Positions 1 through 64,000 of a stretch of 64,000 nt of DNA are shown here, in pieces. The stretch lies in IMG/VR virus record IMGVR_UViG_3300032053_000008; one strand, written 5' to 3'. The translations under genes and the position numbers were made by a program. Under the pieces are notes generated by a model. That model was not told the origin of the DNA. It did no database searches and saw only the letters and a program-made list of their open reading frames with translations. Within the stretch, counting starts at the first letter, position 1. Every line of letters begins with the position of its first letter. The DNA comes from a virus.

Positions 1-307
1 CTTGCGCAATCATTTCATAAAAACATGACAAAGCTGCCATATAACGGTTTTTGCTTAATAGTTGACTAACTTGTTCCATGTCACCAAAACCGCCAAGATC
101 TTCTTTGTTGTTGTCAATTAGGTTAGTACCATATGCGTCTATTTGGTCGTATTCTAACCCTTTTGACCTAAGCACGCTACCTACAGCACACACAGCACAA
201 ACTTCGCTTTGTTGGTTTCTATCAATAAAGGAACCAGAATAAAGTAGTTTTTCTGTCTTAAGGGCTTTAATTATTTCTTCTTTAGTGATTACAATTGATT
301 TAGTCAT
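1..307 (-). CDS. hypothetical protein, truncated at window edge
   Basis: ATG at 307 overlaps the stop of the upstream ORF. The frame MTKSIVITKEEIIKALK...CAVCAVG stays open to position 1. Confidence 0.6.
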   Translation of the reverse strand, partial: MTKSIVITKEEIIKALKTEKLLYSGSFIDRNQQSEVCAVCAVGSVLRSKGLEYDQIDAYGTNLIDNNKEDLGGFGDMEQVSQLLSKNRYMAALSCFYEMIAQ

Positions 308-698
308 TAGTTTTCCCTTGGTATCCTAGTGTCCAATATTTAATAGCATCTTGGTCAGTATAAGGGCACTCTGGCTGGTCCGATTGCGCCCCTTCTTGGT
401 AATAATCGTTAACTGTTTTCCAGTCTTTCTTTTGTTGGTCCTTAGTAGCATTACTTAGTACATACAAAACCAACTCTTCGATAAACTGGTCAGACATGTG
501 TTCGGTGTCTATGTGTACTTGGCCTTTTGGGCCTATTTCAAAAATAACTTGCCCAAACCCAATACCATTGGCCGCCCAATCAATACCAAAAGCATGCTTA
601 GACATCCAAACACTAGCATGAGTCAGGTCGTACTTTTTGTTGTCAGGTGGATTAGCCACCCCAAAAGCTTTGTCTAATAGATCGTTATCATTATTCAT
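300..698 (-). CDS. hypothetical protein
   Basis: ORF track 300..761. Start moved to ATG 698 (MNNDND), which overlaps the stop of 691..975. Confidence 0.65.
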   Translation of the reverse strand: MNNDNDLLDKAFGVANPPDNKKYDLTHASVWMSKHAFGIDWAANGIGFGQVIFEIGPKGQVHIDTEHMSDQFIEELVLYVLSNATKDQQKKDWKTVNDYYQEGAQSDQPECPYTDQDAIKYWTLGYQGKTND

Positions 699-975
699 AA
701 TATAACCAACCTGGGCTTTTGTATGGTACATAGCAATATTTGTAGTCTTGTATAATAGCACCTTTTGCGGGATATCTCATTTTAGCGTACACACATGCTT
801 TGTCTTTAAATAGATAGACTGTAACTCCACAATATCCACCTGCATCACATCCACCTATTTCAACTACTTGAGCCATTTGAGGTTCATCACATATTTTTTG
901 ATCTGATTTTTGGTTAGCAGATTTAAAACATCCAACCAATAAAAAAATACTTAACAGATATATACACTTAAGCAT
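691..975 (-). CDS. Cys-rich putative lipoprotein
   Basis: Hydrophobic N-terminus with lipobox-like LLVGC; AAGGA RBS. Confidence 0.6.
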   Translation of the reverse strand: MLKCIYLLSIFLLVGCFKSANQKSDQKICDEPQMAQVVEIGGCDAGGYCGVTVYLFKDKACVYAKMRYPAKGAIIQDYKYCYVPYKSPGWLYYE

Positions 976-1000
976 ATTTTATCCTTTTGTTCAATAAAGG

Positions 1001-1320
1001 TGACCAGTTTTAAGTCTTAGTCAGGACTATGTACTTGCCGCACACAAGCGCGTATTACCAATACGCTGGGTCCTGTAGTATTAGGTCGCGGTAGGACCAG
1101 GTTCCACCTTTGACCGTATATTAACAGCCGTTTTAAGGCTATAATATATAAAGTGGCCCGTTTGGTGGAACCATACCGTGCTATCTTGAGGGGCTTTGAC
1201 TAGCTACGTTCTGCTTCTCTTTGCTAGGTTTGCGGTAACAACGCTTACCTAAGAGATATAAGGGTGTTTTGTTACTAGGGTTTCAGCCCTAAACGCACCT
1301 CATAGTGGCCCCGATGAACC
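1001..1320 (-). ncRNA. candidate structured non-coding RNA or leader
   Basis: ~320 nt with no ORF in a gene-dense genome, packed with hairpins (gcgtatt/aatacgc, ggtcct/aggacc, ggttccacc/ggtggaacc, agcc/ggct, taggg/cccta) plus an H-type pseudoknot. Strand inferred from flanking genes. Confidence 0.5.
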
Positions 1321-1321
1321 T

Positions 1322-1567
1322 TTAACCAATTGGAAGCTTTTGACCAGCTTCTTTTTCCATGTTCTTTTTGAGAACATCAAAACGCTCTTTGCTAAAGTGA
1401 GCTATATAGCCAGCGACCGGGAATTCTACCCTAGAATTGTCTTCCAGCATTAAAATCCTCAAACCAGCCAAACCATCACTAGCTTGACCAACAAAATCGC
1501 CTATAACTTTTTTAAAGACAATAGACTCTTCGCCGTTTACTGGGGTCAGTTTAACTGAATAGATCAT
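1322..1567 (-). CDS. hypothetical protein
   Basis: 81-aa ORF with AAGGAGA RBS. Confidence 0.75.
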   Translation of the reverse strand: MIYSVKLTPVNGEESIVFKKVIGDFVGQASDGLAGLRILMLEDNSRVEFPVAGYIAHFSKERFDVLKKNMEKEAGQKLPIG

Positions 1568-1655
1568 TGTATCTCCTTGTTACTATAGCTTTTTTCATGT
1601 TATTAACTTCAAGCTGTTTCAATATTGCCACACTAATATTTTTAGTGCAAGCATT

Positions 1656-1862
1656 TTAATTGTCAATAAGATCTACATCAATATCCGGCATTTTGTGACT
1701 TGTTTGCAAGATCATATAGTTAAGTTCACCGTATTTTTTGAGTTTTCGTTGTAAGGTTCTAAGGCCAATACCTATGTATTTAGCTGCATGTGTACGATTT
1801 CCTTTCATTAGTCGCAATGATTCAAGGATAAAGTCTTTTTCGTTTTGTTCGTATCTGGTCAT
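1656..1862 (-). CDS. Fis-type (HTH_8) helix-turn-helix protein
   Basis: EKDFILESL..MKGNRTHAAKYIGIGLRTLQRKLKKYG matches the Fis/bEBP C-terminal HTH. Start at ATG 1862 after an AAGGAG RBS. Confidence 0.85.
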   Translation of the reverse strand: MTRYEQNEKDFILESLRLMKGNRTHAAKYIGIGLRTLQRKLKKYGELNYMILQTSHKMPDIDVDLIDN

Positions 1863-1893
1863 AAATGCTCCTTTGACGTTAATTACATAAACC

Positions 1894-1920
1894 TTATCGG
1901 CTTTTTGGTCAAAAACTTTA
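1894..1920 (-). promoter_or_regulatory. sigma-28 (FliA/SigD)-type promoter
   Basis: Perfect TAAAGTTT-N11-GCCGATAA about 30 nt upstream of the Fis-type gene. Confidence 0.85.
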
Positions 1921-1923
1921 ATA

Positions 1924-2013
1924 GTACTTTTACGTACCAAAAAAGTATTAAATGTTGTACTTTTACGTACCAAAAAAGTATTAAATGTTGTACTTTTACG
2001 TACCAAAAAAGTA
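1924..2013. repeat. 33-bp tandem repeat, ~2.7 copies, each with an imperfect palindrome
   Basis: Unit gtacttttacgtaccaaaaaagtattaaatgtt at 1924, 1957 and 1990 (partial); each has tactttt...aaaagta arms. Confidence 0.95.
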
Positions 2014-2038
2014 ACCCCGGTTAAAAAACCAGGGTTAC
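2005..2038 (-). terminator. intrinsic terminator after the distal tail gene
   Basis: gtaaccc..ggtt/aacc..gggttac stem followed by a U-run on the minus strand. Confidence 0.7.
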
Positions 2039-2063
2039 AAACAAAGGACTAAAAAATGATAGA

Positions 2064-5000
2064 TCAGGTAGAGGTAGAAATGATCTGATAGTCTACGCCA
2101 ACAGCCCACTCAATCGTACTACCCGCCGTCCCAAACACTACAGGTACAATAGTTGTTCCGCCCGATATTTGCAAGGTAGCAGCATAAACATTACCGTCAC
2201 CAAAAGTACCAAAGATATTGCTTTGATAGTCTCCGGCAGCTTCTACAAGTAAGGTGCCAGGATTATAAAAGAAAGTACCTTCAAGCTTAAACGATGCCCC
2301 ACCTAAAGTACCGTTAGATCTACGGCCAACCAGAGACACGCTGACCCTAGCCGCCTGATTAGCTCCAAGAGTTACACCAGCTCCGTTGATAGCCCAAGGG
2401 GCTGCACCTGAACTAGTATTAGCCCAAGTTTTACGTGACCAGGCGCTGCCCGTATAGTTTGTGTGAGTTTTTAGGTATTCGTAACCTGTCCATACATCTC
2501 TTGGTTTGTTGTCTTCGTTACCAATAACAAAAACCTGGTCGCTATTAGGAGACCTAGGACCAAAAATACCCCCAGGAACTGTGCCAAGGTTACCGCTACC
2601 GTTTATTTCAAGGCTGCCTGTAAGGCTAAGAGCTGCTCCTCCAGTAATGGAATCACCGGCCCTAAAATCCACTGGGGCACCAGGAATAGTAACAACAATA
2701 CGGCCACCATCATAAGCCAGCTGCATAGTAACATTACCTGCTAATTTGCTGACAGCTGATCCATATGCGTTAAGTAAACGGAAACGAAGCCGAGATTTAG
2801 GAGCAAAAGCTCTAAGCAGGGTGATCTTACCTTTTGGTCCACCATAAGTTTCCTCATAGTCTACACTAGCTTGGCGCACCGTGTCATTGGTAATAACAAG
2901 TAATTCTTCACCGCTAAAAGCTGGCTCAAGACTAGCCTTAAATACGCAAGGGTCTGGAAATTTGATAAAAGAACCTGATTGAATAGCTGTACGTCTATTT
3001 GGCGGCAACACTATAGTAGTGCTAATGGGGATTTCAGGTGATACAAAAGCTGGGTTGCCTGGATTGTTAATGGTCATGCTAGTGGTGGCACCATTTTGGA
3101 ACAGCGTAGCTCCAGTAGTGAATGTACCGGCATACACATGAACCAAAACATTAGTGGCACCAAAATTTCCACCAGGCATACTTACTGGAGTATTTTCAAT
3201 GGTTTCCGTTACGTTAGCAGTACCATTAAGGACATAAGCGTAGGCGGTTGGATTAACTTGACTACCTGTGTAGATATAAGATCCAGACCGGATTGTACCA
3301 GCGCCTGTGACTGGAATCAAAACTGGGTACACACTTTCATCATACACTGGGTATGAAATGGCTGTGTTAACCCGAGCTGATTCCCTGTTCATTTTACGTA
3401 TACCCAAAGTCAAATTGTCTTGGTTTTGGATAATATAGTTTGTACGCAAATAAGTAATTTGTTGACCTGGCACAACAGCAGTTATTGGCTCTTTAATAAC
3501 AGCAGTTAAGCTAGTAAGAGGGTAGTCAATAGTGTATGTATGGAGCACACTAAAACCATCCACAAAAGTCAATTTGTCATTATTTTGGAAGCCTAATGCT
3601 GGTCCAGACAAAAAGGAGATTTCACGGGTTAGGTAGTTAACATTGTTGACGTTTCCGCCAACTGTCAAGACTTCACTGGCACTATAGTCCCCAGTGGGAT
3701 CAATAAAGGTATAGTTTGGATTAATAGCAGCTTCAGTGTTAGCACCGGTATAAATCAAAAGGTTGGTTGTACTGTTGTCACTGATGTTACGAGTTTCACC
3801 AACACTAAGCTCTATGCCGCGCACATAAACCTTGCTGTTGCCTGGGCCGCCATCTTGTCGCACACCAATCCAATAAACATCTGTACTGGCTGGTACTTCC
3901 CAATGAGGCTTAACTGTAACTATTGGGTAATAACCCCTACAATAAACCAAAGCACCCGTAGCTGTTGGTCTTTGTTGTGGTGTTGGATTTTGGTTGTTAT
4001 CTGTAACTAAATTAAATGTATTTGTCAAAATAGGTGTACCTGGAGTACCAGCAATTTTGTACCAATAGTTTTCAGTTTCTTCACTAAATTTGACGTAGTC
4101 ACCAGACTGCAACGGAGCACCGGCACCGTCAACTGGTGGAACTGGTCCAATTATTGTGTAACTGTTAAAGGTCTGGTAAGTAGTGTTGTCACTTACTGGC
4201 TGATTTCTGATCAGCTCAACAAACAAAACGTCACCGTTTTCCAAGTAAGCCGTACCAGTAATACCACCCGTATTAAACCTGTTAGCCAAAGAAGTGCCTG
4301 TGGCCGTAGCTGTAGCAGGAATAGTAAAGGTTTTTTCGCCAATAATACCCTTAATCAAAATGTCGCTATCCCATGCAACTGGGCCTGGGTATGGGTTGTT
4401 AGGGAACCGAGCATAAGTCTGATCTGAGCCTGGGTTAATATAACTGCTAGGTGGAGGTACAATAAGGGTAGAGTCAGGTGAAAAAGTTCTTGTGATTTTA
4501 AATATAGTTGGGCTAACATATACCAAAGAAACATCAACATATGTACGTATATACGTACTAATGCTAGGTTCACCATAAATAGTAAAATTGATTGGACCTG
4601 GGGTTGTAACATAGCCATGTGGGGTAGCTGTAGTTACCGTTATTTCGTAATTAGGTGAACCAGAGTTCACCATTGACACTACTTTGGACGGGTTAGCTAC
4701 AGCACTGATCGCTACGATACCATCAACCTGGATTGGGCCATTACCTGCTGGCAGAGCTGGCAGAGTGTCTGGACCTAACACATAAGAAAAGTTGGCATCA
4801 TCATAACAAGTAAATATCACATCTGCTAAATTATAGCCGTCAACCGCACAACCGCTTAGTGTGGCTGTAAAGCTATATTCATCATAACGAACTAAAGCAC
4901 CAACACCAACGGTAGCTGTACCTGTTGGTGTAGCGGGTGCAGTATATGTGATTGTAGTGTCTGGATTAACAGTAATACCAATAAATCTACCATTAGGGGC

Positions 5001-6635
5001 ATTAGTGGCGCTTACCAGGCCACTAACAACAATATCGTCACCAGTAATAAATGGGTGTGGACCAATATTAACAGTAATCGAAGCACCAGAATAAGACCAG
5101 CTGGCCGGTATGAAGTGCGGCATATAAGGATGACTGGGACCTGTGTCTTTTGTAATATAATCTGTGCCGATTATGCTTGGTACACCTGTTGGTATGAAAT
5201 TGTTGCTAAACTGGAATACCGTAGAGCTGGTTACATTTTTAACTAAAAACACGCCATTAGGGAGGTTTTCAATAAGGCCGGTGGCTGAAAGGCCGGTGGT
5301 ATAAACATAGTCGGCTGGCTGAAGTCCGTGTGGTGCCGAAGTGGTAATAGTAATTAAATTACCAACATAAGACCAAGTAGCCACTGCTACCGGAACACCG
5401 CTACCTAGCGGTTTACGGGCCATGACTGCATTACGGGTAGTTGTAGCAGTTACAACAGTATCATCCAATTGGAATTGAGCTAGATTTGGTCGCCACAAAC
5501 GTCTATTAAAGAGGGTTTCATCAAAAACGAAACTACCTTTAGCCATAGAGTTGATAACTAATTGGTACTGGTTAAATGATTGCAATATAGCCGTGTTGCC
5601 GGAAGTAACGCCGTAAACGTAACTATCCCCAGGAAGGATAGTTGGATCTGTTTGAACCGATTCATAAGCACCACTGGTAACTGCATCGGTTTCGAGGATC
5701 AAGTTATAGCTAAGGTTACCGCTACCGGTCATAACTGATCCAGCAGCATCCCACCATACATCTAGTGTATTGGGAGTATTATTTGTAGCTGTAGTGGTGT
5801 ACCAATAGTTAGACGCAGTCATTTCTTTGATGCGGGTCATAACCGCATCCATCCAGTCCTTTAAGGTGTTGATACCATTGTCACCGTATCGGAACGCTAA
5901 TGGGTCATCGCCAGGAATAGCTGTAGTTGGGTTACTGTTGATGCTTGGGTGAGGGTTAGTCCACTCTCTACGTGGGTTGGTCGGATATTCGGCGTTATCT
6001 AATCCACCAAAATTATAGGAATAATATGGATTTGGTACAGTTCCGCCAGTTCCAAGTCGAAACAGTTTGTTTTGGCAAGGTGTGATATATTCTACTGATC
6101 CGGTGGTTGATACCCCAACAATGTACAAAGGAAGGTTAGTACTAAATCCAGAAGTATTAATAATATAACGATATTCAAGGATTGCTCCTATGGGTATTAC
6201 TCGATTGAATTGAGCTTTCTGAGATTCAGACCAACCGGATGTTTCGTCAGCTGACGAAGGGTCAGTTACCCGAACCAGCTCAAGTGACACATAATTAGGT
6301 ACACCATTTTGGAACGCACCATTAACTTTAGTATTAGAGCTATTAAGGGTATCGGCTGCGGTACCTGCAGGTACAACCAAAATGGTACCAGATTGGCTTG
6401 CCGTAGAATGAAGGATACAGCTACCAGATACTTCAATTTGAAGGCTATTGGCGTTAATTGCGGCATTAGGAATAGTTATTTCAAACCCAGTACACACATA
6501 TGGCGTTTCAAGTCCAGTAATGACATTACGCAAAACTGAGTCAAAATCGTAGCTTACGCCAGACTCAATAGACCTAAGATGTGGTAAGTCAATGCGTATG
6601 CCAGAGTAACCGGATAGTCGGCGCTTAACAGCCAT
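2064..6635 (-). CDS. large baseplate-distal tail / adsorption protein
   Basis: 1523 aa, beta-rich (T/G/V/P), repeated TxxxHG modules, C-terminal domain similar to those of the tail fibres at 39362 and 41400. Confidence 0.7.
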   Translation of the reverse strand: MAVKRRLSGYSGIRIDLPHLRSIESGVSYDFDSVLRNVITGLETPYVCTGFEITIPNAAINANSLQIEVSGSCILHSTASQSGTILVVPAGTAADTLNSSNTKVNGAFQNGVPNYVSLELVRVTDPSSADETSGWSESQKAQFNRVIPIGAILEYRYIINTSGFSTNLPLYIVGVSTTGSVEYITPCQNKLFRLGTGGTVPNPYYSYNFGGLDNAEYPTNPRREWTNPHPSINSNPTTAIPGDDPLAFRYGDNGINTLKDWMDAVMTRIKEMTASNYWYTTTATNNTPNTLDVWWDAAGSVMTGSGNLSYNLILETDAVTSGAYESVQTDPTILPGDSYVYGVTSGNTAILQSFNQYQLVINSMAKGSFVFDETLFNRRLWRPNLAQFQLDDTVVTATTTRNAVMARKPLGSGVPVAVATWSYVGNLITITTSAPHGLQPADYVYTTGLSATGLIENLPNGVFLVKNVTSSTVFQFSNNFIPTGVPSIIGTDYITKDTGPSHPYMPHFIPASWSYSGASITVNIGPHPFITGDDIVVSGLVSATNAPNGRFIGITVNPDTTITYTAPATPTGTATVGVGALVRYDEYSFTATLSGCAVDGYNLADVIFTCYDDANFSYVLGPDTLPALPAGNGPIQVDGIVAISAVANPSKVVSMVNSGSPNYEITVTTATPHGYVTTPGPINFTIYGEPSISTYIRTYVDVSLVYVSPTIFKITRTFSPDSTLIVPPPSSYINPGSDQTYARFPNNPYPGPVAWDSDILIKGIIGEKTFTIPATATATGTSLANRFNTGGITGTAYLENGDVLFVELIRNQPVSDNTTYQTFNSYTIIGPVPPVDGAGAPLQSGDYVKFSEETENYWYKIAGTPGTPILTNTFNLVTDNNQNPTPQQRPTATGALVYCRGYYPIVTVKPHWEVPASTDVYWIGVRQDGGPGNSKVYVRGIELSVGETRNISDNSTTNLLIYTGANTEAAINPNYTFIDPTGDYSASEVLTVGGNVNNVNYLTREISFLSGPALGFQNNDKLTFVDGFSVLHTYTIDYPLTSLTAVIKEPITAVVPGQQITYLRTNYIIQNQDNLTLGIRKMNRESARVNTAISYPVYDESVYPVLIPVTGAGTIRSGSYIYTGSQVNPTAYAYVLNGTANVTETIENTPVSMPGGNFGATNVLVHVYAGTFTTGATLFQNGATTSMTINNPGNPAFVSPEIPISTTIVLPPNRRTAIQSGSFIKFPDPCVFKASLEPAFSGEELLVITNDTVRQASVDYEETYGGPKGKITLLRAFAPKSRLRFRLLNAYGSAVSKLAGNVTMQLAYDGGRIVVTIPGAPVDFRAGDSITGGAALSLTGSLEINGSGNLGTVPGGIFGPRSPNSDQVFVIGNEDNKPRDVWTGYEYLKTHTNYTGSAWSRKTWANTSSGAAPWAINGAGVTLGANQAARVSVSLVGRRSNGTLGGASFKLEGTFFYNPGTLLVEAAGDYQSNIFGTFGDGNVYAATLQISGGTTIVPVVFGTAGSTIEWAVGVDYQIISTST

Positions 6636-6734
6636 GGGTAGACCTTTATTTGGAGTTGACTTGGTAGGTAGGATATGGGAGCCTACACAAAGATTAAGTT
6701 AACGGGTTATAACCCACAAGTCAAGAGGTTTTTT

Positions 6735-7160
6735 ATGTCATATATGACCAAATTTCTCAAGGATATTGAGAAGTTCAATGAAATGTATCGTTTGCCAAAC
6801 AACACCAAACCAACAAATCTTGGTCCAGAAAGAGCCTATAATTTCAAGAAGATCCTTTGGGAGGAAGTTGAAGAAGGTGAACAACTAATTATGCATCTAG
6901 AAGACCAAGGCTTCGATCTGGACACCCAGGCCGAATTGGCTGACTGGCTAGGTGACATTATCGTTTATTGTGCCAGCGAAGCCCGTAGGTGGGGCATTCC
7001 AATGGACAAAACCTTGAAAATTATTATGGAAAGTAACTTTAGTAAGCTTGACTCGGCTGGTCAGCCAGTGTATGATGATAGAGGCAAGGTCTTAAAGGGA
7101 CCTGACTATTTTAAACCCGAGGCTAAGCTAAGCAAAATGCTTAAGCGGCGTAACAAATGA
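6735..7160 (+). CDS. MazG-like NTP pyrophosphohydrolase (DR2231/PRA-PH type)
   Basis: Motifs EEVEE, ELADWLGDIIVY and SNFSKL....P..DDRGKVLKGPDYFKP. Start at ATG 6735 after a GAGG RBS. Confidence 0.85.
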   Translation: MSYMTKFLKDIEKFNEMYRLPNNTKPTNLGPERAYNFKKILWEEVEEGEQLIMHLEDQGFDLDTQAELADWLGDIIVYCASEARRWGIPMDKTLKIIMESNFSKLDSAGQPVYDDRGKVLKGPDYFKPEAKLSKMLKRRNK

Positions 7161-7161
7161 G

Positions 7162-8025
7162 GTGTTTATGTTAAGGTTTTTGTTGATGTTTGTGCTTTTT
7201 GTGTCTGGTATAGCACAAGCTGAAAAGATTGAGCTAAAAGCTACCAATACTGTTGGTTTTAATGATGTAGTTGAAGAAAAGAGTATTACCCTACTTTTAG
7301 CTCAAATTAATGAACTTGACTCTAAGTTACCAGAAGGTGAGCCAATTTATTTGGTTATAAATACTCCTGGAGGTGAAATTGTTTGGGGTTTAGAGTTTAT
7401 CGAATTCATTAAAAACCAAAAACGGCCTATCCATACAATTACTTTGTTTTCAGCTAGTATGGGTTTCCATATTGTGCAATCTTTGAATAAAAGGTATGTG
7501 GTTGAATCGGGTATTTTGATGTCTCATCGGGCCAGTGGAGGGTTTCAAGGTCAATTTCCAGGTGAAGCCGATAGTCGAATGAGGCACTGGCTTAATCGAA
7601 CTAAACGTATGGACAAAGAAGCGGCCAAAAGAGCTGGTAAAAGCGACCAGGAATATCGAGAATTGGTCCAAAACGAATACTGGTGTGAAGGTCAGGGATG
7701 TGTTGATGATGGATTTGCTGATGAAACAGCAAAAGTTAGTTGTGATCAAAGCCTTAGCGGATATAAAAGTCAAACAACCAAACAAATAGTTTCGGGCCAT
7801 TTGATTGTATTTAAAGCTTTTTATTCTGCTTGCCCAATTAAAACGGGCTTAGTTGATTGGGACATAACAGTAGATGGACAAAGTATAACAAACCCCAAAG
7901 TTAATGACGCTGGGACACCAAAGCTAGTCTTTAGTGCCATGGAAACTGTTGCTATCAATAAGTTTATTGAAGAACAAACAGACAACCTTAAACGCCGTTT
8001 TGAAAACATTAAAGGTCAAAAGTGA
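7162..8025 (+). CDS. ClpP-like serine protease with signal peptide
   Basis: IYLVINTPGG, SASMG (catalytic Ser) and LMSH (catalytic His); N-terminal hydrophobic stretch ending AQA. Confidence 0.8.
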   Translation: MFMLRFLLMFVLFVSGIAQAEKIELKATNTVGFNDVVEEKSITLLLAQINELDSKLPEGEPIYLVINTPGGEIVWGLEFIEFIKNQKRPIHTITLFSASMGFHIVQSLNKRYVVESGILMSHRASGGFQGQFPGEADSRMRHWLNRTKRMDKEAAKRAGKSDQEYRELVQNEYWCEGQGCVDDGFADETAKVSCDQSLSGYKSQTTKQIVSGHLIVFKAFYSACPIKTGLVDWDITVDGQSITNPKVNDAGTPKLVFSAMETVAINKFIEEQTDNLKRRFENIKGQK

Positions 8026-8492
8026 GTTTTTTTAATCTAAAATTCTTTATAGTTGAACCTCAAAAACAAATAAGAATCCAAGAGATATTGTTTGATCTTG
8101 GGTACAAATATAAAGAAGATTTTGACACTATCAGACTGGGTGACAAAGAGTTATATCTTATAACCTTTGATGATGGTTCTATGGTGTCTAGTGATGACTT
8201 AGAAGATGATTATGATCTTACATATAGTCACCACAAAGAGCTTGATCTAAGGTCCCTGATTGTCATGGAAGGACAACACAAAGGACTAGGTCAAGCACCT
8301 AAAAATGTTACCAATATGGCTATTAATCAAGCACTAAAAGATGCCAAACATTTGTGGCTTTTATTGGATTGTTTAATGGACAATTACAAACAGGTTCATC
8401 AAACAATTGACTACCACCAGGCTGTTGCACTTCAAATGTATTTATGTAATATGGAAACAATAATACAAAAAACAATAGACCGGACAGATTAA
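8022..8492 (+). CDS. hypothetical protein
   Basis: ORF coupled to both neighbours by overlapping start/stop codons. Confidence 0.7.
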   Translation: MSFFNLKFFIVEPQKQIRIQEILFDLGYKYKEDFDTIRLGDKELYLITFDDGSMVSSDDLEDDYDLTYSHHKELDLRSLIVMEGQHKGLGQAPKNVTNMAINQALKDAKHLWLLLDCLMDNYKQVHQTIDYHQAVALQMYLCNMETIIQKTIDRTD

Positions 8493-8788
8493 TGCATAAT
8501 GTTGTATGTTTATTATCTTTTTTGTTGTGGTCTTGCGTTACGGATGCAAAAAACACCAAAGATATCAAATGGAAATATGATATAGGTCAATGTGTTAGAT
8601 TCGATCCCGCCAAATTCAAAAACTCTGATGGTACTCCTATTCTAATAGTAAACAGAACAAACAAAACTAAGCTTTATTCGGCACAAATAGAACACCCCTT
8701 AGTGCCAGGAATAACAAGCTTTACAGCTTTAAAGATTCCTTTTGAACAGGACACGATTACTACACCATGTAAAAAAGGTACAAAATGA
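8492..8788 (+). CDS. putative lipoprotein / secreted protein
   Basis: Hydrophobic N-terminus ending LWSC; coupled ORF. Confidence 0.6.
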   Translation: MHNVVCLLSFLLWSCVTDAKNTKDIKWKYDIGQCVRFDPAKFKNSDGTPILIVNRTNKTKLYSAQIEHPLVPGITSFTALKIPFEQDTITTPCKKGTK

Positions 8789-9042
8789 AAACTTTTTGGT
8801 CTAAGTTAAGGAAAATTCTATTCTTTTATTGGATTTTTTGCTATTTAGTGGCTTTAAGTGGTAACAGTTATATGTTTGGCATTAATCGCCAACAATGGGA
8901 CTTAACCGCTTTTAGCTTTATTTGTGTCCAATCTTTAATCCCAAGCATAACTAATATGCTATTTGTTCCTTTGGTTGTTGTTCATGGACTTACAACTGAA
9001 CATGCAAGTAAGCCACACCCAGATGAAGGTTTATCTGCATAA
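8785..9042 (+). CDS. small membrane protein
   Basis: Two hydrophobic segments; ATGA overlap. Confidence 0.65.
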   Translation: MKTFWSKLRKILFFYWIFCYLVALSGNSYMFGINRQQWDLTAFSFICVQSLIPSITNMLFVPLVVVHGLTTEHASKPHPDEGLSA

Positions 9043-9058
9043 AACATTGTTTCAAATT

Positions 9059-9095
9059 AAACCCAGCACTTTTTAGTTGCTGGGTTTTTCTTTTT
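9059..9095 (+). terminator. intrinsic terminator
   Basis: aaacccagca/tgctgggttt stem followed by T-runs. Confidence 0.85.
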
Positions 9096-9099
9096 GCGT

Positions 9100-9126
9100 T
9101 AAAGTTTTTCCAGTTTCAACCGATAA
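9100..9126 (+). promoter_or_regulatory. sigma-28-type promoter
   Basis: TAAAGTTT-N11-ACCGATAA (1 mismatch), directly after the terminator and 30 nt before ATG 9157. Confidence 0.8.
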
Positions 9127-9156
9127 CGTTTAGGTAAGCAGCAATAAGGGGGATAT

Positions 9157-9396
9157 ATGAGTTTTGAAAGAATGATTAGGGAACTAGAAATGCAGCGCGA
9201 ATTTGGCGATGCATGCCTGACAGATCCGGACCAGATCGTTGCTGCGCTTATGGCTGGACGGGCTATGAGGAGCTATATAAAATTGGGTACTACCGTTAAT
9301 GGGATGACATTACTTGGACATATTCCTACTGAAATGGCTCATGAAATTGTCTATACTTTGGAAGCTTGGGACAAATCTGTAAAGGAACAAAAATGA
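9157..9396 (+). CDS. hypothetical protein
   Basis: AAGGGGGA RBS; first gene after the sigma-28 promoter. Confidence 0.75.
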   Translation: MSFERMIRELEMQREFGDACLTDPDQIVAALMAGRAMRSYIKLGTTVNGMTLLGHIPTEMAHEIVYTLEAWDKSVKEQK

Positions 9397-9770
9397 AGTT
9401 TTTATTGATTTTATTGGTTTTTTTTGCACTAGAAGCTCAGGCTAAAGTAACTGAACTTACTTTAGACCTTAAACGTATGCCATTTAACCTTGACTATTTA
9501 TTTCCAGACCAAACTGATTGGGACTATGAAACACGTCTAAACTTTAGCGGTGAAATTGGCATTTTTTTTATGGACAACAAGGTTACCGGTCGTACATATG
9601 ACAACCGATACCACTACGTGTCTTGGGGTTTTGATATGGGTTTTCGCGTCACCGATTGGTTAGATGTGGTTCATACTCATCTTAGCCAGCACGCTATAGA
9701 TATTTACCGTGAAAAGTTTCCAGTTACTGATAGTTATGGTGCTAGACTTAACTTCTTAGACAAAAAGTGA
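9393..9770 (+). CDS. secreted protein, possible small outer-membrane beta-barrel
   Basis: Signal peptide MKFLLILLVFFALEAQA; amphipathic aromatic-rich beta-strands; ends YGARLNF..K. Confidence 0.6.
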   Translation: MKFLLILLVFFALEAQAKVTELTLDLKRMPFNLDYLFPDQTDWDYETRLNFSGEIGIFFMDNKVTGRTYDNRYHYVSWGFDMGFRVTDWLDVVHTHLSQHAIDIYREKFPVTDSYGARLNFLDKK

Positions 9771-9777
9771 GACAAAA

Positions 9778-9966
9778 ATGATTAAAAAGTTGCGCAATCG
9801 TTTTCCTGATGCCACGTTTGAAGTAGCTTTTACAAATGAACTGGTAGTTACCTACAAAAACGCAAGTCTTATTGTTGACAAAACATGGGGACTTAACGAA
9901 AGTATCAAAGAAATCAACGACTTTATACGTGACATTAACATAGAACTGGAGCAAAAACATGGCTAA
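9778..9966 (+). CDS. hypothetical protein
   Basis: 62-aa ORF filling the gap within the operon. Confidence 0.6.
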   Translation: MIKKLRNRFPDATFEVAFTNELVVTYKNASLIVDKTWGLNESIKEINDFIRDINIELEQKHG

Positions 9967-10657
9967 GAAACCTAGCAAACCTTTACCTAAACTAAAGAAA
10001 AAACCAATAAAATCAAAAACTAAGAAAAAAAAGCCAACGGTAAAAGCCAAGAAAAAAGCTTTAAGTGATTTTATTGACAACATGGAAAAATTTGATATTG
10101 GTTTTGATCTTGACGAAGATGTTTGGACATTTGAACCCACTTTAAAGGCAACAAACAACACTCAAACAGTTAATTATAAACCAGTTTCCGGAGAAACTTT
10201 ATTGAAGTGTGAAAACGTAACAATCACACCAAGCTTAAACTCTGATATAATGTCTGCTGCTTTGTCTATTCCATATAGTTATAAGATTGTTATGACCGAA
10301 GTTCCTGAAAACCTTAACGATAAATCCGACAACAAAGACAAATGGACAAAAAATGCTCCTAACCATGAATGTTTAATAATACACGATGAAATCATTTTAG
10401 ATCTTAAATACTATACCGACGGCAATGACAGGAAAATTGTCGGAGATATAGTACCAGCTAATGGATATAACCCAGGCCAGATATCCTTGGAATCAGTTAA
10501 CAAAGGAGAATCTAAGCTGGTGTACACAAATCATGACCGTGTTGTGTCTATGCCAATTTGCGATGGTTATGATTTGTACCTTTTAATGAAATATTGGTTT
10601 GAAACCGCTGAAACCGACCACTTAGCTGAAACTGTTATTTACCAAAGGACCAAATAA
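9959..10657 (+). CDS. hypothetical protein with Lys-rich N-terminus
   Basis: MAKKPSKPLPKLKKKPIKSKTKKKK...; GGAG RBS. Confidence 0.7.
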   Translation: MAKKPSKPLPKLKKKPIKSKTKKKKPTVKAKKKALSDFIDNMEKFDIGFDLDEDVWTFEPTLKATNNTQTVNYKPVSGETLLKCENVTITPSLNSDIMSAALSIPYSYKIVMTEVPENLNDKSDNKDKWTKNAPNHECLIIHDEIILDLKYYTDGNDRKIVGDIVPANGYNPGQISLESVNKGESKLVYTNHDRVVSMPICDGYDLYLLMKYWFETAETDHLAETVIYQRTK

Positions 10658-10992
10658 TGGACCAAGGTAAAAAAATACACTACACCAAAACAGGCAGATA
10701 CGCTCCTATTAACAAAGCTTTTGACAAGCCCGTTCTTAGAAAATTCTGTAAAACTCATGGTCATACACCCTGGATAATAGGGTGGTATAGGCACCCCGGT
10801 GTGTGTATGTTTTATGTGGCAAATACCGGAATGTGTGGGTGCAGCGAAATTGGACACATAATGTCTGGCATCCCAGAAGACTATCCAATAAAATACCCAG
10901 AAAAGCCTTGTCATAATGGGATACAAATGATGTATTATTGCGTGAAGTGTATTAAGGCTGGTGGATATGGCCCAATAGGAGCTGATGAATGA
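10657..10992 (+). CDS. Cys/His-rich hypothetical protein
   Basis: AAGGA RBS; CxxH, CxC and CxxC motifs. Confidence 0.65.
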   Translation: MDQGKKIHYTKTGRYAPINKAFDKPVLRKFCKTHGHTPWIIGWYRHPGVCMFYVANTGMCGCSEIGHIMSGIPEDYPIKYPEKPCHNGIQMMYYCVKCIKAGGYGPIGADE

Positions 10993-11852
10993 TCAAAGCA
11001 CAAATCGTATTAGACAGTATTGGTCACCATGGTATCCGTTTGACCACTATGGCTCTGGAATACCCACGCTACATCCACGCTGAATTAATGACACACAGGC
11101 AGTTTAGCAGAAATGCCAGTAGTTCTAGGGCTATACCTGTATCAAAGATGATTGAAAAAGCTAAAAGCGAAATGGTTATACCTGATTATTGGGGTAAAAA
11201 CCAAAAAGGAATGCAAGCTAGTGAACAGTTAGACCACGGTCTCAGGATTGAGGCCACTAGGGTGTGGGTAGCTCAAGCGGAATCGGCTATTAAGGCTGCT
11301 GCAGACTTGTCTAACCTTGGCGTACACAAACAAATTGCTAATAGGGTCTTAGAGCCTTTTACGACTATCACGGTGCTAGTTACTGGTACTAAGGATGCCT
11401 ATAGTAACTTTTTTGCTTTGCGGAACCACAAAGATGCTCAGCCAGAAATCAAAGGTTTAGCTGAAGTGATGTTGAATGCATACAAGGCCAGTATACCTGG
11501 TATACTTAGTGTAGGCGATTGGCACATGCCTTATATTACCTTGGAAGACACCCAATCTTTGGTTGACCTGGACTACGGTTCTTTGCTAGAGATATTGCTT
11601 AAGGTGTCCGCTGCTCGGTGCGCTCGGGTTAGCTACTTGACACATGACAAAAAAAGTCCAGATATGGTACAGGACTTAGATCTTTACGCTAAGTTGGTTG
11701 GAGGTAAGCCGATCCACGCAAGTCCCCTAGAACACCAAGCTGAATTGATGTCTAGTGCTAGTTATCAGTCAGCTAACTTTAAGGGATGGAAACAATACCG
11801 GCAAACCATGCCTAACCAATACATTACCGACTATTTTGAGCAAGCTGAATGA
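10989..11852 (+). CDS. thyX: FAD-dependent thymidylate synthase
   Basis: ELMTHRQFSRNASSSRA ThyX motif; HKQIANR.LEPF, LR.H..AQPEI, SAARCARVSY and HASPLEHQA. Confidence 0.92.
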   Translation: MIKAQIVLDSIGHHGIRLTTMALEYPRYIHAELMTHRQFSRNASSSRAIPVSKMIEKAKSEMVIPDYWGKNQKGMQASEQLDHGLRIEATRVWVAQAESAIKAAADLSNLGVHKQIANRVLEPFTTITVLVTGTKDAYSNFFALRNHKDAQPEIKGLAEVMLNAYKASIPGILSVGDWHMPYITLEDTQSLVDLDYGSLLEILLKVSAARCARVSYLTHDKKSPDMVQDLDLYAKLVGGKPIHASPLEHQAELMSSASYQSANFKGWKQYRQTMPNQYITDYFEQAE

Positions 11853-12052
11853 CTAAACGTTATTTGTTAACTTTCTTGGATTTTTGTATATTTGCTTTAT
11901 TTTTTGGTGGATTGTGGTATGTTCAAGTTGAAACAATTGACTGGTTTTATGATCTAGATTATGGGTTATATTTGATTGTGTTTTTACAATTTATGGCTAT
12001 TTTTTTTGTGTCTTGTAGTTTAGCAAAATACATTGAATGGAGAGAAAAATGA
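11849..12052 (+). CDS. small two-TM membrane protein
   Basis: Two hydrophobic helices; ATGA overlap. Confidence 0.65.
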   Translation: MTKRYLLTFLDFCIFALFFGGLWYVQVETIDWFYDLDYGLYLIVFLQFMAIFFVSCSLAKYIEWREK

Positions 12053-12492
12053 AAAAAACTCTTTTTTTTATAACATCTTGTTTTTTATGGTCTTATTGTA
12101 TACTTTTAGTTTTTTTATTAAAAGTGCAAATAACTGAAAAAGCAGAAACAATACAATATTCAACCCTTTTGTTTGGTGGAATAGTTTTACATTGTTTATG
12201 CTTGACTACTATTGAGCTAATTAAGAATCCAAAAAAGTACTATCGCAGACTGTTTAGTCAACGTGTAAACATTTACCGTATGAGTGCTTTGTTTTTTGGA
12301 TGTCATTTAGGTGGAACAAAAGATGATCTTATGGTGGAGATTTTTCTAGGTAAGCGTAGTGTAATTATTGATTTATCTTTGCCTAGTCATCGAAATTGGG
12401 TAGATAAAAAGGACGAAGAAATCGATGAATATCTGATAAAAGAATTTATCAATGAGACTAAAGTTTCTGACCAAAATGCCGATAAGGTTTAA
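12049..12492 (+). CDS. membrane protein
   Basis: Two N-terminal TM segments; start at ATG 12049 after a GGAGA RBS. Confidence 0.65.
   Translation: MKKTLFFITSCFLWSYCILLVFLLKVQITEKAETIQYSTLLFGGIVLHCLCLTTIELIKNPKKYYRRLFSQRVNIYRMSALFFGCHLGGTKDDLMVEIFLGKRSVIIDLSLPSHRNWVDKKDEEIDEYLIKEFINETKVSDQNADKV
12459..12485 (+). promoter_or_regulatory. sigma-28-type promoter facing antisense into structural genes
   Basis: Perfect TAAAGTTT-N11-GCCGATAA with no plus-strand gene downstream. Confidence 0.75.
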
Positions 12493-12527
12493 GTAACTGC
12501 CAGTAGCCTACCATAATGGCCTGCCAA

Positions 12528-12995
12528 TTACCCGCCGTAAGATACCCACATACCTGTGAAACTCACACTGGCCTGTAGCGTTTGCCTAGCCTGGAACGCT
12601 ACCTGCCAGCTCGTCACTTTGCAAAACTCTATACTAAGTAACAATTCACCTGTTTGGCGGTCATAAAAACGGAAATGACAATACCGGCTTGGGGCTTGCT
12701 GAGGATAGCTGTTGGTTTCAGATTGACTATCTACCGTTGGAGCCACTAAACCCATACGGATAGGGTCAGTGCCTTTGAGCATAAATAGGTTCATAGAGCC
12801 TTGGACCATACTCTGACCAGCTGCCAGGGCAATCTCTTGGGGGAATACCGAGTCAACGCCCATGATGTTTTGGGCACCAAGCGACTGGCTGAAGTTCAGG
12901 CCGCTGGCGTAGCCAATGGTTCTTTCAACTGCTTCACCAGATTCGTAAGCTATGGCCAACCTGACGCTAGCGCCAGTATATAACATAGTTTGCAT
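12528..12995 (-). CDS. tail tube-like protein (second paralogue / tube initiator)
   Basis: YTGASVRL..IGYASGLNFSQ...G...PQEI pattern resembles 47736..48209; follows the wedge gene. Confidence 0.6.
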   Translation of the reverse strand: MQTMLYTGASVRLAIAYESGEAVERTIGYASGLNFSQSLGAQNIMGVDSVFPQEIALAAGQSMVQGSMNLFMLKGTDPIRMGLVAPTVDSQSETNSYPQQAPSRYCHFRFYDRQTGELLLSIEFCKVTSWQVAFQARQTLQASVSFTGMWVSYGG

Positions 12996-15679
12996 TAAAT
13001 TTGTGCCTCAAAAAACGTGTCTGCCCCGTAAATATATACAGCTTCACTGGTAGGCGGATCTAAAACCGAGTCACTGCCTCCCTGATTTCCCCAACCTTGA
13101 TCTCCTGGATAAATAATCTTGATTTCCATTTTGATACCAAGGGCCGTAATAGCTGAAATAACTTCCTGAGCATATATGCGCCCTTGAGCGGTGCCGGTCA
13201 CGAATAATGGAAAATCTTTACCGTCTTCACTAGGAGTGTAGGCATCAGCCGAACTTAGCTGGGTGATGTCTGATCCGGCTTGGTGGTTTTTGGTGTATTG
13301 ATTGCTTGGGTCCAGAAGCACGATAGACCTGGCTCCATCTACCACACCAATAGCATAGCCTTGGCTGGCCGACAATATCGCTGGAGTGCCAGATTGACAT
13401 ACAAAAATGGTTGGCGATGGAGTGCTAACCACTTGGTAAGTTCCATCCATTGCGGTAAGGGTACCGCTAATAATGACTTGACTGTTCACTAGCAATCCGT
13501 GCGGCCCAATGGTATTAACCGTGATCAAAAAACCGTTTTGGCTGATAGACAAAATAGGCACACTGGGCGGACTGTTGAGCGGCTGGACAGCTATGTACCT
13601 AAACGGACCCTCTTCATTGTCCTGGTCAAGGTTTAGCATAAACAAACCAGACTCATTAGGTAATGTGCCGTTTATTTGGATATTAGTTAGTGTTGCACCG
13701 GCTAGTATTGGCTCTCTGGTGTAAGCGTAATGGGTAGTAAGAGTGTAATTGTCTTGGGCATCTGTGGCATAAGGTCCTGGCCATTGGTCTGCTGGATTTT
13801 GGCTATCTGTATCGATAATATTTACCGTAATAGAACAAGTGTCGTCTGTGACTCTGGTGCCAAATGGGTCAATATATGATTTAATTAAATGAGGCTCTGT
13901 ACACACAACAGTAGTGGTAAATTGTTCTCTATGGACCGAGTTTATAGCTATTGACCGAACTGGGGTACTAAAGGTTGCTGTACCTCCTATAGCGGTCATA
14001 TCATAGCCATTTTGCCTGAAACTAAAAGCATAGTCACTAATAACTACAATCTTTTGGTTCCATTCAGCAGTAGTTAAGTCGTTATATACCCACTGACCTT
14101 GCTGGAGTGTGGTGATCGTAAATGGTGTGCCGCCTTCGTTAGCGTCTGGGGTACGTGGGCCAGCAACAAGGTCTGTAGCTGTTACCGTGTCTGATGCTAT
14201 AGTAGTAGACCACCAACCGGCTGAGTTAATCACGGCCTGAACTGCACTAGCCACAACGTTAGCCGGGCTACCAGACACTATTTCAATTTGACTGTATTGG
14301 TTAGCTATAAGTAACATAGCTGCTGGAGGGGTCATGGTTGTGTTGTCTACATCTACCCAAAACCCGTAATAACCGTATTCATATGGGATAAAGAAAAAAG
14401 TGTCTTGAAGTGATCCGCCAACATCAGCTACGCACAAAACTTCAGTTACTTCATGACCTAATGCCGTATTAAAACCAGGCGAAGAGTTACCGGCACTTAC
14501 GTCAAAAGTAAGGCTAGATTGACCAACGTGCATATATGCACCGCCGGGCAGTTCCCTAGAGATAATGCTGGTAGTAGCTGGCAAATAGATTTTTAGGTAG
14601 TCGCCAGGTTCATAAGCTAAAGCGTATCGAGTTTTGTTGTTTGGTACGTTTTTCTTAGGAAGCATAAACATAACGTCAAAATTGGTAGCTTGGATCAAGG
14701 TATAGCTATAATAAGTTGGAGGGGCATTAGGTGGTGGGCTGGCTCCAGCCTGGACCGCGCTAAGTCCACCAGTTTCTTCTACAACAATTTCAAAGTAACC
14801 TGCATCAAGGTTAGGTGCATTTGTTGCAGGTAAAACGTTAACTATGTCATAGGTACCTGAAAAGCCGTTTTGTTCCCACATTGCACCATACATCATAACC
14901 TTGTCGCCAGGTTTAACTGACTCCAAAGCTGGTTTAGTATTACCAGACCATCTAAAGCGCAACACGCTACCAGATGGACGGGTTACCTGCCAAGCGGTAT
15001 CGGGCATAGCTAGTGATGTCGGTCTTATTTGAGGGAATTGTAAATGGGTTTGAGCTTTACCGCCAAGTATGGTGACAGTAGAATAAGGACCTTTAGCTCC
15101 ACCAAAAACTCTAACATATTCTTTTTTGTTGACCAAGTCATAGTCTACATCAGCGTAACCATTTAGGTTTAAGCTATTAATATAACGGGTTATAACGTCA
15201 GCCACTTCTGAAGCAGTAGCCGCAGCAATACTAGCAAAATCACTAGAATAAAAAACCACACTACGAGTAATGCCATCTTCTAAACTAAACAACAGGTCGT
15301 CGCCATCTTCCAGATTAAAAGGGCCAAATAGTGTGGAAGTTGTAAAAGCTCTAACAGCTGCCGGGCCATAAAAGATTTCTAATACAGATTGGATAACCTC
15401 AACAATTTGCTTTTGAGCTGTGATCTTAATACCAAGGCGACGAAAAGCTAGATCACTCATACCAAGTTCTGGTGGACGGGTTATACCTTTTTCGCTTAAG
15501 CGTTTGTCTAAGTATGGGCCAATAGCAGTTGATATGGTTAACTGGTCAGTTACCGATATACTAAGATTTTCTTGTTTTTGGGCTTCATCGGCCAAAGCGG
15601 ACACTAAAGCATCTGAATTAGTCCCAGTGATAAAGGGGGCTATATAGCGTCTGATGTCTATTTCTTTGTTTACACTCAC
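12995..15679 (-). CDS. baseplate wedge protein
   Basis: N-terminal A.G.YLD....GI.RP..MSD..FR motif typical of wedge (gpI-like) proteins; 894 aa. Confidence 0.7.
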   Translation of the reverse strand: MSVNKEIDIRRYIAPFITGTNSDALVSALADEAQKQENLSISVTDQLTISTAIGPYLDKRLSEKGITRPPELGMSDLAFRRLGIKITAQKQIVEVIQSVLEIFYGPAAVRAFTTSTLFGPFNLEDGDDLLFSLEDGITRSVVFYSSDFASIAAATASEVADVITRYINSLNLNGYADVDYDLVNKKEYVRVFGGAKGPYSTVTILGGKAQTHLQFPQIRPTSLAMPDTAWQVTRPSGSVLRFRWSGNTKPALESVKPGDKVMMYGAMWEQNGFSGTYDIVNVLPATNAPNLDAGYFEIVVEETGGLSAVQAGASPPPNAPPTYYSYTLIQATNFDVMFMLPKKNVPNNKTRYALAYEPGDYLKIYLPATTSIISRELPGGAYMHVGQSSLTFDVSAGNSSPGFNTALGHEVTEVLCVADVGGSLQDTFFFIPYEYGYYGFWVDVDNTTMTPPAAMLLIANQYSQIEIVSGSPANVVASAVQAVINSAGWWSTTIASDTVTATDLVAGPRTPDANEGGTPFTITTLQQGQWVYNDLTTAEWNQKIVVISDYAFSFRQNGYDMTAIGGTATFSTPVRSIAINSVHREQFTTTVVCTEPHLIKSYIDPFGTRVTDDTCSITVNIIDTDSQNPADQWPGPYATDAQDNYTLTTHYAYTREPILAGATLTNIQINGTLPNESGLFMLNLDQDNEEGPFRYIAVQPLNSPPSVPILSISQNGFLITVNTIGPHGLLVNSQVIISGTLTAMDGTYQVVSTPSPTIFVCQSGTPAILSASQGYAIGVVDGARSIVLLDPSNQYTKNHQAGSDITQLSSADAYTPSEDGKDFPLFVTGTAQGRIYAQEVISAITALGIKMEIKIIYPGDQGWGNQGGSDSVLDPPTSEAVYIYGADTFFEAQI

Positions 15680-15688
15680 GAAATTACC

Positions 15689-15922
15689 TTAGTGTTTTGA
15701 ATTTGAAACACACTTAACGCATTTTTCAAAAAGATACATTGTATTATGAGATACAAATTGATTAGAAAAAGATTGTGTCCATTGTGCCCCGCAACACCTA
15801 CAGCCGCACTTTATGTCAACAGGGAAAATGGCCTGGATCATTGTGCCAATACCTATGTTTCTGTCAGTCAGTATTGTCTGTTGTTTTGGTGGGTTGAGTA
15901 TTGTCAGTAGTTTTTTTAACAT
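15689..15922 (-). CDS. small Cys-rich (Zn-ribbon-like) protein
   Basis: CGCRCC...CVKC; start uncertain. Confidence 0.5.
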   Translation of the reverse strand: MLKKLLTILNPPKQQTILTDRNIGIGTMIQAIFPVDIKCGCRCCGAQWTQSFSNQFVSHNTMYLFEKCVKCVSNSKH

Positions 15923-16015
15923 TATAGCAATACCCGCAAGAACATTTAAGCCAGCCAAGATTAGCTAACCTGGTTTCTGGGTGGTAGATCATCCACGTGG
16001 AGCACTTAGGACATA

Positions 16016-16288
16016 TCACTTGAGGTCATCGTTTCTAACTACCCTCAGTCCTTTTGGTTTTTTTGTGTCTGGTGGTTGAATTTTATCTAAGCGAGCATTT
16101 AAGGCCAACATTCCACCTGAAATAATTGTATCCCAAGTACGCACCATGTCAACCTCTTTATTATAAACAGCTTCTACTCTGGCGTGGATCTCTTGAAATG
16201 ATCTTAGCCCCTCTTGACTTAGCTTGAGGTTTACACTATATCCACTTGTTGGCTGTTTGTCTTTTTTCTTGAACCAATTCCAAAACAT
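16016..16288 (-). CDS. hypothetical protein
   Basis: ATG 16288 (MFWNWF) after a GGAGG RBS. Confidence 0.7.
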   Translation of the reverse strand: MFWNWFKKKDKQPTSGYSVNLKLSQEGLRSFQEIHARVEAVYNKEVDMVRTWDTIISGGMLALNARLDKIQPPDTKKPKGLRVVRNDDLK

Positions 16289-16303
16289 ACGGTCCCTCCA
16301 AAG

Positions 16304-16333
16304 AAAAAGCCTCCCTAAGAAGATTAGGGAGGC
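16304..16333 (-). terminator. intrinsic terminator-like hairpin
   Basis: 10-bp stem gcctccctaa/ttagggaggc with a U-run on the minus strand. Confidence 0.7.
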
Positions 16334-16362
16334 AAAAGTAAGCACACGTCTGGGGGTATGTA

Positions 16363-16590
16363 TCAGTCTTTTCTTAAAGGTAAGTTCGTGATTCTTTTAG
16401 TAATTTTGTCAGAATCTCTTATTTCTTCAAACTGTTTAGTTTGCCCACAATAAGTACACTTGAAGTAGGTGAAATGAAAGAGGTATTCCTCTTCCCAGTG
16501 GTGGGTGCACCAACTGGACTTTTCTTCACTGTAGTCACCTTCACTACCAAAACCTAAAGAACCTGTACCCCACCACATATTAGACCTCAA
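16363..16590 (-). CDS. small Zn-binding hypothetical protein
   Basis: CTHHW...CTYCG motif. Confidence 0.6.
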   Translation of the reverse strand: MRSNMWWGTGSLGFGSEGDYSEEKSSWCTHHWEEEYLFHFTYFKCTYCGQTKQFEEIRDSDKITKRITNLPLRKD

Positions 16591-17300
16591 TTGCTTGATT
16601 TTGCTTGAGTTGTCTCTTCTTTAATTTTTTCCAGCTTGGCAATCCGGTGTTCTTCCTGCATGTCAAACATGCTACGGACATAAGCATCAGTTTCTTGAGC
16701 ACCAACTCCACTATTATTTTTCATAGCCTTGAGGGTAGAGCCATTACTGCCACCGTTATAAGCCGCAGATGCTTTTGCTAAATTCCCATTATAAGTGGCC
16801 GCTAGGCCCTTAAAGTGGGTATACCCCAAAAGGATATTGATTTCTGAGTCAAAAAGATCGTCAGAAGTCAATTTACCCATTTTAAGATTGTCAGCTTCAG
16901 CTTGAGCAGTGGCTGGCATCATTTGAGCGATACCTTTAGCTCCAGCAGTGGAAGTTAAATTAGTTCGGTATTGGCTTTCCTGGCACATCAAAAAGATAAA
17001 AGCTTCTTGTGTGCGGCGGTCTCCACCAATACTACCAAGAATACGGTCAATCTGGCGTGACAACATAGCTTTTTTAACTTCACTGAGTCCATTGTTTTTG
17101 CTGCCGGTACATTTTGGTGTGTTCATCATCCATATAGTCACTTCTGCCAAGGTTTCTTCTGGGAGTTTTTCCTCTATAACAACTGTGGGTGCAACAACAA
17201 CACTTTTTTTGTTTATGTCATAGCTATAAATGGCAAACGCTAATAACAGCGGCGATAAAGCCATGGCAGCTTTAAAAAGATTTTTAGTAGAAAGAAACAT
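16587..17300 (-). CDS. soluble lytic transglycosylase (SLT) with N-terminal membrane anchor
   Basis: CQESQY (catalytic Glu), GAKGIAQMMPATA, AAYNGG, ET..YV; start ATG 17300 after an AGGAGA RBS. Confidence 0.9.
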   Translation of the reverse strand: MFLSTKNLFKAAMALSPLLLAFAIYSYDINKKSVVVAPTVVIEEKLPEETLAEVTIWMMNTPKCTGSKNNGLSEVKKAMLSRQIDRILGSIGGDRRTQEAFIFLMCQESQYRTNLTSTAGAKGIAQMMPATAQAEADNLKMGKLTSDDLFDSEINILLGYTHFKGLAATYNGNLAKASAAYNGGSNGSTLKAMKNNSGVGAQETDAYVRSMFDMQEEHRIAKLEKIKEETTQAKSSN

Positions 17301-17330
17301 AACGGTATCTCCTAAATTGTTTCTAAAGCG

Positions 17331-17359
17331 ACTATGCCCCAAAATGGGTCCAAAGTCAA
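17331..17359 (-). promoter_or_regulatory. sigma-70-like promoter for the SLT operon
   Basis: TTGACT-N17-CATAGT. Confidence 0.5.
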
Positions 17360-17363
17360 TGTT

Positions 17364-17540
17364 TCAGCTCAGAAGCTTGTCCATACAAACGTAACCTATT
17401 GCAAGTATTGCCCCAACTACACTAGATCCAATCAGCTCATAAAAGTAATAAAACCGACCTTTTTTAGTTACAAACAAAAAACGTACCCAATATACCAAGA
17501 ACACTAGACTAGTAAACATTCCCCAGGCTGCTATAAACAT
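17364..17540 (-). CDS. 58-aa two-TM membrane protein (below ORF-track cutoff)
   Basis: MFIAAWGMFTSLVFLVYWVRFLFVTKKGRFYYFYELIGSSVVGAILAIGYVCMDKLLS*; GGAG RBS. Confidence 0.6.
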   Translation of the reverse strand: MFIAAWGMFTSLVFLVYWVRFLFVTKKGRFYYFYELIGSSVVGAILAIGYVCMDKLLS

Positions 17541-17677
17541 TATTTCTTACTCCAATCTTTAACTTTACCAGACAACATTAGGCCAATAATTGGCCAGCAC
17601 AACATAACCGACAACGAAAAAGCCAATAAAACTGTTTCTAGTGTCTTTTTGGTCTCCTTGCGTTACTTACTTAAACC

Positions 17678-17704
17678 TTATCGGCTTTTTTTGCCAAAAC
17701 TTTA
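17678..17704 (-). promoter_or_regulatory. sigma-28-type promoter
   Basis: Perfect TAAAGTTT-N11-GCCGATAA directly after a terminator. Confidence 0.85.
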
Positions 17705-17706
17705 GT

Positions 17707-17738
17707 AAAAAAATAACCCAAGCAAAGGCATGGGTTAC
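17707..17738 (-). terminator. intrinsic terminator ending the baseplate operon
   Basis: taaccca/tgggtta stem followed by U7 on the minus strand. Confidence 0.75.
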
Positions 17739-17761
17739 CGTAAAAGAAAAATTCTATAAAC

Positions 17762-18112
17762 CTAAGCCTTAAAACCATCCGCGAGGGCTTGCTCTAAGTC
17801 TTTTTGAGTAAAGGACATTTCATGGCGGTCAATGCCTTTAGCCATATAAAACTTGCGTAATCCGTGCCTTATATAACCAGATGTTGTATCATCCAATATT
17901 TTGTTTGCATAAACCAGCAAATTAGGGTTGTGCCGAAGCATTTCAGTCATAAAAAAGTCTGGGTAAGCCAGTGGCTTAGGACCATCATCCAAAGACAAAA
18001 GATCCATTTCAAGTTTGTGATCTTCCATAAGCTTTTCAGTCATTTCAGATACTTGTTGATCTGTAGCTACAACAGCTTTGTCTTTTTTTTTGCGAGACTT
18101 TTTGTCTGCCAT
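17762..18112 (-). CDS. hypothetical protein
   Basis: AAGGAG RBS; MADKKSRKKK... Confidence 0.7.
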   Translation of the reverse strand: MADKKSRKKKDKAVVATDQQVSEMTEKLMEDHKLEMDLLSLDDGPKPLAYPDFFMTEMLRHNPNLLVYANKILDDTTSGYIRHGLRKFYMAKGIDRHEMSFTQKDLEQALADGFKA

Positions 18113-18121
18113 ATACACTCC

Positions 18122-21100
18122 TTAGCTTAACACACTTACGGTTATATCATTGGTTGGGTCCAAAACCAAGGCCTTTTCGTTATTGGCCACAGCAATCCGG
18201 TCTGCACTAGAGGTATAGGTTGGGAAAGTAATTACCACGGAAGTTACACCTTGGACTTTACTGACCGATTCAATAACCTTACTCAAAGGCACAGACTCAC
18301 CAACACCAAGGCTGTTCACAAACCCAGCCGCAGCAGCTTTGATGTTTTCCCTTACACTACTAAAAGGGATACCAGTTTTGAGACGTACTGCAAGGCTGAG
18401 ATTAACACGTCTGATCAAAGGGGGACTGATGTCAATACTAGTACCAGCCGCTCTTACGCCAGGGTATTGGCTTGGGTTGGTTGGGTCACCGTAAATGACT
18501 TTATTGACAGCTTTAACCAGACCTTCGTAGTTTTTGTATGCATCAATACCAAAAGCTGCCTGGGTGTCGTAGCCGAGTTTACCGATAGCTTCCACGTAAG
18601 CCCCGTTACTGCTAGTAAAGCGGCTAGTAAGGTTTGGCGTATCAAACACCAAAGACTGGGTAGTCGAGCTGCTAGGTCCAGCAGCCAAGATCTTTTTGTA
18701 AGCTTTAGTGGTGGACAATTGTTCCAAATTAACTTGCGGGTAAAAGTCCGCCAAAGTAACGGTTGGATTTGTTGCACTAAACGGCGTCAGATAAATTTGA
18801 GTGGGGCTTGGGAAAGAATAGCTTGGGTTATAAGCTTCATCTTGAACCGTATACCGACCAATGTTAAGAGTACCAAGGATTGGGCCAGACAAAACTAATG
18901 TGTCGCCAGGCATCACACTGTCGTAGCTGTAGCTGTTGATGTTGCTGGCATCACCTAAGGTTACAATTTGTTCAATAAAGTTCGTACCATCTAGGTAAAT
19001 GGTATCTTGCCCAAAGACACGTACAACTTGATGGATACCAGTGTTGCCGCCATTCCATTCCTGGATTTCCCATACTAATACCCATGGGCTACCAAGGTCA
19101 TCTGGATAGTCACCTTGACTTGGAGCAATACCACCCAAACGATAAGCTTTAGATTTAAACGTAACAGTTTGACCTACCAAGTAAGTGTCGGCAAAATCCC
19201 ACACTGTGTCTGGAATAGGCTTAACTGGAGATACAAGACTAGATCCACTAAGAGCAGTGAAGTTAAAGCCGCTATAGAAAACTCGGTCTCCAGCAACATA
19301 AGTGGAGGTGCCAGCCCATGCCAAGGCCGGTACGTTCTTAAGGCGTACCCAGTCACCTTCCTGGACACCAGCTGTACCGAAGTTTACAGCTTGGCCACTA
19401 AGTCTGATCAAAGCAGTGAAGTTGCCTTGTTTTTGGAGCTGGAACACGGTCGTTTCGTCGCTAGTAATAGCTCGAGCAGTTTGGAAAGTACCTGCCCCGC
19501 CAACCAGCTGGAGGTTAGTTACAGCTTGTATACGTAACTGGGTAGATCCATTGAAGCCTAGTTGTTTGTTCTGGAGAACAGTTTGACCAAGCTTTACCCA
19601 AGCTCCTTTGTCAAAACCGTGTCTTAGGTCATATGGAACATTAACCACACCAATCCTGTTTTCCAGCTCACTGCCGCTACCAACCAGGGCAACTATCTTT
19701 TGGTTAGCTGTTCCACCGGCCACTTGAATACTGCCAACACTACCAAATGTGTTGGTCATGATTTGCAAGTTTTGGTCGTAGTCAGCAAAAGACACTTCAG
19801 TCACATTACTGATACCGCTAACTACTAATTTGTTGTAAAAGCTTTGGAGCTGAGTGTTGTTGTAGGCCACAAGTTTAAAGGTTTCGCCAATAGTTGGCAA
19901 AATATTATAGGCATATTGGAGTACGAACTGTGGGTTAGGGCCAATGGCAGCCAGATCAGTCTGATCTACGTAGTTTTCGCCATCACCTAAAGCTAAGTAA
20001 GCGCTATAGCCGGTAAAGGTACCAGCCACTACACTAGTAGAACTTGTGATAGCAGTTACAGCTGTTTGTGTTGTGATTTGCCAAGTGCTTACGGTGAGCT
20101 GCTTGGTGGCCATAACTTCGTAAGTACCGTTATATGCACCAAGGCCGCTAAAGGTAATTTCGCTGCCAGCTGGAACATTAGCATTTACGATCCAATAAAC
20201 TTTTTGGCTACCAGCTACAGTTTTACGGCTTGTCACTGTACCACTTAAAAATCCACCAGACAGTTGAGTATCGAGGGTACTGGTAGCAACTAAGTCGCTA
20301 CCTAAAAAGCCGCTAGTTACCGAGGCACTCAAAATGCTGCTATAACTTTGGGCCAGTGCATCAATAATTTCCTGGCTAGTAGACTGAGCTTCTACGAAGT
20401 TAAGCAAAGCTCCACTAGATCCAACAGCCCGAGCCAAAGATCCTTGGCTTACCAAGCCAACGCTACTGCCTGGAGTAACAATAGCACTTTGGGTACCAGT
20501 GGTAAGCTCATAGAAAAAGGTGAAACTTGATGGGGCAGTCACAGCCCATTGCAAAGGATAAAGATTTGGTGCGTCACCGACAGTGGTAGCAATAAGGGCT
20601 ACATAGTTGTTGCCACTATAACTTACAATATCTGCAGGTGCATAACTGATAGAGTTGTTCCAAGCACTAACCGTAGCATTAACCACGGTGTTGACTGTAT
20701 AGGTATTATTGAAACTTTGGGTTGTAACTACCCACTGCAAAGGATAAAGATTTGGTACGTCACCAATAGTGGTAGCGATCAAGGCACGATAATTGTTGCC
20801 GCTATAACTAACGATACTCCCAGCTGTATAGCTGACAGAGTTGTTCCAAACGTCTAGTGTGCTACCAAGGATAGACACCGGTTGACCTATTGCCAGTCCA
20901 TGAGAAGGTAAAGTTGTAACCGTAACCAAACTGCCAGATCTAACCACAGATACGTTGCTAACGCTGGTGCCAGTGCCGTAAGTTTGGAAGTCAAACCAGC
21001 CGCCAACTACGCTAGGGAAAGTACCGTTGCGCAAATAAGTAAACTGAGTAGGAGTTGGGACAGACTGGACCGTAGCCAAGCCGTTATAGTTAGAGTCGGA

Positions 21101-24100
21101 AAAGTCACTAATTACAACAATATTACCAGCTACCAGACCATGAGGTGCGGTAGTAGTGGCTGTTACTACGTTATTGGTCAGAGCTGCAGATGACACTGTC
21201 CCACCAGGGACGCTGGTAGGTAAACTAACGCTAAACTGGTTAGCGTTGATAACGGTTGGGTAATAAGAGCCATTGATAGGCTGGGTAATACCAGAACTAA
21301 TGGCTGTGTTCCACAAGCCAATACGTTGGCCCTGGACAATGTTGTGTGGGCTAGCTGTAGTTACAACTAAAGTTCTATGAATGTTATATGATTGACCAAA
21401 GGCGATGTTGTCACTAACTACGCTGCCACTTGGCACAACCAAAGTAAAGCTAGTAGCTGTAACGTTTTGCAGTTTAGCTTGAAAGCCTTTGTTGCCACTA
21501 AGGAAATCTAGTGCTGCATCCAGAATTGCTACGTCACCAGTTTGCACAAAAGAAGTCAAAAGATTGGGTGCGGTACCTACTCGGTAGGTATAGACGATCT
21601 GGTCCGCTGCTCCAGGTAATGCGGTTACTTGAGTGGTCCAGCTAGTTGTACCATCAATAGTGGTGGTTCTGGCAGTGGTGACTGGCAAATACACAGCAAT
21701 GTCGGTCATAGAGCTGGTTTTATAGGCCAAATTCAAAGATGTGGCGGTTACGCTAGATGGGTAAAAGATACCAACTCTTTGGCTGTTACCACTTGGACCG
21801 TAGTCTGTGGCCGATACCGTCAAACTGTATATTGAGTCAGTCAATACAGTCTTAGCTTGACGCCAGATTTTCCAGCTATTAAAAGAATAGTCATAAAACG
21901 AAGCTGGATCGTCTAGTGTGAGTGAGCTTTCTGCATCATCAGCTGAAAAACTGATCAAAGTAGGGGTAGCATCAGCGTTAACTGTGATACCGCGAGCTAC
22001 AGGCAAAGTGTAAGTCTTGGTTACTTCGTCTCCGTCAACCACCACTACGCTGGTATCTGTATCAGATAAAGAGTAGCTATTTTGGTAGAAATAGCGGTCA
22101 CCGGTTTGTACTGGAGATTTACCATTAGCCATATAGGTAGGAGGATTAAGTGTAACCAAGTTGGTGGTAGAATCATAGTCACCAACAGATGCATGAGTAT
22201 ATTCACTGGTGTCAATAACTGTGGAATTTAAAGGACTTAGCCACATGCTAAGATTTCCACCGAGATCGGTGAAATCTGCTTGGGTAAAGTTGATACCGTT
22301 AGTTACAACAGGCAACGTACCCCAAGTAAATGATGGCATGCTGTATTGGGTATATGAGTTGGCGATAAAGCCCCGTTGGCTTGGGATGTTTTGCACGATA
22401 CTTGGGGGAATAATACCCAAGGCTTTGCCTGGACTGTCGGCTGCCACAAAAGCCAGTTCACCTTCAGGGCCAGCGGTCTGTGTGTTGAGCCTAACTGTAC
22501 TGCCAATAACCTGAGCCGTCACACCAGACAAACCCGCATTAATTTCTGCTGCAAACTGACTAAGAGTTCCAACACTAAAGCTGAGTTTCTGCAATGGAGC
22601 TAAAGATCTGACAATAACAAAACGATCTGTTGGGATAGTGGTTGGTGCACCAGATCCCGGTAGTCCAAAACCTGTAGCATTGACGGTGATACGACCAACT
22701 TGAGCTGTTTCTACTCGCCAGTACCCACGGAAGTTATATAAAGCTGGGTAGTTTAATTGATCAGCAGCTTCGGTCCAAGCCAAAAACCAATCGCCTGGCA
22801 ACACATCGCCAAAAGCTGTTGGATCTCCAGCTGGGGTTTTAGCGTTAATAGTTAGAGTTCCACTAGTTACAGACCAGTCTATTCTAGTAGTTCCATCAAT
22901 GCCGCTAGACAAAATAGCAGCCGATCCATCAACTACTAGCCAATAATTCCCAGGAGCACCGGGTCCATCTGGGATACTATTAGTAGACACATGGGCTCTC
23001 GATTGAGCGCTACCGGCAAACATGCTCTGACCAGCCGTAAGAGGATCGGTTAGTCCTATTTGGCCAGTTTGACGGTTAAGAGTATAGTCTGACTGGCGAC
23101 CTTGGGCATACAAGCCAGCGCCAATAGTAAACATTTTGTCTTTAGCGGTTCCACCTAAGATAGATATAATAGCCTGGGAAGTGGCCCCTCTTGCACTAGA
23201 AAAGCTAAGAGTTTCGCCAACCACACTGACTACTACGCCAGTCATTAAATAATTCAAGGCTTCAGCCCATACCGTAATACTAGTAAAAGAGCTAACTGTA
23301 GCAGTTATATCAAACTGTTGAAACACAGCTTGAGTTAAAGTTACAGAGATTTCTGGGGTACCATCAACCTGATAAATCAGGGTGTCACCTTCGCTAAGGC
23401 TACTGGACCAAGAACTTTTAACTCTGGAATACAAAGTGGCGCTAGACCCGTCTTCATACAAAAGTGTATCGTTTTTATATAGCAAAAGGGTGTATTGGAT
23501 ATCTGTTGGGAAACTCATAACGGTATTTGCGTTAAGGGTTCCGGTGTCAACTACACGCATTTCGTTTTTGGTATTATCTTTTGGGAAAATGACGATACGG
23601 GTGCCGTTGTCGGCGGTATTGGCCGAAAAGTTGATGTTTGGGTCACCGTTAATGCTTGAGATAACTTCGTAGGAAGTTGCCTTACCAGGGACTCGGAAGT
23701 CTCCTGCAGCAAAGTAATGGGTGGTTGACTCACCTTCGATATCTACCGTAAGGCTGTAATTTTCATACAAATTAAAGGGAGCTTGAGCTAGTGTAAAAAG
23801 TCTTACACTAGCAACTGGGTACTGGCGTAACTGGAGTTCTTGTTCTCCACCTAAAGCTTCACTGAGAACAGTTTCGATACCTGTTTGGCCATATATAGGC
23901 TGGTAGCCAGTACCGTCATCGATAACTAAAGTGGAGCTATTGTTGCTGTATCTTACTACTGCACTAGACTGAACCGTGTTTTGGTCATCTGGGGACGTAA
24001 CACCTAAGGCCGCGTACTTAATAGCAGCTTCGGTACCTTTGGACTTAATTTGTTCAGCTATTTTGATCTTAGACCTGATTGTGTCATCGTCGTCTGGTGG

Positions 24101-24907
24101 GAAACCGTTGGTTACTGCATTTGGATTAAACGCAATAGACTGAAATGACAAGCCAGAAGTTTCACGGATAGCTCCCCTTGGCACGTTACCTTTGGTGCCA
24201 AGTTCCACACATGACACCGGAACATCCAAAGCAGTTACGTCACCGTCTGGAATACTGACAGTAGCGGTAGTCTTAAAGGACACGCTTGTTACGCTGCTTG
24301 AACCTGGTGTATTGACCAAACTACCGCTTGGTATAGTTCTTTTGCCGCCTTGGCTCAAAATAACGGTTTCACCAATGTTGTGGAATTTGGTAGTAGGAGA
24401 ACTGGGGCTAAGGGTAATTAGCCAATAGGCTCCACCAGATTGCTGGCTTACCGAAGTATAAGCTAGTGGGCCTTCAACGTTTGGAGTACCACGACCAATA
24501 TAGATGCTGCCAGTAGCAGCAAACTTACTAGCATCATTGACATAAATGCTAAGACTACCAGCAACTGGGGCTGGCTGGCCAGCATAAACGCTAGAAGAAA
24601 TCTTGGTAAAAGAAATATCTGTGATATCAACGCGAGTAGAGGCAAAAGTGCCAGAGCTGATAGTAATATCGGCGTCAGCCGCTAGGCGCTGTAAAGACTC
24701 ACCTGTTGCTCTGTCTACAGACAAAGCATCAATCATGGCAATAACGTCAGCCGCAGCTTTAAAGTTTTGCTGGGCTACCGCACTAAAGAACTGGAGGATA
24801 ACCGATCCACGGCTAAAGTCATTAACGTCAGGCACCCTGGCCAGAAAGCTGGTGATCAGTTCACCGAGTATTTGTTCTTTAGACCTTAGAACTGGTAAAT
24901 CTGCCAT
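18122..24907 (-). CDS. giant baseplate J-like wedge protein with inserted carbohydrate-binding (CBM5/12-like) modules
   Basis: N-terminal A.G..L..LA...GN......G...E.DD..R...GT..AI baseplate-J pattern; C-terminal RAAG...L.VG..V..S.VI...V.GV; 2261 aa. Confidence 0.85.
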   Translation of the reverse strand: MADLPVLRSKEQILGELITSFLARVPDVNDFSRGSVILQFFSAVAQQNFKAAADVIAMIDALSVDRATGESLQRLAADADITISSGTFASTRVDITDISFTKISSSVYAGQPAPVAGSLSIYVNDASKFAATGSIYIGRGTPNVEGPLAYTSVSQQSGGAYWLITLSPSSPTTKFHNIGETVILSQGGKRTIPSGSLVNTPGSSSVTSVSFKTTATVSIPDGDVTALDVPVSCVELGTKGNVPRGAIRETSGLSFQSIAFNPNAVTNGFPPDDDDTIRSKIKIAEQIKSKGTEAAIKYAALGVTSPDDQNTVQSSAVVRYSNNSSTLVIDDGTGYQPIYGQTGIETVLSEALGGEQELQLRQYPVASVRLFTLAQAPFNLYENYSLTVDIEGESTTHYFAAGDFRVPGKATSYEVISSINGDPNINFSANTADNGTRIVIFPKDNTKNEMRVVDTGTLNANTVMSFPTDIQYTLLLYKNDTLLYEDGSSATLYSRVKSSWSSSLSEGDTLIYQVDGTPEISVTLTQAVFQQFDITATVSSFTSITVWAEALNYLMTGVVVSVVGETLSFSSARGATSQAIISILGGTAKDKMFTIGAGLYAQGRQSDYTLNRQTGQIGLTDPLTAGQSMFAGSAQSRAHVSTNSIPDGPGAPGNYWLVVDGSAAILSSGIDGTTRIDWSVTSGTLTINAKTPAGDPTAFGDVLPGDWFLAWTEAADQLNYPALYNFRGYWRVETAQVGRITVNATGFGLPGSGAPTTIPTDRFVIVRSLAPLQKLSFSVGTLSQFAAEINAGLSGVTAQVIGSTVRLNTQTAGPEGELAFVAADSPGKALGIIPPSIVQNIPSQRGFIANSYTQYSMPSFTWGTLPVVTNGINFTQADFTDLGGNLSMWLSPLNSTVIDTSEYTHASVGDYDSTTNLVTLNPPTYMANGKSPVQTGDRYFYQNSYSLSDTDTSVVVVDGDEVTKTYTLPVARGITVNADATPTLISFSADDAESSLTLDDPASFYDYSFNSWKIWRQAKTVLTDSIYSLTVSATDYGPSGNSQRVGIFYPSSVTATSLNLAYKTSSMTDIAVYLPVTTARTTTIDGTTSWTTQVTALPGAADQIVYTYRVGTAPNLLTSFVQTGDVAILDAALDFLSGNKGFQAKLQNVTATSFTLVVPSGSVVSDNIAFGQSYNIHRTLVVTTASPHNIVQGQRIGLWNTAISSGITQPINGSYYPTVINANQFSVSLPTSVPGGTVSSAALTNNVVTATTTAPHGLVAGNIVVISDFSDSNYNGLATVQSVPTPTQFTYLRNGTFPSVVGGWFDFQTYGTGTSVSNVSVVRSGSLVTVTTLPSHGLAIGQPVSILGSTLDVWNNSVSYTAGSIVSYSGNNYRALIATTIGDVPNLYPLQWVVTTQSFNNTYTVNTVVNATVSAWNNSISYAPADIVSYSGNNYVALIATTVGDAPNLYPLQWAVTAPSSFTFFYELTTGTQSAIVTPGSSVGLVSQGSLARAVGSSGALLNFVEAQSTSQEIIDALAQSYSSILSASVTSGFLGSDLVATSTLDTQLSGGFLSGTVTSRKTVAGSQKVYWIVNANVPAGSEITFSGLGAYNGTYEVMATKQLTVSTWQITTQTAVTAITSSTSVVAGTFTGYSAYLALGDGENYVDQTDLAAIGPNPQFVLQYAYNILPTIGETFKLVAYNNTQLQSFYNKLVVSGISNVTEVSFADYDQNLQIMTNTFGSVGSIQVAGGTANQKIVALVGSGSELENRIGVVNVPYDLRHGFDKGAWVKLGQTVLQNKQLGFNGSTQLRIQAVTNLQLVGGAGTFQTARAITSDETTVFQLQKQGNFTALIRLSGQAVNFGTAGVQEGDWVRLKNVPALAWAGTSTYVAGDRVFYSGFNFTALSGSSLVSPVKPIPDTVWDFADTYLVGQTVTFKSKAYRLGGIAPSQGDYPDDLGSPWVLVWEIQEWNGGNTGIHQVVRVFGQDTIYLDGTNFIEQIVTLGDASNINSYSYDSVMPGDTLVLSGPILGTLNIGRYTVQDEAYNPSYSFPSPTQIYLTPFSATNPTVTLADFYPQVNLEQLSTTKAYKKILAAGPSSSTTQSLVFDTPNLTSRFTSSNGAYVEAIGKLGYDTQAAFGIDAYKNYEGLVKAVNKVIYGDPTNPSQYPGVRAAGTSIDISPPLIRRVNLSLAVRLKTGIPFSSVRENIKAAAAGFVNSLGVGESVPLSKVIESVSKVQGVTSVVITFPTYTSSADRIAVANNEKALVLDPTNDITVSVLS
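20546..20848 (-). repeat. intragenic duplication of a ~117-bp CBM5/12-like module
   Basis: 20546-20662 and 20731-20848 both encode WNNS.SY....IVSYSGNNY.ALIATT.GD.PNLYPLQW. Confidence 0.9.
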
Positions 24908-24919
24908 TTTATGGACCTT

Positions 24920-25516
24920 TTACTGGAATTTAGCGATTAGTAGACCGGGTGTTGGTGGGGATACCCCGAAAGGAACTATACCAGGGACGCCAACCAGCAG
25001 TCCAGCTGAAAATCCCTGTGCAATACCCTTGATAAAATAAGTACCGTATTGACTTGACGCTAATTGCTGCTGACTTTCGGCAGGAAGATTGGCTAAGATA
25101 AGATTAGCAATTATCTCACCAGGCACGTTTTGTGGTGGACCAGCTTGCCCACCATAAGTAGAAACTGAAATAATATCAGTAAATTGCGCAAAATGGGCAC
25201 AACTGCTTTGATAAATTGCATCTAACATGTAGTCCAACGCTTCACCTTTACCGCCAAAATAGCCGACCAGAGCCGTAATCGCCGCCTGTTTACACAAACT
25301 CGGTTCTACCGTCAAACCTAGGCCGTTACCTGCCACAATAGGGCTTGGTATTAAAGACACGGCTACGGCCTGTTGCAGAGCGCCAATGACTCCCTTGGAT
25401 ATAGCTTGACATAAAACCTGTTGAAATGGCTGAGGAACAGCCCCTGGACTCATTTTTTGCATATTAGCGCGAAAAAGATTAAGCATATTAGTAGCTAACA
25501 CACTATCTGACATCAT
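24920..25516 (-). CDS. baseplate-associated hypothetical protein
   Basis: Lies between the gp25-like gene and baseplate-J. Confidence 0.6.
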   Translation of the reverse strand: MMSDSVLATNMLNLFRANMQKMSPGAVPQPFQQVLCQAISKGVIGALQQAVAVSLIPSPIVAGNGLGLTVEPSLCKQAAITALVGYFGGKGEALDYMLDAIYQSSCAHFAQFTDIISVSTYGGQAGPPQNVPGEIIANLILANLPAESQQQLASSQYGTYFIKGIAQGFSAGLLVGVPGIVPFGVSPPTPGLLIAKFQ

Positions 25517-28167
25517 CTGGTTGGCACCGTGGTTTTTATTGGCATAAGGGTACCGGTACTTGCAATACCAAGTAACAGTTCAATGTTTACGCTACCACCT
25601 TTTGTTAAAACTCGTCCAGCCTTTAGTCCGCTAAAGCGGTTATCTTGGGCAAAAAGAACAGCTAGATCATTAAGGGCCGTGCCCGGATTAAAGGTGGCTA
25701 CACTAGATCCAACTTGAACTGGATTACCAAAAAAAGGATCATCGAGTAGGTCACCTTTGTGAGTATAAAGCTTAATAAATGCTGCCTGAGTAAGGTTGGA
25801 GTAAGACCGAGCTACCGCTACGTCACTTCCTACTAATTGAATGTCTGCTGTACCTTGGCTGGTATCAAAATTAAGAGCAAAGTCAGACAAAGCCAAATAG
25901 GTGATATTTTGCAAATCTTTTTCGCTTGGGTTAATGCTCATGTTGCTAGGCACTTCGGCTGCATTTTGGCTTGGTATAGCAATCATCATAAAGCTATTTA
26001 CAGTGTTGGGCTTATAAGCGTGGAGCTTGGCTTGATCGGCTGCCGTAAATCTAGACAAATCCGCGTCACCGTTTACAGTTATCAAAGTCTGTATACTAGA
26101 AATTATCTTAATGGCGTCTATTCGCCTTGGTTCTGGTCTTTGGGTTATACTTTGGATCAGAATAGGTTGACCGATATACAAACCTTCTGGACTGGTTATC
26201 AAAAAGCTGTTACCAGACCCAGTAGACCTAAAGGGCACAAAAAAACCAACTTCGTCTACGTATGGTTCTTTAAGGCCATTAATCGCTGCAATTTCAATCC
26301 ATCTGTTCACATCACCTAAATAAGTTTGCGACAAACTTTCTAAGCTAGCTCCAAGAGGGAATGGTACATAGAACTTACTATTACTTTCAACAAAATCAAT
26401 ACCTTGGGTTCTGGCATAAGTGCCGTACCACCTAGAATAGTCTTCGTCTGTGGTGTTCTTTTGCGAGCGCATCAAAACAATCATCTGGTCCAAAGCTAGA
26501 CTCATGTCATTCATTACACTAAGTATTTCTATGTCTTCCGTGGTAAGAGCCTTAGTGTAAGTTGGACTGGCTAGGCCAAAGATCTGGTCATAAACCGGGC
26601 TGTTACCGCCAATACGCTGGGACAACAAAGCGGTAAACGAATCTAAAGCTAGCTTAATAATTTGTATATCTTCTGAAGTAAGCAAAGCAGCATTTTGTTC
26701 TTCTTGGGCTATCAATTCCTGGGTGGCTGAGTTTAATTGTAAAGTGTTGATAGTGGCAACACTAAGGATTTCGTCATATTCAGCCGGGTTGGCAAACATA
26801 TCACCAAAAGGATCTACTTCTAGTCCACCAGTTAAAGATGTTTGTTGTCCAGGAGAGTTTGGTCCTGACCTGGTGTTGTCTTGTTGATTAGCTGAAGTAT
26901 CAAACGGTGATGTAGTGGCCTTACCATCACGTTGAGGTTCGCCGCCATATACGTGAGCATTTATGCTTTTAATTTTTTGACGTATTTGTTCAGCTGTGCG
27001 GCTTTGCGACTGGTCATGAGACAAATTGGCAAAAGTTTCTTTAATTTGAGCTTCAGCGCTTCGAATAATAACGTCACTATAGTCAGTGATAGTTTTAGGG
27101 ATATTAGCTACAGTCTTGGCTAAAATTCTGGTTTTTTTAAGAGGTTGCAAAACTGCTGTATTTAAGTCAGCCTGAAAACCTTGCAACACACTAAGACCTT
27201 TGTTAATGGTAGCAATACCTTGGTCTAGTGTGCGGTTGATTTGAGCAAAAGGATTGATCGATTTTTCATTATGACCCGACTTAAAAGTTTCCGGCTTAGG
27301 CACTTCGCCTGTGTTAGGTGGCAATTCTGGCCACCTTTGCCAAGCAACTAAAGAAATAGAATAAAGATATTCTAGTGTTCCCGCTCCTTTACGTACAGAC
27401 ATGTTACTAAGTGAACAGTTGTAATACATCTTGTCTTTGTGCATCAAAAACATCAAAACCAGGTTCTTGTTGCCAGCTTTTTTAAGTTCAAGGTAAAGAT
27501 CCATAAAACGCATTAAATTGTGCGCAATTATATATCCAGTTTGTCCGCCATTAGACCAAGAAGCGTGCGTATCTAAAACCGGGCTATTTAAAGGAAGGCT
27601 TTCACCCATAAATGCACTAGCAATATTACCAACAGCCTGTAGTGTCTGTTTTGCTGAACTTACAGTACTCTGGGCTGCTTTTATAGTATTTTGAAAAAGA
27701 TAGTCTAATGGACCTTTTTTATTGCCACCTGAGTTTGTCTGATTGCTGTTTGAAACGGCGGTAGGGTACACACCGGTAGACCCATTGATAGATATTTGAC
27801 GTAATGGTGCTCCATTGTGCTCTTCTACGATACCCTTCATAGTCACAGTGGTATTAATAGCAGCGGGAACACTAATGTTTATAGATTGAGGAGGTAAAGG
27901 CAAAACAAAAGACATGACTTTTGTTTTGTTTTTTATATCGTATATAACAAACTCATAGTTGAACTTGCTAAATGAATTGGCAGCATCCAGCGATTGATAC
28001 TGAAACAATAAAGAGTCTTGAGATAGTTTATATTGCTTTATTATCGAAGCAGAATCAGTTAGATATAGACCGGACCCATCTGACAAGGTATCTTGTCCGG
28101 TACCTACTCCTATCAGTTTTGCGCCTTGGTCTAATAAGCCGTCCCTAGCATCGTCTAAAAGTGTCAT
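25513..28167 (-). CDS. baseplate protein with LysM-like and C-terminal gp25/gpW-like domains
   Basis: SLESLSQTYLGDVNRWIEIAAINGL (LysM/tail X); NLTQA....L.T.KG.L..DP.FG (gp25-like). Confidence 0.75.
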   Translation of the reverse strand: MTLLDDARDGLLDQGAKLIGVGTGQDTLSDGSGLYLTDSASIIKQYKLSQDSLLFQYQSLDAANSFSKFNYEFVIYDIKNKTKVMSFVLPLPPQSINISVPAAINTTVTMKGIVEEHNGAPLRQISINGSTGVYPTAVSNSNQTNSGGNKKGPLDYLFQNTIKAAQSTVSSAKQTLQAVGNIASAFMGESLPLNSPVLDTHASWSNGGQTGYIIAHNLMRFMDLYLELKKAGNKNLVLMFLMHKDKMYYNCSLSNMSVRKGAGTLEYLYSISLVAWQRWPELPPNTGEVPKPETFKSGHNEKSINPFAQINRTLDQGIATINKGLSVLQGFQADLNTAVLQPLKKTRILAKTVANIPKTITDYSDVIIRSAEAQIKETFANLSHDQSQSRTAEQIRQKIKSINAHVYGGEPQRDGKATTSPFDTSANQQDNTRSGPNSPGQQTSLTGGLEVDPFGDMFANPAEYDEILSVATINTLQLNSATQELIAQEEQNAALLTSEDIQIIKLALDSFTALLSQRIGGNSPVYDQIFGLASPTYTKALTTEDIEILSVMNDMSLALDQMIVLMRSQKNTTDEDYSRWYGTYARTQGIDFVESNSKFYVPFPLGASLESLSQTYLGDVNRWIEIAAINGLKEPYVDEVGFFVPFRSTGSGNSFLITSPEGLYIGQPILIQSITQRPEPRRIDAIKIISSIQTLITVNGDADLSRFTAADQAKLHAYKPNTVNSFMMIAIPSQNAAEVPSNMSINPSEKDLQNITYLALSDFALNFDTSQGTADIQLVGSDVAVARSYSNLTQAAFIKLYTHKGDLLDDPFFGNPVQVGSSVATFNPGTALNDLAVLFAQDNRFSGLKAGRVLTKGGSVNIELLLGIASTGTLMPIKTTVPTR

Positions 28168-28168
28168 A

Positions 28169-28978
28169 TTAACTTCCTGCCTTTACTTTTGTGCTGCCGA
28201 TAAAAGGAGCCCCGGTTACATAGCAGGCTGGTTGGGTCATAGTGGTAAGGACCATTCCCTCTTCACCAGCTAAACTGATTTGTAGTGCGTCTATTTTGAC
28301 TGATTGACTGGCTTTTATTTCAGCTGTAAGTACGTCAGCTTTAAGCTTTTTAGCTTTTACGTTGGCATTGCTGCATGTCAAATTGACATCACCGGCCACC
28401 TTAAGGGTAGCATCACCGGCTATAGTGATTGAGTTGTCACCTCTAACTGTGATCTTTAAATCACCACATTTAATAGTTACAGCATCGTTTGCGTTGTCAA
28501 TTTTGATTTCATTTAAGCCGGTTACTTTGTCAGCTGTAAGAGTGATATCGTCTGGGGTAAGCAAAATCTCTGAAGCTACTGGCCCTGTTTCACCGTCTAG
28601 TGTGCGAATAGCGTAAGTACCGTCTGGCGTAATTTCTGTTTCGGTTTGACGCAAGTGCTGCAAAAAGCTAGGGCCATCCGTAACCTTTGGTTTTATTTCT
28701 GCCTTCCTAGATCCACCAACTATAACCCCAATGTTTGGCAAACCATTGATAAACATAACCAAAGCTCGATAGTTTTTATCTAAAACGTGATCAGCATAAT
28801 CTATTGGACTACCAAACCATCCATCCATAACGGTGCATCGGTAGGTTTGTTGGGCTCCACCGTCAAGGGTTATATGGACATCATATTCGTATTGGTACTT
28901 GGTGATACTTTCCTTGTCTTTAGGAGATATAACCTTTATCACTGTTCCGCAATACAGGCCGTTTAATTTATACATCAA
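28169..28978 (-). CDS. baseplate central spike (gpV/gp45-like)
   Basis: N-terminal OB-fold-like region (VMFING....GVIVG), beta-helix repeats, C-terminal CYVTGAPF..S.KVKA tip. Confidence 0.8.
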   Translation of the reverse strand: MMYKLNGLYCGTVIKVISPKDKESITKYQYEYDVHITLDGGAQQTYRCTVMDGWFGSPIDYADHVLDKNYRALVMFINGLPNIGVIVGGSRKAEIKPKVTDGPSFLQHLRQTETEITPDGTYAIRTLDGETGPVASEILLTPDDITLTADKVTGLNEIKIDNANDAVTIKCGDLKITVRGDNSITIAGDATLKVAGDVNLTCSNANVKAKKLKADVLTAEIKASQSVKIDALQISLAGEEGMVLTTMTQPACYVTGAPFIGSTKVKAGS

Positions 28979-31125
28979 AATTTACCTTTTATGTATGAAG
29001 TAGCCTGGGTTCTTATGTCTGTTGGACTTATCGCTTGTCCAGTTATTCGTTTTTGGACTTCAGTTAAACCTGGTCCTGGAGTATTTGTGGCGTATATACC
29101 AACAGTGTCTAAGCTAACATAATGAGGTGAGTTTTGCACATTGCTTAAACTAGAGGCAATTACACCATGGCTAAGTCCGTATGTGGTACGAAACTGTTTA
29201 GTACCATTTTTACCTAAAGTCGCTGAATGATTAATTGATTCAATATGAAAAAGAAGCCCTCTAACTTCTAAATTGTCTCCCTCAGCTACAGGTAAACTAC
29301 ACCCTATGGTTGTTAGTTCTCCTTTAGCTTTTAGGTGACCATTAAATTTCCAATCAGCCTGCATTTTTGCCCATATTGGAGAAAAAGTGAAAGTTAGGGA
29401 GTTATCTGGACTCATATCAAAAGGAGTGGACATAACGAAAGCTCTGGTACCATGTCTTTGTATATCAAGTTCATCAACTACGTAATTTCCAAGTCTTAAC
29501 TGTGAGGCCGTTTTAGTATCCTGGTTAAGGGCTTGATCTCCAACAAAAGTCAAACTACCTGTTGTTCCTGTGATTTGGACAAAGTTTATTCTTTCCGCTT
29601 CATCCGTGTGCCAAGTGAAATCAGTTATTAAAGCTTCATCTACAATCCATCTAGGGAGATTGCCATAATAGGTTCTAAGATCAGCTACAGCTCCTGAAGG
29701 GGAGTTTTGGCTACTAAAAGCTTTAGCTCCACCTATTTTAGAAGCTGCAGCACTTGCCGCAGCAGCAGCCTTACCAGCAGCTCCTGGCAAATTATCAAAA
29801 AAGCTAGATGAAGAGTCTGCTTTAGTTTGATCATAGCTAAATATGTTTGGATTGGTTTCAGATTGATCTTGGTCTACTTGAATGTTCATTTTATTAGTTT
29901 CGGTAATTTTTTTCCAATTACCAGTACTAAATGGAACCTCTCTAACTATAAGTTGAGGTCTTATTTGACCTTTGTGATCCAACTTTAAAGATGTATACAT
30001 TTCATTTGACACCGGGTTCAAATAATCGCTCAATGTTTCCCAGACAGACTTATTGTTCCATTCTGGGGATATAAATGGGGTATAACCCTTACACCTAGAT
30101 GAAGTTAAATGAAAAAAATTAGACTGAGCTTTTGGATCATTTAGTCCACCAACAGCCTGGTCGTTTATAGCAGGTGCAAATTTTTTAAACCATGTTGGTC
30201 CACTAGATTGACTATACGTCTGAAGTCCTAGATATATTTGATATATATCCCATATTTTACCAGGATCTATACTTAAAATCTGAAAAACATGTTTAGTTGG
30301 TAAAATAACCTTAGACACCGTTCCTCTAATACCTGTCACCTTGTCAGCATCAGCTGGACTTGAAACCCCAAGACAAGTTAAAAAGAGTAGTCCTATAACT
30401 ATATCTGGAGTTTTCTTTTGTGTGTCCGGTTCAAGTAGTATCTTATAGACATTACTAGCCAAAGTGGCTATATTTGAGTCAACAATAGAGCCAAGAAGAC
30501 TTAAAAAGTTTGTTTGTTGTTGCGCTATCTGGGAAACTGGTGAAGATCCTGTTTTTTGGACTTCCAGTGATTTGATGGACAAATCAGGAGGAAATAAATA
30601 ATACAAAGATGAAGCCATTTCAAGAAAAGCTTGAGCTTGTATTGAACAGCTAACTGTCCTTACTCCGCCTGACATATTGTCAGACATGCTGGTGCTAGTT
30701 ACTCGACCCATAAACTTGAAACCGGATCGATAACTATTCAGTTTACCTTTGGGACTATAACCCGGATCTGATCTTACTTTACCTAATTCTATGGCAACCG
30801 TTTTAGCGTCTTCTTGGTTGTCATTAATCCAAATAAAACACCAATCACCATTATTGATCAAAACTGGGTAATTTACGTTTGTTATTTTGAGGTTTATGTT
30901 GGCCATTTTACCAAAAGAGCTTTTGGAATTGGATATATTAACCGCTATTGCATCATTTTCTACAATAACCAAAGGTTCTGGTTCATTAACGCTTACATTT
31001 GATGGGGCATAAGCGCTGATAGGGTCTTTGTAACGACTAAAAGCTACAGTCCAGGTTGGAGTATAGCTGGAATATTGGCCAGTTACGTTGGGCGACAAAA
31101 ATGTATATGGACAGCTTCTTTGCAT
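28975..31125 (-). CDS. baseplate hub protein
   Basis: Between tape measure and spike; F.G.V.S near the N-terminus, G......GDN....G..FHIESI.H near the C-terminus. Confidence 0.7.
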   Translation of the reverse strand: MQRSCPYTFLSPNVTGQYSSYTPTWTVAFSRYKDPISAYAPSNVSVNEPEPLVIVENDAIAVNISNSKSSFGKMANINLKITNVNYPVLINNGDWCFIWINDNQEDAKTVAIELGKVRSDPGYSPKGKLNSYRSGFKFMGRVTSTSMSDNMSGGVRTVSCSIQAQAFLEMASSLYYLFPPDLSIKSLEVQKTGSSPVSQIAQQQTNFLSLLGSIVDSNIATLASNVYKILLEPDTQKKTPDIVIGLLFLTCLGVSSPADADKVTGIRGTVSKVILPTKHVFQILSIDPGKIWDIYQIYLGLQTYSQSSGPTWFKKFAPAINDQAVGGLNDPKAQSNFFHLTSSRCKGYTPFISPEWNNKSVWETLSDYLNPVSNEMYTSLKLDHKGQIRPQLIVREVPFSTGNWKKITETNKMNIQVDQDQSETNPNIFSYDQTKADSSSSFFDNLPGAAGKAAAAASAAASKIGGAKAFSSQNSPSGAVADLRTYYGNLPRWIVDEALITDFTWHTDEAERINFVQITGTTGSLTFVGDQALNQDTKTASQLRLGNYVVDELDIQRHGTRAFVMSTPFDMSPDNSLTFTFSPIWAKMQADWKFNGHLKAKGELTTIGCSLPVAEGDNLEVRGLLFHIESINHSATLGKNGTKQFRTTYGLSHGVIASSLSNVQNSPHYVSLDTVGIYATNTPGPGLTEVQKRITGQAISPTDIRTQATSYIKGKF

Positions 31126-31140
31126 TAAACTCTCTTACCG

Positions 31141-33534
31141 TTAATTGCCAGAATTCATTTTAAGCCATTTTTCTTGATTTTGTTTTCTTGATCCAGCTCC
31201 AGTAACTGGTCCTGCAGGCATTGGCTGTGTGTCTTGTCCAACAGCTTTCCTAAATTCTTCTAAAGTGTTTTGGGTAAACTTAGCAAATGCTTCACCAAGA
31301 ATTTCCCCAACCTGTTTACCAGAACTGCTAGCTTCTTTTGAAAAAGCATCAATAAGGGCGCTTTCCTGAGTTTTAGCTTCAGTTTCTTGTAACCTTGCTT
31401 GAGATGTTCCACCTATAGATACATTGCCGGATTTCATTTCAACAAAGTTGCCGGGTGACTCCATAGTGCCACCAATGTTTGACAGCATTTCGGGAGTAGT
31501 ACCCATACCTATTTTGCCAGTAGCGTCACCGGTAGCAGAATATGCTCCTCTAGTAGGCATACCATACTTTTTCAATATTTCGTCTGTTTTTTGTCCTTGA
31601 GGGGTATTAAGACCTAAAACATTTGACCTAGCTTGAGCCGCTTGAGTTCCAACACCCTGTATTTTAGCTTTAATTTCATCTATTGAATCAGAAGTATTGG
31701 TAGTTTCTTTAATTACTTTAGCAGCTGCATCTATTCTACCAGCCGCAATTTGTTTTTGCAATAAATCTGCCGTCATTGGATCTAGATTATAGCCATATAA
31801 AACCTTCATCATCCCAGCACCCAATAGGGTCTGAGGATTAGCTATTGCATTTTGCATCATTGAGTTGGCATTAGCTGCTACAGCCATTTTGTCTGAGGGG
31901 TTCATGTTCATCCCTTGCATAGACTGCAAAGCGCCCATAAACCTGCCACCAACCTCCTGTTCACTAACCGCTCCGCCAAATTGTCCTTGTATACCTGCCA
32001 TGATATTGGTGAATTGTTCTCTTTGGCCTAAACTACCCCTTAAGTCAAGGCCAGATCTTTGTCCTTGGCCCAAGAATTGCTCTAGCTTTCCTCTTTGCGT
32101 ATCCTTGTCAGACATTGATATTCGACGAAAAAACTCTTCGTTAGCTTGGTTACCTATACCTGTTTCCAGGCCACTTCTTAGCAAAACTGCTCCACCTCTA
32201 GCTAGAGATCCCCTGTCAATACCCATACGGCTAGCCATAGCTAGTCCTGAACCAGCTTCATCTAGTCCAATACCCTGCCTTAGTAACAGATCTTCTATTC
32301 CTCTGGCGTATCCGTGACCTTTTTCTATGTCCATTCGGCGCATAGTTGGGTTCATAATACTTCTAAGAGCGGCATTAGACGTGGCATTAAAGGCATCTAT
32401 TTCTGATTCAGAAGCTTTTGTTGCTTTTTCTTTTAGATAGGTTTGATTTTTCTTGTGAGCTTGTTCTTCGGTAAGCATACCAAGATTTGACCCAATATTA
32501 TTAAGTGTTACACCAATAACATTTGACAAACCTTCACCTAGACCCTTACCGGAACCCCAAGCACGACCTACATCACCAAATCCAGCCGAATCGCCCATTT
32601 TATCAAATATATTTTTGTCATCTAAGGCACCGAATCTACCCATACCCCTAGATTGCATGTAATATTGACCCATATTACCTTGCATAGCATCACTGTACAT
32701 ACTTTTATTTGATCTATAGTAGCTCTGCTCAGCTAGTTCATCTGCCGATCCAACGTAGTCTGCAGCTCTTTTTACGCCGTACCCAACTGCACCAGCCATA
32801 CTTACATATCTCATTAATGCCATCATAGCTGCAGGGCTAGCTCCGGCACCCATCATGCTACCCAATATTCCGGTAGCTGGTCCTTGAGGTCCCTGTGGGC
32901 CACCTGGGCCACCAAGAGCTGCTGCAGGGTCGCCATGTATGGCATTAGCTACGGTTGTGCCGATAGGCTGGTGCATCATTTGCACCATTCTAGCTTGACC
33001 ATAAAGATATTGATTTCTGGTCATCTCCTGTTGGCTAGCATTCATAAACCCTCTAGCGTCACCTAACTGGCTACGCAAATTTGGGTTACTAGGGTCACTA
33101 GCTAAAGATGTTTCTAGGTCTTTAATTTGGCTTTTAAATTCACCAATATTTAGGGCACTTGCGGCTAAACTTTTCTTTAGATTGTCTACTTGGAGACCAA
33201 GTACCGAAAAGATGCCACCTTTTTGTTCTGCAGCGGAAGCATTAAGCTCACTACGGAACTTGGAAAAAGTGGACATAAAAGAATGAAGTCCACCTTGAGT
33301 TTGGTTTAGTTGCTGGAGGGCTCCGGTAACATCTTTGATAGTCTTAGCTTGTTCTTTAAAGTAATTTAGGCTTTCGTCTTGGCGACCAGCGCCCTGAGGC
33401 TTAGTGATACCTTGCTGAGCTTTTGCCAGTCTTTCGGCAGCGGCAGCGTTTTCATTGAGCAATTTTTGTTGTTGCTCTAAGGCTTTGCTTATTTGTTCAA
33501 AACCGCTCGTGTTTGCTTCAAACGAGATTTTCAT
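31141..33534 (-). CDS. tape measure protein
   Basis: 797 aa, helical and A/G/Q/M-rich, downstream of the chaperone pair and upstream of the hub. Confidence 0.75.
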   Translation of the reverse strand: MKISFEANTSGFEQISKALEQQQKLLNENAAAAERLAKAQQGITKPQGAGRQDESLNYFKEQAKTIKDVTGALQQLNQTQGGLHSFMSTFSKFRSELNASAAEQKGGIFSVLGLQVDNLKKSLAASALNIGEFKSQIKDLETSLASDPSNPNLRSQLGDARGFMNASQQEMTRNQYLYGQARMVQMMHQPIGTTVANAIHGDPAAALGGPGGPQGPQGPATGILGSMMGAGASPAAMMALMRYVSMAGAVGYGVKRAADYVGSADELAEQSYYRSNKSMYSDAMQGNMGQYYMQSRGMGRFGALDDKNIFDKMGDSAGFGDVGRAWGSGKGLGEGLSNVIGVTLNNIGSNLGMLTEEQAHKKNQTYLKEKATKASESEIDAFNATSNAALRSIMNPTMRRMDIEKGHGYARGIEDLLLRQGIGLDEAGSGLAMASRMGIDRGSLARGGAVLLRSGLETGIGNQANEEFFRRISMSDKDTQRGKLEQFLGQGQRSGLDLRGSLGQREQFTNIMAGIQGQFGGAVSEQEVGGRFMGALQSMQGMNMNPSDKMAVAANANSMMQNAIANPQTLLGAGMMKVLYGYNLDPMTADLLQKQIAAGRIDAAAKVIKETTNTSDSIDEIKAKIQGVGTQAAQARSNVLGLNTPQGQKTDEILKKYGMPTRGAYSATGDATGKIGMGTTPEMLSNIGGTMESPGNFVEMKSGNVSIGGTSQARLQETEAKTQESALIDAFSKEASSSGKQVGEILGEAFAKFTQNTLEEFRKAVGQDTQPMPAGPVTGAGSRKQNQEKWLKMNSGN

Positions 33535-33556
33535 CTAACTTACCGATTTTATTAGG

Positions 33557-34024
33557 TTATTCACCAGACAAACTAAACTCTACTTCATCATCAAGATTAG
33601 GTGGAATTGCTTCAAACTCTTGTTTTGATTCGACTTTTTTGGCTTTTTCCTTGGCTTCTTTTTCCTCTTTAAGGATCTGTTGCCGCAACTCTTCCGCGTA
33701 GGTATCGTCTTCATTGTCTCTTTGGTCTACATGATCCTTAACTTTATCGTCCATTAAGCACAATATATTTTCACGGACCTTTAGCCAGTCTTCCCTCTTA
33801 GCGGCACTGTCTGGGTCTTGACCTTTGTCATATAAGGTCTTTAAAGTGTGTTCAAAGTAGTGGCGAATGACGTAGTCTTCAGGCAGATTCATTTCTACGT
33901 CATACAAAGGAGTAAAAAAAGTAGTGGAATACCACCTACATATACGGCGGTATTCATGTTCCCAGTCCATACTTTCTGTGGCAGCTAGTGCCAAGATTTG
34001 CATAGCTGCTAGGTCTAGAGTCAT
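33557..34024 (-). CDS. tail assembly chaperone (2)
   Basis: Directly upstream of the tape measure gene; RWYS..F.TPL motif and acidic tail. Confidence 0.6.
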   Translation of the reverse strand: MTLDLAAMQILALAATESMDWEHEYRRICRWYSTTFFTPLYDVEMNLPEDYVIRHYFEHTLKTLYDKGQDPDSAAKREDWLKVRENILCLMDDKVKDHVDQRDNEDDTYAEELRQQILKEEKEAKEKAKKVESKQEFEAIPPNLDDEVEFSLSGE

Positions 34025-34401
34025 TTGGCTAGTGTCTCTAAAGCTTTTTTAGCTTGTTCACGCAGTTTAGTGTTTTGTTCTTCGATTTTGGTGAGGATCT
34101 CATTATATAGCATATACAAAAGGTTATCGTCACCTTCAGGCAGGTCTAGCCCGTTGCTACTATCAGACCAAAACTTAGGAGCTTTTTCGATACGCACAGC
34201 CAATTGTCCAATAATAAAGGCATCGGTTTGCAGCTTAGGGGCTGGCTCGTTATTAAGTGGACTTGGTCCAAGGACCTCCCGGCGAATGGCATCTGCCCGG
34301 AATTGCTCTTTTTTAGTTAGTTGCAGCTTGACGGTAAAGTCGCCCATATATGGGGTACCGGTTGCTTCGCCTGTAGTATTGATAGATATAACTTCTTGCA
34401 T
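34021..34401 (-). CDS. tail assembly chaperone (1)
   Basis: Y.G.F.VK...L.V.I..AP.FW pattern; synteny. Confidence 0.65.
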   Translation of the reverse strand: MQEVISINTTGEATGTPYMGDFTVKLQLTKKEQFRADAIRREVLGPSPLNNEPAPKLQTDAFIIGQLAVRIEKAPKFWSDSSNGLDLPEGDDNLLYMLYNEILTKIEEQNTKLREQAKKALETLAK

Positions 34402-34425
34402 AACGTCTCCCGATTTGGTAAGGTT

Positions 34426-34454
34426 AGATTAACTTTTTGGGTGAGGTTTGTCAA
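34426..34454 (-). promoter_or_regulatory. sigma-70-like promoter of the chaperone/tape-measure operon
   Basis: TTGACA-N17-TAATCT. Confidence 0.55.
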
Positions 34455-34843
34455 TGAAACAAATACTGCTAACTGAACATGACAGTTTTGTCATTAAAGG
34501 CAATAAAATCCATTTGATAGTTACCGAAGAAAACGGACTTCAGCTTGATAAAATGGGTATTCCAAGCTATTTAGCGGAACCATCAATTAAATATATCAAT
34601 GGAGAAGATGCTATAAATGACATTAAATGGACTATATCTGACAATTTAGCGGAAAAAGGTTTTGTGCTGTTGAACACTAGCACAGAAGGGTTATATTTGA
34701 AAATGATTTACTATAACCTAGCTAACGGCATAGCTAGGTTAAAAAATGGCGAGACTTTGTTAGTGGGTGAGATTATTGAGCCGATCCGTTTGATTGGGGT
34801 TCAGCCACATCACGCTGAGGCGTATCGGAAGCTTGGACGCTAG
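34448..34843 (+). CDS. hypothetical protein
   Basis: 131-aa ORF with GAGG RBS (likely start ATG 34454). Confidence 0.65.
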   Translation: MSMKQILLTEHDSFVIKGNKIHLIVTEENGLQLDKMGIPSYLAEPSIKYINGEDAINDIKWTISDNLAEKGFVLLNTSTEGLYLKMIYYNLANGIARLKNGETLLVGEIIEPIRLIGVQPHHAEAYRKLGR

Positions 34844-35168
34844 GTTCACTTGAATCAAGTTCAATACTTTTGTTATCTAGATCAATCTTAGCTTTGTCTA
34901 GACTGCGGAACATGTACAAAATAGTCGCTATAGCCCAACACATAGCAGTAGTAATGGTAGCCGTCAGCTGATTGTCATGTTGGTGCAAAGACCACAAACT
35001 AGCTAGAGTGGCCAAAAAGAACCCATAAGCAAAAGTGGTAGTTACGCTAGGGCGGCCAGCTTTTGGGTCAAATATCATAGGCGCTTTAATATCATGGAGC
35101 AAAGTCAGCATGTCAAACAGTTTAGACTGGACAGAAGTTAATAGGGACACTAAAACCTTAGGTAACAT
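34773..35168 (-). CDS. two-TM holin-like membrane protein
   Basis: DPK.GRPSVT.T followed by two TM helices; GGAG RBS before ATG 35168. Confidence 0.55.
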   Translation of the reverse strand: MLPKVLVSLLTSVQSKLFDMLTLLHDIKAPMIFDPKAGRPSVTTTFAYGFFLATLASLWSLHQHDNQLTATITTAMCWAIATILYMFRSLDKAKIDLDNKSIELDSSEPSVQASDTPQRDVAEPQSNGSAQ

Positions 35169-35328
35169 TTCTTACTCCGAAGCTACGTATGTGTCAAAAG
35201 TCCCTGGAGGGGTTTTGTATAGGGTGGATTGGTTTGTTATTGATATTGCCGGACAATATCTTGATAGCGGCAAAACAGTGACATTTGCACCAAAATCTAC
35301 AAGTAAAATTAGGGAGTTTCAGGTATGA
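35110..35328 (+). CDS. small hypothetical protein (KVPGG.L motif)
   Basis: MSNSLDW...KVPGGVLYR...TFAPK; coupled to the next ORF. Confidence 0.55.
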   Translation: MSNSLDWTEVNRDTKTLGNISYSEATYVSKVPGGVLYRVDWFVIDIAGQYLDSGKTVTFAPKSTSKIREFQV

Positions 35329-35513
35329 CCAAGGATAACTTAATCAAATTGGGCAGTTATAAAAAAGAAGTCCATGAAAAAGAAGAGATCTTACGTTGGC
35401 AAAAAGAACAAAAAACAGCCCAACGTTGGAGATTTGCTGGTGTTTGTATAATGTTTGTCAGCGCTATTGGTGTTACCGTGTCTTTAAGTCTGTTATTTTC
35501 TAAATTGTTCTAA
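35325..35513 (+). CDS. small C-terminally anchored membrane protein
   Basis: 62 aa with a C-terminal hydrophobic helix. Confidence 0.6.
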   Translation: MTKDNLIKLGSYKKEVHEKEEILRWQKEQKTAQRWRFAGVCIMFVSAIGVTVSLSLLFSKLF

Positions 35514-35537
35514 AGTTTTTCCAAAAATAGCCGATAA
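35511..35537 (+). promoter_or_regulatory. sigma-28-type promoter
   Basis: Perfect TAAAGTTT-N11-GCCGATAA. Confidence 0.85.
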
Positions 35538-35739
35538 GAGTTTTAGAAGCGGTTGAAATATACGCGACACAAGATTTGGTAGCCATATGCGATAAAAGTA
35601 TTGAAATATACAAGAAAGAATACTCAGAGAAGTAAGCCCGTTGGTCTTAAATCAATAGGTGTTGCTGCCTTATTCAGCATTAACCCCGGCCCGAATCCGC
35701 CTTAACCAAATGAGGCTTGCAATTAGCAAAGGAGATAAT

Positions 35740-36438
35740 ATGCTAAAGTTTTTACCGGTTTTTTTGTTTTTGGTTGGATGTCTTGGCACTAATAAAATAA
35801 TTAACAATTATTCCACCTACCCTGCGTATTATAGTCAATATGATTCAGATTTCCGTAATATTGTTATGGATTTTGAAGTTGATGCAGCTATGCAAAACTC
35901 ACCAGCAGATATAAAAAATATCAAATTAATCAAAATGGTAGAGGGTGAAATAGTTGGTAATGATCCAAACAATCCATTACCTATAAACGTTATCGCTATT
36001 TGCCAAAGACAAAATAACAACACCAATAACTATATACATGTAGAAATTAGCTGGTGGTATGATGCTTCAGATTATCAGAGAAAACAGGTTTTGTATCATG
36101 AACTCGGGCACTGTAGCACGCTAAGTCTAGGTCACAATGATACCAAATTTAAATGGTCTTGCGGTATTGGGTATAGCATTATGAAATCTAGTGCTGTTCC
36201 TGGCATTATAATGGAAAAATGTTGGCCAAGTATGGTGCAAGAGCTTTTTGACCCTCAATACAAGGCCATAACCGACAACAATGATTGTAAAAATGATGTA
36301 TGTAGTGTAAAAAAACAAGAAGAACTGAGTCCAGGAGAATTGTTGTGGTGGGCTGTGGTTACTTATGGCTATGGGATCTTTATTATTGTAACTTTGATGT
36401 GGATTTTGGCGATGTTATTTGAAAAGGGAGACCGCTAA
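35740..36438 (+). CDS. zincin metallopeptidase lipoprotein
   Basis: Lipobox LVGC, HELGHC..L.H Zn motif, SIM Met-turn, C-terminal TM; start ATG 35740 after AAGGAGA. Confidence 0.8.
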   Translation: MLKFLPVFLFLVGCLGTNKIINNYSTYPAYYSQYDSDFRNIVMDFEVDAAMQNSPADIKNIKLIKMVEGEIVGNDPNNPLPINVIAICQRQNNNTNNYIHVEISWWYDASDYQRKQVLYHELGHCSTLSLGHNDTKFKWSCGIGYSIMKSSAVPGIIMEKCWPSMVQELFDPQYKAITDNNDCKNDVCSVKKQEELSPGELLWWAVVTYGYGIFIIVTLMWILAMLFEKGDR

Positions 36439-36771
36439 TTTAATGGCTGCTCCAAGGGCTCCAGGAGCCACTGTACCGATAGCTACGGTAAGTATAACTA
36501 ATGTGGCCCTGTGAACCCAAACCTCTTTGGTCCAGCGTTTTGATTGTTCTGCCACTGGTTTAAGTTTTTCGTCTATTGAACGAAAAAATGCTGTATCTTC
36601 TTGAACATGTTGATCTAAACGAAGCTGTACTTGGGGGAATTGTGTGTCAAATTTGGTACTTAGCTCAGCTTGACCTATTTCTACGCCACGAAGGCGGTCG
36701 TCTATTTTTTCCATTTTGGTGTCAACTTTATTAATAGCCGCCATCAAAGTGTCAAACTTTTGTTCATCCAT
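36415..36771 (-). CDS. coiled-coil protein with C-terminal TM (holin-like)
   Basis: MDEQKF... heptad pattern followed by one TM; last gene of the fibre operon. Confidence 0.55.
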   Translation of the reverse strand: MDEQKFDTLMAAINKVDTKMEKIDDRLRGVEIGQAELSTKFDTQFPQVQLRLDQHVQEDTAFFRSIDEKLKPVAEQSKRWTKEVWVHRATLVILTVAIGTVAPGALGAAIKLAVSLFK

Positions 36772-36796
36772 GATTAGTCCCCCTACCAACTAAAAA

Positions 36797-37324
36797 TTAG
36801 GTTTTGGCTATGTAACCAGCTTTTTGAATATTGTTTTCTACCCATGAAGGTCCGCCCTGTTCAGCATAAGATAAATCGATATTTGGTAACAATCTACTTA
36901 CCTTAAGTACGTTTGCACAAAACTCGCTGCAAACCATAGTATCAGGTCCATCTCTAAGCGGGTTTTTTATGTTTTTACCTAAAAATCCCGCAAACTTAAC
37001 CAAAGCCATACCCAACAACTGTTTGTAGCCATATGGATTACCAGACACATTATTGATAAAGATTAAAACATTTTTGATGTCTTTATGGTCAAAAACATCA
37101 AAACAATATTCTTTGATTATGATATTTTTATGAATATTGACAAAGTTGTCTTTAGTTAGTGTATGGATGTTCCATTCAGCGGCCTGCAGAACAATATCTT
37201 GACCAGTTAAAGGGTGGATGTAACTAATATAGCAATGAGAATAAGGCCTTTGTTCGGCCCAACGCAAAAGTTTTGAAAAAAGTAAATTTCTTTTGCTAAA
37301 CCCAACCTTTAGTTGCATGTTCAT
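36797..37324 (-). CDS. permuted papain-like amidase (NlpC/P60 YaeF/YiiX type)
   Basis: YSHCYI (His) precedes G.PY and CSEFCA (catalytic Cys), the permuted order. Confidence 0.8.
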   Translation of the reverse strand: MNMQLKVGFSKRNLLFSKLLRWAEQRPYSHCYISYIHPLTGQDIVLQAAEWNIHTLTKDNFVNIHKNIIIKEYCFDVFDHKDIKNVLIFINNVSGNPYGYKQLLGMALVKFAGFLGKNIKNPLRDGPDTMVCSEFCANVLKVSRLLPNIDLSYAEQGGPSWVENNIQKAGYIAKT

Positions 37325-37827
37325 GTCCTTGGCATTCCAAGATAGTCTTGGATTCGGTTTCTAAAAAAGGCTAATTTAGCTTCTGTGATAAGAGTACCAT
37401 CCGGAACAACTTTTGTTAATTCGTCTAAAGCTACATAAAGAGATCCGGTCGAAATAGCAGCCTGAACGCCAGCTGTAGCTACAACAATAGATTTAATTTG
37501 TTCAATATTGTATCCAGACAAAGTATTTTGAGCACCGTAGTCTGCAATAAGATCTCTACCAAAGTTCATGGCATTGATAATTTTATTTTTAACAGTGTTG
37601 ATCATTATAGTAGAGGTTTGCGCAGTTTGATATGCAGTATACCATGCATGATAAGTATCGCGATGAGTCGCAACATACGCAGAATATTCTGCTTGCGTCA
37701 TAGTAAGCCAACCTGACGCAGCGTTTTCGCCATCAGCCAGCGCTTTAACCTCACACGGCCACACGCCCGGAATATTATCGGGATTTTGGGACGGAGATAA
37801 TTCAGAATAAAGAAGAACTGCTAACAT
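37321..37827 (-). CDS. tail fibre-associated hypothetical protein (possible chaperone)
   Basis: Directly downstream of a fibre gene. Confidence 0.55.
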   Translation of the reverse strand: MLAVLLYSELSPSQNPDNIPGVWPCEVKALADGENAASGWLTMTQAEYSAYVATHRDTYHAWYTAYQTAQTSTIMINTVKNKIINAMNFGRDLIADYGAQNTLSGYNIEQIKSIVVATAGVQAAISTGSLYVALDELTKVVPDGTLITEAKLAFFRNRIQDYLGMPRT

Positions 37828-37837
37828 ATTAATTTCC

Positions 37838-39334
37838 TTATCTTTCTTGTATCCACATACACCAGTCTAGGTTTACTAAACTTGAAGTGGTTGAGTTGCC
37901 GCCAATTTTGTTCACCTTAGCAACCGGTCTCATTACAGCGGCAGCTAATGGGATGTTTGTCGTAGAACTACCAATCAGCACATATCCAGAACCAGAGTCT
38001 ACATAAAAATCTACGTTTGTTCTTGTGGCGTTTACTTCAGCTCTAACTTTATACCAAGCGTTAATTGCTATAGCTATTGTTGAGTTAACGGTTGTAGAGG
38101 TTGATGCGTTTCTTGTAATACCTTGCCATTGACCGGCGTTGATTCCAGATGAATAAACAAAATAAACACCGTTAATAGGATCACCAATAGTTACGGTGTC
38201 TTGAATACCAAGCCGAACTTCGTAAGTAATAGCGCCAGTGGATAATACCGGAACTCTGACTCTCCACTCTATTGTGGTGGGGCCAGTCCCAAGAGAAATT
38301 TTATTTATGTTGTTAAATGCAGATATTGCTGCAGTACCCGTGTTGATATTGTTTGTACCTGTGGCAACTGTTATGATACCAATCGGATCACCAGAAGCGG
38401 CGGCGGCATTAATGGTAGTAGCGCCACCTGCGTTGACTGTAGATGCCCAATCAAAAGGGTTGCCGCCAGCTCCGATAGTTGCCCAATTAAAATCATCGAA
38501 ATTGTATTTAGGAAAGCTTAAGTCGCGCCACGCGCCGCCGCGATAAAAATCAAAACCAACACCATTAAACCTGATGTTTCCATTGGTTGTGTCGGTAGAG
38601 TTACCAGGACGAATAGCATCAGTGGTAGAAATTTGTCCAGATACTTGCAGTTTAGTTGAACCATCATCAATTGTGGTACCAATTAAAACACGGCCAGAGG
38701 CGTGAATTCTTAATCTTTCCGATTCTGCCAAAGAACCGATAGGAGTCGTATAAAGTGCAATATGAGTTCCCATTGCACTATTAGTAAAGGTTTCTGCAGC
38801 AATAAAAGCGATTGAACCAGTTTGATTTGCATTAAATTGCGATGTTCCATATCCAATTGCATCGAACTCAGCAAATACTTGACCGGAAGTAATGGCGGTT
38901 GGGGAACCAACTGTACCGTTGGCTTTTCTTACGGTAATAACTGAAGCATTAGCTCCATAGCCGTCTACAAAAGCGCCATTATCCCCGGCAGTAGTATTAG
39001 CTACCACACTTAATGGCCTTAATGGTGTGTTTGTGCCAATACCAAGTCGGCTGTTAGTTTGGTCCCAAAATAGGTTGGTATTATTTTGGCTTATTGCTCC
39101 GGTAGAATTACTAAAAAGCACAGAGCCAGTAGTAAAAGCGCTAGATTGACTTGCAGTTAAAGACCAGGCAGTGTCGGCTGCTCCAACCTTAAGATAAGAA
39201 AAACCAACACTACCACTATTAAAGAAAGCTCTAGAGCCAATAGGGGCAGATGTTCCTGCTGCAGCGCCAGGATCTGCATCTACTTCTAGTAGCAGTATCT
39301 GGTTAAGAGTAACTTGCCCAGTTATTAAAGCCAT
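37838..39334 (-). CDS. tail fibre protein
   Basis: RLGIGTNTP and ERLRI..SG.V.IG fibre motifs; C-terminal lectin-like beta-sandwich. Confidence 0.8.
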   Translation of the reverse strand: MALITGQVTLNQILLLEVDADPGAAAGTSAPIGSRAFFNSGSVGFSYLKVGAADTAWSLTASQSSAFTTGSVLFSNSTGAISQNNTNLFWDQTNSRLGIGTNTPLRPLSVVANTTAGDNGAFVDGYGANASVITVRKANGTVGSPTAITSGQVFAEFDAIGYGTSQFNANQTGSIAFIAAETFTNSAMGTHIALYTTPIGSLAESERLRIHASGRVLIGTTIDDGSTKLQVSGQISTTDAIRPGNSTDTTNGNIRFNGVGFDFYRGGAWRDLSFPKYNFDDFNWATIGAGGNPFDWASTVNAGGATTINAAAASGDPIGIITVATGTNNINTGTAAISAFNNINKISLGTGPTTIEWRVRVPVLSTGAITYEVRLGIQDTVTIGDPINGVYFVYSSGINAGQWQGITRNASTSTTVNSTIAIAINAWYKVRAEVNATRTNVDFYVDSGSGYVLIGSSTTNIPLAAAVMRPVAKVNKIGGNSTTSSLVNLDWCMWIQER

Positions 39335-39361
39335 GTAGAGCTTCCTTTAGTGTATCAATTA

Positions 39362-41389
39362 TTAACCATTAAGAACTTTAACGTGAGCAAACCAGGAATA
39401 GTTGTTTGAGGCTGCTCCAGTGGCTCGTATTCTAAAAGTTGTTCCAGAAACATCAATAATACAATTAGTTGCATTATTAGCCTCAGAAGTAAAGTCCGAC
39501 TGGAGATTAAAAAGACTAACTGTACCTCCAATATTACTTACACGAGCGGTTCTAACATAACTAGATGCGTCACCAGTAGTGCCGCCAGTACCGCCAGTTC
39601 TGCGACCAATTACGCGAGCTTCAACCACAAGAGTTGTGTCGGTTGGAACTGTGTAGGTATATACAGAAGTTACGGTAGCATCGGTTGTATTAACAGTACC
39701 TTGTGCTTCAAAGTAGTTAATACCAGTTACTGCAACTTGTTTGTATATAGATCCGGTACCTAGCAAAACATTACCCTGAACATGCAATGTTTCTGTTGGA
39801 GCATTGATGCCAACACCTAAGCGCTTATTGGTATTGTCCCAGAAAAAGTTGGTGTTGTCTTGAGCTGGTAGGCCAGTAGTAGCTGCACCAAAATAAACGG
39901 AACCTGCTGTAATTGCACCATTTTCTATGATAGTACCAGCACTTGAAATCATTACTCGGTTGTTATTAAGAGCAGTAGAAGAATTGGTACCTCCATTTGC
40001 AATCGGGAGTATACCTGTTACTTCAGATGTCAGCGAGACGTTACTGGTAGATAAAACACCAGAAGTGGCCTTTACTACGCCTGTGCCAGTAAACCAAGTA
40101 GAGGCACCTGTACCGCCAGACAACAAAGCTTGACCAGCAGTACCAACTGCTGACAGAGCAAGACCGGTCGCAGTAGAATAAACATTAGCACCAGCCGCTG
40201 CGGTTAAGGAAGCGTTTGTACCGCCGCGCGTCATGGCTAGTTGCGCTTCAGAAGACATTACACCAGTACCATCATTAATTAAAACGTGGTTGGCTGATCC
40301 AGAAGCAAGCTTTGATCGAGCGATGTTGGCAGCAGCTGCAACTTCAGTGTTAGTAATACCACCAGTAGCAACTTGGAGACCTGAAGCGCCTTTAGACAGA
40401 GTAGTCCCGGCTAAAAGGTGATCCAATTGATTACCTGTAAAAGTAAGGCCAGAGTTAGTGGCCAAAGATACAGCAAATTGAGTACCAGTAAGAGACAAGC
40501 CGTTACCAGCGGTATAAGTACCTGCACCAGCAAATTGAACAAAAACAATATTAGAAGTACCAACAGTAATTGGCGCTGGTGTGGTTTGAACCCAAGCTGT
40601 GTCACCGTTTACAGCTCCTTCGTCAACAAAAACTGCAGCCCCAATAAACTCAGCCGCCAAATCCATGTCAACCGCTCTGGTCCATGCACCAGCCGCAGCA
40701 ACATAAACACCATTATTCGATTGTGTTGTTTGGTTTTTAACCAAAACTCGATCACCAGAAATAACGGTAATCGTATCAATGGTTAACAAACCAGACAAAA
40801 CAGCTAAGTTGGCTGTAGTAGCAACACGAGCCGCTAATTTCCAAGCTAAACCTTGAGCAACTGCATCAACATATGCTTTGGTTGCTGCATCTTGAGCTGC
40901 CGTTGGGTCTGCCATGCTAGTAATTTTTTGGGAACCCATATTAACAGCAGAACTAAAGGTTTTAGATCCTCCAATAGTTTGAGTGCCTTGGCTAAGAATA
41001 AAGTCGGCAGAGGTTACAGCGTCTCCTGGGTTAGGAATATTATAAGTTATACCAGCAGAGCGAGTTGGTTGAGAGGCGACACTGACGTTAATGTTTTGAG
41101 TATTTTGAACATAAACATCATCAACGTTGTTTCCTGAAGCTGGATACAAAGCTAAAGATCCGGCAACACCAGAACTAACCGTACCAGATGAAGCCGTAGT
41201 GGACACAAGTTCCCAAGCCGTGTTACCTGCTCCAGTCTTAACGTAGATTTGTCCAACTGGTGTACCGGAATTATTAATGGTACCAAAAGAACCTATAACA
41301 GCAGCAAATCCACCACCTGTACGAGGATCAGAATCTAGAGACAGTATCGCTACCTCTCCAAGAGTTAAAAGATCAACTAAAACAGCCAT
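39362..41389 (-). CDS. tail fibre protein
   Basis: DAATKAYVD...ARVATTAN...GDRVLVKNQ....NG.Y....W.R fibre motif; G.LP.ANGGT repeats. Confidence 0.85.
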   Translation of the reverse strand: MAVLVDLLTLGEVAILSLDSDPRTGGGFAAVIGSFGTINNSGTPVGQIYVKTGAGNTAWELVSTTASSGTVSSGVAGSLALYPASGNNVDDVYVQNTQNINVSVASQPTRSAGITYNIPNPGDAVTSADFILSQGTQTIGGSKTFSSAVNMGSQKITSMADPTAAQDAATKAYVDAVAQGLAWKLAARVATTANLAVLSGLLTIDTITVISGDRVLVKNQTTQSNNGVYVAAAGAWTRAVDMDLAAEFIGAAVFVDEGAVNGDTAWVQTTPAPITVGTSNIVFVQFAGAGTYTAGNGLSLTGTQFAVSLATNSGLTFTGNQLDHLLAGTTLSKGASGLQVATGGITNTEVAAAANIARSKLASGSANHVLINDGTGVMSSEAQLAMTRGGTNASLTAAAGANVYSTATGLALSAVGTAGQALLSGGTGASTWFTGTGVVKATSGVLSTSNVSLTSEVTGILPIANGGTNSSTALNNNRVMISSAGTIIENGAITAGSVYFGAATTGLPAQDNTNFFWDNTNKRLGVGINAPTETLHVQGNVLLGTGSIYKQVAVTGINYFEAQGTVNTTDATVTSVYTYTVPTDTTLVVEARVIGRRTGGTGGTTGDASSYVRTARVSNIGGTVSLFNLQSDFTSEANNATNCIIDVSGTTFRIRATGAASNNYSWFAHVKVLNG

Positions 41390-41399
41390 TTAATACCTC

Positions 41400-42356
41400 T
41401 TAAAAAATTGATTGTAATCTGATAGATCCCGACCATCGATAATTATCTGAAGTTGGGGACTTAACATTAAAAGTTATAGAGCTTGTGCCTAGAGTATACG
41501 ACACATTAAAACCATTACTAGATTTAACCGTAAAATCTGACTGCCAACCTGAACCTTGTAATTGAGCACTAGAGGACTGGCAATAAACAACCATAGACCT
41601 TTTAAAACACGCCCTATCTGTTCCGTCAGTTTTTCTAGCAATAACCTCAAACTCTACACTATTAACAGATGGATCTGGAATATTTATAGTATAGCAAGTT
41701 TGAAAAGTATTGGCATTGGTTTCAACATAAAATGTATCCTGTTGTAATCCCGTAGCATTAGCCGAAACGTGACTTTTTTGTTCAAATTGCATTCCAGGAC
41801 TAGAAGTACCTAAACCAAATCTTTGATTTGTAGTAAATCTAGCGGCTTCAATTGAGTTTGTTTTTAATACAAGCCCTTGAAAATCATTGGTACCTAAAAA
41901 ATTAGGTCCAGCTGTTGTTCCGTAATTGCCGCTTACGTCCCAATTAGCTGGATCTCCAGCTATAGCCAAATCAACACTAGCTACAACATATAAAATACCA
42001 TCAGTAGCGCTTTGCCGAAGAACAACAGCAATAATTGGACCACCAATAACACTAGTTAAATTGCCAGAAGAACTGCAATACAAAGAGGTTCCAACAATCC
42101 AAGAAGAGGTGTTTAGCGATCTCATTAATCCAATACAGGTAACAGTACCTTTGGTTCCGGCTAAAATATCTGATTGAGCTATACCAAAACTAGCGTAAAC
42201 ATTAGAATTTCCCAATTTAACTGTTGGGAATTGTATACCAAACCCGTCAATACGTACCACTTGACCTTTAGTAATAGTTAAAGCTTCCGAGTTTTCAACT
42301 TGTTGACTACTTGGAGCATGTAAGTCTGTATAATCTAACTGTCTATGGTAACTCAA
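41400..42356 (-). CDS. tail fibre-related / virion appendage protein
   Basis: FLGTND..L.LKTN..E..R and GLGT..P fibre motifs. Confidence 0.7.
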   Translation of the reverse strand: MSYHRQLDYTDLHAPSSQQVENSEALTITKGQVVRIDGFGIQFPTVKLGNSNVYASFGIAQSDILAGTKGTVTCIGLMRSLNTSSWIVGTSLYCSSSGNLTSVIGGPIIAVVLRQSATDGILYVVASVDLAIAGDPANWDVSGNYGTTAGPNFLGTNDFQGLVLKTNSIEAARFTTNQRFGLGTSSPGMQFEQKSHVSANATGLQQDTFYVETNANTFQTCYTINIPDPSVNSVEFEVIARKTDGTDRACFKRSMVVYCQSSSAQLQGSGWQSDFTVKSSNGFNVSYTLGTSSITFNVKSPTSDNYRWSGSIRLQSIF

Positions 42357-42371
42357 TGAAATTGCTCCTAT

Positions 42372-43007
42372 TTATATAACTACTACGTTACCATTATTAT
42401 CAATAACTATAGCTGGATCTTCTTTAATGTAGGTACTGGAATATAGATCATATTGCACTCTTATAGATCCAGCTGGAGTATATTCATGGGTAATTATATC
42501 ATTATAATTTACTAGGTTATCTTGAGTGTGAAAATGGTCCACCCTGTTATATATTATACCCCCCAGTTCTGGTCTAGGTGGGGTAGTGATATTGGCGTTA
42601 AACATACTTCCACCAGTGCTGCTTTGGCGAGCAACAGATGGATCGTTTATGACCACAAACATTCTGCCGTCTAAGGTCGCGGTTCCTACATAGTCCTGTA
42701 TTAAAAATCCTACGTCCCCTGGAACAACCGTTATAGTATTGGTCAAGTTGTCATAGTTAGATACCTTAAATAGTTTACCTGTATTGGGTCCACCAGAGGT
42801 CACCCTAAAGTAACATCCATTTTTAAGCCAATTTGGTATCATAGCAGGACTAGAAAAAGTGATAGTCTGGTTAGCAGCACTAAAAGCCATAGTGCCAGAT
42901 GATATCTCACAATAGTCATCAACGCCAGTTAGCTTTTTAGATCTACCACCCCAAATAACATTTAAACCTATTAATTTTTTAATAAACTGTGGCCATGTTT
43001 CTAGCAT
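42372..43007 (-). CDS. virion structural protein
   Basis: Beta-rich; shares a P.WLK.G....V..G.N.G....V..Y module with 43001..44323. Confidence 0.55.
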   Translation of the reverse strand: MLETWPQFIKKLIGLNVIWGGRSKKLTGVDDYCEISSGTMAFSAANQTITFSSPAMIPNWLKNGCYFRVTSGGPNTGKLFKVSNYDNLTNTITVVPGDVGFLIQDYVGTATLDGRMFVVINDPSVARQSSTGGSMFNANITTPPRPELGGIIYNRVDHFHTQDNLVNYNDIITHEYTPAGSIRVQYDLYSSTYIKEDPAIVIDNNGNVVVI

Positions 43008-44323
43008 GGGTTGGTATCTCCGGTATATATATCTGCCCCGTCAACATCACTATATGCAGTAGAGACTCTGGTTACCTCTAGAGCACAGCCGTAACTGAAA
43101 TTAGTGCTTTTAATTTTATCCCCAAGAGATCCGTTTAAATTGGCAATTACATCTACAGTAGCAACAGGTCCAGGCACAACAGAAATAAAAGCAAACCTAC
43201 TGTCTAAATAACCAACACCGCTACCAGCAACAAAAGTATCACCAATTACTATACTGTTATAAATACTGAACTTCAAGTCTATAGTTTCATTGGCCGTTAG
43301 TCCAGTAAAGGTAACCTTTTTCTGGCTGATGTTATAGCTAGTGACAGTTAAAGTAAGCCCAACATTTAAGCCGTTGATTACTTTAATTTTCCTGCCTATC
43401 ACTTTTAGCCACTCTGGTACCGTCTTGAAAACCATGGTACCAAGGCCGCTATTTATCACCACTTGGTCCGAAGACTGGTTAAAGGTGCCGTAGTCCCCAG
43501 ATACTATCTGGTGTATGATACCGTCATTTGCACCGGTTCCCGCTGCCTGGAAATACTTAGCTTTTTTGGCCGTAAGGTATTCTGGAGCTAGAGCATTAAA
43601 GTAGATGGTATTTGTAGTAAAGATCACGTCACCCGATTGAGTTAAATAGGTGTTTTCGTAATCATTAAAGCCAGTTATCGTATAGGTAGTTTCGTTTACT
43701 GGACTACCATCTCCCGCAGTTTCATAATAATACAAAGAGCTTGGGTTAGAGGCCATAAACGGCAAAGGGGTAGTAAAAATGGCTATACCAGCTGGAACAT
43801 CACACAAGCGCATACTACCCAAATAACCCTTAGATTGGTCTCTAACAAATTCCCTTATTTCCCTAAGGTTATATTGGCAATCATAGACAAATCTTGCCTC
43901 AGGGTAGTCGGTGTCTAGGCTGCCTTCTTGGGTGGTAAGGTAATTACCGTGTTGGCTAACCAGTGCGGACCTGACAGCCAATATAGGCTCTTCTGCTAAG
44001 GTCATCTTGCCGGGTTCTGTGCCTACCGGGTAAACCCTGGCTTGTTCTGGAGCATCTAACATACCGCCAGTAAACTGAGCTAGATTCAATGAACTTAGGT
44101 CTTGATTGTTTTCGAGCTTGACCGTTATAAATCTAGCGTCCCAGACCCTAGCTATGACCAGCTCGGTACTAAAAAGACCATTTTTACGCAAAATTAACTT
44201 TTGACCAACAAACAAACCGGTAGTAGTATACACTTCTATGGTGTTACCATTTACTGTTATATTCTCGATGGTTATACGGGGCCAAGTTTGGGCCGTCAAC
44301 CCTGAGCCTATTTGCTTGTCCAC
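43001..44323 (-). CDS. virion structural protein
   Basis: First gene of the fibre operon; beta-rich; AGGGG RBS before GTG. Confidence 0.6.
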   Translation of the reverse strand: MDKQIGSGLTAQTWPRITIENITVNGNTIEVYTTTGLFVGQKLILRKNGLFSTELVIARVWDARFITVKLENNQDLSSLNLAQFTGGMLDAPEQARVYPVGTEPGKMTLAEEPILAVRSALVSQHGNYLTTQEGSLDTDYPEARFVYDCQYNLREIREFVRDQSKGYLGSMRLCDVPAGIAIFTTPLPFMASNPSSLYYYETAGDGSPVNETTYTITGFNDYENTYLTQSGDVIFTTNTIYFNALAPEYLTAKKAKYFQAAGTGANDGIIHQIVSGDYGTFNQSSDQVVINSGLGTMVFKTVPEWLKVIGRKIKVINGLNVGLTLTVTSYNISQKKVTFTGLTANETIDLKFSIYNSIVIGDTFVAGSGVGYLDSRFAFISVVPGPVATVDVIANLNGSLGDKIKSTNFSYGCALEVTRVSTAYSDVDGADIYTGDTNPC

Positions 44324-44349
44324 TTACGCCCCTTTTTGACCACCGGCAC

Positions 44350-44377
44350 TAAAGTTTTCATACAATTGTGCCGATAT
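44350..44377 (+). promoter_or_regulatory. sigma-28-type promoter (N12 variant)
   Basis: TAAAGTTT-N12-GCCGATAT upstream of an AGGAGG RBS and the TTG start at 44416. Confidence 0.65.
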
Positions 44378-44415
44378 AAGATTAAGATTCGGTTAAATTA
44401 CTTAGGAGGTAAAAA

Positions 44416-44646
44416 TTGTCAACAAAAACGGTAGCTAACTCGATACTTCAAGATTTACAGACTATTATAGAAAGGACTCAAAACGAACTACAAGACAAAG
44501 TTGGTATATTCCCAGGAACTATGGTAGCAATAGCTCAATCTAGGGTCAATTCGTTTTTGATAGAATGCGGGTTAAACAAAGTTTATATTATAGTAGATTG
44601 CAACTCAAACGGCAAATTAACACTAGAAACCTTGGAGGGAACATGA
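44416..44646 (+). CDS. hypothetical protein
   Basis: Strong AGGAGG RBS with TTG start. Confidence 0.7.
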   Translation: MSTKTVANSILQDLQTIIERTQNELQDKVGIFPGTMVAIAQSRVNSFLIECGLNKVYIIVDCNSNGKLTLETLEGT

Positions 44647-44996
44647 GCGACAGAGAAAAAATTGACAGTTTGGTTGATTTGTTTATGGATGAAATGGATA
44701 GACTTGGTGTCATTTGCATAATTGGCGGAATTGAAACAAAGACAGACACTTTGATCAATATGTCTAATTCATCATCAATAGCAGATTTACTTGAGGTAAT
44801 ATGCTATACTAATGCTGTTGCGTCTGGTGTTATAGCTGAAGCTACATCTTTATTGCCTGAGATAATTGCAGCTGATTTATATGATGTCACGCTAGATATG
44901 ATACAGGAAATGAAAGATGGTCAATTAAATGCCCCAATAAAAGAGTTTGGAGCTAAACTTGCAGTAGTAAAAAAGAAAAACGACGACCTTAACTAA
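44643..44996 (+). CDS. acidic hypothetical protein
   Basis: ATG 44643 (MSDREK) after a GGAGG RBS. Confidence 0.7.
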   Translation: MSDREKIDSLVDLFMDEMDRLGVICIIGGIETKTDTLINMSNSSSIADLLEVICYTNAVASGVIAEATSLLPEIIAADLYDVTLDMIQEMKDGQLNAPIKEFGAKLAVVKKKNDDLN

Positions 44997-45007
44997 TTGG
45001 AGTAATA

Positions 45008-45232
45008 ATGTCTAATATTATACCGTTCCCAAAGAAAAACGATCATGGACGTACACCTCTACATGTTAGTCGTATTGATGGCAAACTTAAAGGTAGTCCT
45101 TATTTACATAAAGATGAAGATCAAGATTTTGGCGCTAGAATGGAAAGAATTAAAGCCAGTCTAAAAAGAATTAATGACCTTATGGATGAGCTAAAAAATG
45201 CTTCTAAACCAAGACATGATTCTAACGATTAA
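45008..45232 (+). CDS. small hypothetical protein with C-terminal coiled coil
   Basis: GGAG RBS; RMERIKASLKRINDLMDELK. Confidence 0.7.
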   Translation: MSNIIPFPKKNDHGRTPLHVSRIDGKLKGSPYLHKDEDQDFGARMERIKASLKRINDLMDELKNASKPRHDSND

Positions 45233-45542
45233 CATTTTGGCTATTTTGTCAGAAAAGCCAATCCCTATGGTGCAAATAGCCAAAGAGGTTGGTACAACGT
45301 ATCACTACGTACACAAAATAACCAAAAAACTCAACAAAAAGAAATGGATAGCTTCTAGGTCTGGGCCTCATGGAGGGATTGTGTGTGTGCCTAGATTTTT
45401 GAATCTAAGAGATATTATTGAACTATGGGAAAGTCCCCATTCTTTGGCTAGGGCTGCCGCTAAAAACAAAGGGGCAGCTATAGCTTATGAAGAATGGCTT
45501 ATAGCTGCCGAACAGGTCAGAGTTAGGACGTTTGGCGGATGA
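45216..45542 (+). CDS. Rrf2-family winged-helix regulator
   Basis: IAKEVG..YHYV.KI..KL....WI.SRSGPHGG...L.L.DII matches the Rrf2 wHTH pattern; start uncertain (45198 or 45216). Confidence 0.75.
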   Translation: MILTINILAILSEKPIPMVQIAKEVGTTYHYVHKITKKLNKKKWIASRSGPHGGIVCVPRFLNLRDIIELWESPHSLARAAAKNKGAAIAYEEWLIAAEQVRVRTFGG

Positions 45543-45546
45543 TTAT

Positions 45547-46041
45547 CTAGTCATTATTTGAATCTGATAGAACCTTTGCCCTAAAGGTTCCTGTCATTTT
45601 ATACCATTCTTTATACAAAAAAGCATTAGATTTACCGTAGTTACATCTACTGCAGCAAACTACGCAACTCTTATTGGTATAACCTCCATCATTTTCTTTT
45701 CTGTCTAAAAAGTATTTACCAGAATTAAAAGATTTCCATTCAATTAAATCATAACAATAGTGACATCTTTTTATCTCAACAAACATCAAGAAATCATTAA
45801 AAGTAATATCTATTGGTAAATTTTTCTTTTTGGCGGTATTTACCAATGATTTATACGACTTATTAAATGGTTCCATTCTTTGAGAACAAACAGTACATTT
45901 ATCGGTCACCCTTTTAAAATGTCTTACTCTTAAGACATTGTCGCAGTCGGCGCACTTGAAAATATAAACATGATGTCCAGATGGTTGAAGCTCTTTTCCA
46001 ATAGCCAAATCCTTATTAAACTTAAACACCGCAGACACCAC
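45547..46041 (-). CDS. HNH-like (zinc-finger) endonuclease
   Basis: CADC, CTVC, CHYC, then LDR.EN..GY.....V.CC..CN..K; overlaps the 3' end of the RNR gene. Confidence 0.8.
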   Translation of the reverse strand: MVSAVFKFNKDLAIGKELQPSGHHVYIFKCADCDNVLRVRHFKRVTDKCTVCSQRMEPFNKSYKSLVNTAKKKNLPIDITFNDFLMFVEIKRCHYCYDLIEWKSFNSGKYFLDRKENDGGYTNKSCVVCCSRCNYGKSNAFLYKEWYKMTGTFRAKVLSDSNND

Positions 46042-47644
46042 CTACACATTCCATTTCTTTTTCCTCATAAACAACACCCTCAAAACTCATAGCAACATCA
46101 AGAGGAATTCTAGTCAATGGCTGTCCACCTCTCGATGCGTCTGGGTAACAAGTAAACCCTCTTAATCTTTTGGCATACTTCAAAAGAGTTGAGCTGTAGT
46201 CTTCCAGCGTTTCTTCTGAATTTTCTTCCGTTCCCCATTGAGGTAAATTACATGTAGAGCTAATAGACATATCTACATAATTTTGCACATCTGCTTGAAA
46301 TTTAACGCGATCTTTAAATGATATGTCATAAGCATCTTGAATTTGATCTAGCTTGACACCAGAAGCCAAAAGACGCTTAACCGCTCCATCAACCACATAC
46401 TCAAAGTGCCACTCCTTGTCTTTTAGATACCGGCGCTTATAAGCTTTGCAAAACAAAGGCTCTATGCCTGTTGTAGTTTCAGCAATAATACCAATAGTAC
46501 CAGTTGGGGCAATAGCTCTAATACCTTTTGGCATAGCCACACCTAAAGACTTAGACCATATATAAGCCGAGCTATTTGATTCTTGTTCATAAAGGTTAAG
46601 CCATTTATGGAGTTCTGGGGTTACTTCATATTTGTAACCCCTTTGCATTAACCATTCGTGCATTCCACCTAAACCTAAACCTATCCTGTTGTTTTTATTG
46701 CCAACTTCTTTAATTTTATCTGTTGGAACCTGAGAATAGATACCCCCACACAACAAAAAAGCTGTGGCTATATGGCAAATACGCGCAAACTCTTCTTTTG
46801 ATGAACACCTGTTCATCCAAACGGTACCTAGATTACACTTGTCAGAATCATCTGAACTGGTTACTTCAGTGCAAGCGTTTCTCAATGATTCCGAGTCTTT
46901 ACAGAAATTAAAACTCATGCCAGGTTCGGCAGAGGAAAAAGCTTGCTTGCAATTATTGTCCCACACTTTTTTAGCTTTAGTGTGATCTGGATGTAGCGGA
47001 TTTTCAATTGCAACAAAGAAAGAGGTATCATAAATTACTGATATGTTTGTTCCTTCCATTGACATAGCAAAATTGAAATCTTTATCTTTAAGTTCTCTCA
47101 AGTTTTGTGGCCAATCCTTAAGATGAATAAACTTATGAATATCGGCATGGTCCCACTGCAGTCCTGCCCAAATAGCCGATCTTCTTTGCCCACCCTGCAT
47201 TATATATCTACCAGCTTCATTTACCATGTGCATTAAAGCTAGGGGACCGGTAGAAGTTCCACCGGTTTTTCTAATAATAGCCCCCTCTGGACGCAGCAAA
47301 GAATAGTCAAAACCTATACCTCCACCTGACATTAAAGCTGAGGTGGTTTTATACATTGCATCTGCCCATCCTTCACGGCTATCTTCAGCTCTAAAAAGAA
47401 AGCAGTTATTGACCTGATGAAACTCTCTCCCTGATGCGTACAAGTACCTTCCACCAGGGATAAACTTGCGATCTAGCATAGCTTGAAGGATTTCTTGTTT
47501 AAGTTCTTGTGGCAAAAGTTGATTGGTAACTGAATCAACAACCCGTTGACAGGTATCTTTCCATGTCTCCTGGCCGTTCATTGAGTATTTTTGAAGGTAG
47601 ATATTGCTAGCAAAAGAAGAAGAAAACGGTGCAAAATTAGACAT
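46022..47644 (-). CDS. nrdJ: ribonucleotide reductase large subunit, probably class II (B12-dependent)
   Basis: PGGR, NNCF, GGGIG, RNACTE, CNLG, APTGT, TGIEP and C-terminal CxxxxC; no ATP cone and no beta subunit adjacent. Start ATG 47644 after AAGGAG. Confidence 0.8.
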   Translation of the reverse strand: MSNFAPFSSSFASNIYLQKYSMNGQETWKDTCQRVVDSVTNQLLPQELKQEILQAMLDRKFIPGGRYLYASGREFHQVNNCFLFRAEDSREGWADAMYKTTSALMSGGGIGFDYSLLRPEGAIIRKTGGTSTGPLALMHMVNEAGRYIMQGGQRRSAIWAGLQWDHADIHKFIHLKDWPQNLRELKDKDFNFAMSMEGTNISVIYDTSFFVAIENPLHPDHTKAKKVWDNNCKQAFSSAEPGMSFNFCKDSESLRNACTEVTSSDDSDKCNLGTVWMNRCSSKEEFARICHIATAFLLCGGIYSQVPTDKIKEVGNKNNRIGLGLGGMHEWLMQRGYKYEVTPELHKWLNLYEQESNSSAYIWSKSLGVAMPKGIRAIAPTGTIGIIAETTTGIEPLFCKAYKRRYLKDKEWHFEYVVDGAVKRLLASGVKLDQIQDAYDISFKDRVKFQADVQNYVDMSISSTCNLPQWGTEENSEETLEDYSSTLLKYAKRLRGFTCYPDASRGGQPLTRIPLDVAMSFEGVVYEEKEMECVGGVCGV

Positions 47645-47693
47645 ATATACTCCTTTAGTGATTTTTTGGGATAAAAAAACCACAAGCTTACTG

Positions 47694-47722
47694 ATTGTAG
47701 CCAAGTAAGTTTGTGGGGTCAA
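47694..47722 (-). promoter_or_regulatory. sigma-70-like promoter for the RNR gene
   Basis: TTGACC-N17-TACAAT. Confidence 0.7.
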
Positions 47723-47735
47723 TGTGATAAATTAT

Positions 47736-48209
47736 TTAGCCTGGGGTAGAACCGTCAGTCAGATTGACTGCTCCGGTGTCTTCGTCAGACTTCACAGATT
47801 CATCCCAAGCGATAGTACCGATGATGTCAACCCGGATGTCGCTAACGCCGCGTGAAGCAGCTCCAGACGACCAACCAGTGACTCGGCAACCGTTTGCTTG
47901 GAAGATGGACTTCTTAAGTTGACGATCTTCGATAGACACCGAAAAATCCTCTTCGGTCAACAGCTGGTACAAGTGGCTAGCACCTGCAACAGCGTATGGA
48001 CCTGCATCGATAACTCGGTATCCAGTCAAGGTAAGCTGAACAGCTTCTTGAGTGGTAGGTGTGATTTCTGCTGGGTTATAGCGACCAAGGATAAACTGTG
48101 GCACTTTTTCTTGACGGATAGACCAGCTAGCGTTAGAAAAAAGGCCCACAACCTTACCGTTAATGGTAACTTTAGCTCTGGCACCTGTAAAAATTTTAGA
48201 CTGAGCCAT
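47736..48209 (-). CDS. tail tube protein
   Basis: 157 aa, directly downstream of the sheath; TGARA.V.ING..VG...LG...P.EI. Confidence 0.85.
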   Translation of the reverse strand: MAQSKIFTGARAKVTINGKVVGLFSNASWSIRQEKVPQFILGRYNPAEITPTTQEAVQLTLTGYRVIDAGPYAVAGASHLYQLLTEEDFSVSIEDRQLKKSIFQANGCRVTGWSSGAASRGVSDIRVDIIGTIAWDESVKSDEDTGAVNLTDGSTPG

Positions 48210-48219
48210 ATTTTATCCC

Positions 48220-50964
48220 TTATTGTACTGCTTCTTGGGTTACTTCGCTGATCGACAATGTGATTGGCACAAAGTAGATCAATCCTGCTAACTTAGCTTC
48301 AACCGTTACAGTCATTACACCGCCAACCAATCTAACAGAAGCATTCTTGTATCCAAGAGGTGCATCATTAGAAGTAGCGATCCACTTGAGTCGGTAAAAG
48401 TTATACATTTGACCTTGAAGGAAGGACAAGGCAGCTGCAGCCGAAACTTCAGCAACTGATTGACCAACCACAACTTTGTCAAAAGCATCGATCAAGCTGA
48501 GGGTCATCAAGTCAGCCAAGTAGACGGCCTGAATGCTGTTGAACACAAAGTTAGAGTCAAGCGTGTAGGTAGTTTGGTCGCTAACGAACCGGAACCCGCC
48601 AGTGTTCACAGATTCCAAAGGAAGGAGACCGGCCTTAAGGGCGGTTTCCTTTTGGCTATAGCTGCGAGCATTGTAACTTCCATCAGCATGGAACAAACCA
48701 GCGATATTAGCGAATTTTTTGACAATACCACGGTAACCAGCAGCTGCTTGCATACCTGATGCGATTACGGCAGCCATCCAAGGCTGGTAAGACACGATCA
48801 GACCGCTAGCGCTGAGGTTTCTAACGTCTTGGAAAGACAAAGAACAACGGAAAGAAGTTAAATCACCTGCAGCTTCTTGTTGTTCAGTAAAGGTGCCAAC
48901 TCGTGACAAAAATGCTTGGCGATTAGCTCTAGACTTAACAGCGCTGCTAGAAATTACGTTAGACTTACAGGCTGCATTAATGGCATCGATTGTATAAGTA
49001 GAGCTAGACGAAGTTTCGCCAGTAGCGATATCGGTCGTAGCATCAGCCGAGAACAAAGGAACCAGGAAGTTCAAAGTAAGGTCTTTGGTTGCCTCAACTG
49101 CTGAGATTACGTCAGCGCCAGTTGTGCCACCCCGAAGTCCGCCGCTAAGGAAGTTAAAAGGTACCAAAACTTCTGGCAAACCAGCTGTTGCTGCCATAAC
49201 AGTAGACACCAAAGTAGACGAAGCCATTTCAGCTGCCCAGTCAAAAGCATCATACTTGATGCGAGCTGCTTCGTATCCAGTGATACTAGAAGCACCAAAG
49301 GTAGCTTTGTCCAAAGACCTGGGTGATACAAAGTTGAATTTGCTAGAACCAATGCTAGCCGACCAACCATTTTGAGCATTAATTGAAGCAACCAAATCAG
49401 CTAGTGTCAAGATTGTGTCAAAACTGAAAGTCAAAACACCGTTTGTGTCAGTAAGAGTCATGGCAGATGAAGAAACTTGAACTGTAGCTGTAGCACTTGT
49501 ACTACCAATACGAACAATAATATCTCCACCAGCTTCAATGGTGTTTGTATTGGAACCTTGGGTTAAGGTCATGCGGTTGATATATTCTGCACTAGAAGTG
49601 TAGAAAGTATCACCAGCATCGCTAGCTGCACCAGCCGAAGTTCTCAAAAAGGCGTCATAGTCACCAAAGGTTTCCATGGACTTACCGGTACCATCGATAG
49701 TCGATTTCAGGACCGTAAAGCCAGCAACCACGGCACTAGCCGAACCACTGGTACCAGCACTGCCGTAGCTCATGCGGAAACAGGTGATAGAAGTAGAGGT
49801 AGAACCAGTTACGCTATAGAAACCAGGCTGAATACCAGCAAAAGCTGCAGTAACTTTAAGGATGTCGCCAACACTAGGTTTGCCAACAAAAGCAACGCTA
49901 GACGTAATAGATACATTAGTACCGTCATTAATAACAGTCCAGTTAGCAGTTCCAGTAGACACAGTGCGAGCTTGGCCGGTTATATTATAGATACTGACCT
50001 GTTCCCACAAAACCAAGTCTTTTTCGCCAGAGTCAATTACACCGCTACCGGCTTCGATTGGTCCAGCAACGTTAATTGGTTTAAGGGTCATAGAGGCGTT
50101 AGAGGCTGTATTGGTTACGCTAAGAACAACATAGCTACCAATATTACCGTTACTTGCACCTTTAACGCAAGAAGAAACAACCGCGCCAAAAGAACCGGCA
50201 GCAGGGATAATTACTGTAGACCCAAGAGCAGGTACAGCGGCAAATGTTTGGCCAGTAGCCAAGGTAATTTTCAGGTTAGTGGATTGGACACTAGCGGTAA
50301 GAGCGATACCTGCCTTACCAGACAAAGAAGCTATAGCTGCTCCACCGGAAACCATAATTCCATTAGAAACGCTACCAACGGCAGCAGCAAAAGCTGCTAC
50401 GTCATCGCCAGCAGACAAGGTAAATGCATGGTTAGATGAACCGTTGATGTTGATAGAGCATCCAGTTGTGCTACCGGTATACAAAGGTGTATAAGCTTTA
50501 AGTAGAATAGTTGGAACAATTTCAGATTGAGCGACTTCGGACTTATAACGAACAAGGTTACCGGAATCTCCACCACGTACTGCTGCCAAAAGAGCATAGT
50601 CGGCAATACCAGATCTAGTCAGGATTGCGGAAGCTTTAGTAGATGCATTGGTTTTGATAATACGGATAGAAGCTGGTGCTCCGGCTACTTGTGGGTCCGA
50701 CGAAGGAGCCACAATAGACCGGTAAGCATCGACAATACGGCCTGAACCGTACTTTTGCAAAACTGCGTCAAATTGGTCTGGTCCAAAGATATTGGCATTT
50801 AGGTCAGTTTCCTGACTAAAGCCAGGACCTTCGGCTGCTTCGCCGACAAGAGCGACAACGCCAGAGGTTGGAATACCGGTTTGGCCAGAAATGACCTTTT
50901 GGGTCACATACGTTCCTGGTACTGTTAGTACAAGTCCGTCTGCGGTGATTGTTTGTTGCGCCAT
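48220..50964 (-). CDS. tail sheath protein
   Basis: PGTY...VG.A..GP N-terminus; L.GG..G and conserved C-terminal sheath domain (DQTTY...F.P). Confidence 0.9.
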   Translation of the reverse strand: MAQQTITADGLVLTVPGTYVTQKVISGQTGIPTSGVVALVGEAAEGPGFSQETDLNANIFGPDQFDAVLQKYGSGRIVDAYRSIVAPSSDPQVAGAPASIRIIKTNASTKASAILTRSGIADYALLAAVRGGDSGNLVRYKSEVAQSEIVPTILLKAYTPLYTGSTTGCSININGSSNHAFTLSAGDDVAAFAAAVGSVSNGIMVSGGAAIASLSGKAGIALTASVQSTNLKITLATGQTFAAVPALGSTVIIPAAGSFGAVVSSCVKGASNGNIGSYVVLSVTNTASNASMTLKPINVAGPIEAGSGVIDSGEKDLVLWEQVSIYNITGQARTVSTGTANWTVINDGTNVSITSSVAFVGKPSVGDILKVTAAFAGIQPGFYSVTGSTSTSITCFRMSYGSAGTSGSASAVVAGFTVLKSTIDGTGKSMETFGDYDAFLRTSAGAASDAGDTFYTSSAEYINRMTLTQGSNTNTIEAGGDIIVRIGSTSATATVQVSSSAMTLTDTNGVLTFSFDTILTLADLVASINAQNGWSASIGSSKFNFVSPRSLDKATFGASSITGYEAARIKYDAFDWAAEMASSTLVSTVMAATAGLPEVLVPFNFLSGGLRGGTTGADVISAVEATKDLTLNFLVPLFSADATTDIATGETSSSSTYTIDAINAACKSNVISSSAVKSRANRQAFLSRVGTFTEQQEAAGDLTSFRCSLSFQDVRNLSASGLIVSYQPWMAAVIASGMQAAAGYRGIVKKFANIAGLFHADGSYNARSYSQKETALKAGLLPLESVNTGGFRFVSDQTTYTLDSNFVFNSIQAVYLADLMTLSLIDAFDKVVVGQSVAEVSAAAALSFLQGQMYNFYRLKWIATSNDAPLGYKNASVRLVGGVMTVTVEAKLAGLIYFVPITLSISEVTQEAVQ

Positions 50965-50985
50965 TTTATTAATAATCTCCCGTGC

Positions 50986-51207
50986 TTAGCTTTTTATTCC
51001 AAAATCACTCAAACCGTCATCAAAAGAGCCAGATTCGATAAATCCTCTGGCTGTAAAGTGCTTATATAGAACTTCTTTCATGTACGGTTCAAATTTATAC
51101 TTACGCTGAGACATTGCCCACCAGGTATCAAAACTCATAGCAGCCATAATGGGGCTAGGCAGTTGACTTGGCATATATTCGATGTCTGGTTTTTTCTTTT
51201 TAGCCAT
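50986..51207 (-). CDS. small hypothetical protein upstream of the sheath
   Basis: ATG 51207 after an AAGGAG RBS. Confidence 0.7.
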   Translation of the reverse strand: MAKKKKPDIEYMPSQLPSPIMAAMSFDTWWAMSQRKYKFEPYMKEVLYKHFTARGFIESGSFDDGLSDFGIKS

Positions 51208-51238
51208 TTCCAGCTCCTTAAAAAAATTAGGCTCAGTC

Positions 51239-52648
51239 TTATTTCTTCTTTGCTTTAGATGCCTTAGCATCTAAAGCAGCTTTCTTTTCTTTAGCTCTTA
51301 CGAAGTTATGTTTGTCGTCTTCAGCAAACTCTTTAGAATCTTCTTGTTCGCTTGAAACAGATTTATCTGGATTCACAGGGTTAGCCCAAGAATTATCCGA
51401 ACCCTTTTTTTTGTAATATTTAGGTTCCCACTCTTCTTTAACTAATGATTTAACCATATCCTTAGACCAGAAAGTACCCTTAGAGTTTTCCTGTTGTCCA
51501 CCTGAACCGTTTTGGCAATCTTTTGGAGCTTCTACAGTTTTAGGTGGGCAATTTGTCAAGTTTTTAGCTAACTTGATTAACAAAAGCTTAGAAGGATTAG
51601 AAATAAGCTTTAAGTCTTTGTTCTTTTTGTCTTTTAATGGCATTGCCATGATTTGCAAAGTCTTTTGCAGACTTTCTGCATATCCGGTACCCATTTCACC
51701 AGCTGCCTTGCTTAAAAGGAGCAGTTCATTTTTCATGAACTCTGGGAAACTGACAGCAAATTGGTCCCATTTAGCAAACTTAGGGATAAACGGGCTAAAA
51801 ATTTCTTTTTTAATAATTTGACGATCTTTTGCCGCAGTAAGATCTTTATCAATCTTTATTGCATGCATGTCTTGAGAATGTGCTTTTATTCTTGCAGTTC
51901 GCAGATCCCAAGGTCTCCCCTTTACTTCACCTCCACGGCTTTTAGCACGGTCTTTTGACTGATTTTTTTCCTCTGTTAAATCTGCATCCGATTCATTAAC
52001 GCTACCCTTGTTCATCATTCCCTCAACTGAAGACTCATTAGAAGGTATCATAGAAGCATCTGCTTTTACAATAGCTTTTTTAGAGGCTTGCTGCCGAGAC
52101 TGAATAGTATCTAGGGCAGTAGTTGGACCTTTAGGGGCGGTTGGTGCTGGAGCTGGAGCAGCTCCTTTACCATACAGTTTAGCCTTAAGGGCTTTAGTGT
52201 TGGCAGCTTGAGCGATAGGATGATTCATGTCTTTATAGTTCAAAACAGGCGCATTGGCTTCATTTGAAGCAGGTTTGGCGTTCATTTGCTGATAATTCAG
52301 AGTATTTCCAGTAGGTTCCGGTTTTTTAGGAGCTGGATTAAGTAAAGACAAGTCAGACTGTGGTTTATTGGTAGCCATGGTTGCTACTGCGGCTTGACCG
52401 GCTGGACTGGCTACGGCAGGCTTAGCTTTATGGGTAAGTGCATCCATAGCACTTTGAGCGGCTGGATTAAGACTAGCTTTAGCCATAGTAGGCTTAGGGG
52501 TAGCCATAGCTGCCGGAGCTTTTGGGGCAGCCGGAGCTTTTATTGCTGGAGCTGCTGCAGGCTTTGGAGCCGACATTTTAGGGGCAGCTGGGGCAGACGG
52601 TGCCGCTGGAGCTGTCGCTTTAGGCATACTTGGTTCTGCGGGTTTCAC
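51239..52648 (-). CDS. Ala/Pro/Lys-rich low-complexity protein, putative internal head protein
   Basis: PAAP/KAP repeats; many hydrophobic-x-K-[SAG] motifs; AGGAG RBS with GTG start. Confidence 0.65.
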   Translation of the reverse strand: MKPAEPSMPKATAPAAPSAPAAPKMSAPKPAAAPAIKAPAAPKAPAAMATPKPTMAKASLNPAAQSAMDALTHKAKPAVASPAGQAAVATMATNKPQSDLSLLNPAPKKPEPTGNTLNYQQMNAKPASNEANAPVLNYKDMNHPIAQAANTKALKAKLYGKGAAPAPAPTAPKGPTTALDTIQSRQQASKKAIVKADASMIPSNESSVEGMMNKGSVNESDADLTEEKNQSKDRAKSRGGEVKGRPWDLRTARIKAHSQDMHAIKIDKDLTAAKDRQIIKKEIFSPFIPKFAKWDQFAVSFPEFMKNELLLLSKAAGEMGTGYAESLQKTLQIMAMPLKDKKNKDLKLISNPSKLLLIKLAKNLTNCPPKTVEAPKDCQNGSGGQQENSKGTFWSKDMVKSLVKEEWEPKYYKKKGSDNSWANPVNPDKSVSSEQEDSKEFAEDDKHNFVRAKEKKAALDAKASKAKKK

Positions 52649-52695
52649 GTAAAACTCCTAGAGATAGAAAACCATGGATAAGATTAAGTTAAAAC

Positions 52696-55356
52696 TTAGA
52701 TCTTTGTGGACTTACCAGACGGAAGCATTTTGACCGCCGATAAATCGCTAGTATGTTGATTTTTAACGGGTATTTTGTCGTATAGCATAACTGAGTTAGC
52801 GAAAGTAGGGGACTCATGTCCGCTAGCTTTCCAGCCTTTATACCCCATAGACTTCAGTTCATTGTGGACCAGGTCTGGGTGACTAAGCGCGTGTTCGCTT
52901 GGTCCGTAGTGCTCTTTGTGCTTGTCTTTTACCTTGGCAAACACTTTGTCTGGGTCTTTGGACAAATCGTAGATGTCTTTGTCTTTGACTTGTATATGGT
53001 ACCTGGACAAGTTGTTGAACATTTGTTCAGCGTCTTCTCCATTAGATCCGTAAGTATGCAAATAGTTTGCAGGTTTAAAACCTGGCATATTATGGTTAAG
53101 GTATTCCCGGCTTTGCTGGATACGGGCCTTTTCTTTGCCTGCCTGACCGGTAAACTGGAAAGATGGGTCTAGGGACTGAAGGTCTGGATGCCTACTAAAA
53201 TGGACTAGATCTAGCACCTTAAAATTATCTTCAGCTTTGGATATTTTGTCCCAAACACCCATTGCTGCGGGGGTTTGAAGCGAGGAACCTAAAACCTCTT
53301 TACCGGAAACTTTTTGGGCATGTTGATACATTGCAGTTGCCAGCCCTTTTCTTTGATGTTCAGGGAAAACATTAGTCATACCAGGCATAAGTTTATTTTC
53401 ATGGAGTTCGTGAGGAACAATTATGGTATGGCCAACTATCTGACCTTGTGGACTTTTTGCATAAACGTGAAGTTCATCGTGCTCTTCCTTGTCAGACAAA
53501 TCTTCATCTTGATTTGCCTTCCATTCATGAAAAACATGATAACCTTCTTTTCGCCAATCACCATTTTGGCCTTTTTCTAAGTCTTCAGCTTTAGATATAG
53601 CTTCAGACACCTTGCGATTGTGTTTTGTGTTTGACATCACAGCCAAAACAGCTTCAGTCAGGTTTTGGCCCATACCTGCCGTAAGGTTAATAGAATACTT
53701 TGTTTCCAATTTGGTCATAAAGTCGTAAAGTTCAGATTTTTCGGTAGGCGGCAGTGTAAATATAAAATCGCTACCAGCAAACCCCAGGAAATCTCCTGCG
53801 TGCTCTTCTATAAAAGACTCTATGTCTATTTTGATGTGTTGCAGCTTTTTGATTTTGTCGGTTAGCTCTTTTGTGCTGTTAGATTCCAGGGAGTCAACTA
53901 TGAAATCATATATGTCCTGGAAAGACAAACACACGGTAACCGGTTTGTATTTTTTGTCTTTTGGGTGACTTTTTTCTAGGGACTTAAAAAGCTCTTCGCT
54001 TGGCTTAGGCCAGCCAAGGTTTACCATAGTTTCTATGGCTATTTGCCTTTGTTCGGATTTACCAAAAGGACGATTTTTTTGACCCCATAAAGCATAAGCA
54101 TCCTCTGATTGTTGACCATCAGTACCTCTAATCTTCTTACCAGTTAACTTTTCTGCCATTACATATGCCGATGTTGCTAACCCTTTACGTTGATGTGTAT
54201 CTTCGGTATCACTATTAACAATACCCAGATGTTTTCCAGTATGATCGTGTTCGAAAATATAAAGCCCTGCCAACTTACCGCTTGGATGATAGGCATGAAT
54301 AATTACGCCATATTTATTAACTTTAGGGGTAAGTTTATAGCCTTCTTTTTGCCAATCACCATTTTGACCTTTTTCTAGGTCTTCGGATTTGTTAACAATA
54401 CCTTTACGCTTAGCCATTTCTCCAGCCCATTTGCTGACGTTTCTGTCTGGATCTCTAAGGCCCATCTGAACCGTGGTTTCATCTGCACCAGGATGAGACA
54501 ATAAAAGCTTTTTTATTCCCCACTTAGGATGGTTCATCATAAAGTTAAGTTCAGCAGGTTTATAGTTTTTATGTTTAGCCATATAAGGGGCTGCTGCAGC
54601 ACCATGAGTATGAGGGGCACCAAAGTCACTGTTAACTATGTCGGTAGTTGGGAACTTGGTGTTGTCTCTAGGCACATTTTTGTGGGGGCTTACAATAAAT
54701 TCGTCTTCGTGTCCGTGACCGGCTGGATCTGTGTCAGGGTGACCTAACTCATAGCTGAACCAAACGTTCTTTAAAGGAACGTGCTGGTGATGTTCATGTT
54801 GACCAAATTGTCCTTGAGTTTTGTCGGCTATGGAATACAAAGCATGGTCATCTCCCCTTTGGCTTGGGGTTATGTTCATGTTCCTAGCCAGACGCAAATG
54901 GGGGGTACCATTAAGTTGGTCTACGGCCTTAGGGGCATTTTGGGTAATAGTGTCATGCAAGCTACGCTGGTGAGCTAGTAGCTGCGGAACAATATGAGGG
55001 TTTTGGGCTAGACCGGCGCTAAGGCTATCTGTAGTTATGTGACCAATCTTTTTCGCGGCATTGCCTTGTTGGTGATGACTCAAAAACGCCTGGTCCATCA
55101 TTTTTTGTTGGTCTGGCTTAGATGCCGAATAAGCGTCAGCATTTTCAGATCTGTGGATAGCGTACTTTAGCAAAAGAGATGAAGGTGAATGGGGAGAATG
55201 CTTATAGCTAGAATACATCTCATTTAGTGTAGCATTTGGCTTAAAGTGCGGCGTAGGTGCGCTAATAGGCAAACTAGAATGGACCTGTAGCCCAATTTGC
55301 TTGTCTTGGCTGGTACTAGAAGACAATGCACTTGGGTGTTTAGTCATCGTTATCAT
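52696..55356 (-). CDS. polyvalent effector protein: ART-like / GNAT / degenerate mCpol / GNAT / ART-like
   Basis: R-S-ExE pattern (LARN, YSIA, HEDEFIV); two HQRKGLAT acetyl-CoA motifs; mCpol-like AGSD...TAGMGQNL.EA; C-terminal VHFS...LDP...IYDL...GYKG. Confidence 0.75.
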   Translation of the reverse strand: MITMTKHPSALSSSTSQDKQIGLQVHSSLPISAPTPHFKPNATLNEMYSSYKHSPHSPSSLLLKYAIHRSENADAYSASKPDQQKMMDQAFLSHHQQGNAAKKIGHITTDSLSAGLAQNPHIVPQLLAHQRSLHDTITQNAPKAVDQLNGTPHLRLARNMNITPSQRGDDHALYSIADKTQGQFGQHEHHQHVPLKNVWFSYELGHPDTDPAGHGHEDEFIVSPHKNVPRDNTKFPTTDIVNSDFGAPHTHGAAAAPYMAKHKNYKPAELNFMMNHPKWGIKKLLLSHPGADETTVQMGLRDPDRNVSKWAGEMAKRKGIVNKSEDLEKGQNGDWQKEGYKLTPKVNKYGVIIHAYHPSGKLAGLYIFEHDHTGKHLGIVNSDTEDTHQRKGLATSAYVMAEKLTGKKIRGTDGQQSEDAYALWGQKNRPFGKSEQRQIAIETMVNLGWPKPSEELFKSLEKSHPKDKKYKPVTVCLSFQDIYDFIVDSLESNSTKELTDKIKKLQHIKIDIESFIEEHAGDFLGFAGSDFIFTLPPTEKSELYDFMTKLETKYSINLTAGMGQNLTEAVLAVMSNTKHNRKVSEAISKAEDLEKGQNGDWRKEGYHVFHEWKANQDEDLSDKEEHDELHVYAKSPQGQIVGHTIIVPHELHENKLMPGMTNVFPEHQRKGLATAMYQHAQKVSGKEVLGSSLQTPAAMGVWDKISKAEDNFKVLDLVHFSRHPDLQSLDPSFQFTGQAGKEKARIQQSREYLNHNMPGFKPANYLHTYGSNGEDAEQMFNNLSRYHIQVKDKDIYDLSKDPDKVFAKVKDKHKEHYGPSEHALSHPDLVHNELKSMGYKGWKASGHESPTFANSVMLYDKIPVKNQHTSDLSAVKMLPSGKSTKI
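53543..54384 (-). repeat. 44-bp direct repeat pair (53543-53586 and 54341-54384)
   Basis: Both copies encode EDLEKGQNGDWxKEG directly before a GNAT domain. Confidence 0.9.
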
Positions 55357-56407
55357 CCCCTATAATAACATGATAAGGGTCTTCTATTGGGCCGTCACCT
55401 AAAGTAGGGAAATCACTAGTAACTTGCCAAGATGGATTGTTTGGCTCGATAGGGTCAGTCAAACTAGTGCGTGGCTTATACCCAGCCCATCTACCTTTGT
55501 TATTGGGTCCATTAGGCCCATCTTCTATAAGAACTTGTCCTGTAATTACTTCCAGTTTAGGGGCAGCATGTTTAATCCAGGTGATTGGTACTACACCAGT
55601 CAAGGTTATATACCTAGAAAAAACAGTGTCGGCCTGGAAAGAATTATTTCTTTGAAGTGCGCTAGATGAAACTTTGGACAGCTCAAAAAGGCGACCTTCT
55701 AGGTAAGACTCTTTATATCGCATCAGGCAATACATCACAACCTGCCACATCCATATACAACATCCAGCATCGCCATTAGCATGACAAGCTATGGTGTAGC
55801 TTTCATTAATAAAAGAGATTTCTTGGTCTAGATTCCATACACCAAATTTGGTTCTGATGTGAGACCTGGAAAAGTTCTCCCTTAGATCAGGAGCTATTCT
55901 AAATGAATTGTTTCCGGTAACTTCGTATATTACATAAGCTTTATTGGTTTTGTTGGCTACCAGAAATTGGCCTTCTCTGATATTAGCCATGCTAACCGTG
56001 CTAGGCACAATAACTATACCAGTTACAGTGTCATAAGACTCTACGCTAAATGTAGGGGTAAGGTTTCTGGCATTTGTGACAATACCAGTTGGGTCAAATG
56101 GATCTATAAGCCTTTGGTCGCCCAAAGAGGTGCGGTCCATAGCTTCACTGTTGTCATTATACGAAACAATAATACATGGCACCGGAACCGTGTCGGCTAT
56201 ACGGTAAGCCAATAAAACAGGGATTTCATTATTTAAAAACCAGTTAGAAGCAGCTTCTACTTCTTTGTATCCATAGTCCTTAGAAGCAAGATAATCTTGA
56301 GCTAAGGTGCTAAATATGTCTTCAACTATCCACTTGTTTTTACGCAAATCCGCAATAGACGCTTCAAGCATCGTTTTTATCAAAATATCACTAGATAAAA
56401 CACCCAT
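55340..56407 (-). CDS. neck / tail-completion protein
   Basis: Synteny between head-completion genes and sheath; P.I.V...E...LG and F.R.I.L terminator-like patterns. Confidence 0.6.
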   Translation of the reverse strand: MGVLSSDILIKTMLEASIADLRKNKWIVEDIFSTLAQDYLASKDYGYKEVEAASNWFLNNEIPVLLAYRIADTVPVPCIIVSYNDNSEAMDRTSLGDQRLIDPFDPTGIVTNARNLTPTFSVESYDTVTGIVIVPSTVSMANIREGQFLVANKTNKAYVIYEVTGNNSFRIAPDLRENFSRSHIRTKFGVWNLDQEISFINESYTIACHANGDAGCCIWMWQVVMYCLMRYKESYLEGRLFELSKVSSSALQRNNSFQADTVFSRYITLTGVVPITWIKHAAPKLEVITGQVLIEDGPNGPNNKGRWAGYKPRTSLTDPIEPNNPSWQVTSDFPTLGDGPIEDPYHVIIGDDNDD

Positions 56408-57258
56408 TATGCGCCCCTGAAATAGTCTTCTAAAGACTTTACTATTTTGTCCCATTCTTTAGTAGCATAATCGTATGCGGCAGGAATACTGTGAAGAGGT
56501 TTAACTTCGGGGTACATCCACCTTCCCTCTGCCTCATGCTTGCTACTTACAACCCTAAATGTAACTACTTCTTTTTTGACCTTACCTCTTTTAGATGGTC
56601 TTTGGACCACAACTCCACCTGACAGATAGTGAGCACCTTCGTAGTTTGGTAGCCCTAGAGCTTCAGCTTCATCAGCTGTACGCCCTTTAGACCGGTATTG
56701 GTATATGTTGTCGCTAGCCGGGTCATTTAACTGAGGGATGTCTTTTAGCCTGTTAACTATGCCAATCATTGGCATTCCATCGGGGCCTTTTTCGATTTTA
56801 CGCATACTGACGCCATTTGCCTTAAGGGAGGCATCTATAGCTTCTCTCATACCAGAAGGAGTGGTCAGAGCGTTTTTGTCATGGCTAAAAGGTATGACCT
56901 TGAATTTACTGCCATCTTTGGCAGTCTTAAGTCCCGGACCTGGTTTAAGCAGCCAGTCTTCTGTTGCCATACTCACGGCTGGCCTACCGCTCTCGACCCA
57001 CTTAGCTGATTCATCGATTTCTACTACCCACATATTCTTAGAAACTTGTATCCATCTGATATTGCTACCATCTTCACCTAAAAATGCTTCTAGTGGGTAA
57101 CCTTTTAAGTGGTCCTGAGCATACTTGATAATAAAAGCGTGGGTGGAAATAGAAAGGGCCTCTACAGCCCCATTCAATTTCTTTGCTACCTCTTTTTCTA
57201 CAACACCTAGCTTATCAGCTATTTCTTTGTAGTTAGCCCTTATGGTAAAGTCGGTCAC
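56407..57258 (-). CDS. neck / head-tail joining protein
   Basis: K..KDG....VIPF.H and TFRVVS.......W.YP motifs seen in myovirus neck proteins. Confidence 0.65.
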   Translation of the reverse strand: MTDFTIRANYKEIADKLGVVEKEVAKKLNGAVEALSISTHAFIIKYAQDHLKGYPLEAFLGEDGSNIRWIQVSKNMWVVEIDESAKWVESGRPAVSMATEDWLLKPGPGLKTAKDGSKFKVIPFSHDKNALTTPSGMREAIDASLKANGVSMRKIEKGPDGMPMIGIVNRLKDIPQLNDPASDNIYQYRSKGRTADEAEALGLPNYEGAHYLSGGVVVQRPSKRGKVKKEVVTFRVVSSKHEAEGRWMYPEVKPLHSIPAAYDYATKEWDKIVKSLEDYFRGA

Positions 57259-58472
57259 TGCTGCTTAGCCTTTTGTTGTTGATTGTTGGCTTTTACCGAT
57301 ATATCAGTACCATCGGTAGCCTGAACTTGGCCTGAGGCCATTGAGCGCCATACTTCTTTACCGTTTACCAGAACTTTTTTGTAGTTGCCCTTGCGGGTTC
57401 CAACAGGGAAACGGATACCAGACATAGCCTGAGGACCAGAAGAACTGACGCCCTTTTTTTCTAGGTCTTGTTCAGATTTTTGAACTTGCTTGGCGCTGGT
57501 GATCAATTTCTGGATCATAGACATAGTTTGCTGGAAAGCTTTAGGGTCCTTGCTGGCCATAGCCATAATCTGAGGTATTTGCGCCTTAACGTCTTTAAGT
57601 TTGTCCATTAATTCTTGGTTGTGGTCGGCGGTAGCTTCTTTGGTAGCATCATCGACTTCTTGAGCTACTTCTTGTGCTGCCTGTTCTTGTTCCTGTCCGT
57701 CACCTTCGCCCTGTTGTTGTCCAGGTGCCTGTTGTTGTTGAGGCTGACCACTAAGTTGACCAAGCAAATCAGTAGTATTGGTATTAGCATGGGCATCTGG
57801 GTCTTCCTGGCCTTGCGGCTGTTGTTGTTGCTGGGCTTGTTGTTGTTGCATCATTTGCTGTTGTTGTTGAGCGGCTTGTTCGATTTCCCCGGCACCAAGC
57901 ATTTCATTTATGGCTTGAATAAACTGGGCTTCAGCGCTAAAACTTTCTTTTAGAGACATACGCTTGGGCACTGGATTAGATTTTTGGTCTATAACTTTTT
58001 GGTAAGGCTTGTCATCTGGCTGTTCTGGGTCAAATAGGTTGGTAGGCAAACTGACGTTTTGATTTATGTTTGTTCTTGAATTGGAAGTTTTTGTAATTTT
58101 TTCTTGGTAAGTATCTGCCGGATTAAAAAGTTCAACTTTACCAGTTTTATAAGATTTCTTGGCAGCCATTGCCGCTTCTTGGAAATCTAATCCAACACCA
58201 ATAGCCAGTCCATCTCCAGCAGTTTCGGTAAAGTTTTCAATTAAATTAGGTAGTTCTGCCGCTACATCAATAGGTATTTCCATAGCTATAAAGTCTGGAT
58301 TACAAAATGGCATAGATCCACCGTGGGATTCCACAGTAGATTTCATTTTGTCTATAAGTCCCTGTAATTCAAACTGATAATGGTTGGCTACGCTAAATCG
58401 GCCCTCTTTGGCCGAATTAATTAGTTTGTCTCTTACTGCATCCGCAAATATAACTGCCCATACCTTACTCAT
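57255..58472 (-). CDS. protein with N-terminal degenerate mCpol-like domain and poly-Gln region
   Basis: VIFADAV...VESHGG....NPD...AIGVG....EA..A.K...GK; QQQQQMMQQQQ tract. Confidence 0.6.
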   Translation of the reverse strand: MSKVWAVIFADAVRDKLINSAKEGRFSVANHYQFELQGLIDKMKSTVESHGGSMPFCNPDFIAMEIPIDVAAELPNLIENFTETAGDGLAIGVGLDFQEAAMAAKKSYKTGKVELFNPADTYQEKITKTSNSRTNINQNVSLPTNLFDPEQPDDKPYQKVIDQKSNPVPKRMSLKESFSAEAQFIQAINEMLGAGEIEQAAQQQQQMMQQQQAQQQQQPQGQEDPDAHANTNTTDLLGQLSGQPQQQQAPGQQQGEGDGQEQEQAAQEVAQEVDDATKEATADHNQELMDKLKDVKAQIPQIMAMASKDPKAFQQTMSMIQKLITSAKQVQKSEQDLEKKGVSSSGPQAMSGIRFPVGTRKGNYKKVLVNGKEVWRSMASGQVQATDGTDISVKANNQQQKAKQQ

Positions 58473-58476
58473 ACGC

Positions 58477-59592
58477 TCACCTGTATTTTGTATTCAGCTT
58501 GTTTTTTAAGGTTTCGACAAAAGCTTCAATGATTTCTGGATCTGCTTTTGAACTAAAACTTATTTTATATCCACCAGATGTTTTACTCAACCTTAAAAAC
58601 GCTTTATTTTTGTTTTCTTGGGAAGTTACATAAAAACAAGCACAAGGGGAATATTTTGGGCCAGACTCGGACTTAGTAAACTCAGGAGTTTTGCAATGAG
58701 GGCAAGGAGCGTATAAATCTGATTCGCTTATTGTGATTTCCGGCTCTTTTTTCTCTAGTTGAGCTTTAGTAAGATAGTTCCTGAAATAAGTGGCTGGTGT
58801 AGATGTAGGTTTGGCAGGTTTAGTGGCTGCGATGTTGAGTTTGTGTTGGATCATGGCCGGATTTTGTGCGGTATCGGCTTTTGTTTGCCCTTTGGTTTGC
58901 TGGGTAACTTGTTTGGTCATTGCCGCTTTAGGGTCTCTAGATGGAGCTGTTGCTTTAAGTGGAGCTACCGGTCCGTTTGGGGCAGCGTGGCCACTTGGGG
59001 CACCAGTTTCGTGCATTCCAGCTTTTTCAATCTTTTCTTTAGAGTCTTCCACCGCTTTAGCGGTAAACTTTTCGTCCATTATTCGATCAATAACTTTACC
59101 AAGAATTTTAGTAACTTCCACCATTGCATTAATGGCAGTGTCGGACTGTGGCATAACTGGCATATGAATATCTGAGGCAGACATCAAGGCCGCTGGCAAT
59201 TCACTAGAACCAGCTTTTTTGCCGTCATAGTCTTCAGTCATGGACATCAAATGTCCGCCAAAGGCTGGCAAAGTTTGGTTTTCAAAGGAATGGACAATAT
59301 GTCCACCTTTTATGAATTGGGCAGTATAGGCATCTAGGCCAGTTTTATTGACTTGGATCTTTAGGTCGTCTAGGCCAGGATAAGATAAAACCTTTTCGTC
59401 ACCTGGGTGCATAGGCTTAATGGAAGATACTAGCCAGGACAATATGGTTCTAGGGACAGCTAAAATAGGCAGATACATATCAATAGGAGACAAAAGAGAT
59501 TTGCTGTCCCTACGATACATAGTCTTACTTAGCGTTTCAAAGCCGTCATCGCCAAGCAAGCTTTTTAGTAGTTTTTCTGCCTTAGTGTGCAT
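58477..59592 (-). CDS. hypothetical virion/head protein with C-terminal Zn-finger
   Basis: CPHC...CAC; multiple hydrophobic-x-K-[SAT] motifs. Confidence 0.65.
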   Translation of the reverse strand: MHTKAEKLLKSLLGDDGFETLSKTMYRRDSKSLLSPIDMYLPILAVPRTILSWLVSSIKPMHPGDEKVLSYPGLDDLKIQVNKTGLDAYTAQFIKGGHIVHSFENQTLPAFGGHLMSMTEDYDGKKAGSSELPAALMSASDIHMPVMPQSDTAINAMVEVTKILGKVIDRIMDEKFTAKAVEDSKEKIEKAGMHETGAPSGHAAPNGPVAPLKATAPSRDPKAAMTKQVTQQTKGQTKADTAQNPAMIQHKLNIAATKPAKPTSTPATYFRNYLTKAQLEKKEPEITISESDLYAPCPHCKTPEFTKSESGPKYSPCACFYVTSQENKNKAFLRLSKTSGGYKISFSSKADPEIIEAFVETLKNKLNTKYR

Positions 59593-59595
59593 TTA

Positions 59596-59991
59596 TTACC
59601 CAAGGTAAGAAGAGTCTGCCACGTCAAAAATAGCGGCACCAGAACCAGATACCTTGTAAGCATAAATTCCAGGAGGAACTATCAAATAAGTATAGTCTAA
59701 GGGACGCAAAGGGTAGCCTGTTCCAAGAGCGGCCACAGCCGTACTTGTTCCATCATCAAAAGCCACATAAAGAGCGGTAGCCAATGAATTGAAAAAGCAA
59801 ACCATTTGACCTGGAACTGCAGTTAAAGTGGTAAAACTAGTTGAAGCTAGCCCAACAGGAATCATTAACCCTTCAGAATTAATGGATTTTGAGGCACCAG
59901 CTTCATCGTTATAGCGCATTTCAGTGTTGCTATAACCACCAGAAATCTTGTCTGTTAGTTTTTTTCTTTTTAAATCAGTAGTATACGACAT
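59596..59991 (-). CDS. small virion structural protein
   Basis: Beta-rich; GGGAG RBS; lies in the structural cluster. Confidence 0.6.
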   Translation of the reverse strand: MSYTTDLKRKKLTDKISGGYSNTEMRYNDEAGASKSINSEGLMIPVGLASTSFTTLTAVPGQMVCFFNSLATALYVAFDDGTSTAVAALGTGYPLRPLDYTYLIVPPGIYAYKVSGSGAAIFDVADSSYLG

Positions 59992-60018
59992 TTAGATAAA
60001 CTCCCTATAAGGGTAAGA

Positions 60019-60987
60019 TTACGTTTTTGGGCCTTTAGTGGGTGGAGCGCCGAAATTTCCTACAGTATTATTAGTAGCTTCCGGGTAAATACCGCTATAT
60101 TGACGAGGAGCCAAATCGCTTCTTGGGTCATCCCCCTGAAGAGGTCTAGCTGGATCATTGCGGTTTTTATCCATAAAGATATTTTCCCTTAGTGCCAAAA
60201 CCTCAAAAGGCATTCTTTCAAGCTTTCTTTCATAGGTTAAGGGATCGGTAACATTTGTAACTCTGATTTCATGTAAGATCTTATCAACTATGAAAAAAGG
60301 AGTATACAAATAACGTACCGCATAAACAGTTTCTCTTCCTATTGTTGGATTATACCCAGGTCTTCTTTGGGTGGTCCATTTAAGCCAGCCCTCAGAAGTA
60401 ATGACAAAATCTTTGTCTTGGGTATATTCTTCGCCATTAGCATCTACAAGGTCCACAACCTTTAGAGCAGGGAATTGCAAACGATCTATTCCAGTTGAAC
60501 TGGCTTCCATGTATTGCATACAAGATACATACATTTCTATGTCAGCTAAATAGAATCTATCCCAAGCTTGCAAAATTACTGGCTCTAAACTATCTTCGTA
60601 ATACCTTGTAACTGTTAAATAAACTGAAGCAAAAGACAGGTTTCCCATATCTTCAGCTTTTGTGTCTTTAGTATTATTATGGAACCAAGCATACACATGT
60701 CCGGAATTTTTGTAAATATATCCATCAGAGTTGCGCGGTCTAAGATTCATTACATCTCTATTGTCACCACGGCTGGCCATACCTCTTGGGTCTGGCAAAG
60801 CTCTTTGATGAACAAGCCTTACTCCGTGAGTTTTGATCAAAAAATCGAATTTGTCTGCATCAAAACTGACCTGAGATTTAGTTAGGTCAATAATGCTTTG
60901 AGGACCTTCAAGAGGCCTATCTACTCTTGGTCTTGGACCATTGTCTGTATGGTCGGTACGACCTTTAGGTGGCTTAGGTGGCTTCAT
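60019..60987 (-). CDS. neck / head completion protein
   Basis: F...F..LI..HG.R and DR....D...YAVRY...P.F.V..I.HE.R patterns; synteny. Confidence 0.65.
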   Translation of the reverse strand: MKPPKPPKGRTDHTDNGPRPRVDRPLEGPQSIIDLTKSQVSFDADKFDFLIKTHGVRLVHQRALPDPRGMASRGDNRDVMNLRPRNSDGYIYKNSGHVYAWFHNNTKDTKAEDMGNLSFASVYLTVTRYYEDSLEPVILQAWDRFYLADIEMYVSCMQYMEASSTGIDRLQFPALKVVDLVDANGEEYTQDKDFVITSEGWLKWTTQRRPGYNPTIGRETVYAVRYLYTPFFIVDKILHEIRVTNVTDPLTYERKLERMPFEVLALRENIFMDKNRNDPARPLQGDDPRSDLAPRQYSGIYPEATNNTVGNFGAPPTKGPKT

Positions 60988-61457
60988 CTGAAGTCCTTGT
61001 GACTAAGCAATACGTCAGGTAGAGAGTTAAGGGAAATATTACGTACAACCATTTTACTTTTGTCGGTATATGACAGTTTTTGCAAGTCTTCTTTTTTAGA
61101 CAAACCAATGTCATCTGTTTCCGTGTTGAAAGTGACGTACAAGGGCGAGTCTGGGAAATCTGTTTGAATAGGGGTAGCAAAATATGCCAATAGCTTAGAA
61201 TAAAGATCTATGTCAGATTTCATTAGATCTTCGCTTTTAACCATGTCTTCATTCCACTTGATCTTTGGCTCAGCTTTTTCAGCCATCCACTTAGCTACGG
61301 CTTTGTGGGGAGCCATCGACAGGGTTTTAACCTCAGACTTAGACTTTTGAAAAAAGCAATGCAAACCGCCATGAGTCAAAATGTACATAATAGGGTCTTT
61401 GTCGAAAGTAGCCCCTACGATCTTTTTTTCTGACACTTGATCTAGATCAATTTTCAT
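60984..61457 (-). CDS. hypothetical head-associated protein
   Basis: MVKSEDLMKS motif; coupled ORF. Confidence 0.65.
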   Translation of the reverse strand: MKIDLDQVSEKKIVGATFDKDPIMYILTHGGLHCFFQKSKSEVKTLSMAPHKAVAKWMAEKAEPKIKWNEDMVKSEDLMKSDIDLYSKLLAYFATPIQTDFPDSPLYVTFNTETDDIGLSKKEDLQKLSYTDKSKMVVRNISLNSLPDVLLSHKDFR

Positions 61458-61858
61458 AAAGTAAACATCCTTTTGATTCTATCAAGGAAAGTCGGCTTGT
61501 TGTGTTCTGGTTCGATTTCCTTGTCTTCAAAGGCATTGTCTCTAATAATATGCTCTTTTTGATCTTCTCTGGCCCGATACTCTAACCACTTATAAAAATC
61601 AAAAGAAAAATCAATGCTTTTAGGTAGCTGCAATTGAGTTTTAATTAATGGTTTTTCTTTATTAAAATGGGCCGCCAAATAAGAAGTACTGTTAAAATAC
61701 CTCAATAAGAAAACTTTTGCTTCATCAAGATCTTTTGCTTTGTCTAGCATAAGGCTTATGGATGGGTAACTTTCAACAATTGGTTCCATGTCAGACCAGT
61801 TGTTAACTTTAAACTGTTTTTCTTCATTGCTCATGGTGTTTTTAACTATTAATATCAC
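61454..61858 (-). CDS. hypothetical protein
   Basis: Coupled ORF in the structural cluster. Confidence 0.65.
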   Translation of the reverse strand: MILIVKNTMSNEEKQFKVNNWSDMEPIVESYPSISLMLDKAKDLDEAKVFLLRYFNSTSYLAAHFNKEKPLIKTQLQLPKSIDFSFDFYKWLEYRAREDQKEHIIRDNAFEDKEIEPEHNKPTFLDRIKRMFTL

Positions 61859-63164
61859 CTAAGAATTTCCTTACCTTGTGTGACATAAACGGAGTTAAAT
61901 GTTTGGCCCCATTTGGCATCTTGTCGTCATGGGCAAGTATATCACGGAGTTTAAGTTTGTCTAGGTGTTTATGGTAGTCAGTTTTTTTGCCGTTGTCTTG
62001 CATAAGAGCTTTAGTTATATGAAGTTTGGCTTGGATTCCATTGTCGTTATGTGGAAAATTACCTAATATTTCTAACAATTTATCTTTAGGTATATCATTA
62101 AACTGCTCTTTGCCTGTAGCTGAGCCAACAGCTTCAGATATATCCCATGGATTATGAGTTTTTCCATGCAAAGATTTAGCTACGTGATTTAAAGCTTTGT
62201 CTGGGGTACCATCAAGATATAGAACATTACTTTTGTTTTTTGGTTGATCTGCGGAAATATCCGAAAAGAATGGTTCATGCCCAGCTAAAGTGTCATTTGC
62301 CCATTTAGTCATGGCATCGTGTCTGGATTTATAAGAAGATACTATGTGATTTTTCCAGTCATCATGTTTAATGCCGTTAGCTTCATCAATCAAAGAGCCT
62401 TTAACTTTTGGAGCACTATTTAACCACCAAGATGCTAAATTTTTAGCATGTTGGTGGTCTCTATCGGCCTCTGGAGTAAAACGATATAAAGCACTGTTAC
62501 GCGTTAAGTCTTCCATTGAGTTAGTACCACGATCATAACCAAAAGCGAAAGAGTGATCAATAGCTAGTGGACTGTGATACCCTTTTTGGTCTGGAAGATT
62601 ATTGGCCATTATATTGCCAGAATGTCTGTCAATATTACCTGTAAGGTAGTCCATTACATTAATTTTATTAGCAACAAGTGGATCTATTTGATGTTTTTGA
62701 TGGTTATATTCTTCAGTATTATCAGCAAACTTGTGGACCATTACCGGCATTTCACCAATAGAAGTGCTTAGAGTGTGGTGTTTTACATCTTCGATGTTGT
62801 GGTGTAGGCCAGCCGCTTCGTACATTCTTTTTGTGGCTGAGGTAGCAAATCCACCTAAACCGTTGTTTACTTTAGAGTTATAAGGCTTAACCATAAACGT
62901 ACTGTTTGGCGTTTTGTATACCAGCTTGTCTTCATACCCTTCAGCCATATTTTTAGGCTTGTGGTGTTCGCTAGAAGACACGGCTTGATCAAAGTCCGCA
63001 TGACCGCCAGCAGATTGGGTAGGTTTCAGATATGACGCAGATTCTTCATTGTGGGCCTTACTAGCAAAATCAGTCAATGAGGGCTGGTCTAGCTTTTTAG
63101 CCAGCAACTGTTCAGTAGGTAAGTACTCAGGTTGAGTCCTTAGTGTATACCACGCCTTTATCAT
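61842..63164 (-). CDS. HipA/PI3-PI4-kinase-like protein kinase
   Basis: FMVKP (ATP-binding Lys), DYLTGNIDRHSGN catalytic loop, LAIDH metal-binding motif. Confidence 0.8.
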   Translation of the reverse strand: MIKAWYTLRTQPEYLPTEQLLAKKLDQPSLTDFASKAHNEESASYLKPTQSAGGHADFDQAVSSSEHHKPKNMAEGYEDKLVYKTPNSTFMVKPYNSKVNNGLGGFATSATKRMYEAAGLHHNIEDVKHHTLSTSIGEMPVMVHKFADNTEEYNHQKHQIDPLVANKINVMDYLTGNIDRHSGNIMANNLPDQKGYHSPLAIDHSFAFGYDRGTNSMEDLTRNSALYRFTPEADRDHQHAKNLASWWLNSAPKVKGSLIDEANGIKHDDWKNHIVSSYKSRHDAMTKWANDTLAGHEPFFSDISADQPKNKSNVLYLDGTPDKALNHVAKSLHGKTHNPWDISEAVGSATGKEQFNDIPKDKLLEILGNFPHNDNGIQAKLHITKALMQDNGKKTDYHKHLDKLKLRDILAHDDKMPNGAKHLTPFMSHKVRKFLGDINS

Positions 63165-64000
63165 ACATGTCCGCTAAAGAATTTGCTGGAAGTTATCTGC
63201 TTGATTCTTTTGATATATTTTTGAGCTTGTTCGTCTGCATTTTTGCGCTTTTCTTGGAGCAAAGAAAACATGTTGTCGTTAACTGATTGGCTAAGACCAT
63301 CGATGCCTAAGGACTGAGTAGCGTACCGGAACTGCGGTATAAGATTATCCAAGACAAGCATGGTAGCCATGCACCCAACAGCTTCATTGATAATAACCGG
63401 CACTTGGCCTTCGGCAGTACCAAAACCGCACACAACTTCAGTGTTCCAATAAGATGGAACCCAGCCGGACTGGCCGATGAACTGCATAATGGTTGCCCCA
63501 CCAGCCGGAGCCGATACGTCAGCTCCAATAGCCGAAAAGGCAGGGTTCAGGGGATTAACAATAAGGGTACCTCTAGAAGCATTAGCCATATCAATCCATT
63601 GATTAGGTATCTTATAGATCAAATTGGTAGCAGGGTACTGGGATGTTTCTTGGTCTGGATTGCTATTATATGCAGCAGCCCTAATAGACAAATCAATAAC
63701 GGTCTGGATGGGTTTATTTGGTACTTCCAGTGTCATAAAAGAGAAGTATAAGTTAGGGTCAAAAGGCAAACGGTACCGGCGCACAACCTGGAATATTTCT
63801 ACCTGACACATCAATTCAAAGTCATTGGCAGCTCTCTGGATAAAGTCCTTAAGCATGGCATTAGTTATTTTTTGCTTAGTTACAGGTGAAGTAAGTGGAA
63901 TACCCCACAAAAAACGATCCATAAGTACATCTGGGGTAATGAATGGCTCAACTCGGGTTAAGCCACTAGCACCCTCCAAGACTTTTTCTGGATATACGGA
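63161..64000 (-). CDS. head-tail adaptor / neck protein, 5' end beyond window
   Basis: QSLGIDGLSQS motif of SPO1/Twort-like neck proteins; frame open from 63979 to 64000. Confidence 0.7.
   Translation of the reverse strand, partial: SVYPEKVLEGASGLTRVEPFITPDVLMDRFLWGIPLTSPVTKQKITNAMLKDFIQRAANDFELMCQVEIFQVVRRYRLPFDPNLYFSFMTLEVPNKPIQTVIDLSIRAAAYNSNPDQETSQYPATNLIYKIPNQWIDMANASRGTLIVNPLNPAFSAIGADVSAPAGGATIMQFIGQSGWVPSYWNTEVVCGFGTAEGQVPVIINEAVGCMATMLVLDNLIPQFRYATQSLGIDGLSQSVNDNMFSLLQEKRKNADEQAQKYIKRIKQITSSKFFSGHV

Follow-up and report, generated by a model that had tools for sequence, protein, structure and literature searches.

The window considered here is a stretch of 64,000 nucleotides from the IMG/VR virus record IMGVR_UViG_3300032053_000008, the full viral record being 137 kb long and 84% complete by CheckV, and along it lie six perfect or near-perfect copies of the motif TAAAGTTT-N11-GCCGATAA together with the terminators, regulatory genes and small open reading frames that surround them. 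An earlier note on this DNA had listed six such sites, and the motif scan found every one of them in place:

1656-1862 (-): Fis-family HTH_8 gene of 68 aa (PF02954, E = 1.9e-11), first in its unit
1894-1920 (-): predicted sigma-28-type promoter, perfect, heading the 68-aa gene and the small ORFs after it
1924-2013: perfect tandem array (33 bp x 2.7), between the terminator at 2005-2038 (-) and the promoter at 1894-1920 (-)
9100-9126 (+): predicted sigma-28-type promoter with one mismatch (ACCGATAA), directly 3' of the terminator at 9059-9089
12459-12485 (+): predicted sigma-28-type promoter, perfect, an orphan that heads no gene
17678-17704 (-): predicted sigma-28-type promoter, perfect, directly 3' of the terminator at 17707-17736 (-)
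35511-35537 (+): predicted sigma-28-type promoter, perfect, heading a single gene at 35659/35740-36438
44350-44377 (+): predicted variant of this promoter with an N12 spacer and GCCGATAT, heading the genes at 44416-45542

A promoter class that fits the sigma-28 consensus

The window holds five matches to the motif where shuffled sequence predicts 0.09, and none of 100 shuffles reached five; the full record holds 11 copies, six in the window and five elsewhere, and at up to one mismatch it gives nine matches, with none for the reversed control. The -35 octamer TAAAGTTT is exact in 6/6 window sites and in 10 of the 11 across the record, and the -10 octamer with its N11 spacer is perfect in four window sites, the other two being the ACCGATAA and GCCGATAT copies listed above. 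Motif density in the record is about 66 per Mb, and five bacterial genomes that encode FliA reach 0.5-7 per Mb. The published sigma-28 consensus is TAAAGTTT-n11-GCCGATAA (PMC2859248), and both octamers and the spacing agree with it, which bears out the earlier note's identification of a FliA/SigD consensus.

Placement is equally promoter-like, since eight of the 11 sites have a co-oriented start codon within the next 20-90 nt (binomial P = 7e-10), the distance to these starts, each led by a Shine-Dalgarno (SD) sequence, being 24-45 nt, and five of the six window sites precede an SD and start codon. The gene at 1656-1862 (-), for example, has AAAGGAG 7 nt before its ATG, and that ATG is 38 nt from CCGATA. 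Terminator hairpins at 9059-9089 (+) and 17707-17736 (-) directly precede two of the sites, and at a third the minus strand reads terminator (2005-2038), array (1924-2013) and promoter (1894-1920) in that order, all as the earlier note had described; the array may hold putative binding sites for a regulator.

The same note had five of the six sites heading accessory cassettes, and while the placement stands, the content of the units is broader than that label, extending to ThyX, a dCMP deaminase, SbcC, a soluble lytic (SLT) transglycosylase and the two regulators (Fis-type HTH and Rrf2), alongside small proteins without a known family, when the units of the whole record are considered. The promoter at 9100-9126 heads the plus-strand unit 9157-12492, which includes ThyX (10989-11852); that at 17678-17704 heads a 58-aa ORF, the SLT transglycosylase (16587-17300) and a 71-aa ORF; the gene at 35659/35740-36438 (+) has no family match and a leader of 120-200 nt; and the last of the genes at 44416-45542 (+) is the Rrf2-family regulator (45198-45542). 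The orphan site at 12459-12485 overlaps the stop codon of the ORF at 12049-12492 and is directed at convergent minus-strand genes from their 3' side; it has no Rfam match and may be the source of an antisense or small RNA. As far as can be tested, no virion gene is driven from any of these sites, in agreement with the earlier note, and the 17678 (-) unit closes at a strong terminator (16304-16333, minus strand) ahead of an 894-aa gene. The match of this gene is a 'kelch repeat protein' of Myxococcus phage Mx1 rather than a sheath.

When the phage copies are compared, conservation peaks exactly on the two sigma-28 octamers at N11 spacing, and the spacer and flanks differ among phages of 28-58% GC. 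The T preceding GCCGATAA is common to the phage sites and to 117 bacterial sites, and relatives of 42% and 32% GC have kept the site before the Zn-ribbon/SbcC unit at its orthologous position. Within the genome the copies are alike beyond the boxes, their spacers containing a T-tract/A-tract palindrome and AAGGTTTAAGTAA following further downstream, and conservation downstream of the -10 box exceeds that in bacterial sigma-28 promoters, so that an extra factor beyond plain sigma-28 recognition may be involved. Taken as sequence, the sites are well supported as a real promoter class whose two boxes and spacing all fit the sigma-28 consensus.

A second motif and a phage sigma factor

The record carries another recurrent signal, TTAATCTTAyCC, which lacks a -35 box and stands ahead of large minus-strand virion-side operons. 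Its core TTAATCTT occurs 12 times, nine of them on the minus strand and none with a shared -35 box, and for 7/12 copies a co-oriented start follows within 20-90 nt (P = 9e-8). The relevant features, including a sigma gene that falls outside the window, are:

6690-6697 (-): late-promoter candidate with core TTAATCTT, the gene 2064-6635 (-), of 1523 aa, starting 62 nt downstream
44376-44385 (-): late-promoter candidate with core TTAATCTTAT, the gene 43001-44323 (-), of 440 aa, starting 62 nt downstream
52677-52687 (-): late-promoter candidate TTAATCTTATC, the head-cluster gene 51239-52648 (-), of 469 aa, starting 39 nt downstream
60012-60021 (-): late-promoter candidate TAATCTTACC, the gene 59596-59991 (-), of 131 aa, starting 30 nt downstream
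115710-116705 of the record, outside the window: sigma-70-family gene, the only sigma in the record

The core at 44376-44385 (-) is back-to-back with the promoter at 44350-44377 (+) and overlaps its -10 box.

A phage-encoded FliA-like sigma had been named in the earlier note as something to look for, and a sigma is indeed present, but of RpoD/SigA rather than sigma-28 character and without region 4.2. Its alignment with RpoD/SigA spans regions 1.2 to 4.1, the profile of its family matches RpoD/SigA chains in the PDB at E = 6e-12, and Foldseek pairs its model with sigma-A chains at probability 1.0, although it scores only 18-21 bits against Pfam Sigma70_r2, below the cut-off of 24. Region 2, responsible for core binding and -10 recognition, is present. 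FliA chains do not appear among the 60 PDB matches listed for the profile, and the 13 NCBIfam matches at E <= 1 do not include the FliA/WhiG model TIGR02479, a model that recovers FliA from five bacterial genomes; a FliA/WhiG assignment was therefore rejected. There is no Sigma70_r4 match, 18/18 homologues end at the start of region 4.2, right after '..QKxLKLKxG', the PDB alignments end at about residue 567-571 of E. coli RpoD, and the AlphaFold model finishes in two helices with no helix-turn-helix. The region 4.2 helix-turn-helix, which recognizes the -35 box, is thus missing from the whole phage sigma family. Tryptophans of sigma-70 take part in melting the -10 element, and the two in the melting segment align to V and A in the phage protein.

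The TTAATCTTAyCC class is probably the promoter of this phage sigma, a pairing suggested by their common lack of a -35 element and its reader. Two of its closest relatives, L200 and L201, also carry the motif, and the exact word shows no enrichment over the reversed control in 22 more distant sigma-bearing contigs, so the assignment draws on the record and these two close relatives.

Sigma family and motif across phages

Natural comparisons separate the sigma from the sigma-28-type motif in both directions. The closest cultured relative is the Myxococcus phage Mx1 (OR576727.2, 169.6 kb), with 37% identity in the tail sheath and 28% in the orthologous sigma, the same helicase-sigma-small ORF synteny and a homologue of the kelch-repeat protein, yet it has no sigma-28-type site at up to two mismatches, and its GC content is 55% (over the 12 kb read) compared with about 41% in the record. 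Among 22 large contigs bearing the phage sigma family, 15 of which are at least 90% complete, 21 have no site, and the motif is restricted to the sublineage in which the sigma shares 42% identity or more with that of the record. The closest IMG/VR relative (G015) has 13 sites, and the only sigma in its 108 kb is one without region 4.2; no FliA-type gene was found in the G000 and G015 sequences. Conversely, unrelated phages with the motif have no sigma gene or a different one, as in a complete 118-kb genome (G009) where six sites are present and a sigma gene is absent. In its strict 19-base form the motif turns up in 50 viral contigs (28-58% GC) that arrange promoter, SD and ATG in the same way, and it is also found in bacteria of many phyla; the MAG labels of the relatives are scattered.

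Because the motif occurs without the phage sigma and the phage sigma without the motif, a host sigma-28 is the best candidate reader of the sites.

Which polymerase reads the sites

The explanation I favor, at a probability of roughly 0.6, is that the 11 sites are working sigma-28-class promoters read by host RNA polymerase with a host FliA/SigD-type sigma, and that the phage sigma follows in a cascade. The sigma-28-type promoters would drive short, terminator-bounded units, and the phage sigma, RpoD-like and lacking region 4.2, would probably serve the TTAATCTTAyCC class ahead of the virion-side operons. Near-perfect sigma-28 promoters ahead of regulatory, nucleotide-metabolism and small accessory genes, combined with a different signal for virion genes, suggest that the host motility sigma probably starts part of the infection programme. 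The earlier note had spoken of host hijack, and its choice of a host FliA-type sigma as reader holds up as the best candidate, but since the phage has a second promoter class and a sigma of its own, a mixed cascade describes the arrangement better. Which sigma pairs with which motif, when the units are expressed (early, according to the earlier note) and how far any of this depends on FliA or is tuned to motile cells, I infer from these arrangements.

A more elaborate scenario, which I hold only tentatively, is that a sublineage of Mx1-like phages rewired its host-dependent promoters from the primary to the flagellar sigma, the host being infectable mainly in a sigma-28-dominated state, for example as free-swimming attack-phase cells of Bdellovibrio-like predators or as cells caught via a rotating flagellum. 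The host sigma-28 would then launch the phage genes and the region-4.2-less phage sigma would take the late promoters that have no -35 box, and the overlapping back-to-back promoters at 44350-44385 could switch between both types. The host of Mx1 is non-flagellated. No link of the phage to a Bdellovibrio-like host was found, and phi1422, the only sequenced Bdellovibrio phage checked, has no sigma-28-type site.

It is unlikely that the regulon is self-encoded and independent of host FliA, with the phage sigma reading TAAAGTTT-N11-GCCGATAA either alone or with a separate phage protein for -35 recognition. A sigma-70-family gene is there to do so, the confinement of the motif to one sublineage makes a sublineage-specific change of specificity conceivable, and two relatives (L202 and L061) have a sigma-28-type site at the head of the sigma-gene operon itself, which could mean autoregulation. 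Against this, the whole family lacks the domain needed for the -35 octamer, and resembles RpoD rather than FliA, and the melting tryptophans align to V and A; Mx1 and 21/22 sigma-bearing relatives do without the motif, unrelated phages use it with no such sigma, it is identical to the consensus of bacteria from many phyla, and a motif without a -35 box is the better fit for a sigma without region 4.2.

More improbable still is a phage FliA-type sigma encoded in the roughly 16% of the genome that is missing from the record. The gene map of a contig with identical proteins does continue past the record start for 10 kb or more, but the part of it that was covered carries an HNH gene, genes for tail fibres and small ORFs (53-202 aa), none long enough for FliA, which is typically about 240 aa, and the two genomes described above, one with 13 sites and a sole region-4.2-less sigma and the other complete with no sigma at all, also argue against it. 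Finally, that the sites are targets of a phage DNA-binding protein, or a cassette repeated from one copy, is a most improbable reading despite the likeness of the copies beyond the boxes, the Fis-type HTH protein encoded by the first driven gene and the array adjoining one site, given that conservation centers on the octamers while spacer and flanks vary, that the sites sit before SD-led starts and directly after terminators, and that FliA-encoding bacteria of many phyla carry the strict motif.

Known systems and what the arrangement would mean

Returning to a host sigma-28 followed by a phage sigma, the octamers and 11-nt spacer are identical to those of class 3 flagellar promoters (FliA in E. 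coli and Salmonella, SigD in Bacillus), with four window sites perfect; but the phage copies belong to a large lytic-type genome, are roughly 10-100 times as dense as those in bacteria, drive regulatory, nucleotide-metabolism and recombination genes rather than flagellar or chemotaxis genes, and have the extra conserved sequence downstream of the -10 box. In Bdellovibrio bacteriovorus, 92 of 140 attack-phase promoters carry a sigma-28-type motif (Karunker et al., 2013, PMC3627812). This FliA-dependent regulon, although bacterial, likewise takes the motif far beyond flagellar genes as a life-stage programme, and it offers a model for why a phage might adopt such promoters. Within phage-derived DNA a counterpart would be flxA of the E. 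coli Qin prophage. It is a FliA-dependent prophage gene, but a single one in a defective prophage, in contrast to a genome-wide promoter class in a large virulent-type phage. T4 and SPO1 use the primary host sigma (sigma-70 or sigma-A) first, after which T4 gp55 reads late promoters of the form TATAAATA without a -35 box, and SPO1 deploys gp28 and then gp33/34. The record appears analogous in having a phage sigma without the -35-reading domain, a -35-less late motif before virion genes and host-sigma promoters that would act first, but its host-type promoters match an alternative sigma, and its own sigma is much larger than gp55, keeping regions 1.2 to 4.1.

Textbook phage programmes begin with the host primary sigma factor. 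If a whole promoter class instead depends on the flagellar sigma, phage expression would be gated by host motility or life stage, and this would affect which cells in a population are productively infected. Because host-type alternative-sigma promoters and an unusual phage sigma with its separate motif coexist in this record, the division of labour between them is directly testable here, and since the sigma-28 consensus is the same across many phyla, laboratory strains could serve for testing the promoters in place of the uncultured host. No published account of sigma-28-type promoters in such uncultured phages came to light, and the presence of the same pattern in about 50 viral contigs suggests a widespread and so far undescribed strategy.

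Sigma-28-type sites

The sigma-28-type (FliA/SigD/WhiG-type) sites for which the earlier note had claimed positions were recovered at those positions by a pattern scan of the window, and they are given here with the genes that follow.

Sigma-28-type sites in the window and what lies behind them
1894-1920 (-): perfect TAAAGTTT-N11-GCCGATAA; 68-aa Fis-type HTH_8 protein, then small ORFs
9100-9126 (+): one mismatch; seven genes, ThyX among them
12459-12485 (+): perfect TAAAGTTT-N11-GCCGATAA; orphan site
17678-17704 (-): perfect TAAAGTTT-N11-GCCGATAA; 58-aa ORF, SLT transglycosylase and 71-aa ORF, with a strong terminator at the end (16304-16333)
35511-35537 (+): perfect TAAAGTTT-N11-GCCGATAA; a single gene with no family match
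44350-44377 (+): variant with N12 spacer and GCCGATAT; three small ORFs and an Rrf2-family regulator

The window holds 5 matches against 0.09 expected from dinucleotide shuffles, and the entire 136,843-bp IMG/VR record, of which the window is 8815-72814 and which CheckV rates 84% complete, holds 11. The density in the phage is 66 sites per Mb; in five bacterial genomes that encode FliA it is 0.5-7 per Mb. Eight of the 11 record copies are followed 24-45 nt downstream by a Shine-Dalgarno sequence and start codon (positional bias P = 7e-10), in two others the leader measures 144 and 209 nt, and the remaining site has no gene behind it. Placement relative to terminators is also as the earlier note described it, with hairpins directly preceding the 9100 and 17678 sites and, at 1894, the order terminator, array, promoter. 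The array itself (1924-2013) is a perfect 33-bp x 2.7 tandem repeat ahead of the Fis-type gene, and its repeats could be candidate binding sites for the 68-aa protein (autoregulation) or an upstream enhancer. The perfect 12459 site overlaps the stop codon of ORF 12049-12492 and faces the 3' ends of convergent genes at 12528-15679(-), an arrangement that could yield an antisense or small RNA; no Rfam family was found in the window, this region included, nor any tRNA.

A sizeable set of sigma-70 promoters is not evident, since consensus matches in 1-19000 number 39, against 45.5 in shuffles. One near-consensus sigma-70-type promoter, TTGACA-16-TACAAT (11/12), lies at 16125-16152(-), past the 16304-16333 terminator and within an ORF of 90 aa, and could drive an 89-aa ORF and an 894-aa kelch-repeat-like gene.

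Genes behind the sites

The genes had been called accessory. Besides small ORFs of no known role, they include regulators and genes for nucleotide metabolism and recombination; outside the window, sites head one unit with a dCMP deaminase, another with Zn-ribbon/SbcC, and several small membrane-like ORFs. A set of this breadth resembles an early or middle programme more than accessory genes alone. No virion gene was found behind any site, in agreement with the earlier claim. The 894-aa gene beyond the 17678 unit is separated from it by the terminator, and a second sheath/tube pair was rejected there: the protein matches a kelch-repeat protein of Mx1 (a Myxococcus phage and the closest cultured relative), has no similarity to sheath, and the tube match is marginal. 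Beyond the start of the record, a gene map of the upstream region shows tail-fibre genes and then 14 or more small ORFs in the opposite orientation, a stretch consistent with an early region. Four tandem ~41-bp units (..TCAATAAAGTATGTTAT..CTTTAAGTGATAAATGTC) occupy an intergenic position at 7639-7852 of the record (window -1175..-962), upstream of a 437-aa minus-strand gene.

The phage sigma factor

The earlier note had allowed for a phage-encoded FliA-like sigma, and a sigma gene does exist outside the window, though of the sigma-70 family and not sigma-28-like. It is the one such gene in the record (115710-116705(+), window-equivalent 106896-107891) and its product has 331 aa. The family profile aligns with RpoD/SigA chains (E = 6e-12), beginning at region 1.2 and ending near E. 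coli residue 567-571, with no FliA entry among the 60 matches listed and no FliA/WhiG model among the NCBIfam matches of the sigma. All 18 of 18 homologues (325-359 aa) stop just past '..QKxLKLKxG', the expected start of the region 4.2 helix-turn-helix, and the AlphaFold model (pLDDT 78), which matches primary sigma factors along its whole length, finishes in two helices with no recognition helix-turn-helix. There is no known way for a sigma lacking region 4.2 to read a -35 box like TAAAGTTT. Aligned to RpoD by HMM, the family has V and A at the positions of the two tryptophans in the -10-melting segment. A FlgM-like anti-sigma was not found in the phage sequence searched.

Uncoupling of motif and sigma

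This sigma family marks a lineage of uncultured 130-180 kb phages that includes Mx1, with at least 80 IMG/VR loci, and the members scanned are for the most part free of the motif. Mx1 shares with the phage its sheath (37% identical), its sigma (28%) and helicase-sigma synteny, and its complete 169.6-kb genome has zero sigma-28-type sites even with two mismatches allowed; zero were likewise found in 21 of 22 large sigma-bearing contigs (of the 22, 15 are 90% complete or more), the exception being the closest relative (sigma 42% identical), which has 13 sites and in which a second sigma was sought and is not present. Conversely, 50 viral contigs with a GC content of 28-58% carry the strict 19-base motif and retain the promoter-SD-ATG layout, among them a complete 118-kb contig with terminal repeats (G009) that has six clustered sites and no sigma gene of any kind, and another (G008) with sites and a full-length RpoD-like sigma. 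Motif and sigma family are thus uncoupled in both directions. The strict motif is also found across many bacterial phyla, matching the conserved sigma-28 consensus (PMC2859248). Given the uncoupling and this bacterial distribution, the simplest reading of the sequences is that a host FliA-type sigma would be the reader of these promoters.

A second promoter class

Virion-side operons are preceded by a candidate late-type motif, TTAATCTTAyCC, whose copies have no -35 box in common. TAATCTTA occurs in 12 minus-strand copies against 1 on the plus strand, and 7 of the 12 copies of TTAATCTT have a co-oriented start codon 20-90 nt downstream (P = 9e-8); five more late-type copies head large minus-strand operons outside the window, one preceding a baseplate- or tail-fibre-like protein.

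Late-type copies in the window, each ahead of a large minus-strand operon
6690-6697: core, ahead of a 1523-aa gene
44378-44385: core, ahead of a 440-aa gene
52677-52687: motif, ahead of a 469-aa head-cluster gene
60012-60021: motif, ahead of a 131-aa gene

I infer that the phage sigma probably reads this class, because the motif suits a sigma that lacks region 4.2 and is found again in the two closest relatives; in 22 more distant sigma-bearing contigs, the exact word shows no enrichment against its control. Within a divergent region of 92 bp, at 44350-44385, a sigma-28-type site (+) and the TTAATCTTAT late-type core (-) stand back-to-back, their cores overlapping, so placed that RNA polymerase at one promoter could exclude it from the other and produce an early-to-late switch by occlusion.

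Relatives and host

The site ahead of the Zn-ribbon/SbcC unit keeps its orthologous position in two close relatives (42% and 32% GC). A Cpn60/GroEL-like chaperonin (586 aa, 111240-113000(-) of the record) is conserved beside the SbcC unit in every relative examined (L061, L200-L202). Upstream of the sigma operon in the phage itself, only a sigma-70-like TTGACC-N17-TAAGGT was seen; in two more distant relatives an N12-spaced sigma-28-type site heads the plus-strand operon carrying the sigma gene, which would place the phage sigma directly under host sigma-28 in a cascade.

When 58 viral sites were compared with 117 bacterial ones, the sequence past the -10 box was better conserved in phages. 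The phage sites have a semi-conserved element, GATAAG.atTaT.taAg, after the -10; the bacterial sites are without it, keeping just a weak TA close to the expected start site. A late promoter hidden in the reverse complement of this element (AAGGTTTAAGTAA) was dropped because the downstream element is a different one in other phages that lack this sigma.

The host was sought in several ways. MAG labels of contigs with this sigma are scattered (Saccharibacteria, Flavobacteriaceae, 'Deltaproteobacteria', Saprospiraceae, Gammaproteobacteria and Kaiserbacteria) and therefore uninformative, and the motif, being so widespread, does not discriminate a host phylum. In B. bacteriovorus, FliA governs most of the attack-phase programme (PMC3627812). 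No support for a Bdellovibrio-like host was found here: gp46 of the Bdellovibrio phage phi1422 resembles the 68-aa protein only at the level of the HTH_8 domain (51% over 37 aa) and was rejected as host evidence, and a scan of phi1422 gave zero sigma-28-type sites.

Megablast of 10 kb against cultured phages gave zero matches, and BLAST of the 42-nt promoter consensus against them gave only chance matches inside coding regions. Full-text literature searches yielded no description of lytic-type phages running a promoter class from sigma-28. The use of host-sigma-dependent phage promoters together with a phage sigma cascade is already known; what this phage would add is sigma-28 as the host sigma.

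Follow-up and report, generated by a model that had tools for sequence, protein, structure and literature searches.

The gene on the minus strand at 52696..55356 of the window (the whole 64,000-nucleotide stretch of viral DNA that was analysed) is real, and its 886-residue product, here P0001, probably (at roughly 60%) represents a head-packaged polyvalent effector polyprotein that is built from exchangeable cassettes and cut in trans by a head-maturation protease. From the N-terminus, P0001 comprises an R-S-ExE ADP-ribosyltransferase (ART), a GNAT, an mCpol-like module, a second GNAT and an H-Y-type ART. Such a combination of biochemically disparate domains in a single chain is characteristic of the polyvalent proteins that Iyer, Burroughs, Anand, de Souza and Aravind described in 2017 from phages and conjugative elements (PMC5512222). 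Polyvalent proteins are thought to be the first strike of a phage against host defences, and the P0001 locus offers a concrete, testable answer to how they are processed and diversify. The earlier note, made from the sequence alone, had proposed this series of five domains, and it was borne out almost completely: all five calls were upheld, with qualifications concerning the metal motifs of the mCpol-like module and the Pfam match of the C-terminal ART. An alternative start at M4, from which the database copy of P0001 begins, gives 883 residues.

Five modules in one polypeptide

All features described below are encoded on the minus strand. A Ser/Pro/His-rich leader (aa 1-40, 55237..55356), kept only in close orthologues and without a family assignment, precedes the N-terminal ART domain (aa 41-235, 54652..55236). 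An R-S-ExE ART pattern had been suspected here from the strings LARN, YSIA and HEDEFIV, and this holds: among 48 homologues, E219 is invariant, and R158, S175 and E217 each show a conservation of at least 90%, with Q in place of E217 in some. The AF2 model of the domain (pLDDT 94.8) has the ART fold of the R-S-E clade, and C3/Tre1/ART2-type ARTs make up nearly all of its best structural matches in the PDB, with modest Z scores (~4.5). In this model, R158, S175 and the ExE motif are placed on β1, on β2 and at the start of β5 (model strands 116-125, 139-142 and 184-187), which reproduces the Arg on β1, the STS-like Ser on β2 and the [Q/E]-x-E before β5 of that clade; the first Glu alternates between Q and E, like in classical ARTs.

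The domain differs from the C3/Tre1/ART2/VIP2-type ARTs in several respects, namely an unusually short R-to-S distance of 17 residues, invariant blocks of its own (SYKHxPH, HRxEN and VPLKNVW[F/Y]SY), a richness in His and the lack of a match with the ART profiles of Pfam and NCBIfam. No ART family was matched in Pfam at E ≤ 1, nor in PHROGs or NCBIfam, by the domain or by any of its 48 homologues, and a PDB sequence-profile search with the alignment returned spurious helical matches only. Searching 50,697 deposited phage genomes by tblastn with either ART domain of P0001 gave nothing at E ≤ 1. A strict degenerate DNA pattern for the N-terminal ART had no match, and a shorter one found five IMG/VR contigs; ESM Atlas leads for the ART domains were ART-PolyVal (0.86) and a scabin-like ART (0.78). 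The model and the intact R-S-ExE triad point to a previously unmodelled, predicted R-S-ExE ART family. That a confidently modelled ART family is missed by current profile libraries matters for annotating NAD+-dependent functions of phages in host takeover and counter-defence.

A helical linker (aa 236-325, 54382..54651), again kept only in close orthologues, ends in the first of four junctions and leads into GNAT cassette 1 (aa 326-435, 54052..54381), which opens with the leader DLEKGQNGDWQKEGY and closes with junction 2. GNAT cassette 2 (aa 592-709, 53230..53583) closes with junction 4. The two GNATs recognised in the earlier note by the string HQRKGLAT both stand: aa 604-685 of the second match PF00583 (E 1.8e-6, 28.7 bits vs. 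a threshold of 20.7), and the first, which has no Pfam match of its own, is homologous to the second (39% identity, E 2e-19). In both, acetyl-CoA motif A (Q/R-x-x-G-x-G/A) is present as QRKGLA. A 54-nt direct repeat overlaps the start of each cassette, with copy 1 at 53539..53592 encoding KAEDLEKGQNGDWRKEGY (junction 3 plus the GNAT2 leader) and copy 2 at 54337..54390, 89% identical to copy 1, encoding KSEDLEKGQNGDWQKEGY (junction 1 plus the GNAT1 leader); the consensus of the products is K[A/S]EDLEKGQNGDW[R/Q]KEGY. The duplicated EDLEKGQNGDWxKEGY segment before each GNAT, as claimed earlier, is thus present, but its conservation at the DNA level exceeds the expectation from amino-acid identity and codon bias only weakly, 13 of 16 leader codons being identical vs. 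8.5 expected (P ~0.012). Leader DNA conservation was also considered as a sign of recent recombination, which these codon counts support weakly.

Between the two cassettes lies the mCpol-like palm module (aa 436-591, 53584..54051), the C-terminal end of which is junction 3. Its match at aa 481-575 is below threshold both in Pfam (PF18182, 22.1 bits vs. 26.4) and in NCBIfam (NF033576, 19.4 bits vs. 40). However, the orthologue P0004 exceeds the Pfam threshold with 30.0 bits, suggesting that the P0001 module is likely homologous to mCpol. The canonical palm motifs DGD and GGD[D/E] are absent from the P0001 orthologue group, which has S-F-Q-D and G-S-D-F in their places, and are retained in P0009, P0026 and P0135. 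The earlier label of mCpol-like for ~53620-53945 is kept, with the qualification that the canonical metal motifs have been lost.

The C-terminal domain (aa 710-886, 52699..53229) has conserved residues H719, S721, Y769, E777, Y786, D797 and G838-Y839-x-G841, of which the H, Y, E and GYxG vary little or not at all among the 14 sequences of its family. It matches phage polyvalent-protein domains structurally (BFVD E 3.6e-8), and its model places a His in strand 1 and a Tyr in strand 2, as in the H-Y-type ART fold. The likeness to polyvalent ART-like domains noticed earlier is upheld by structure but not by the Pfam ART-PolyVal sequence model (PF18760), which gave no match at E ≤ 0.1 with any of the 14 family members. 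For this domain, no ART was matched in Pfam, PHROGs or NCBIfam, and a word-based search that started from the C-terminal region recovered orthologues only. The domain structurally matches the anti-CRISPR protein 6kyf. Compared with ART-PolyVal (PF18760, Tox-ART-HYD2 clade), it has no evident counterpart of the HYD2 Asp in strand 5; its conserved acidic residues are E777 and D797, and it has a GYxG motif of its own. In the model, these two are the conserved acidic residues, and none lies on the strand after GYxG.

The enzymatic domains had been called His-rich, and indeed the His content is 6.5% vs. 1.7% for the proteome. Among deposited phage genomes, whole P0001 matched only a GNAT segment, in Tunturiibacter phage Tunturi_5. 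A structural match to an ejection protein of cyanophage A4, in which the paper on A4 describes no ART, is treated as a structural observation only.

A common junction motif and module exchange

All four junctions of P0001 carry [hydrophobic]-x-K-[S/A]-E, i.e., [L/F/I/M/V]-x-K-[S/A]-E: V-N-K-S-E at the end of the helical linker (aa 321-325, 54382-54396), F-G-K-S-E at the end of GNAT cassette 1 (aa 431-435, 54052-54066), I-S-K-A-E at the end of the mCpol-like module (aa 587-591, 53584-53598) and I-S-K-A-E again at the end of GNAT cassette 2 (aa 705-709, 53230-53244). Four sites compare with 0.17 expected, and none of 5000 shuffles reached four. Across the genome of the source phage, enrichment is limited to the head module plus the P0001 cluster, where 13 sites were found vs. 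2.07 expected (0/500 shuffles); the tail and baseplate genes have none, and the remaining genome has 5 vs. 2.5 expected. The putative scaffold carries four of the sites and the portal N-terminus one, and virion-cluster proteins adjoining P0001 are marked as well. The head and virion region of Myxococcus phage Mx1 shows the same signature (17 sites vs. 2.1 expected), including three in the scaffold and two in the portal, and the portal site lies in an N-terminal stretch that is otherwise unalignable between the source phage and Mx1. The major head protein has a single, internal site (aa 229) and none at its N-terminus, which counts against the main reading. In 139 relatives, the motif precedes all four domain types and has a 7.6-fold higher density outside domain cores than within them, an enrichment that is partly inflated by the common ancestry of the GNAT cassettes. 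A Glu-ending motif is common to P0001, scaffold, portal and other head proteins, suggesting that P0001 may be cleaved in trans by the head protease.

Orthologues in the syntenic loci are 886, 924, 718 and 659 residues long and differ only in whole modules gained, lost or replaced, each bounded by the junction motif. The slot of GNAT cassette 1 is missing in P0004 and P0005 and holds another GNAT in P0003, and that of GNAT cassette 2 holds a DGNHR-motif module in P0003 and DUF5661 in P0004 and is empty in P0005. At the DNA level, homology to the closest relative breaks at four points, 54369, 54068, 53572 and 53240, one at each junction. More widely, the four modules are arranged in over 20 different ways in a set of 141 proteins, and the partner domains in relatives include NUDIX, PI3/4-kinase-like, DUF5661, GGDEF, SLT and ParB-like domains. 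The earlier note had proposed that the repeat acts as a joint for recombination and cleavage through which domains are swapped. The comparison of domain order in related phages reveals a variable architecture, and the exchanges and all four breakpoints fall on the junction motif, so that the idea of a joint gains comparative support; cleavage at it is predicted from sequence.

Virion setting, proposed processing and alternatives

The source of the window is an uncultured myovirus related to Mx1, with a genome of at least 137 kb that is estimated to be 84% complete. The placement of the gene in a virion cluster, as read earlier, is confirmed: tail sheath and tube genes lie downstream and virion-protein genes upstream, and three relatives as well as Mx1 show synteny at this locus, the equivalent region of Mx1 encoding a 1479-residue polyvalent protein with related GNAT and C-terminal ART modules. 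The Mx1 literature consists of a genome announcement (PMC10720576) and includes no virion proteomics, and Mx1 is a cultured relative with the same motif signature. A candidate for the protease is a 555-residue ORF, located two genes downstream from that of the portal, that shares 43.5% identity with the N-terminus of the 'putative prohead protease' of Mx1. Its PHROG match is weak (E 5e-4 over 48 residues), it has no Pfam or NCBIfam match and no PDB sequence match, and its assignment as the protease is a weak one made from sequence. The Pfam S77 and S78 prohead protease models match nothing in the genome, and the ORFs between portal and capsid have no Pfam match. The ORF at 36797-37324 has a ClpP/crotonase-fold PHROG match without Pfam support and was rejected as the prohead protease.

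In the proposed mechanism, P0001 would be made late, alongside the virion proteins, with packaging into the head most likely. The head-maturation protease would probably cut after the junction Glu, as the head proteases of T4 and SPN3US do at their own x-x-E sites, yielding five pieces of ~12-36 kDa each. These pieces may enter the host with the DNA and there ADP-ribosylate and acetylate host targets, in host takeover or counter-defence. Modules could be inserted, deleted or replaced at the junctions, and they would be exchangeable in frame because each optional module brings its own flanking sites.

Other readings of the same observations have to be weighed. P0001 may be the same multidomain protein but remain uncleaved, i.e., one intact 97-kDa multi-enzyme, packaged or not, in which K-[S/A]-E represents flexible linkers, capsid-targeting or scaffold-binding tags, or recombination footprints. 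The weak protease call and the difference of the junction motif from published head-protease sites would fit this, as would the slight excess of codon identity in the leaders (P ~0.012), which is compatible with recombination or gene conversion; moreover, ~75% of polyvalent proteins have been supposed either to work as fused units or to be cleaved by metallopeptidase domains of their own (PMC5512222), and P0001 has no such domain. However, the motif is enriched in head proteins that are not modular, i.e., scaffold and portal of both the source phage and Mx1, and is absent from tail proteins, a pattern that recombination footprints would not explain, and the portal site stands in a stretch that otherwise does not align between the two phages. 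An uncleaved P0001 is considered unlikely. It is quite unlikely that P0001 is an unpackaged late cytoplasmic enzyme that modifies host or phage proteins, e.g., host factors or virion components, even though gene position by itself does not prove packaging, no N-terminal capsid-targeting signal was recognised in P0001, and ModA and ModB of T4 are ARTs that are not packaged (PMC5512222).

A mostly inactive P0001, the modules of which are decayed remnants or decoys (e.g., binders of nucleotides or NAD products), would agree with the mCpol-like module without DGD and GGD[D/E], with the C-terminal ART strand after GYxG that has no conserved acidic residue, and with the low Pfam scores of several modules. 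However, R, S and ExE of the N-terminal ART are invariant or nearly so in 48 diverse sequences, HQRKGLAT is intact in both GNATs, and the H, Y, E and GYxG of the C-terminal ART are equally well kept in 14 sequences. Such conservation indicates purifying selection on active sites, and a mostly inactive protein is considered very improbable.

Relation to known systems

Alt and the internal proteins of T4 are packaged in the head, processed by gp21 and injected, and the site motif of the T4 head protease is L/I-x-E. The survey of polyvalent proteins also cites Alt as a head-packaged, injected ART (PMC5512222). P0001 resembles Alt in having an R-S-E-type ART encoded among virion genes, a predicted Glu-ending site and a predicted early action on host proteins. 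However, no sequence similarity between the two is detectable (no Pfam ART match and weak BFVD matches only), and Alt consists of one enzyme that is cleaved once, N-terminally, whereas P0001 has four predicted internal sites between five modules. In giant phages, gp245 of SPN3US cleaves both head proteins and ejection proteins on the C-terminal side of A-X-E (PMC10052503). The ejection and inner-body proteins of these phages (substrates of SPN3US gp245 and phiKZ gp175) are like P0001 in the short Glu-ending motif and, for several substrates, in multiple sites. The cleavages in SPN3US and phiKZ mostly strip N-terminal propeptides, whereas the predicted sites of P0001 coincide with boundaries of enzymatic domains and with recombination breakpoints.

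Among polyvalent proteins, P0001 is typical in joining unrelated enzymatic domains (ART, GNAT and cyclase-type NTase) in one polypeptide, in its late, virion-gene setting and in an architecture that varies widely among relatives, and a GNAT as neighbour of an ART has been noted before (PMC5512222). Processing by embedded zincin metallopeptidase domains was proposed in the same survey; P0001 contains no embedded zincin and instead carries junction motifs common to head proteins. If the head protease cuts these junctions, a phage could acquire or exchange an effector enzyme without having to evolve fresh signals for its packaging or processing. More broadly, and at somewhat below even odds, Mx1-like myoviruses may assemble injected effectors as 'plug-and-play' polyproteins, in which cassettes are flanked by a protease motif that would serve as recombination joint, processing site and route of packaging and release. 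In this tentative reading, the N-terminal module would represent an R-S-ExE ART family that is new and widespread (~100 clusters at 50% identity) and that would bring Alt-type chemistry into genuine polyvalent proteins, where the founding survey stated that it does not occur (PMC5512222). Against the proposed processing, the junction motif has K at P3 and S or A at P2, unlike the sites of T4 (L/I-x-E) and SPN3US (A-x-E).

Gene setting and modules of P0001

The ORF of P0001 (52696-55356, minus strand) runs uninterrupted for 886 codons, and the copy of this protein in the public protein collection begins at Met4, with 883 aa. The parent IMG/VR viral record is 136.8 kb long with an estimated completeness of 84%, the G+C content of the window is about 41%, and the nearest cultured phage is Myxococcus phage Mx1 (55% identity in the major capsid protein), with which synteny is extensive over the head and virion modules. 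The gene sits inside a co-directional virion-gene block, followed downstream by a 469-aa ORF, a 94-aa ORF, a 914-aa tail sheath (phrog_279) and the tube, and preceded by nine ORFs that include a virion structural protein (phrog_1004), one ORF that starts with an mCpol-like domain and one that is PI3/PI4-kinase/HipA-like. Farther upstream lies the head module (major head protein, scaffold-position ORF, 1929-aa ORF, 555-aa ORF, portal and terminase). Two metagenomic contigs (96 kb and 45 kb) that carry the orthologues P0003 and P0005 keep this gene order around them. The overall reading of the earlier note, a polyvalent effector, was supported: P0001 counts among the polyvalent proteins as defined by Iyer et al. 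2017 (PMC5512222), and we infer its packaging, cleavage, injection, enzyme activities and targets.

The N-terminal ART domain (N-ART, aa 41-235) was recognised by no curated library searched. When 1.84 billion representatives were searched exhaustively with HMMER, 105 clusters emerged (93 with E <= 1e-10); in these, the core of ~185 aa occupies differing positions within proteins of 500-2400 aa. The residues that had been flagged from the sequence as LARN, YSIA and HEDEF correspond to R158, S175, E217 and E219, each of which is invariant or >= 90% conserved in an alignment of 48 sequences; the first acidic position is E or Q, as in the classical [Q/E]-x-E pattern. An AlphaFold2 model built from this alignment reached a pLDDT of 94.8 and a pTM of 0.91. 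Foldseek found no significant match to this model in the PDB, the list being topped by Tre1 (E 0.044), then ART2.2, XopAI, ExoT, CDTa, C2-I, Vis and C3. Matches in BFVD were weak only (E >= 0.017), and tblastn against deposited phages returned zero matches; thus, N-ART is a divergent R-S-ExE ART family without an existing model. Beyond the polyvalent-protein framework of Iyer et al. 2017, an R-S-ExE ART family here recurs as a module in such polyvalent proteins.

The C-terminal ART-fold domain (C-ART, aa 710-886) belongs to a family of 14 members with conserved H719, S721, Y769, E777, Y786, D797 and GYxG, and its AF2 model has a pLDDT of 84. Among eight BFVD matches at E <= 1e-3 are proteins named 'Large polyvalent protein associated domain' and one structural protein of a Flavobacterium phage, and entries named PolyVal ADP-ribosyltransferase stand lower in the list (E 5.8e-3 and 0.19). 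The proposed likeness to the ART-like domains of phage polyvalent proteins was therefore borne out in fold and neighbourhood but not in Pfam-family membership, as PF18760 matched none of the 14 members. The claim of His-richness held as well (6.5% of P0001 vs. 1.7% of the proteome).

Between these domains, GNAT2 exceeds the Pfam threshold, and GNAT1 is 39% identical to it (E 2e-19), both retaining the acetyl-CoA motif QRKGLA. The mCpol-like module is sub-threshold in P0001 and above threshold in the orthologue P0004. Aligned against canonical representatives of its protein class, the P0001 orthologue group carries S-F-Q-D in place of DGD and G-S-D-F in place of GGD[D/E], degenerate motifs suggesting that this module is probably not a cyclase; that it might bind nucleotides is speculation.

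A 405-aa ORF at 57255-58472 (minus strand) also has an mCpol-like N-terminus (Pfam E 0.0045; local HMM E 3e-6); its motifs are non-canonical, and a single junction-type site lies at aa 330. In Mx1, the ORF at the equivalent position (468 aa) likewise begins with an mCpol-like domain (E 2.4e-9), and the two gave no direct BLAST match at E 1e-5. The 440-aa ORF at 61842-63164 (minus strand), with a weak PI3/PI4-kinase match just below threshold (Pfam E 1.2e-5), is the richest in His of all phage ORFs (6.8%); it occupies the same position in two relatives, the equivalent region of Mx1 has an annotated 'kinase', and it is probably another packaged effector.

A junction motif common to P0001 and head proteins

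All four domain boundaries of P0001 bear [L/F/I/M/V]-x-K-[S/A]-E, namely VNKSE, FGKSE, ISKAE and ISKAE, ending at aa 325, 435, 591 and 709, respectively, where 0.17 sites would be expected per 886 aa (0/5000 shuffles). The whole phage has 18 such sites vs. 5.9 expected, of which 13 fall in the head module and P0001 cluster (2.07 expected; 0/500 shuffles), none in the tail and baseplate genes (1.1 expected) and five in the remainder of the genome (2.5 expected). The portal N-terminus and three ORFs of the same cluster bear them, and four sites of the form [hydrophobic]-x-K-S-E, at aa 23, 185, 236 and 273, lie in the 302-aa scaffold-position ORF (L002:4612-5520, minus strand; window-equivalent 68612-69520, outside the window), immediately upstream of the major head protein.

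The head and virion region of Mx1 has 17 sites vs. 2.1 expected: three in the scaffold-position ORF, two in the portal, three in a 1479-aa polyvalent 'NUDIX hydrolase', and others in further ORFs lying between the capsid and sheath genes, the kinase among them. No site falls in the Mx1 helicase, sigma-factor and nucleotide-metabolism genes, and one falls in the terminase large subunit. A count over 139 relatives gave 229 K[SA]E vs. 111 expected, 26 KSED vs. 3.8 and 14 K[SA]EDL vs. 0.6, with no enrichment of permuted control patterns; site density is 7.6x higher outside domain cores than inside, and the sites stand before GNAT, mCpol, C-ART and N-ART modules alike.

Cassette exchange at the junctions

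The backbone of N-ART, mCpol-like module and C-ART is common to four orthologues, which differ at two slots only. P0001 carries a GNAT in both. In slot 1, P0003 has a different GNAT, and P0004 and P0005 have no module; in slot 2, P0003 has a DGNHR-motif module, P0004 has DUF5661 and P0005 has no module. The optional GNAT cassette starts right behind one K-S-E and closes with a terminal ...NRPFGKSE of its own, so that insertion or deletion restores a single site, as in ...ILKTE/HAIE... of P0005 vs. ...VNKSE/[GNAT]...FGKSE/QRQIAIE... of P0001. The DNA of the window is collinear with the P0003 locus at 78-88% identity, save two blocks without detectable similarity, and the homology breaks at 54369, 54068, 53572 and 53240 are the four junctions. 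The 54-nt repeat encodes the junction and the GNAT leader. Of the DNA-level conservation claimed for this repeated leader, codon identity above expectation was found (13/16 vs. 8.5 expected), but the evidence for recent homogenisation is weak (P ~0.012).

In P0003 (L009:7001-9775), which comes from the closest relative, the module at aa ~633-745, the slot of GNAT2 in P0001, is an unrelated 'VDGNHR' module reminiscent of ParB/sulfiredoxin-type domains, without Pfam confirmation at E <= 0.01.

Proposed processing, candidate proteases and neighbouring ORFs

Head-maturation proteases described so far recognise short motifs and cleave after the Glu; T4 gp21 does so at L/I-x-E. The head-maturation protease gp245 of SPN3US cleaves after Glu at A-X-E (PMC10052503). 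The survey of Iyer et al. 2017 proposes domain release by embedded metallopeptidases (PMC5512222); in contrast, P0001 has no peptidase domain, and every junction bears the motif common to scaffold and portal, which points to processing of P0001 in trans by the head protease at these motifs. The putative processing sites coincide with the recombination joints. Alternatively, the motif could go uncleaved and be a linker, a tag for capsid targeting or a footprint of recombination. P0001 could also act in the cytoplasm late in infection, as T4 ModA and ModB do, and some of its modules may be inactive, the mCpol-like one probably so.

For processing in trans, the candidate head-maturation protease, judged from its sequence, is the 555-aa ORF of the head module, two genes downstream of the portal (L002:12976-14643, minus strand, outside the window). 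Over its N-terminal ~290 aa it shares 43.5% identity with the N-terminal part of a 1239-aa 'putative prohead protease' of Mx1, and it has a weak PHROG protease match (phrog_1028). Sequence searches of Pfam, NCBIfam and the PDB gave no match. As an alternative candidate we weighed a 175-aa ORF at 36797-37324 (minus strand), which matches a PHROG enoyl-CoA hydratase (ClpP/crotonase-fold; E 5.8e-11) and no Pfam family.

Inside the head module, the 1929-aa ORF (L002:6629-12418, minus strand, outside the window; 4.7% His, no family match) may encode a giant protein of the internal or ejection type. The 469-aa ORF adjoining P0001 downstream (51239-52648, minus strand) has no family match and differs in length among syntenic relatives (469, 410 and 355 aa), with ~190 nt at 51820-52007 lacking a counterpart in the P0003-bearing contig. 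At 45547-47722 (minus strand), a 566-aa RNR large-subunit ORF is directly followed by a 164-aa HNH/endonuclease VII-like ORF, a relative having a 630-aa RNR at this position; the pair may represent a homing-endonuclease insertion or a split gene.

Follow-up and report, generated by a model that had tools for sequence, protein, structure and literature searches.

Two mCpol palm domains with eroded catalytic motifs in the virion gene cluster of a large phage related to Mx1

The window is the whole stretch of DNA analysed here, 64,000 nucleotides in length, and comes from a large phage that has not been cultured and is a relative of Myxococcus phage Mx1. Two copies of the mCpol fold are encoded in the virion gene cluster of this one phage, both with eroded catalytic motifs. 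They belong to two genes, P0002 and P0001, with the following features.

57255..58472, minus strand: gene P0002, 405 aa (open reading frame with translation; AF2 model from a 63-row alignment)
58122..58472, minus strand: mCpol-like palm domain at the N-terminus of P0002, residues 1–117, VIFADAV...HGGSMPFCNPDFI...LAIGVGLDFQEAAMAAKKSYKTGK (Pfam, AF2, Foldseek, OptS alignment, homodimer model)
57471..57479, minus strand: K332-S-E334 of P0002, putative head-protease cleavage site setting off the C-terminal domain, conserved in P0005 and P0007
57258..57410, minus strand: C-terminal beta-rich domain of P0002, with the motif PVGT.KG..KKV.V.GK.VWRS..SGQV.D..G..ISV
52696..55356, minus strand: gene P0001, 886-aa polyvalent protein
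54382..54390, minus strand: K323-S-E325 of P0001, junction of the N-domain and GNAT1
54052..54060, minus strand: K433-S-E435 of P0001, junction of GNAT1 and the mCpol-like cassette
53941..54060, minus strand: two-helix N-terminal extension of the mCpol-like cassette of P0001, residues 433–472 (alignment A1)
53602..53940, minus strand: mCpol-like palm domain of P0001, residues 473–585, CLSFQDI...HAGDFLGFAGSDFIF...LTAGMGQNLTEAVLA (Pfam, AF2, Foldseek, VIA-align)
53584..53592, minus strand: K589-A-E591 of P0001, junction of the mCpol-like cassette and GNAT2
53230..53238, minus strand: K707-A-E709 of P0001, junction of GNAT2 and the C-domain

In P0002, the mCpol-like domain is followed by an acidic, Q-rich disordered middle, a conserved helical segment, the K-S-E site, and a small C-terminal beta domain, whose strands are placed by AF2 at residues 364–392 (pLDDT ~80). 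The C-terminal domain with the PVGT motif is common to the orthologue group with eroded catalytic motifs and is absent from the canonical-like group. Outside the mCpol-like domain, searches with P0002 gave no match to a known virion component. The gene for P0001 lies between neck-region genes and the tail sheath gene. Its product is composed of an N-domain (1–322), a GNAT domain (326–432), the mCpol-like cassette (433–588), another GNAT domain (592–706), and a C-domain (710–886). The cassette begins with the two-helix extension (helices 2–15 and 23–31 of the model), which is kept in P0009 and P0010. Two GNAT domains combined with an mCpol-like domain and two unassigned domains characterise P0001 as a polyvalent protein, consistent with the preliminary description, which had assigned one copy to such a protein of the virion cluster.

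The Pfam model for mCpol (PF18182) covers both domains over nearly its whole length, with scores around or below its curated cut-off of 26.4 bits. The P0001 domain scores 22.1 bits (E 2e-4) and 26.5 bits in the six-frame search, and the P0002 domain 17.8 bits (E 4.5e-3) and 19.5 bits, respectively. Taken alone, these direct scores are only suggestive. The homology is settled by profile comparisons and predicted structures. A profile of the window type (A2) matches eight proteins that pass the Pfam mCpol model with 99.0% probability (hhalign, E 7.6e-18, 111 columns). A profile search of 1.84 billion representatives recovered bona fide mCpol proteins (50–60 bits to PF18182), and the top match in the profile search of the PDB is OptS mCpol. 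AF2 predicts the beta-alpha-alpha-beta-beta-alpha-beta-alpha palm (ferredoxin-like) topology for both domains, and the best solved matches are OptS/mCpol. The model of the P0002 domain has pLDDT 89–97, and its top Foldseek matches are the OptS structures 9pd0, 9mnr, and 9nwn (E 4e-5 to 1e-4, TM 0.69–0.75 by target). The model of the P0001 domain is confident and compact (pLDDT 89), and resembles OptS with TM 0.77–0.80 by target and rmsd 2.2–2.5 Å in Foldseek, and with Z 15.9 and rmsd 2.1 Å over 117 of 119 residues by VIA-align. For both domains, OptS ranks first or joint first among the solved structures in Foldseek. At the level of profiles and models, both stretches are confirmed as genuine mCpol palm domains, as had been proposed from the letters of the DNA, and the palm fold on which that proposal depended is predicted in both.

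In KpOptS, Asp6 and Asp57 hold metals, and mutants lose activity; Asp6 is described as critical for full activity (PMC12657218). The equivalent pair, D11/D63, has been called the canonical metal-binding pair of palm polymerases (PMC13577387). The acidic residue of the hairpin (KpOptS Asp57; Cst D63) is usually within G-G-D-[DE]. The first-strand metal-binding Asp (KpOptS Asp6; Cst mCpol D11) is missing from both window domains. P0002 is aligned with OptS without gaps and with a 51-residue spacing equal to that of canonical members; here Asp6, Gly7, Asp8, and Asp57 correspond to Phe9, Ala10, Asp11, and Asp60. In its hairpin, N-P-D60-F, Asp60 is at the canonical 51-residue spacing from position 9, and a gapped HMM alignment shifts it by one. 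In P0001, Asp6 corresponds to Ser478 (Phe479 in an alternative register), and Asp57 to Ser529, with Asp530 at +1. In its hairpin, G-S529-D530-F, Ser is at the Asp57 column in three alignments and Asp530 in one. No register tried places an acidic residue at the Asp6 position of either protein. Both hairpin glycines are absent from P0002 and one from P0001. The erosion of the DGD and GGD motifs noted in the preliminary description is seen as FAD and NPD in the 405-aa protein and as SFQD and GSD in the 886-aa protein. The motifs N/D-G-D-x-x-G, G-D-E, and K-A-L-x-Y-G-K are conserved in the canonical-like group and not among 52 orthologues of the eroded group, in which the fold markers GG, G-x-G, and E-A-x-x-A are kept. 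In these alignments, both domains have lost the canonical two-aspartate metal site, and they most likely no longer make cyclic nucleotides. The remaining aspartates, Asp11 and Asp60 in P0002 and Asp481 and Asp530 in P0001, leave room for residual or non-canonical catalysis, or for metal or nucleotide binding.

The mCpol-like domain is found in at least 125 clusters at 50% identity (E<1e-3), mostly in proteins of 340–450 aa with the domain at the N-terminus. Members of this family differ in their catalytic motifs, from canonical (DGD...GGDE) through to complete erosion; the motifs are intact in P0072, P0075, and the P0086 cassette, for example. Asp at the position of OptS Asp8 is the most conserved first-strand residue of the whole family (75 of 130 rows). 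Asn occupies the Asp6 position in 37 members with an intact G-D-E hairpin, suggesting that the family tolerates the loss of Asp6. Orthologues of P0002 are present in the syntenic position at six other loci (L004, L006, L007, L009, L012, and L013) and in Mx1 (WNM70340.1). The order of a ~300–370 aa gene, the mCpol-N gene, a ~280 aa gene, a ~350 aa gene, ..., sheath, and tube is shared by seven independent phage loci and Mx1. Mx1-like myoviruses have the 405-aa gene as a core gene in a syntenic position.

The P0002 domain was modelled as a homodimer with an ipSAE of 0.52, while the best control reached 0.02. Of 30 proteins solved as one-chain pairs, 20 reach this ipSAE mark, as does 1 of 23 solved as single chains. 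Contacts agreed to at least 95% between runs, and the partner pLDDT was at least 86. In the model, the beta2-beta3 hairpin (55–63) of one copy is placed on helix residues 17–33 of the other, the arrangement that has been described for the composite pocket of OptS. The score may reflect memory of, or likeness to, solved mCpol or GGDEF dimers. Based on this model, the 405-aa copy is probably a dimerisation module forming a symmetric dimer of the mCpol type.

P0001 has two homologues in which the N-domain, the mCpol-like domain, and the C-domain are kept: P0009 (659 aa) is without GNAT domains, and P0010 (924 aa) has a different GNAT and a ParB-like cassette. The mCpol-like domain is the only middle module present in all three variants, and its GNAT and ParB-like neighbours are swapped. 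mCpol cassettes recur in polyvalent proteins, including canonical ones such as that of P0086. Each of the four module junctions of P0001 has K[SAT]E, and so do the matching junctions in P0010 and P0009, despite their differing cassettes. Of 42 orthologues of P0002, 27 have K[SAT][ED] no more than 50 aa upstream of the PVGT motif, and most others have K-x-E there. The 302-aa scaffold candidate adjoining the major capsid gene contains five K[SAT]E sites. K[SAT]E is observed 12 times in the head-side cluster (3.8 expected) and twice in the other 11,206 aa (4.7 expected). Two ClpP-type head maturation proteases are encoded just upstream. From the placement and enrichment of this short motif, the K-[S/A/T]-E junctions look like head-protease sites. 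Packaging in the capsid has been predicted for phage polyvalent proteins (PMC5512222). From the gene position, the polyvalent architecture, and the putative protease sites, it is proposed that the mCpol-carrying proteins may be packaged in the capsid, processed by the protease, and delivered by the virion.

It can be proposed, with about an even chance of being correct as a whole, that both domains are pseudo-cyclases, the 405-aa copy being an oligomerisation module and the 886-aa copy a constant module of a packaged effector polyprotein. Both descend from an mCpol palm and are without the canonical two-Asp metal site, and the synthesis of cyclic nucleotides would be gone. The 405-aa protein belongs to the core virion module and would be head-associated, with its N-terminal pseudo-mCpol serving for oligomerisation, and the ClpP-type prohead protease might cut it at the conserved K-[S/A]-E site. 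The 886-aa copy is the one constant middle module of a proposed polyvalent effector polyprotein, in which enzymatic cassettes (GNAT, ParB-like) are exchanged between near-identical phages at the K-[S/A/T]-E junctions. This polyprotein would probably be packaged in the capsid and then cut into modules. Of the three roles considered in the preliminary description, sequestration of cyclic dinucleotides, poisoning of host cyclases, and a structural function, the last best fits the 405-aa protein, because its gene is a syntenic core gene, its nucleotide-binding motifs are not conserved, and an mCpol-like homodimer is predicted. The support is partial, coming from the core gene, the motif loss, and the dimer model, and the analysis gives no support to the other two roles.

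Sequestration would mean that the pocket of the dimeric pseudo-active site is a non-catalytic sponge for cyclic di- or oligonucleotides or NTPs, and that the domain, delivered or made early, soaks up CBASS, type III CRISPR, or Pycsar signals. In favour of this, the domains still have the fold, the composite pocket predicted at the dimer interface, and one hairpin Asp, and sponges are a known phage means of countering signals of this kind (PMC12657218, PMC13577387). For the 886-aa copy, an effector role is also suggested by the polyvalent setting (PMC5512222). However, this role is unlikely: the canonical motifs holding the triphosphate and metal are not conserved across the orthologue group, and the known sponges, Acb2 and Tad, have unrelated folds. 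Besides, depletion of mCpol-made nucleotides triggers the host Panoptes system (PMC12657218, PMC12657230), so sequestration could harm the phage in Panoptes hosts through abortive infection. Panoptes also bears on poisoning, in which heterodimers with host mCpol, GGDEF, or Cas10 palm domains would block the shared active sites. The active sites of mCpol are composed of two protomers (PMC12657218), and the window domain is predicted to use the same two-protomer interface. However, if a Panoptes mCpol were silenced, its toxin would be set free and the infection aborted, and the identity to host-type mCpols is only ~20%. The 405-aa gene is kept as a core gene whatever the defence repertoire of the host, which argues for a phage-intrinsic role. 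Such a dominant-negative action is highly improbable.

It is distinctly unlikely that the window domains are still enzymes, acting as a non-canonical cyclase or nucleotidyltransferase through Asp11/Asp60 (or Asp481/Asp530) or through a cross-dimer metal site. The conservation of Asp at the Asp8 position and the members with Asn at Asp6 are in favour of such activity, and OptS itself is without a literal GGDD motif (PMC12657218). However, Asp6, which is critical for full KpOptS activity (PMC12657218), is replaced here by Phe or Ser, not Asn or Glu, and P0001 and the eroded group have also lost the glycines of the hairpin and the K-A-L-x-Y-G-K helix. The 886-aa cassette could instead be an inactive relic of a formerly active mCpol cassette, retained only as a spacer. 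More motifs are lost in P0001 than in P0009 (IGD...AGADF...AGIGSDLEEA...AKMKGK), and canonical cassettes occur in other polyvalent proteins, such as P0086. Decay is nevertheless improbable for the sole middle module retained in all three variants with swapping neighbours, which is modelled with confidence and contains no stops or frameshifts. For the lineages with intact motifs (P0072, P0075, and the P0086 cassette), it is conceivable, if doubtful, that an active cyclase is packaged with the DNA or made late and supplies or mimics host cyclic-nucleotide signals; the window copies would then be remnants after the loss of activity, kept for assembly or ligand binding. One possible use of an active phage mCpol is to silence Panoptes-type guard effectors while phage sponges or nucleases strip immune nucleotides.

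The characterisation of mCpol, as the signal generator of bacterial Panoptes guard systems, dates only from 2025–2026, and the literature searched treats mCpol as a host defence enzyme. Here, the domain is widespread and syntenic in the virion module of a large, mostly uncultured myovirus clade, and is also a recurrent cassette of the polyvalent proteins of that clade. One orthologous family grading from intact to fully eroded motifs provides a natural series for two questions: how phages use mCpol (counter-defence, signalling, or assembly), and how a cyclase fold comes to serve as a non-catalytic module. The question is open to bench tests, since Mx1, a cultured phage, has an orthologue.

The internal proteins of T4 and Alt are packaged in the capsid and cut after Glu by the prohead protease gp21, and both packaging and cleavage are proven. 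The window proteins are similar to them in their late-cluster genes, their proposed carriage in the head, and their putative cuts at short Glu-ending motifs. They differ in that there is no sequence relation, the protease is of the ClpP type, and their packaging and cleavage are proposed. Degenerate GGDEF domains of the LapD type have lost the catalytic residues and keep the palm for dimerisation or ligand binding. Such proteins are c-di-GMP receptors or scaffolds in bacteria, and many of them have an I-site (RxxD). The Foldseek matches of the P0001 domain include a LapD GGDEF-EAL structure, although the window domains have neither the I-site nor a partner EAL domain. The polyvalent proteins with GGDEF or RelA/SpoT cassettes reported by Iyer et al. 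2017 likewise contain a palm cyclase-type module in a multi-enzyme protein, for which packaging in the capsid and later release into the host are predicted (PMC5512222). That study lists GGDEF, not mCpol, and its proteins have an in-built zincin peptidase, whereas the window cassette is eroded, constant rather than variable, and bordered by K-[S/A/T]-E junctions.

OptS is a stand-alone bacterial enzyme that is paired with a membrane effector and needs Asp6 and Asp57. In contrast, the window domains are encoded by a phage, one as part of a 405-aa virion-module protein and the other as part of an 886-aa polyvalent protein; both are without Asp6, and the 886-aa copy is also without Asp57. No 2TM-beta or CARF-TM effector gene adjoining the window domains is seen among the Pfam and PHROG matches; the neighbours are virion-module genes, and with the libraries used the local gene order is phage structural, not that of Panoptes with its adjacent membrane effector gene. 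In structure and in sequence, both window domains are matched best by Panoptes mCpol/OptS (PF18182; 9mnr, 9pd0, 9nwn). It is likewise a minimal palm of ~115 residues, and its composite active site lies at the hairpin-to-helix interface, as in the predicted window dimer.

The two mCpol-like domains are encoded in a long minus-strand virion module of the IMG/VR virus record that contains the window (136.8 kb). From high to low coordinate, the genes of this module are as follows.

Genes of the virion module
63161-63979 (-), fibre-like protein
61842-63164 (-), PI3/PI4-kinase-like protein, 440 aa
60019-60987 (-), virion structural protein
58477-59592 (-), 371-aa protein
57255-58472 (-), P0002, the 405-aa protein with an N-terminal mCpol-like domain
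56407-57258 and 55340-56455 (-), two conserved genes between P0002 and P0001
52696-55356 (-), P0001, the 886-aa polyvalent protein, followed by two more genes before the tail sheath
48220-50964 (-), tail sheath
47736-48209 (-), tail tube

The portal, the major capsid protein (phrog_752) and two ClpP-type head maturation proteases are located just past the window's high end. The proteases are adjoining paralogues of 198 and 264 aa (L010:500-1096 and 1105-1899 (-), in the record's DNA beyond that end), and are kept in L004 and L006, two loci of other phages. The 440-aa PI3/PI4-kinase-like gene is also seen in the virion module of L004, L006 and Myxococcus phage Mx1, where it is annotated as 'kinase'. 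Among the relatives found, Mx1 alone is cultured; it has a sheath of 37% identity and a largely syntenic module. It encodes a P0002 orthologue, WNM70340.1, and a large polyvalent protein labelled 'NUDIX hydrolase'. A tblastn search with P0002, P0001, P0016 and the mCpol-domain protein P0056 against 50,697 phage records matched no phage but Mx1, apart from a single GNAT match in Tunturiibacter phage Tunturi_5. Pattern scans of IMG/VR gave no confirmed relative.

The preliminary description placed mCpol-like domains in both proteins, and the peptides it quoted are found as described. The Pfam mCpol model PF18182 aligns to the P0001 and P0002 domains nearly full length with 22.1 and 17.8 bits (cut-off 26.4), and in a six-frame search with 26.5 and 19.5 bits, respectively. 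Pairwise BLASTP between the two domains is not significant (E 0.31), and their kinship is visible through sequence profiles only. A2, a profile of six sequences including both window types and close relatives, matches 125 proteins at E<1e-3 among 1.84 billion representatives. These include proteins that pass the Pfam mCpol model comfortably: P0056 (49.7 bits), P0072 (59.1), P0075 (59.5) and P0068 (58.8). Aligned by hhalign to eight PF18182-passing proteins, A2 gives a probability of 99.0% and E 7.6e-18 over 111 columns. With A1, a slightly longer version, the two best matches among PDB sequences are the Panoptes mCpol OptS (E 0.004 and 0.01). PHROGs gave nothing for P0001, P0002 or ten family members.

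AlphaFold2 models built with relatives' sequences show palm topology in both domains, with pLDDT of 89-97 for the N-domain of P0002 and a mean of 89 for residues 432-600 of P0001. In Foldseek, OptS/mCpol ranks first for P0002 (TM 0.69-0.75 by target). For P0001, OptS (TM 0.77-0.80, rmsd 2.2-2.5 Å) is tied first with GTP cyclohydrolase III. Lower ranks go to GGDEF domains, class III cyclases, Cas10 and Y-family polymerases. VIA-align of the P0001 domain with 9pd0 gives Z 15.9 and rmsd 2.1 Å over 117/119 residues. GTP cyclohydrolase III was rejected as the identity of this domain, because the sequence profiles favour mCpol and the match spans only one of the two palm repeats of the cyclohydrolase. 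Profiles, hhalign and models together go far beyond chance; in sequence as in fold, both domains belong to the mCpol domain family.

In KpOptS, Asp6 of the first strand and Asp57 of the beta2-beta3 hairpin hold the metals and are required for activity (PMC12657218). In a type II mCpol the equivalent pair is D11/D63, described as the metal-binding pair that is canonical in palm polymerases (PMC13577387). P0002 has Phe9 at the Asp6 position (Tyr in P0007, its 58%-identical orthologue); Gly7 is replaced by Ala10, and Asp8 corresponds to Asp11. Asp60 of P0002, in N-P-D-F, keeps the canonical 51-residue spacing from position 9 and meets Asp57 in the direct OptS alignment; it is shifted by one column in the gapped HMM alignment. 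In P0001, three independent alignments place Ser478 at Asp6, Ser529 at Asp57 and Asp530 at +1, and one alignment puts Asp530 at the Asp57 column. Whichever register is taken, the Asp6 position is without a carboxylate in both proteins. By these alignments each protein has certainly lost one metal ligand of the two, and P0001 has probably lost both. The missing Asp6 carboxylate and the readings of the Asp57 column thus bear out the earlier description of the DGD and GGD motifs as eroded. The window domains lack a defining feature of an active mCpol enzyme and, judged by the gene order and by Pfam and PHROG scans of the neighbouring genes, they are no part of a Panoptes system.

Most of the 125 A2 matches are 340-450 aa long with the mCpol domain at the N-terminus. 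Genomic context was checked for six of them and for Mx1, and in every case both the module and the position within it are alike: a gene of 300-370 aa, the mCpol-headed gene, genes of ~280 and ~350 aa, and then sheath and tube. A polyvalent protein gene sometimes sits before sheath and tube. In the P0002 family, homology extends past the mCpol domain: beyond a disordered stretch that varies and is acidic or rich in Q or P, there is a conserved helical segment with D/N-P-x-A-F/Y...M...I..K-L-I..A-K. One large group adds a K-[S/A]-E site and, after it, a small beta domain with the motif P-V-G-T.K-G..K-K-V.V.G-K.V-W-R-S..S-G-Q-V. On residues 126-405 of P0002, the ESM Atlas offered no lead of use. 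Motifs at the positions of Asp6 and Asp57 were tallied over 130 aligned mCpol domains.

Motif classes among the aligned mCpol domains
Asp at Asp6, acidic at Asp57: 18/130
Asn at Asp6, acidic at Asp57: 37/130
other at Asp6, acidic at Asp57: 38/130
other at Asp6, not acidic at Asp57: 29/130
four small mixed classes: 8/130

Based on the domain tree, P0002 nests within this large beta-domain group, every member of which is eroded. N-G-D...S-G-D-E is the reading of a second group, D-G-D...G-G-D-[DE] that of a smaller one. N/D-G-D-x-x-G, G-D-E and K-A-L-x-Y-G-K, the nucleotide- and metal-handling positions conserved in the canonical-like group, are not conserved in the eroded group (52 sequences). 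The eroded group keeps the fold markers GG, G-x-G and E-A..A, and gains a conserved Trp2 and an Arg past the hairpin acid. Such a pattern is to be expected where a fold is retained for a non-catalytic purpose.

The two-copy model of P0002 residues 1-125 gives an ipSAE of 0.52 against 0.02 for the best control, a score that may owe something to the solved mCpol and GGDEF dimers. Of 30 proteins whose solved structure is a pair of one chain, 20 come up to this ipSAE mark, as does 1 of 23 whose solved structure is a single chain. Between runs, at least 95% of the contacts recur, and pLDDT is at least 86. The hairpin of one copy (55-63) packs against its partner's helix residues 17-33; position 33 is aligned to OptS Ser30, with which the neighbouring protomer reads the base. 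The homodimer interface remains plausible, dimerisation itself being a prediction.

P0001 is of the polyvalent type described by Iyer et al. 2017 (PMC5512222). Starting at the N-terminus, its order is N-domain, first GNAT, mCpol-like module (led in by two helices), second GNAT and C-domain.

Modules of P0001 flanking the mCpol-like module
54391-55356 (-), N-terminal domain (residues 1-322), conserved in all three variants
54061-54381 (-), first GNAT
53239-53583 (-), second GNAT, paralogue of the first (39% identity, E 7e-19)
52699-53229 (-), C-terminal domain (residues 710-886), conserved in all three variants

Only the second GNAT is significant in Pfam. The first is 42% identical over 86 aa to a polyvalent protein annotated 'MutT/NUDIX hydrolase' of phage Tunturi_5. 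The end domains matched no Pfam, PHROG, PDB-sequence or Atlas family: phmmer against PDB returned nothing useful for either, and ESM Atlas no usable lead for residues 1-322. P0001 shares its N-domain, mCpol-like module and C-domain with its homologues P0009 (659 aa) and P0010 (924 aa). P0010, from a phage with a 97%-identical 405-aa protein, carries a different GNAT and a ParB-like (DGNHR) cassette in the two variable slots, and both slots are empty in P0009, from a more distant phage. K-[S/A/T]-E is found at every junction of the three proteins. Cassette swaps among close relatives (window 52696-55356 (-), L006:13120-15894, L004:13097-15076) always occur at such junctions.

In the domain tree, the P0001-type cassette forms a separate long branch and is no recent copy of P0002. 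Related contigs encode other polyvalent proteins in which K-S-E or K-S-D stands before an internal mCpol module. P0086 contains a fully canonical mCpol, D-G-D...G-G-D-D, fused to a PI3/PI4-kinase-like domain. Two mCpol-kinase fusions are seen in other phages (L011:10001-13600; L013:10001-12943), P0086 joining mCpol to PI3_PI4_kinase and P0076 joining it to an APH-like domain. Two genes downstream of the former, on a 167-kb phage contig, lies a 2H-phosphoesterase/LigT-like gene (L011:16257-17009), whose product could be a cyclic-nucleotide phosphodiesterase beside a canonical phage mCpol. Docking of the P0001 cassette on the P0002 domain for capsid targeting was set aside, because the polyvalent proteins of L009 and L007 and the examined part of that of Mx1 are without the mCpol cassette.

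Composition predicts 3.8 occurrences of K[SAT]E in the window's head-side cluster, and 12 are seen. In the other 11,206 aa, which comprise sheath, tube, baseplate and further large proteins (ORFs in 2064-50964 (-)), there are 2 where 4.7 would be expected; this scarcity outside head proteins may reflect avoidance of the motif there. Given where the tripeptides lie, their enrichment and the two neighbouring ClpP-type maturation proteases, K-[S/A/T]-E is most simply read as marking putative prohead-protease sites, and P0001 and P0002 would pass through the prohead. A 302-aa gene ~4.6-5.5 kb past the window's high end (L010:4612-5520 (-)) contains K[SA]E five times and is the candidate for the scaffold, which the head protease would degrade. 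P0002 itself is unlikely to be the scaffold, because this gene with its five sites lies immediately upstream of the major capsid gene.

The best-supported account has three parts. Both mCpol domains of the window would be pseudo-cyclases. That of P0002 would be the oligomerisation head of a largely disordered, protease-processed, head-associated core protein, and that of P0001 the unchanging hub of an effector polyprotein cleaved into modules. It is doubtful that the domains act as a nucleotide sponge. In Panoptes hosts the toxin is released when mCpol-made nucleotides are lost or mCpol is silenced, and a sponge or poison role would therefore be double-edged there (PMC12657218, PMC12657230). 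A dominant-negative partnership with host palm cyclases is highly improbable.

A non-canonical enzyme working through the retained Asp pair is unlikely, and decay to a relic slightly less likely still.

In the Panoptes papers covered here, mCpol is treated as a host enzyme. Among polyvalent proteins, GGDEF cassettes have been described with no mention of mCpol (PMC5512222); the cassette in the window is mCpol-like. A syntenic, clade-wide, mCpol-headed protein of the virion module, with a gradient from intact to eroded motifs, appears to be undescribed. The copies in the window are eroded, and the surrounding family is the more interesting result.
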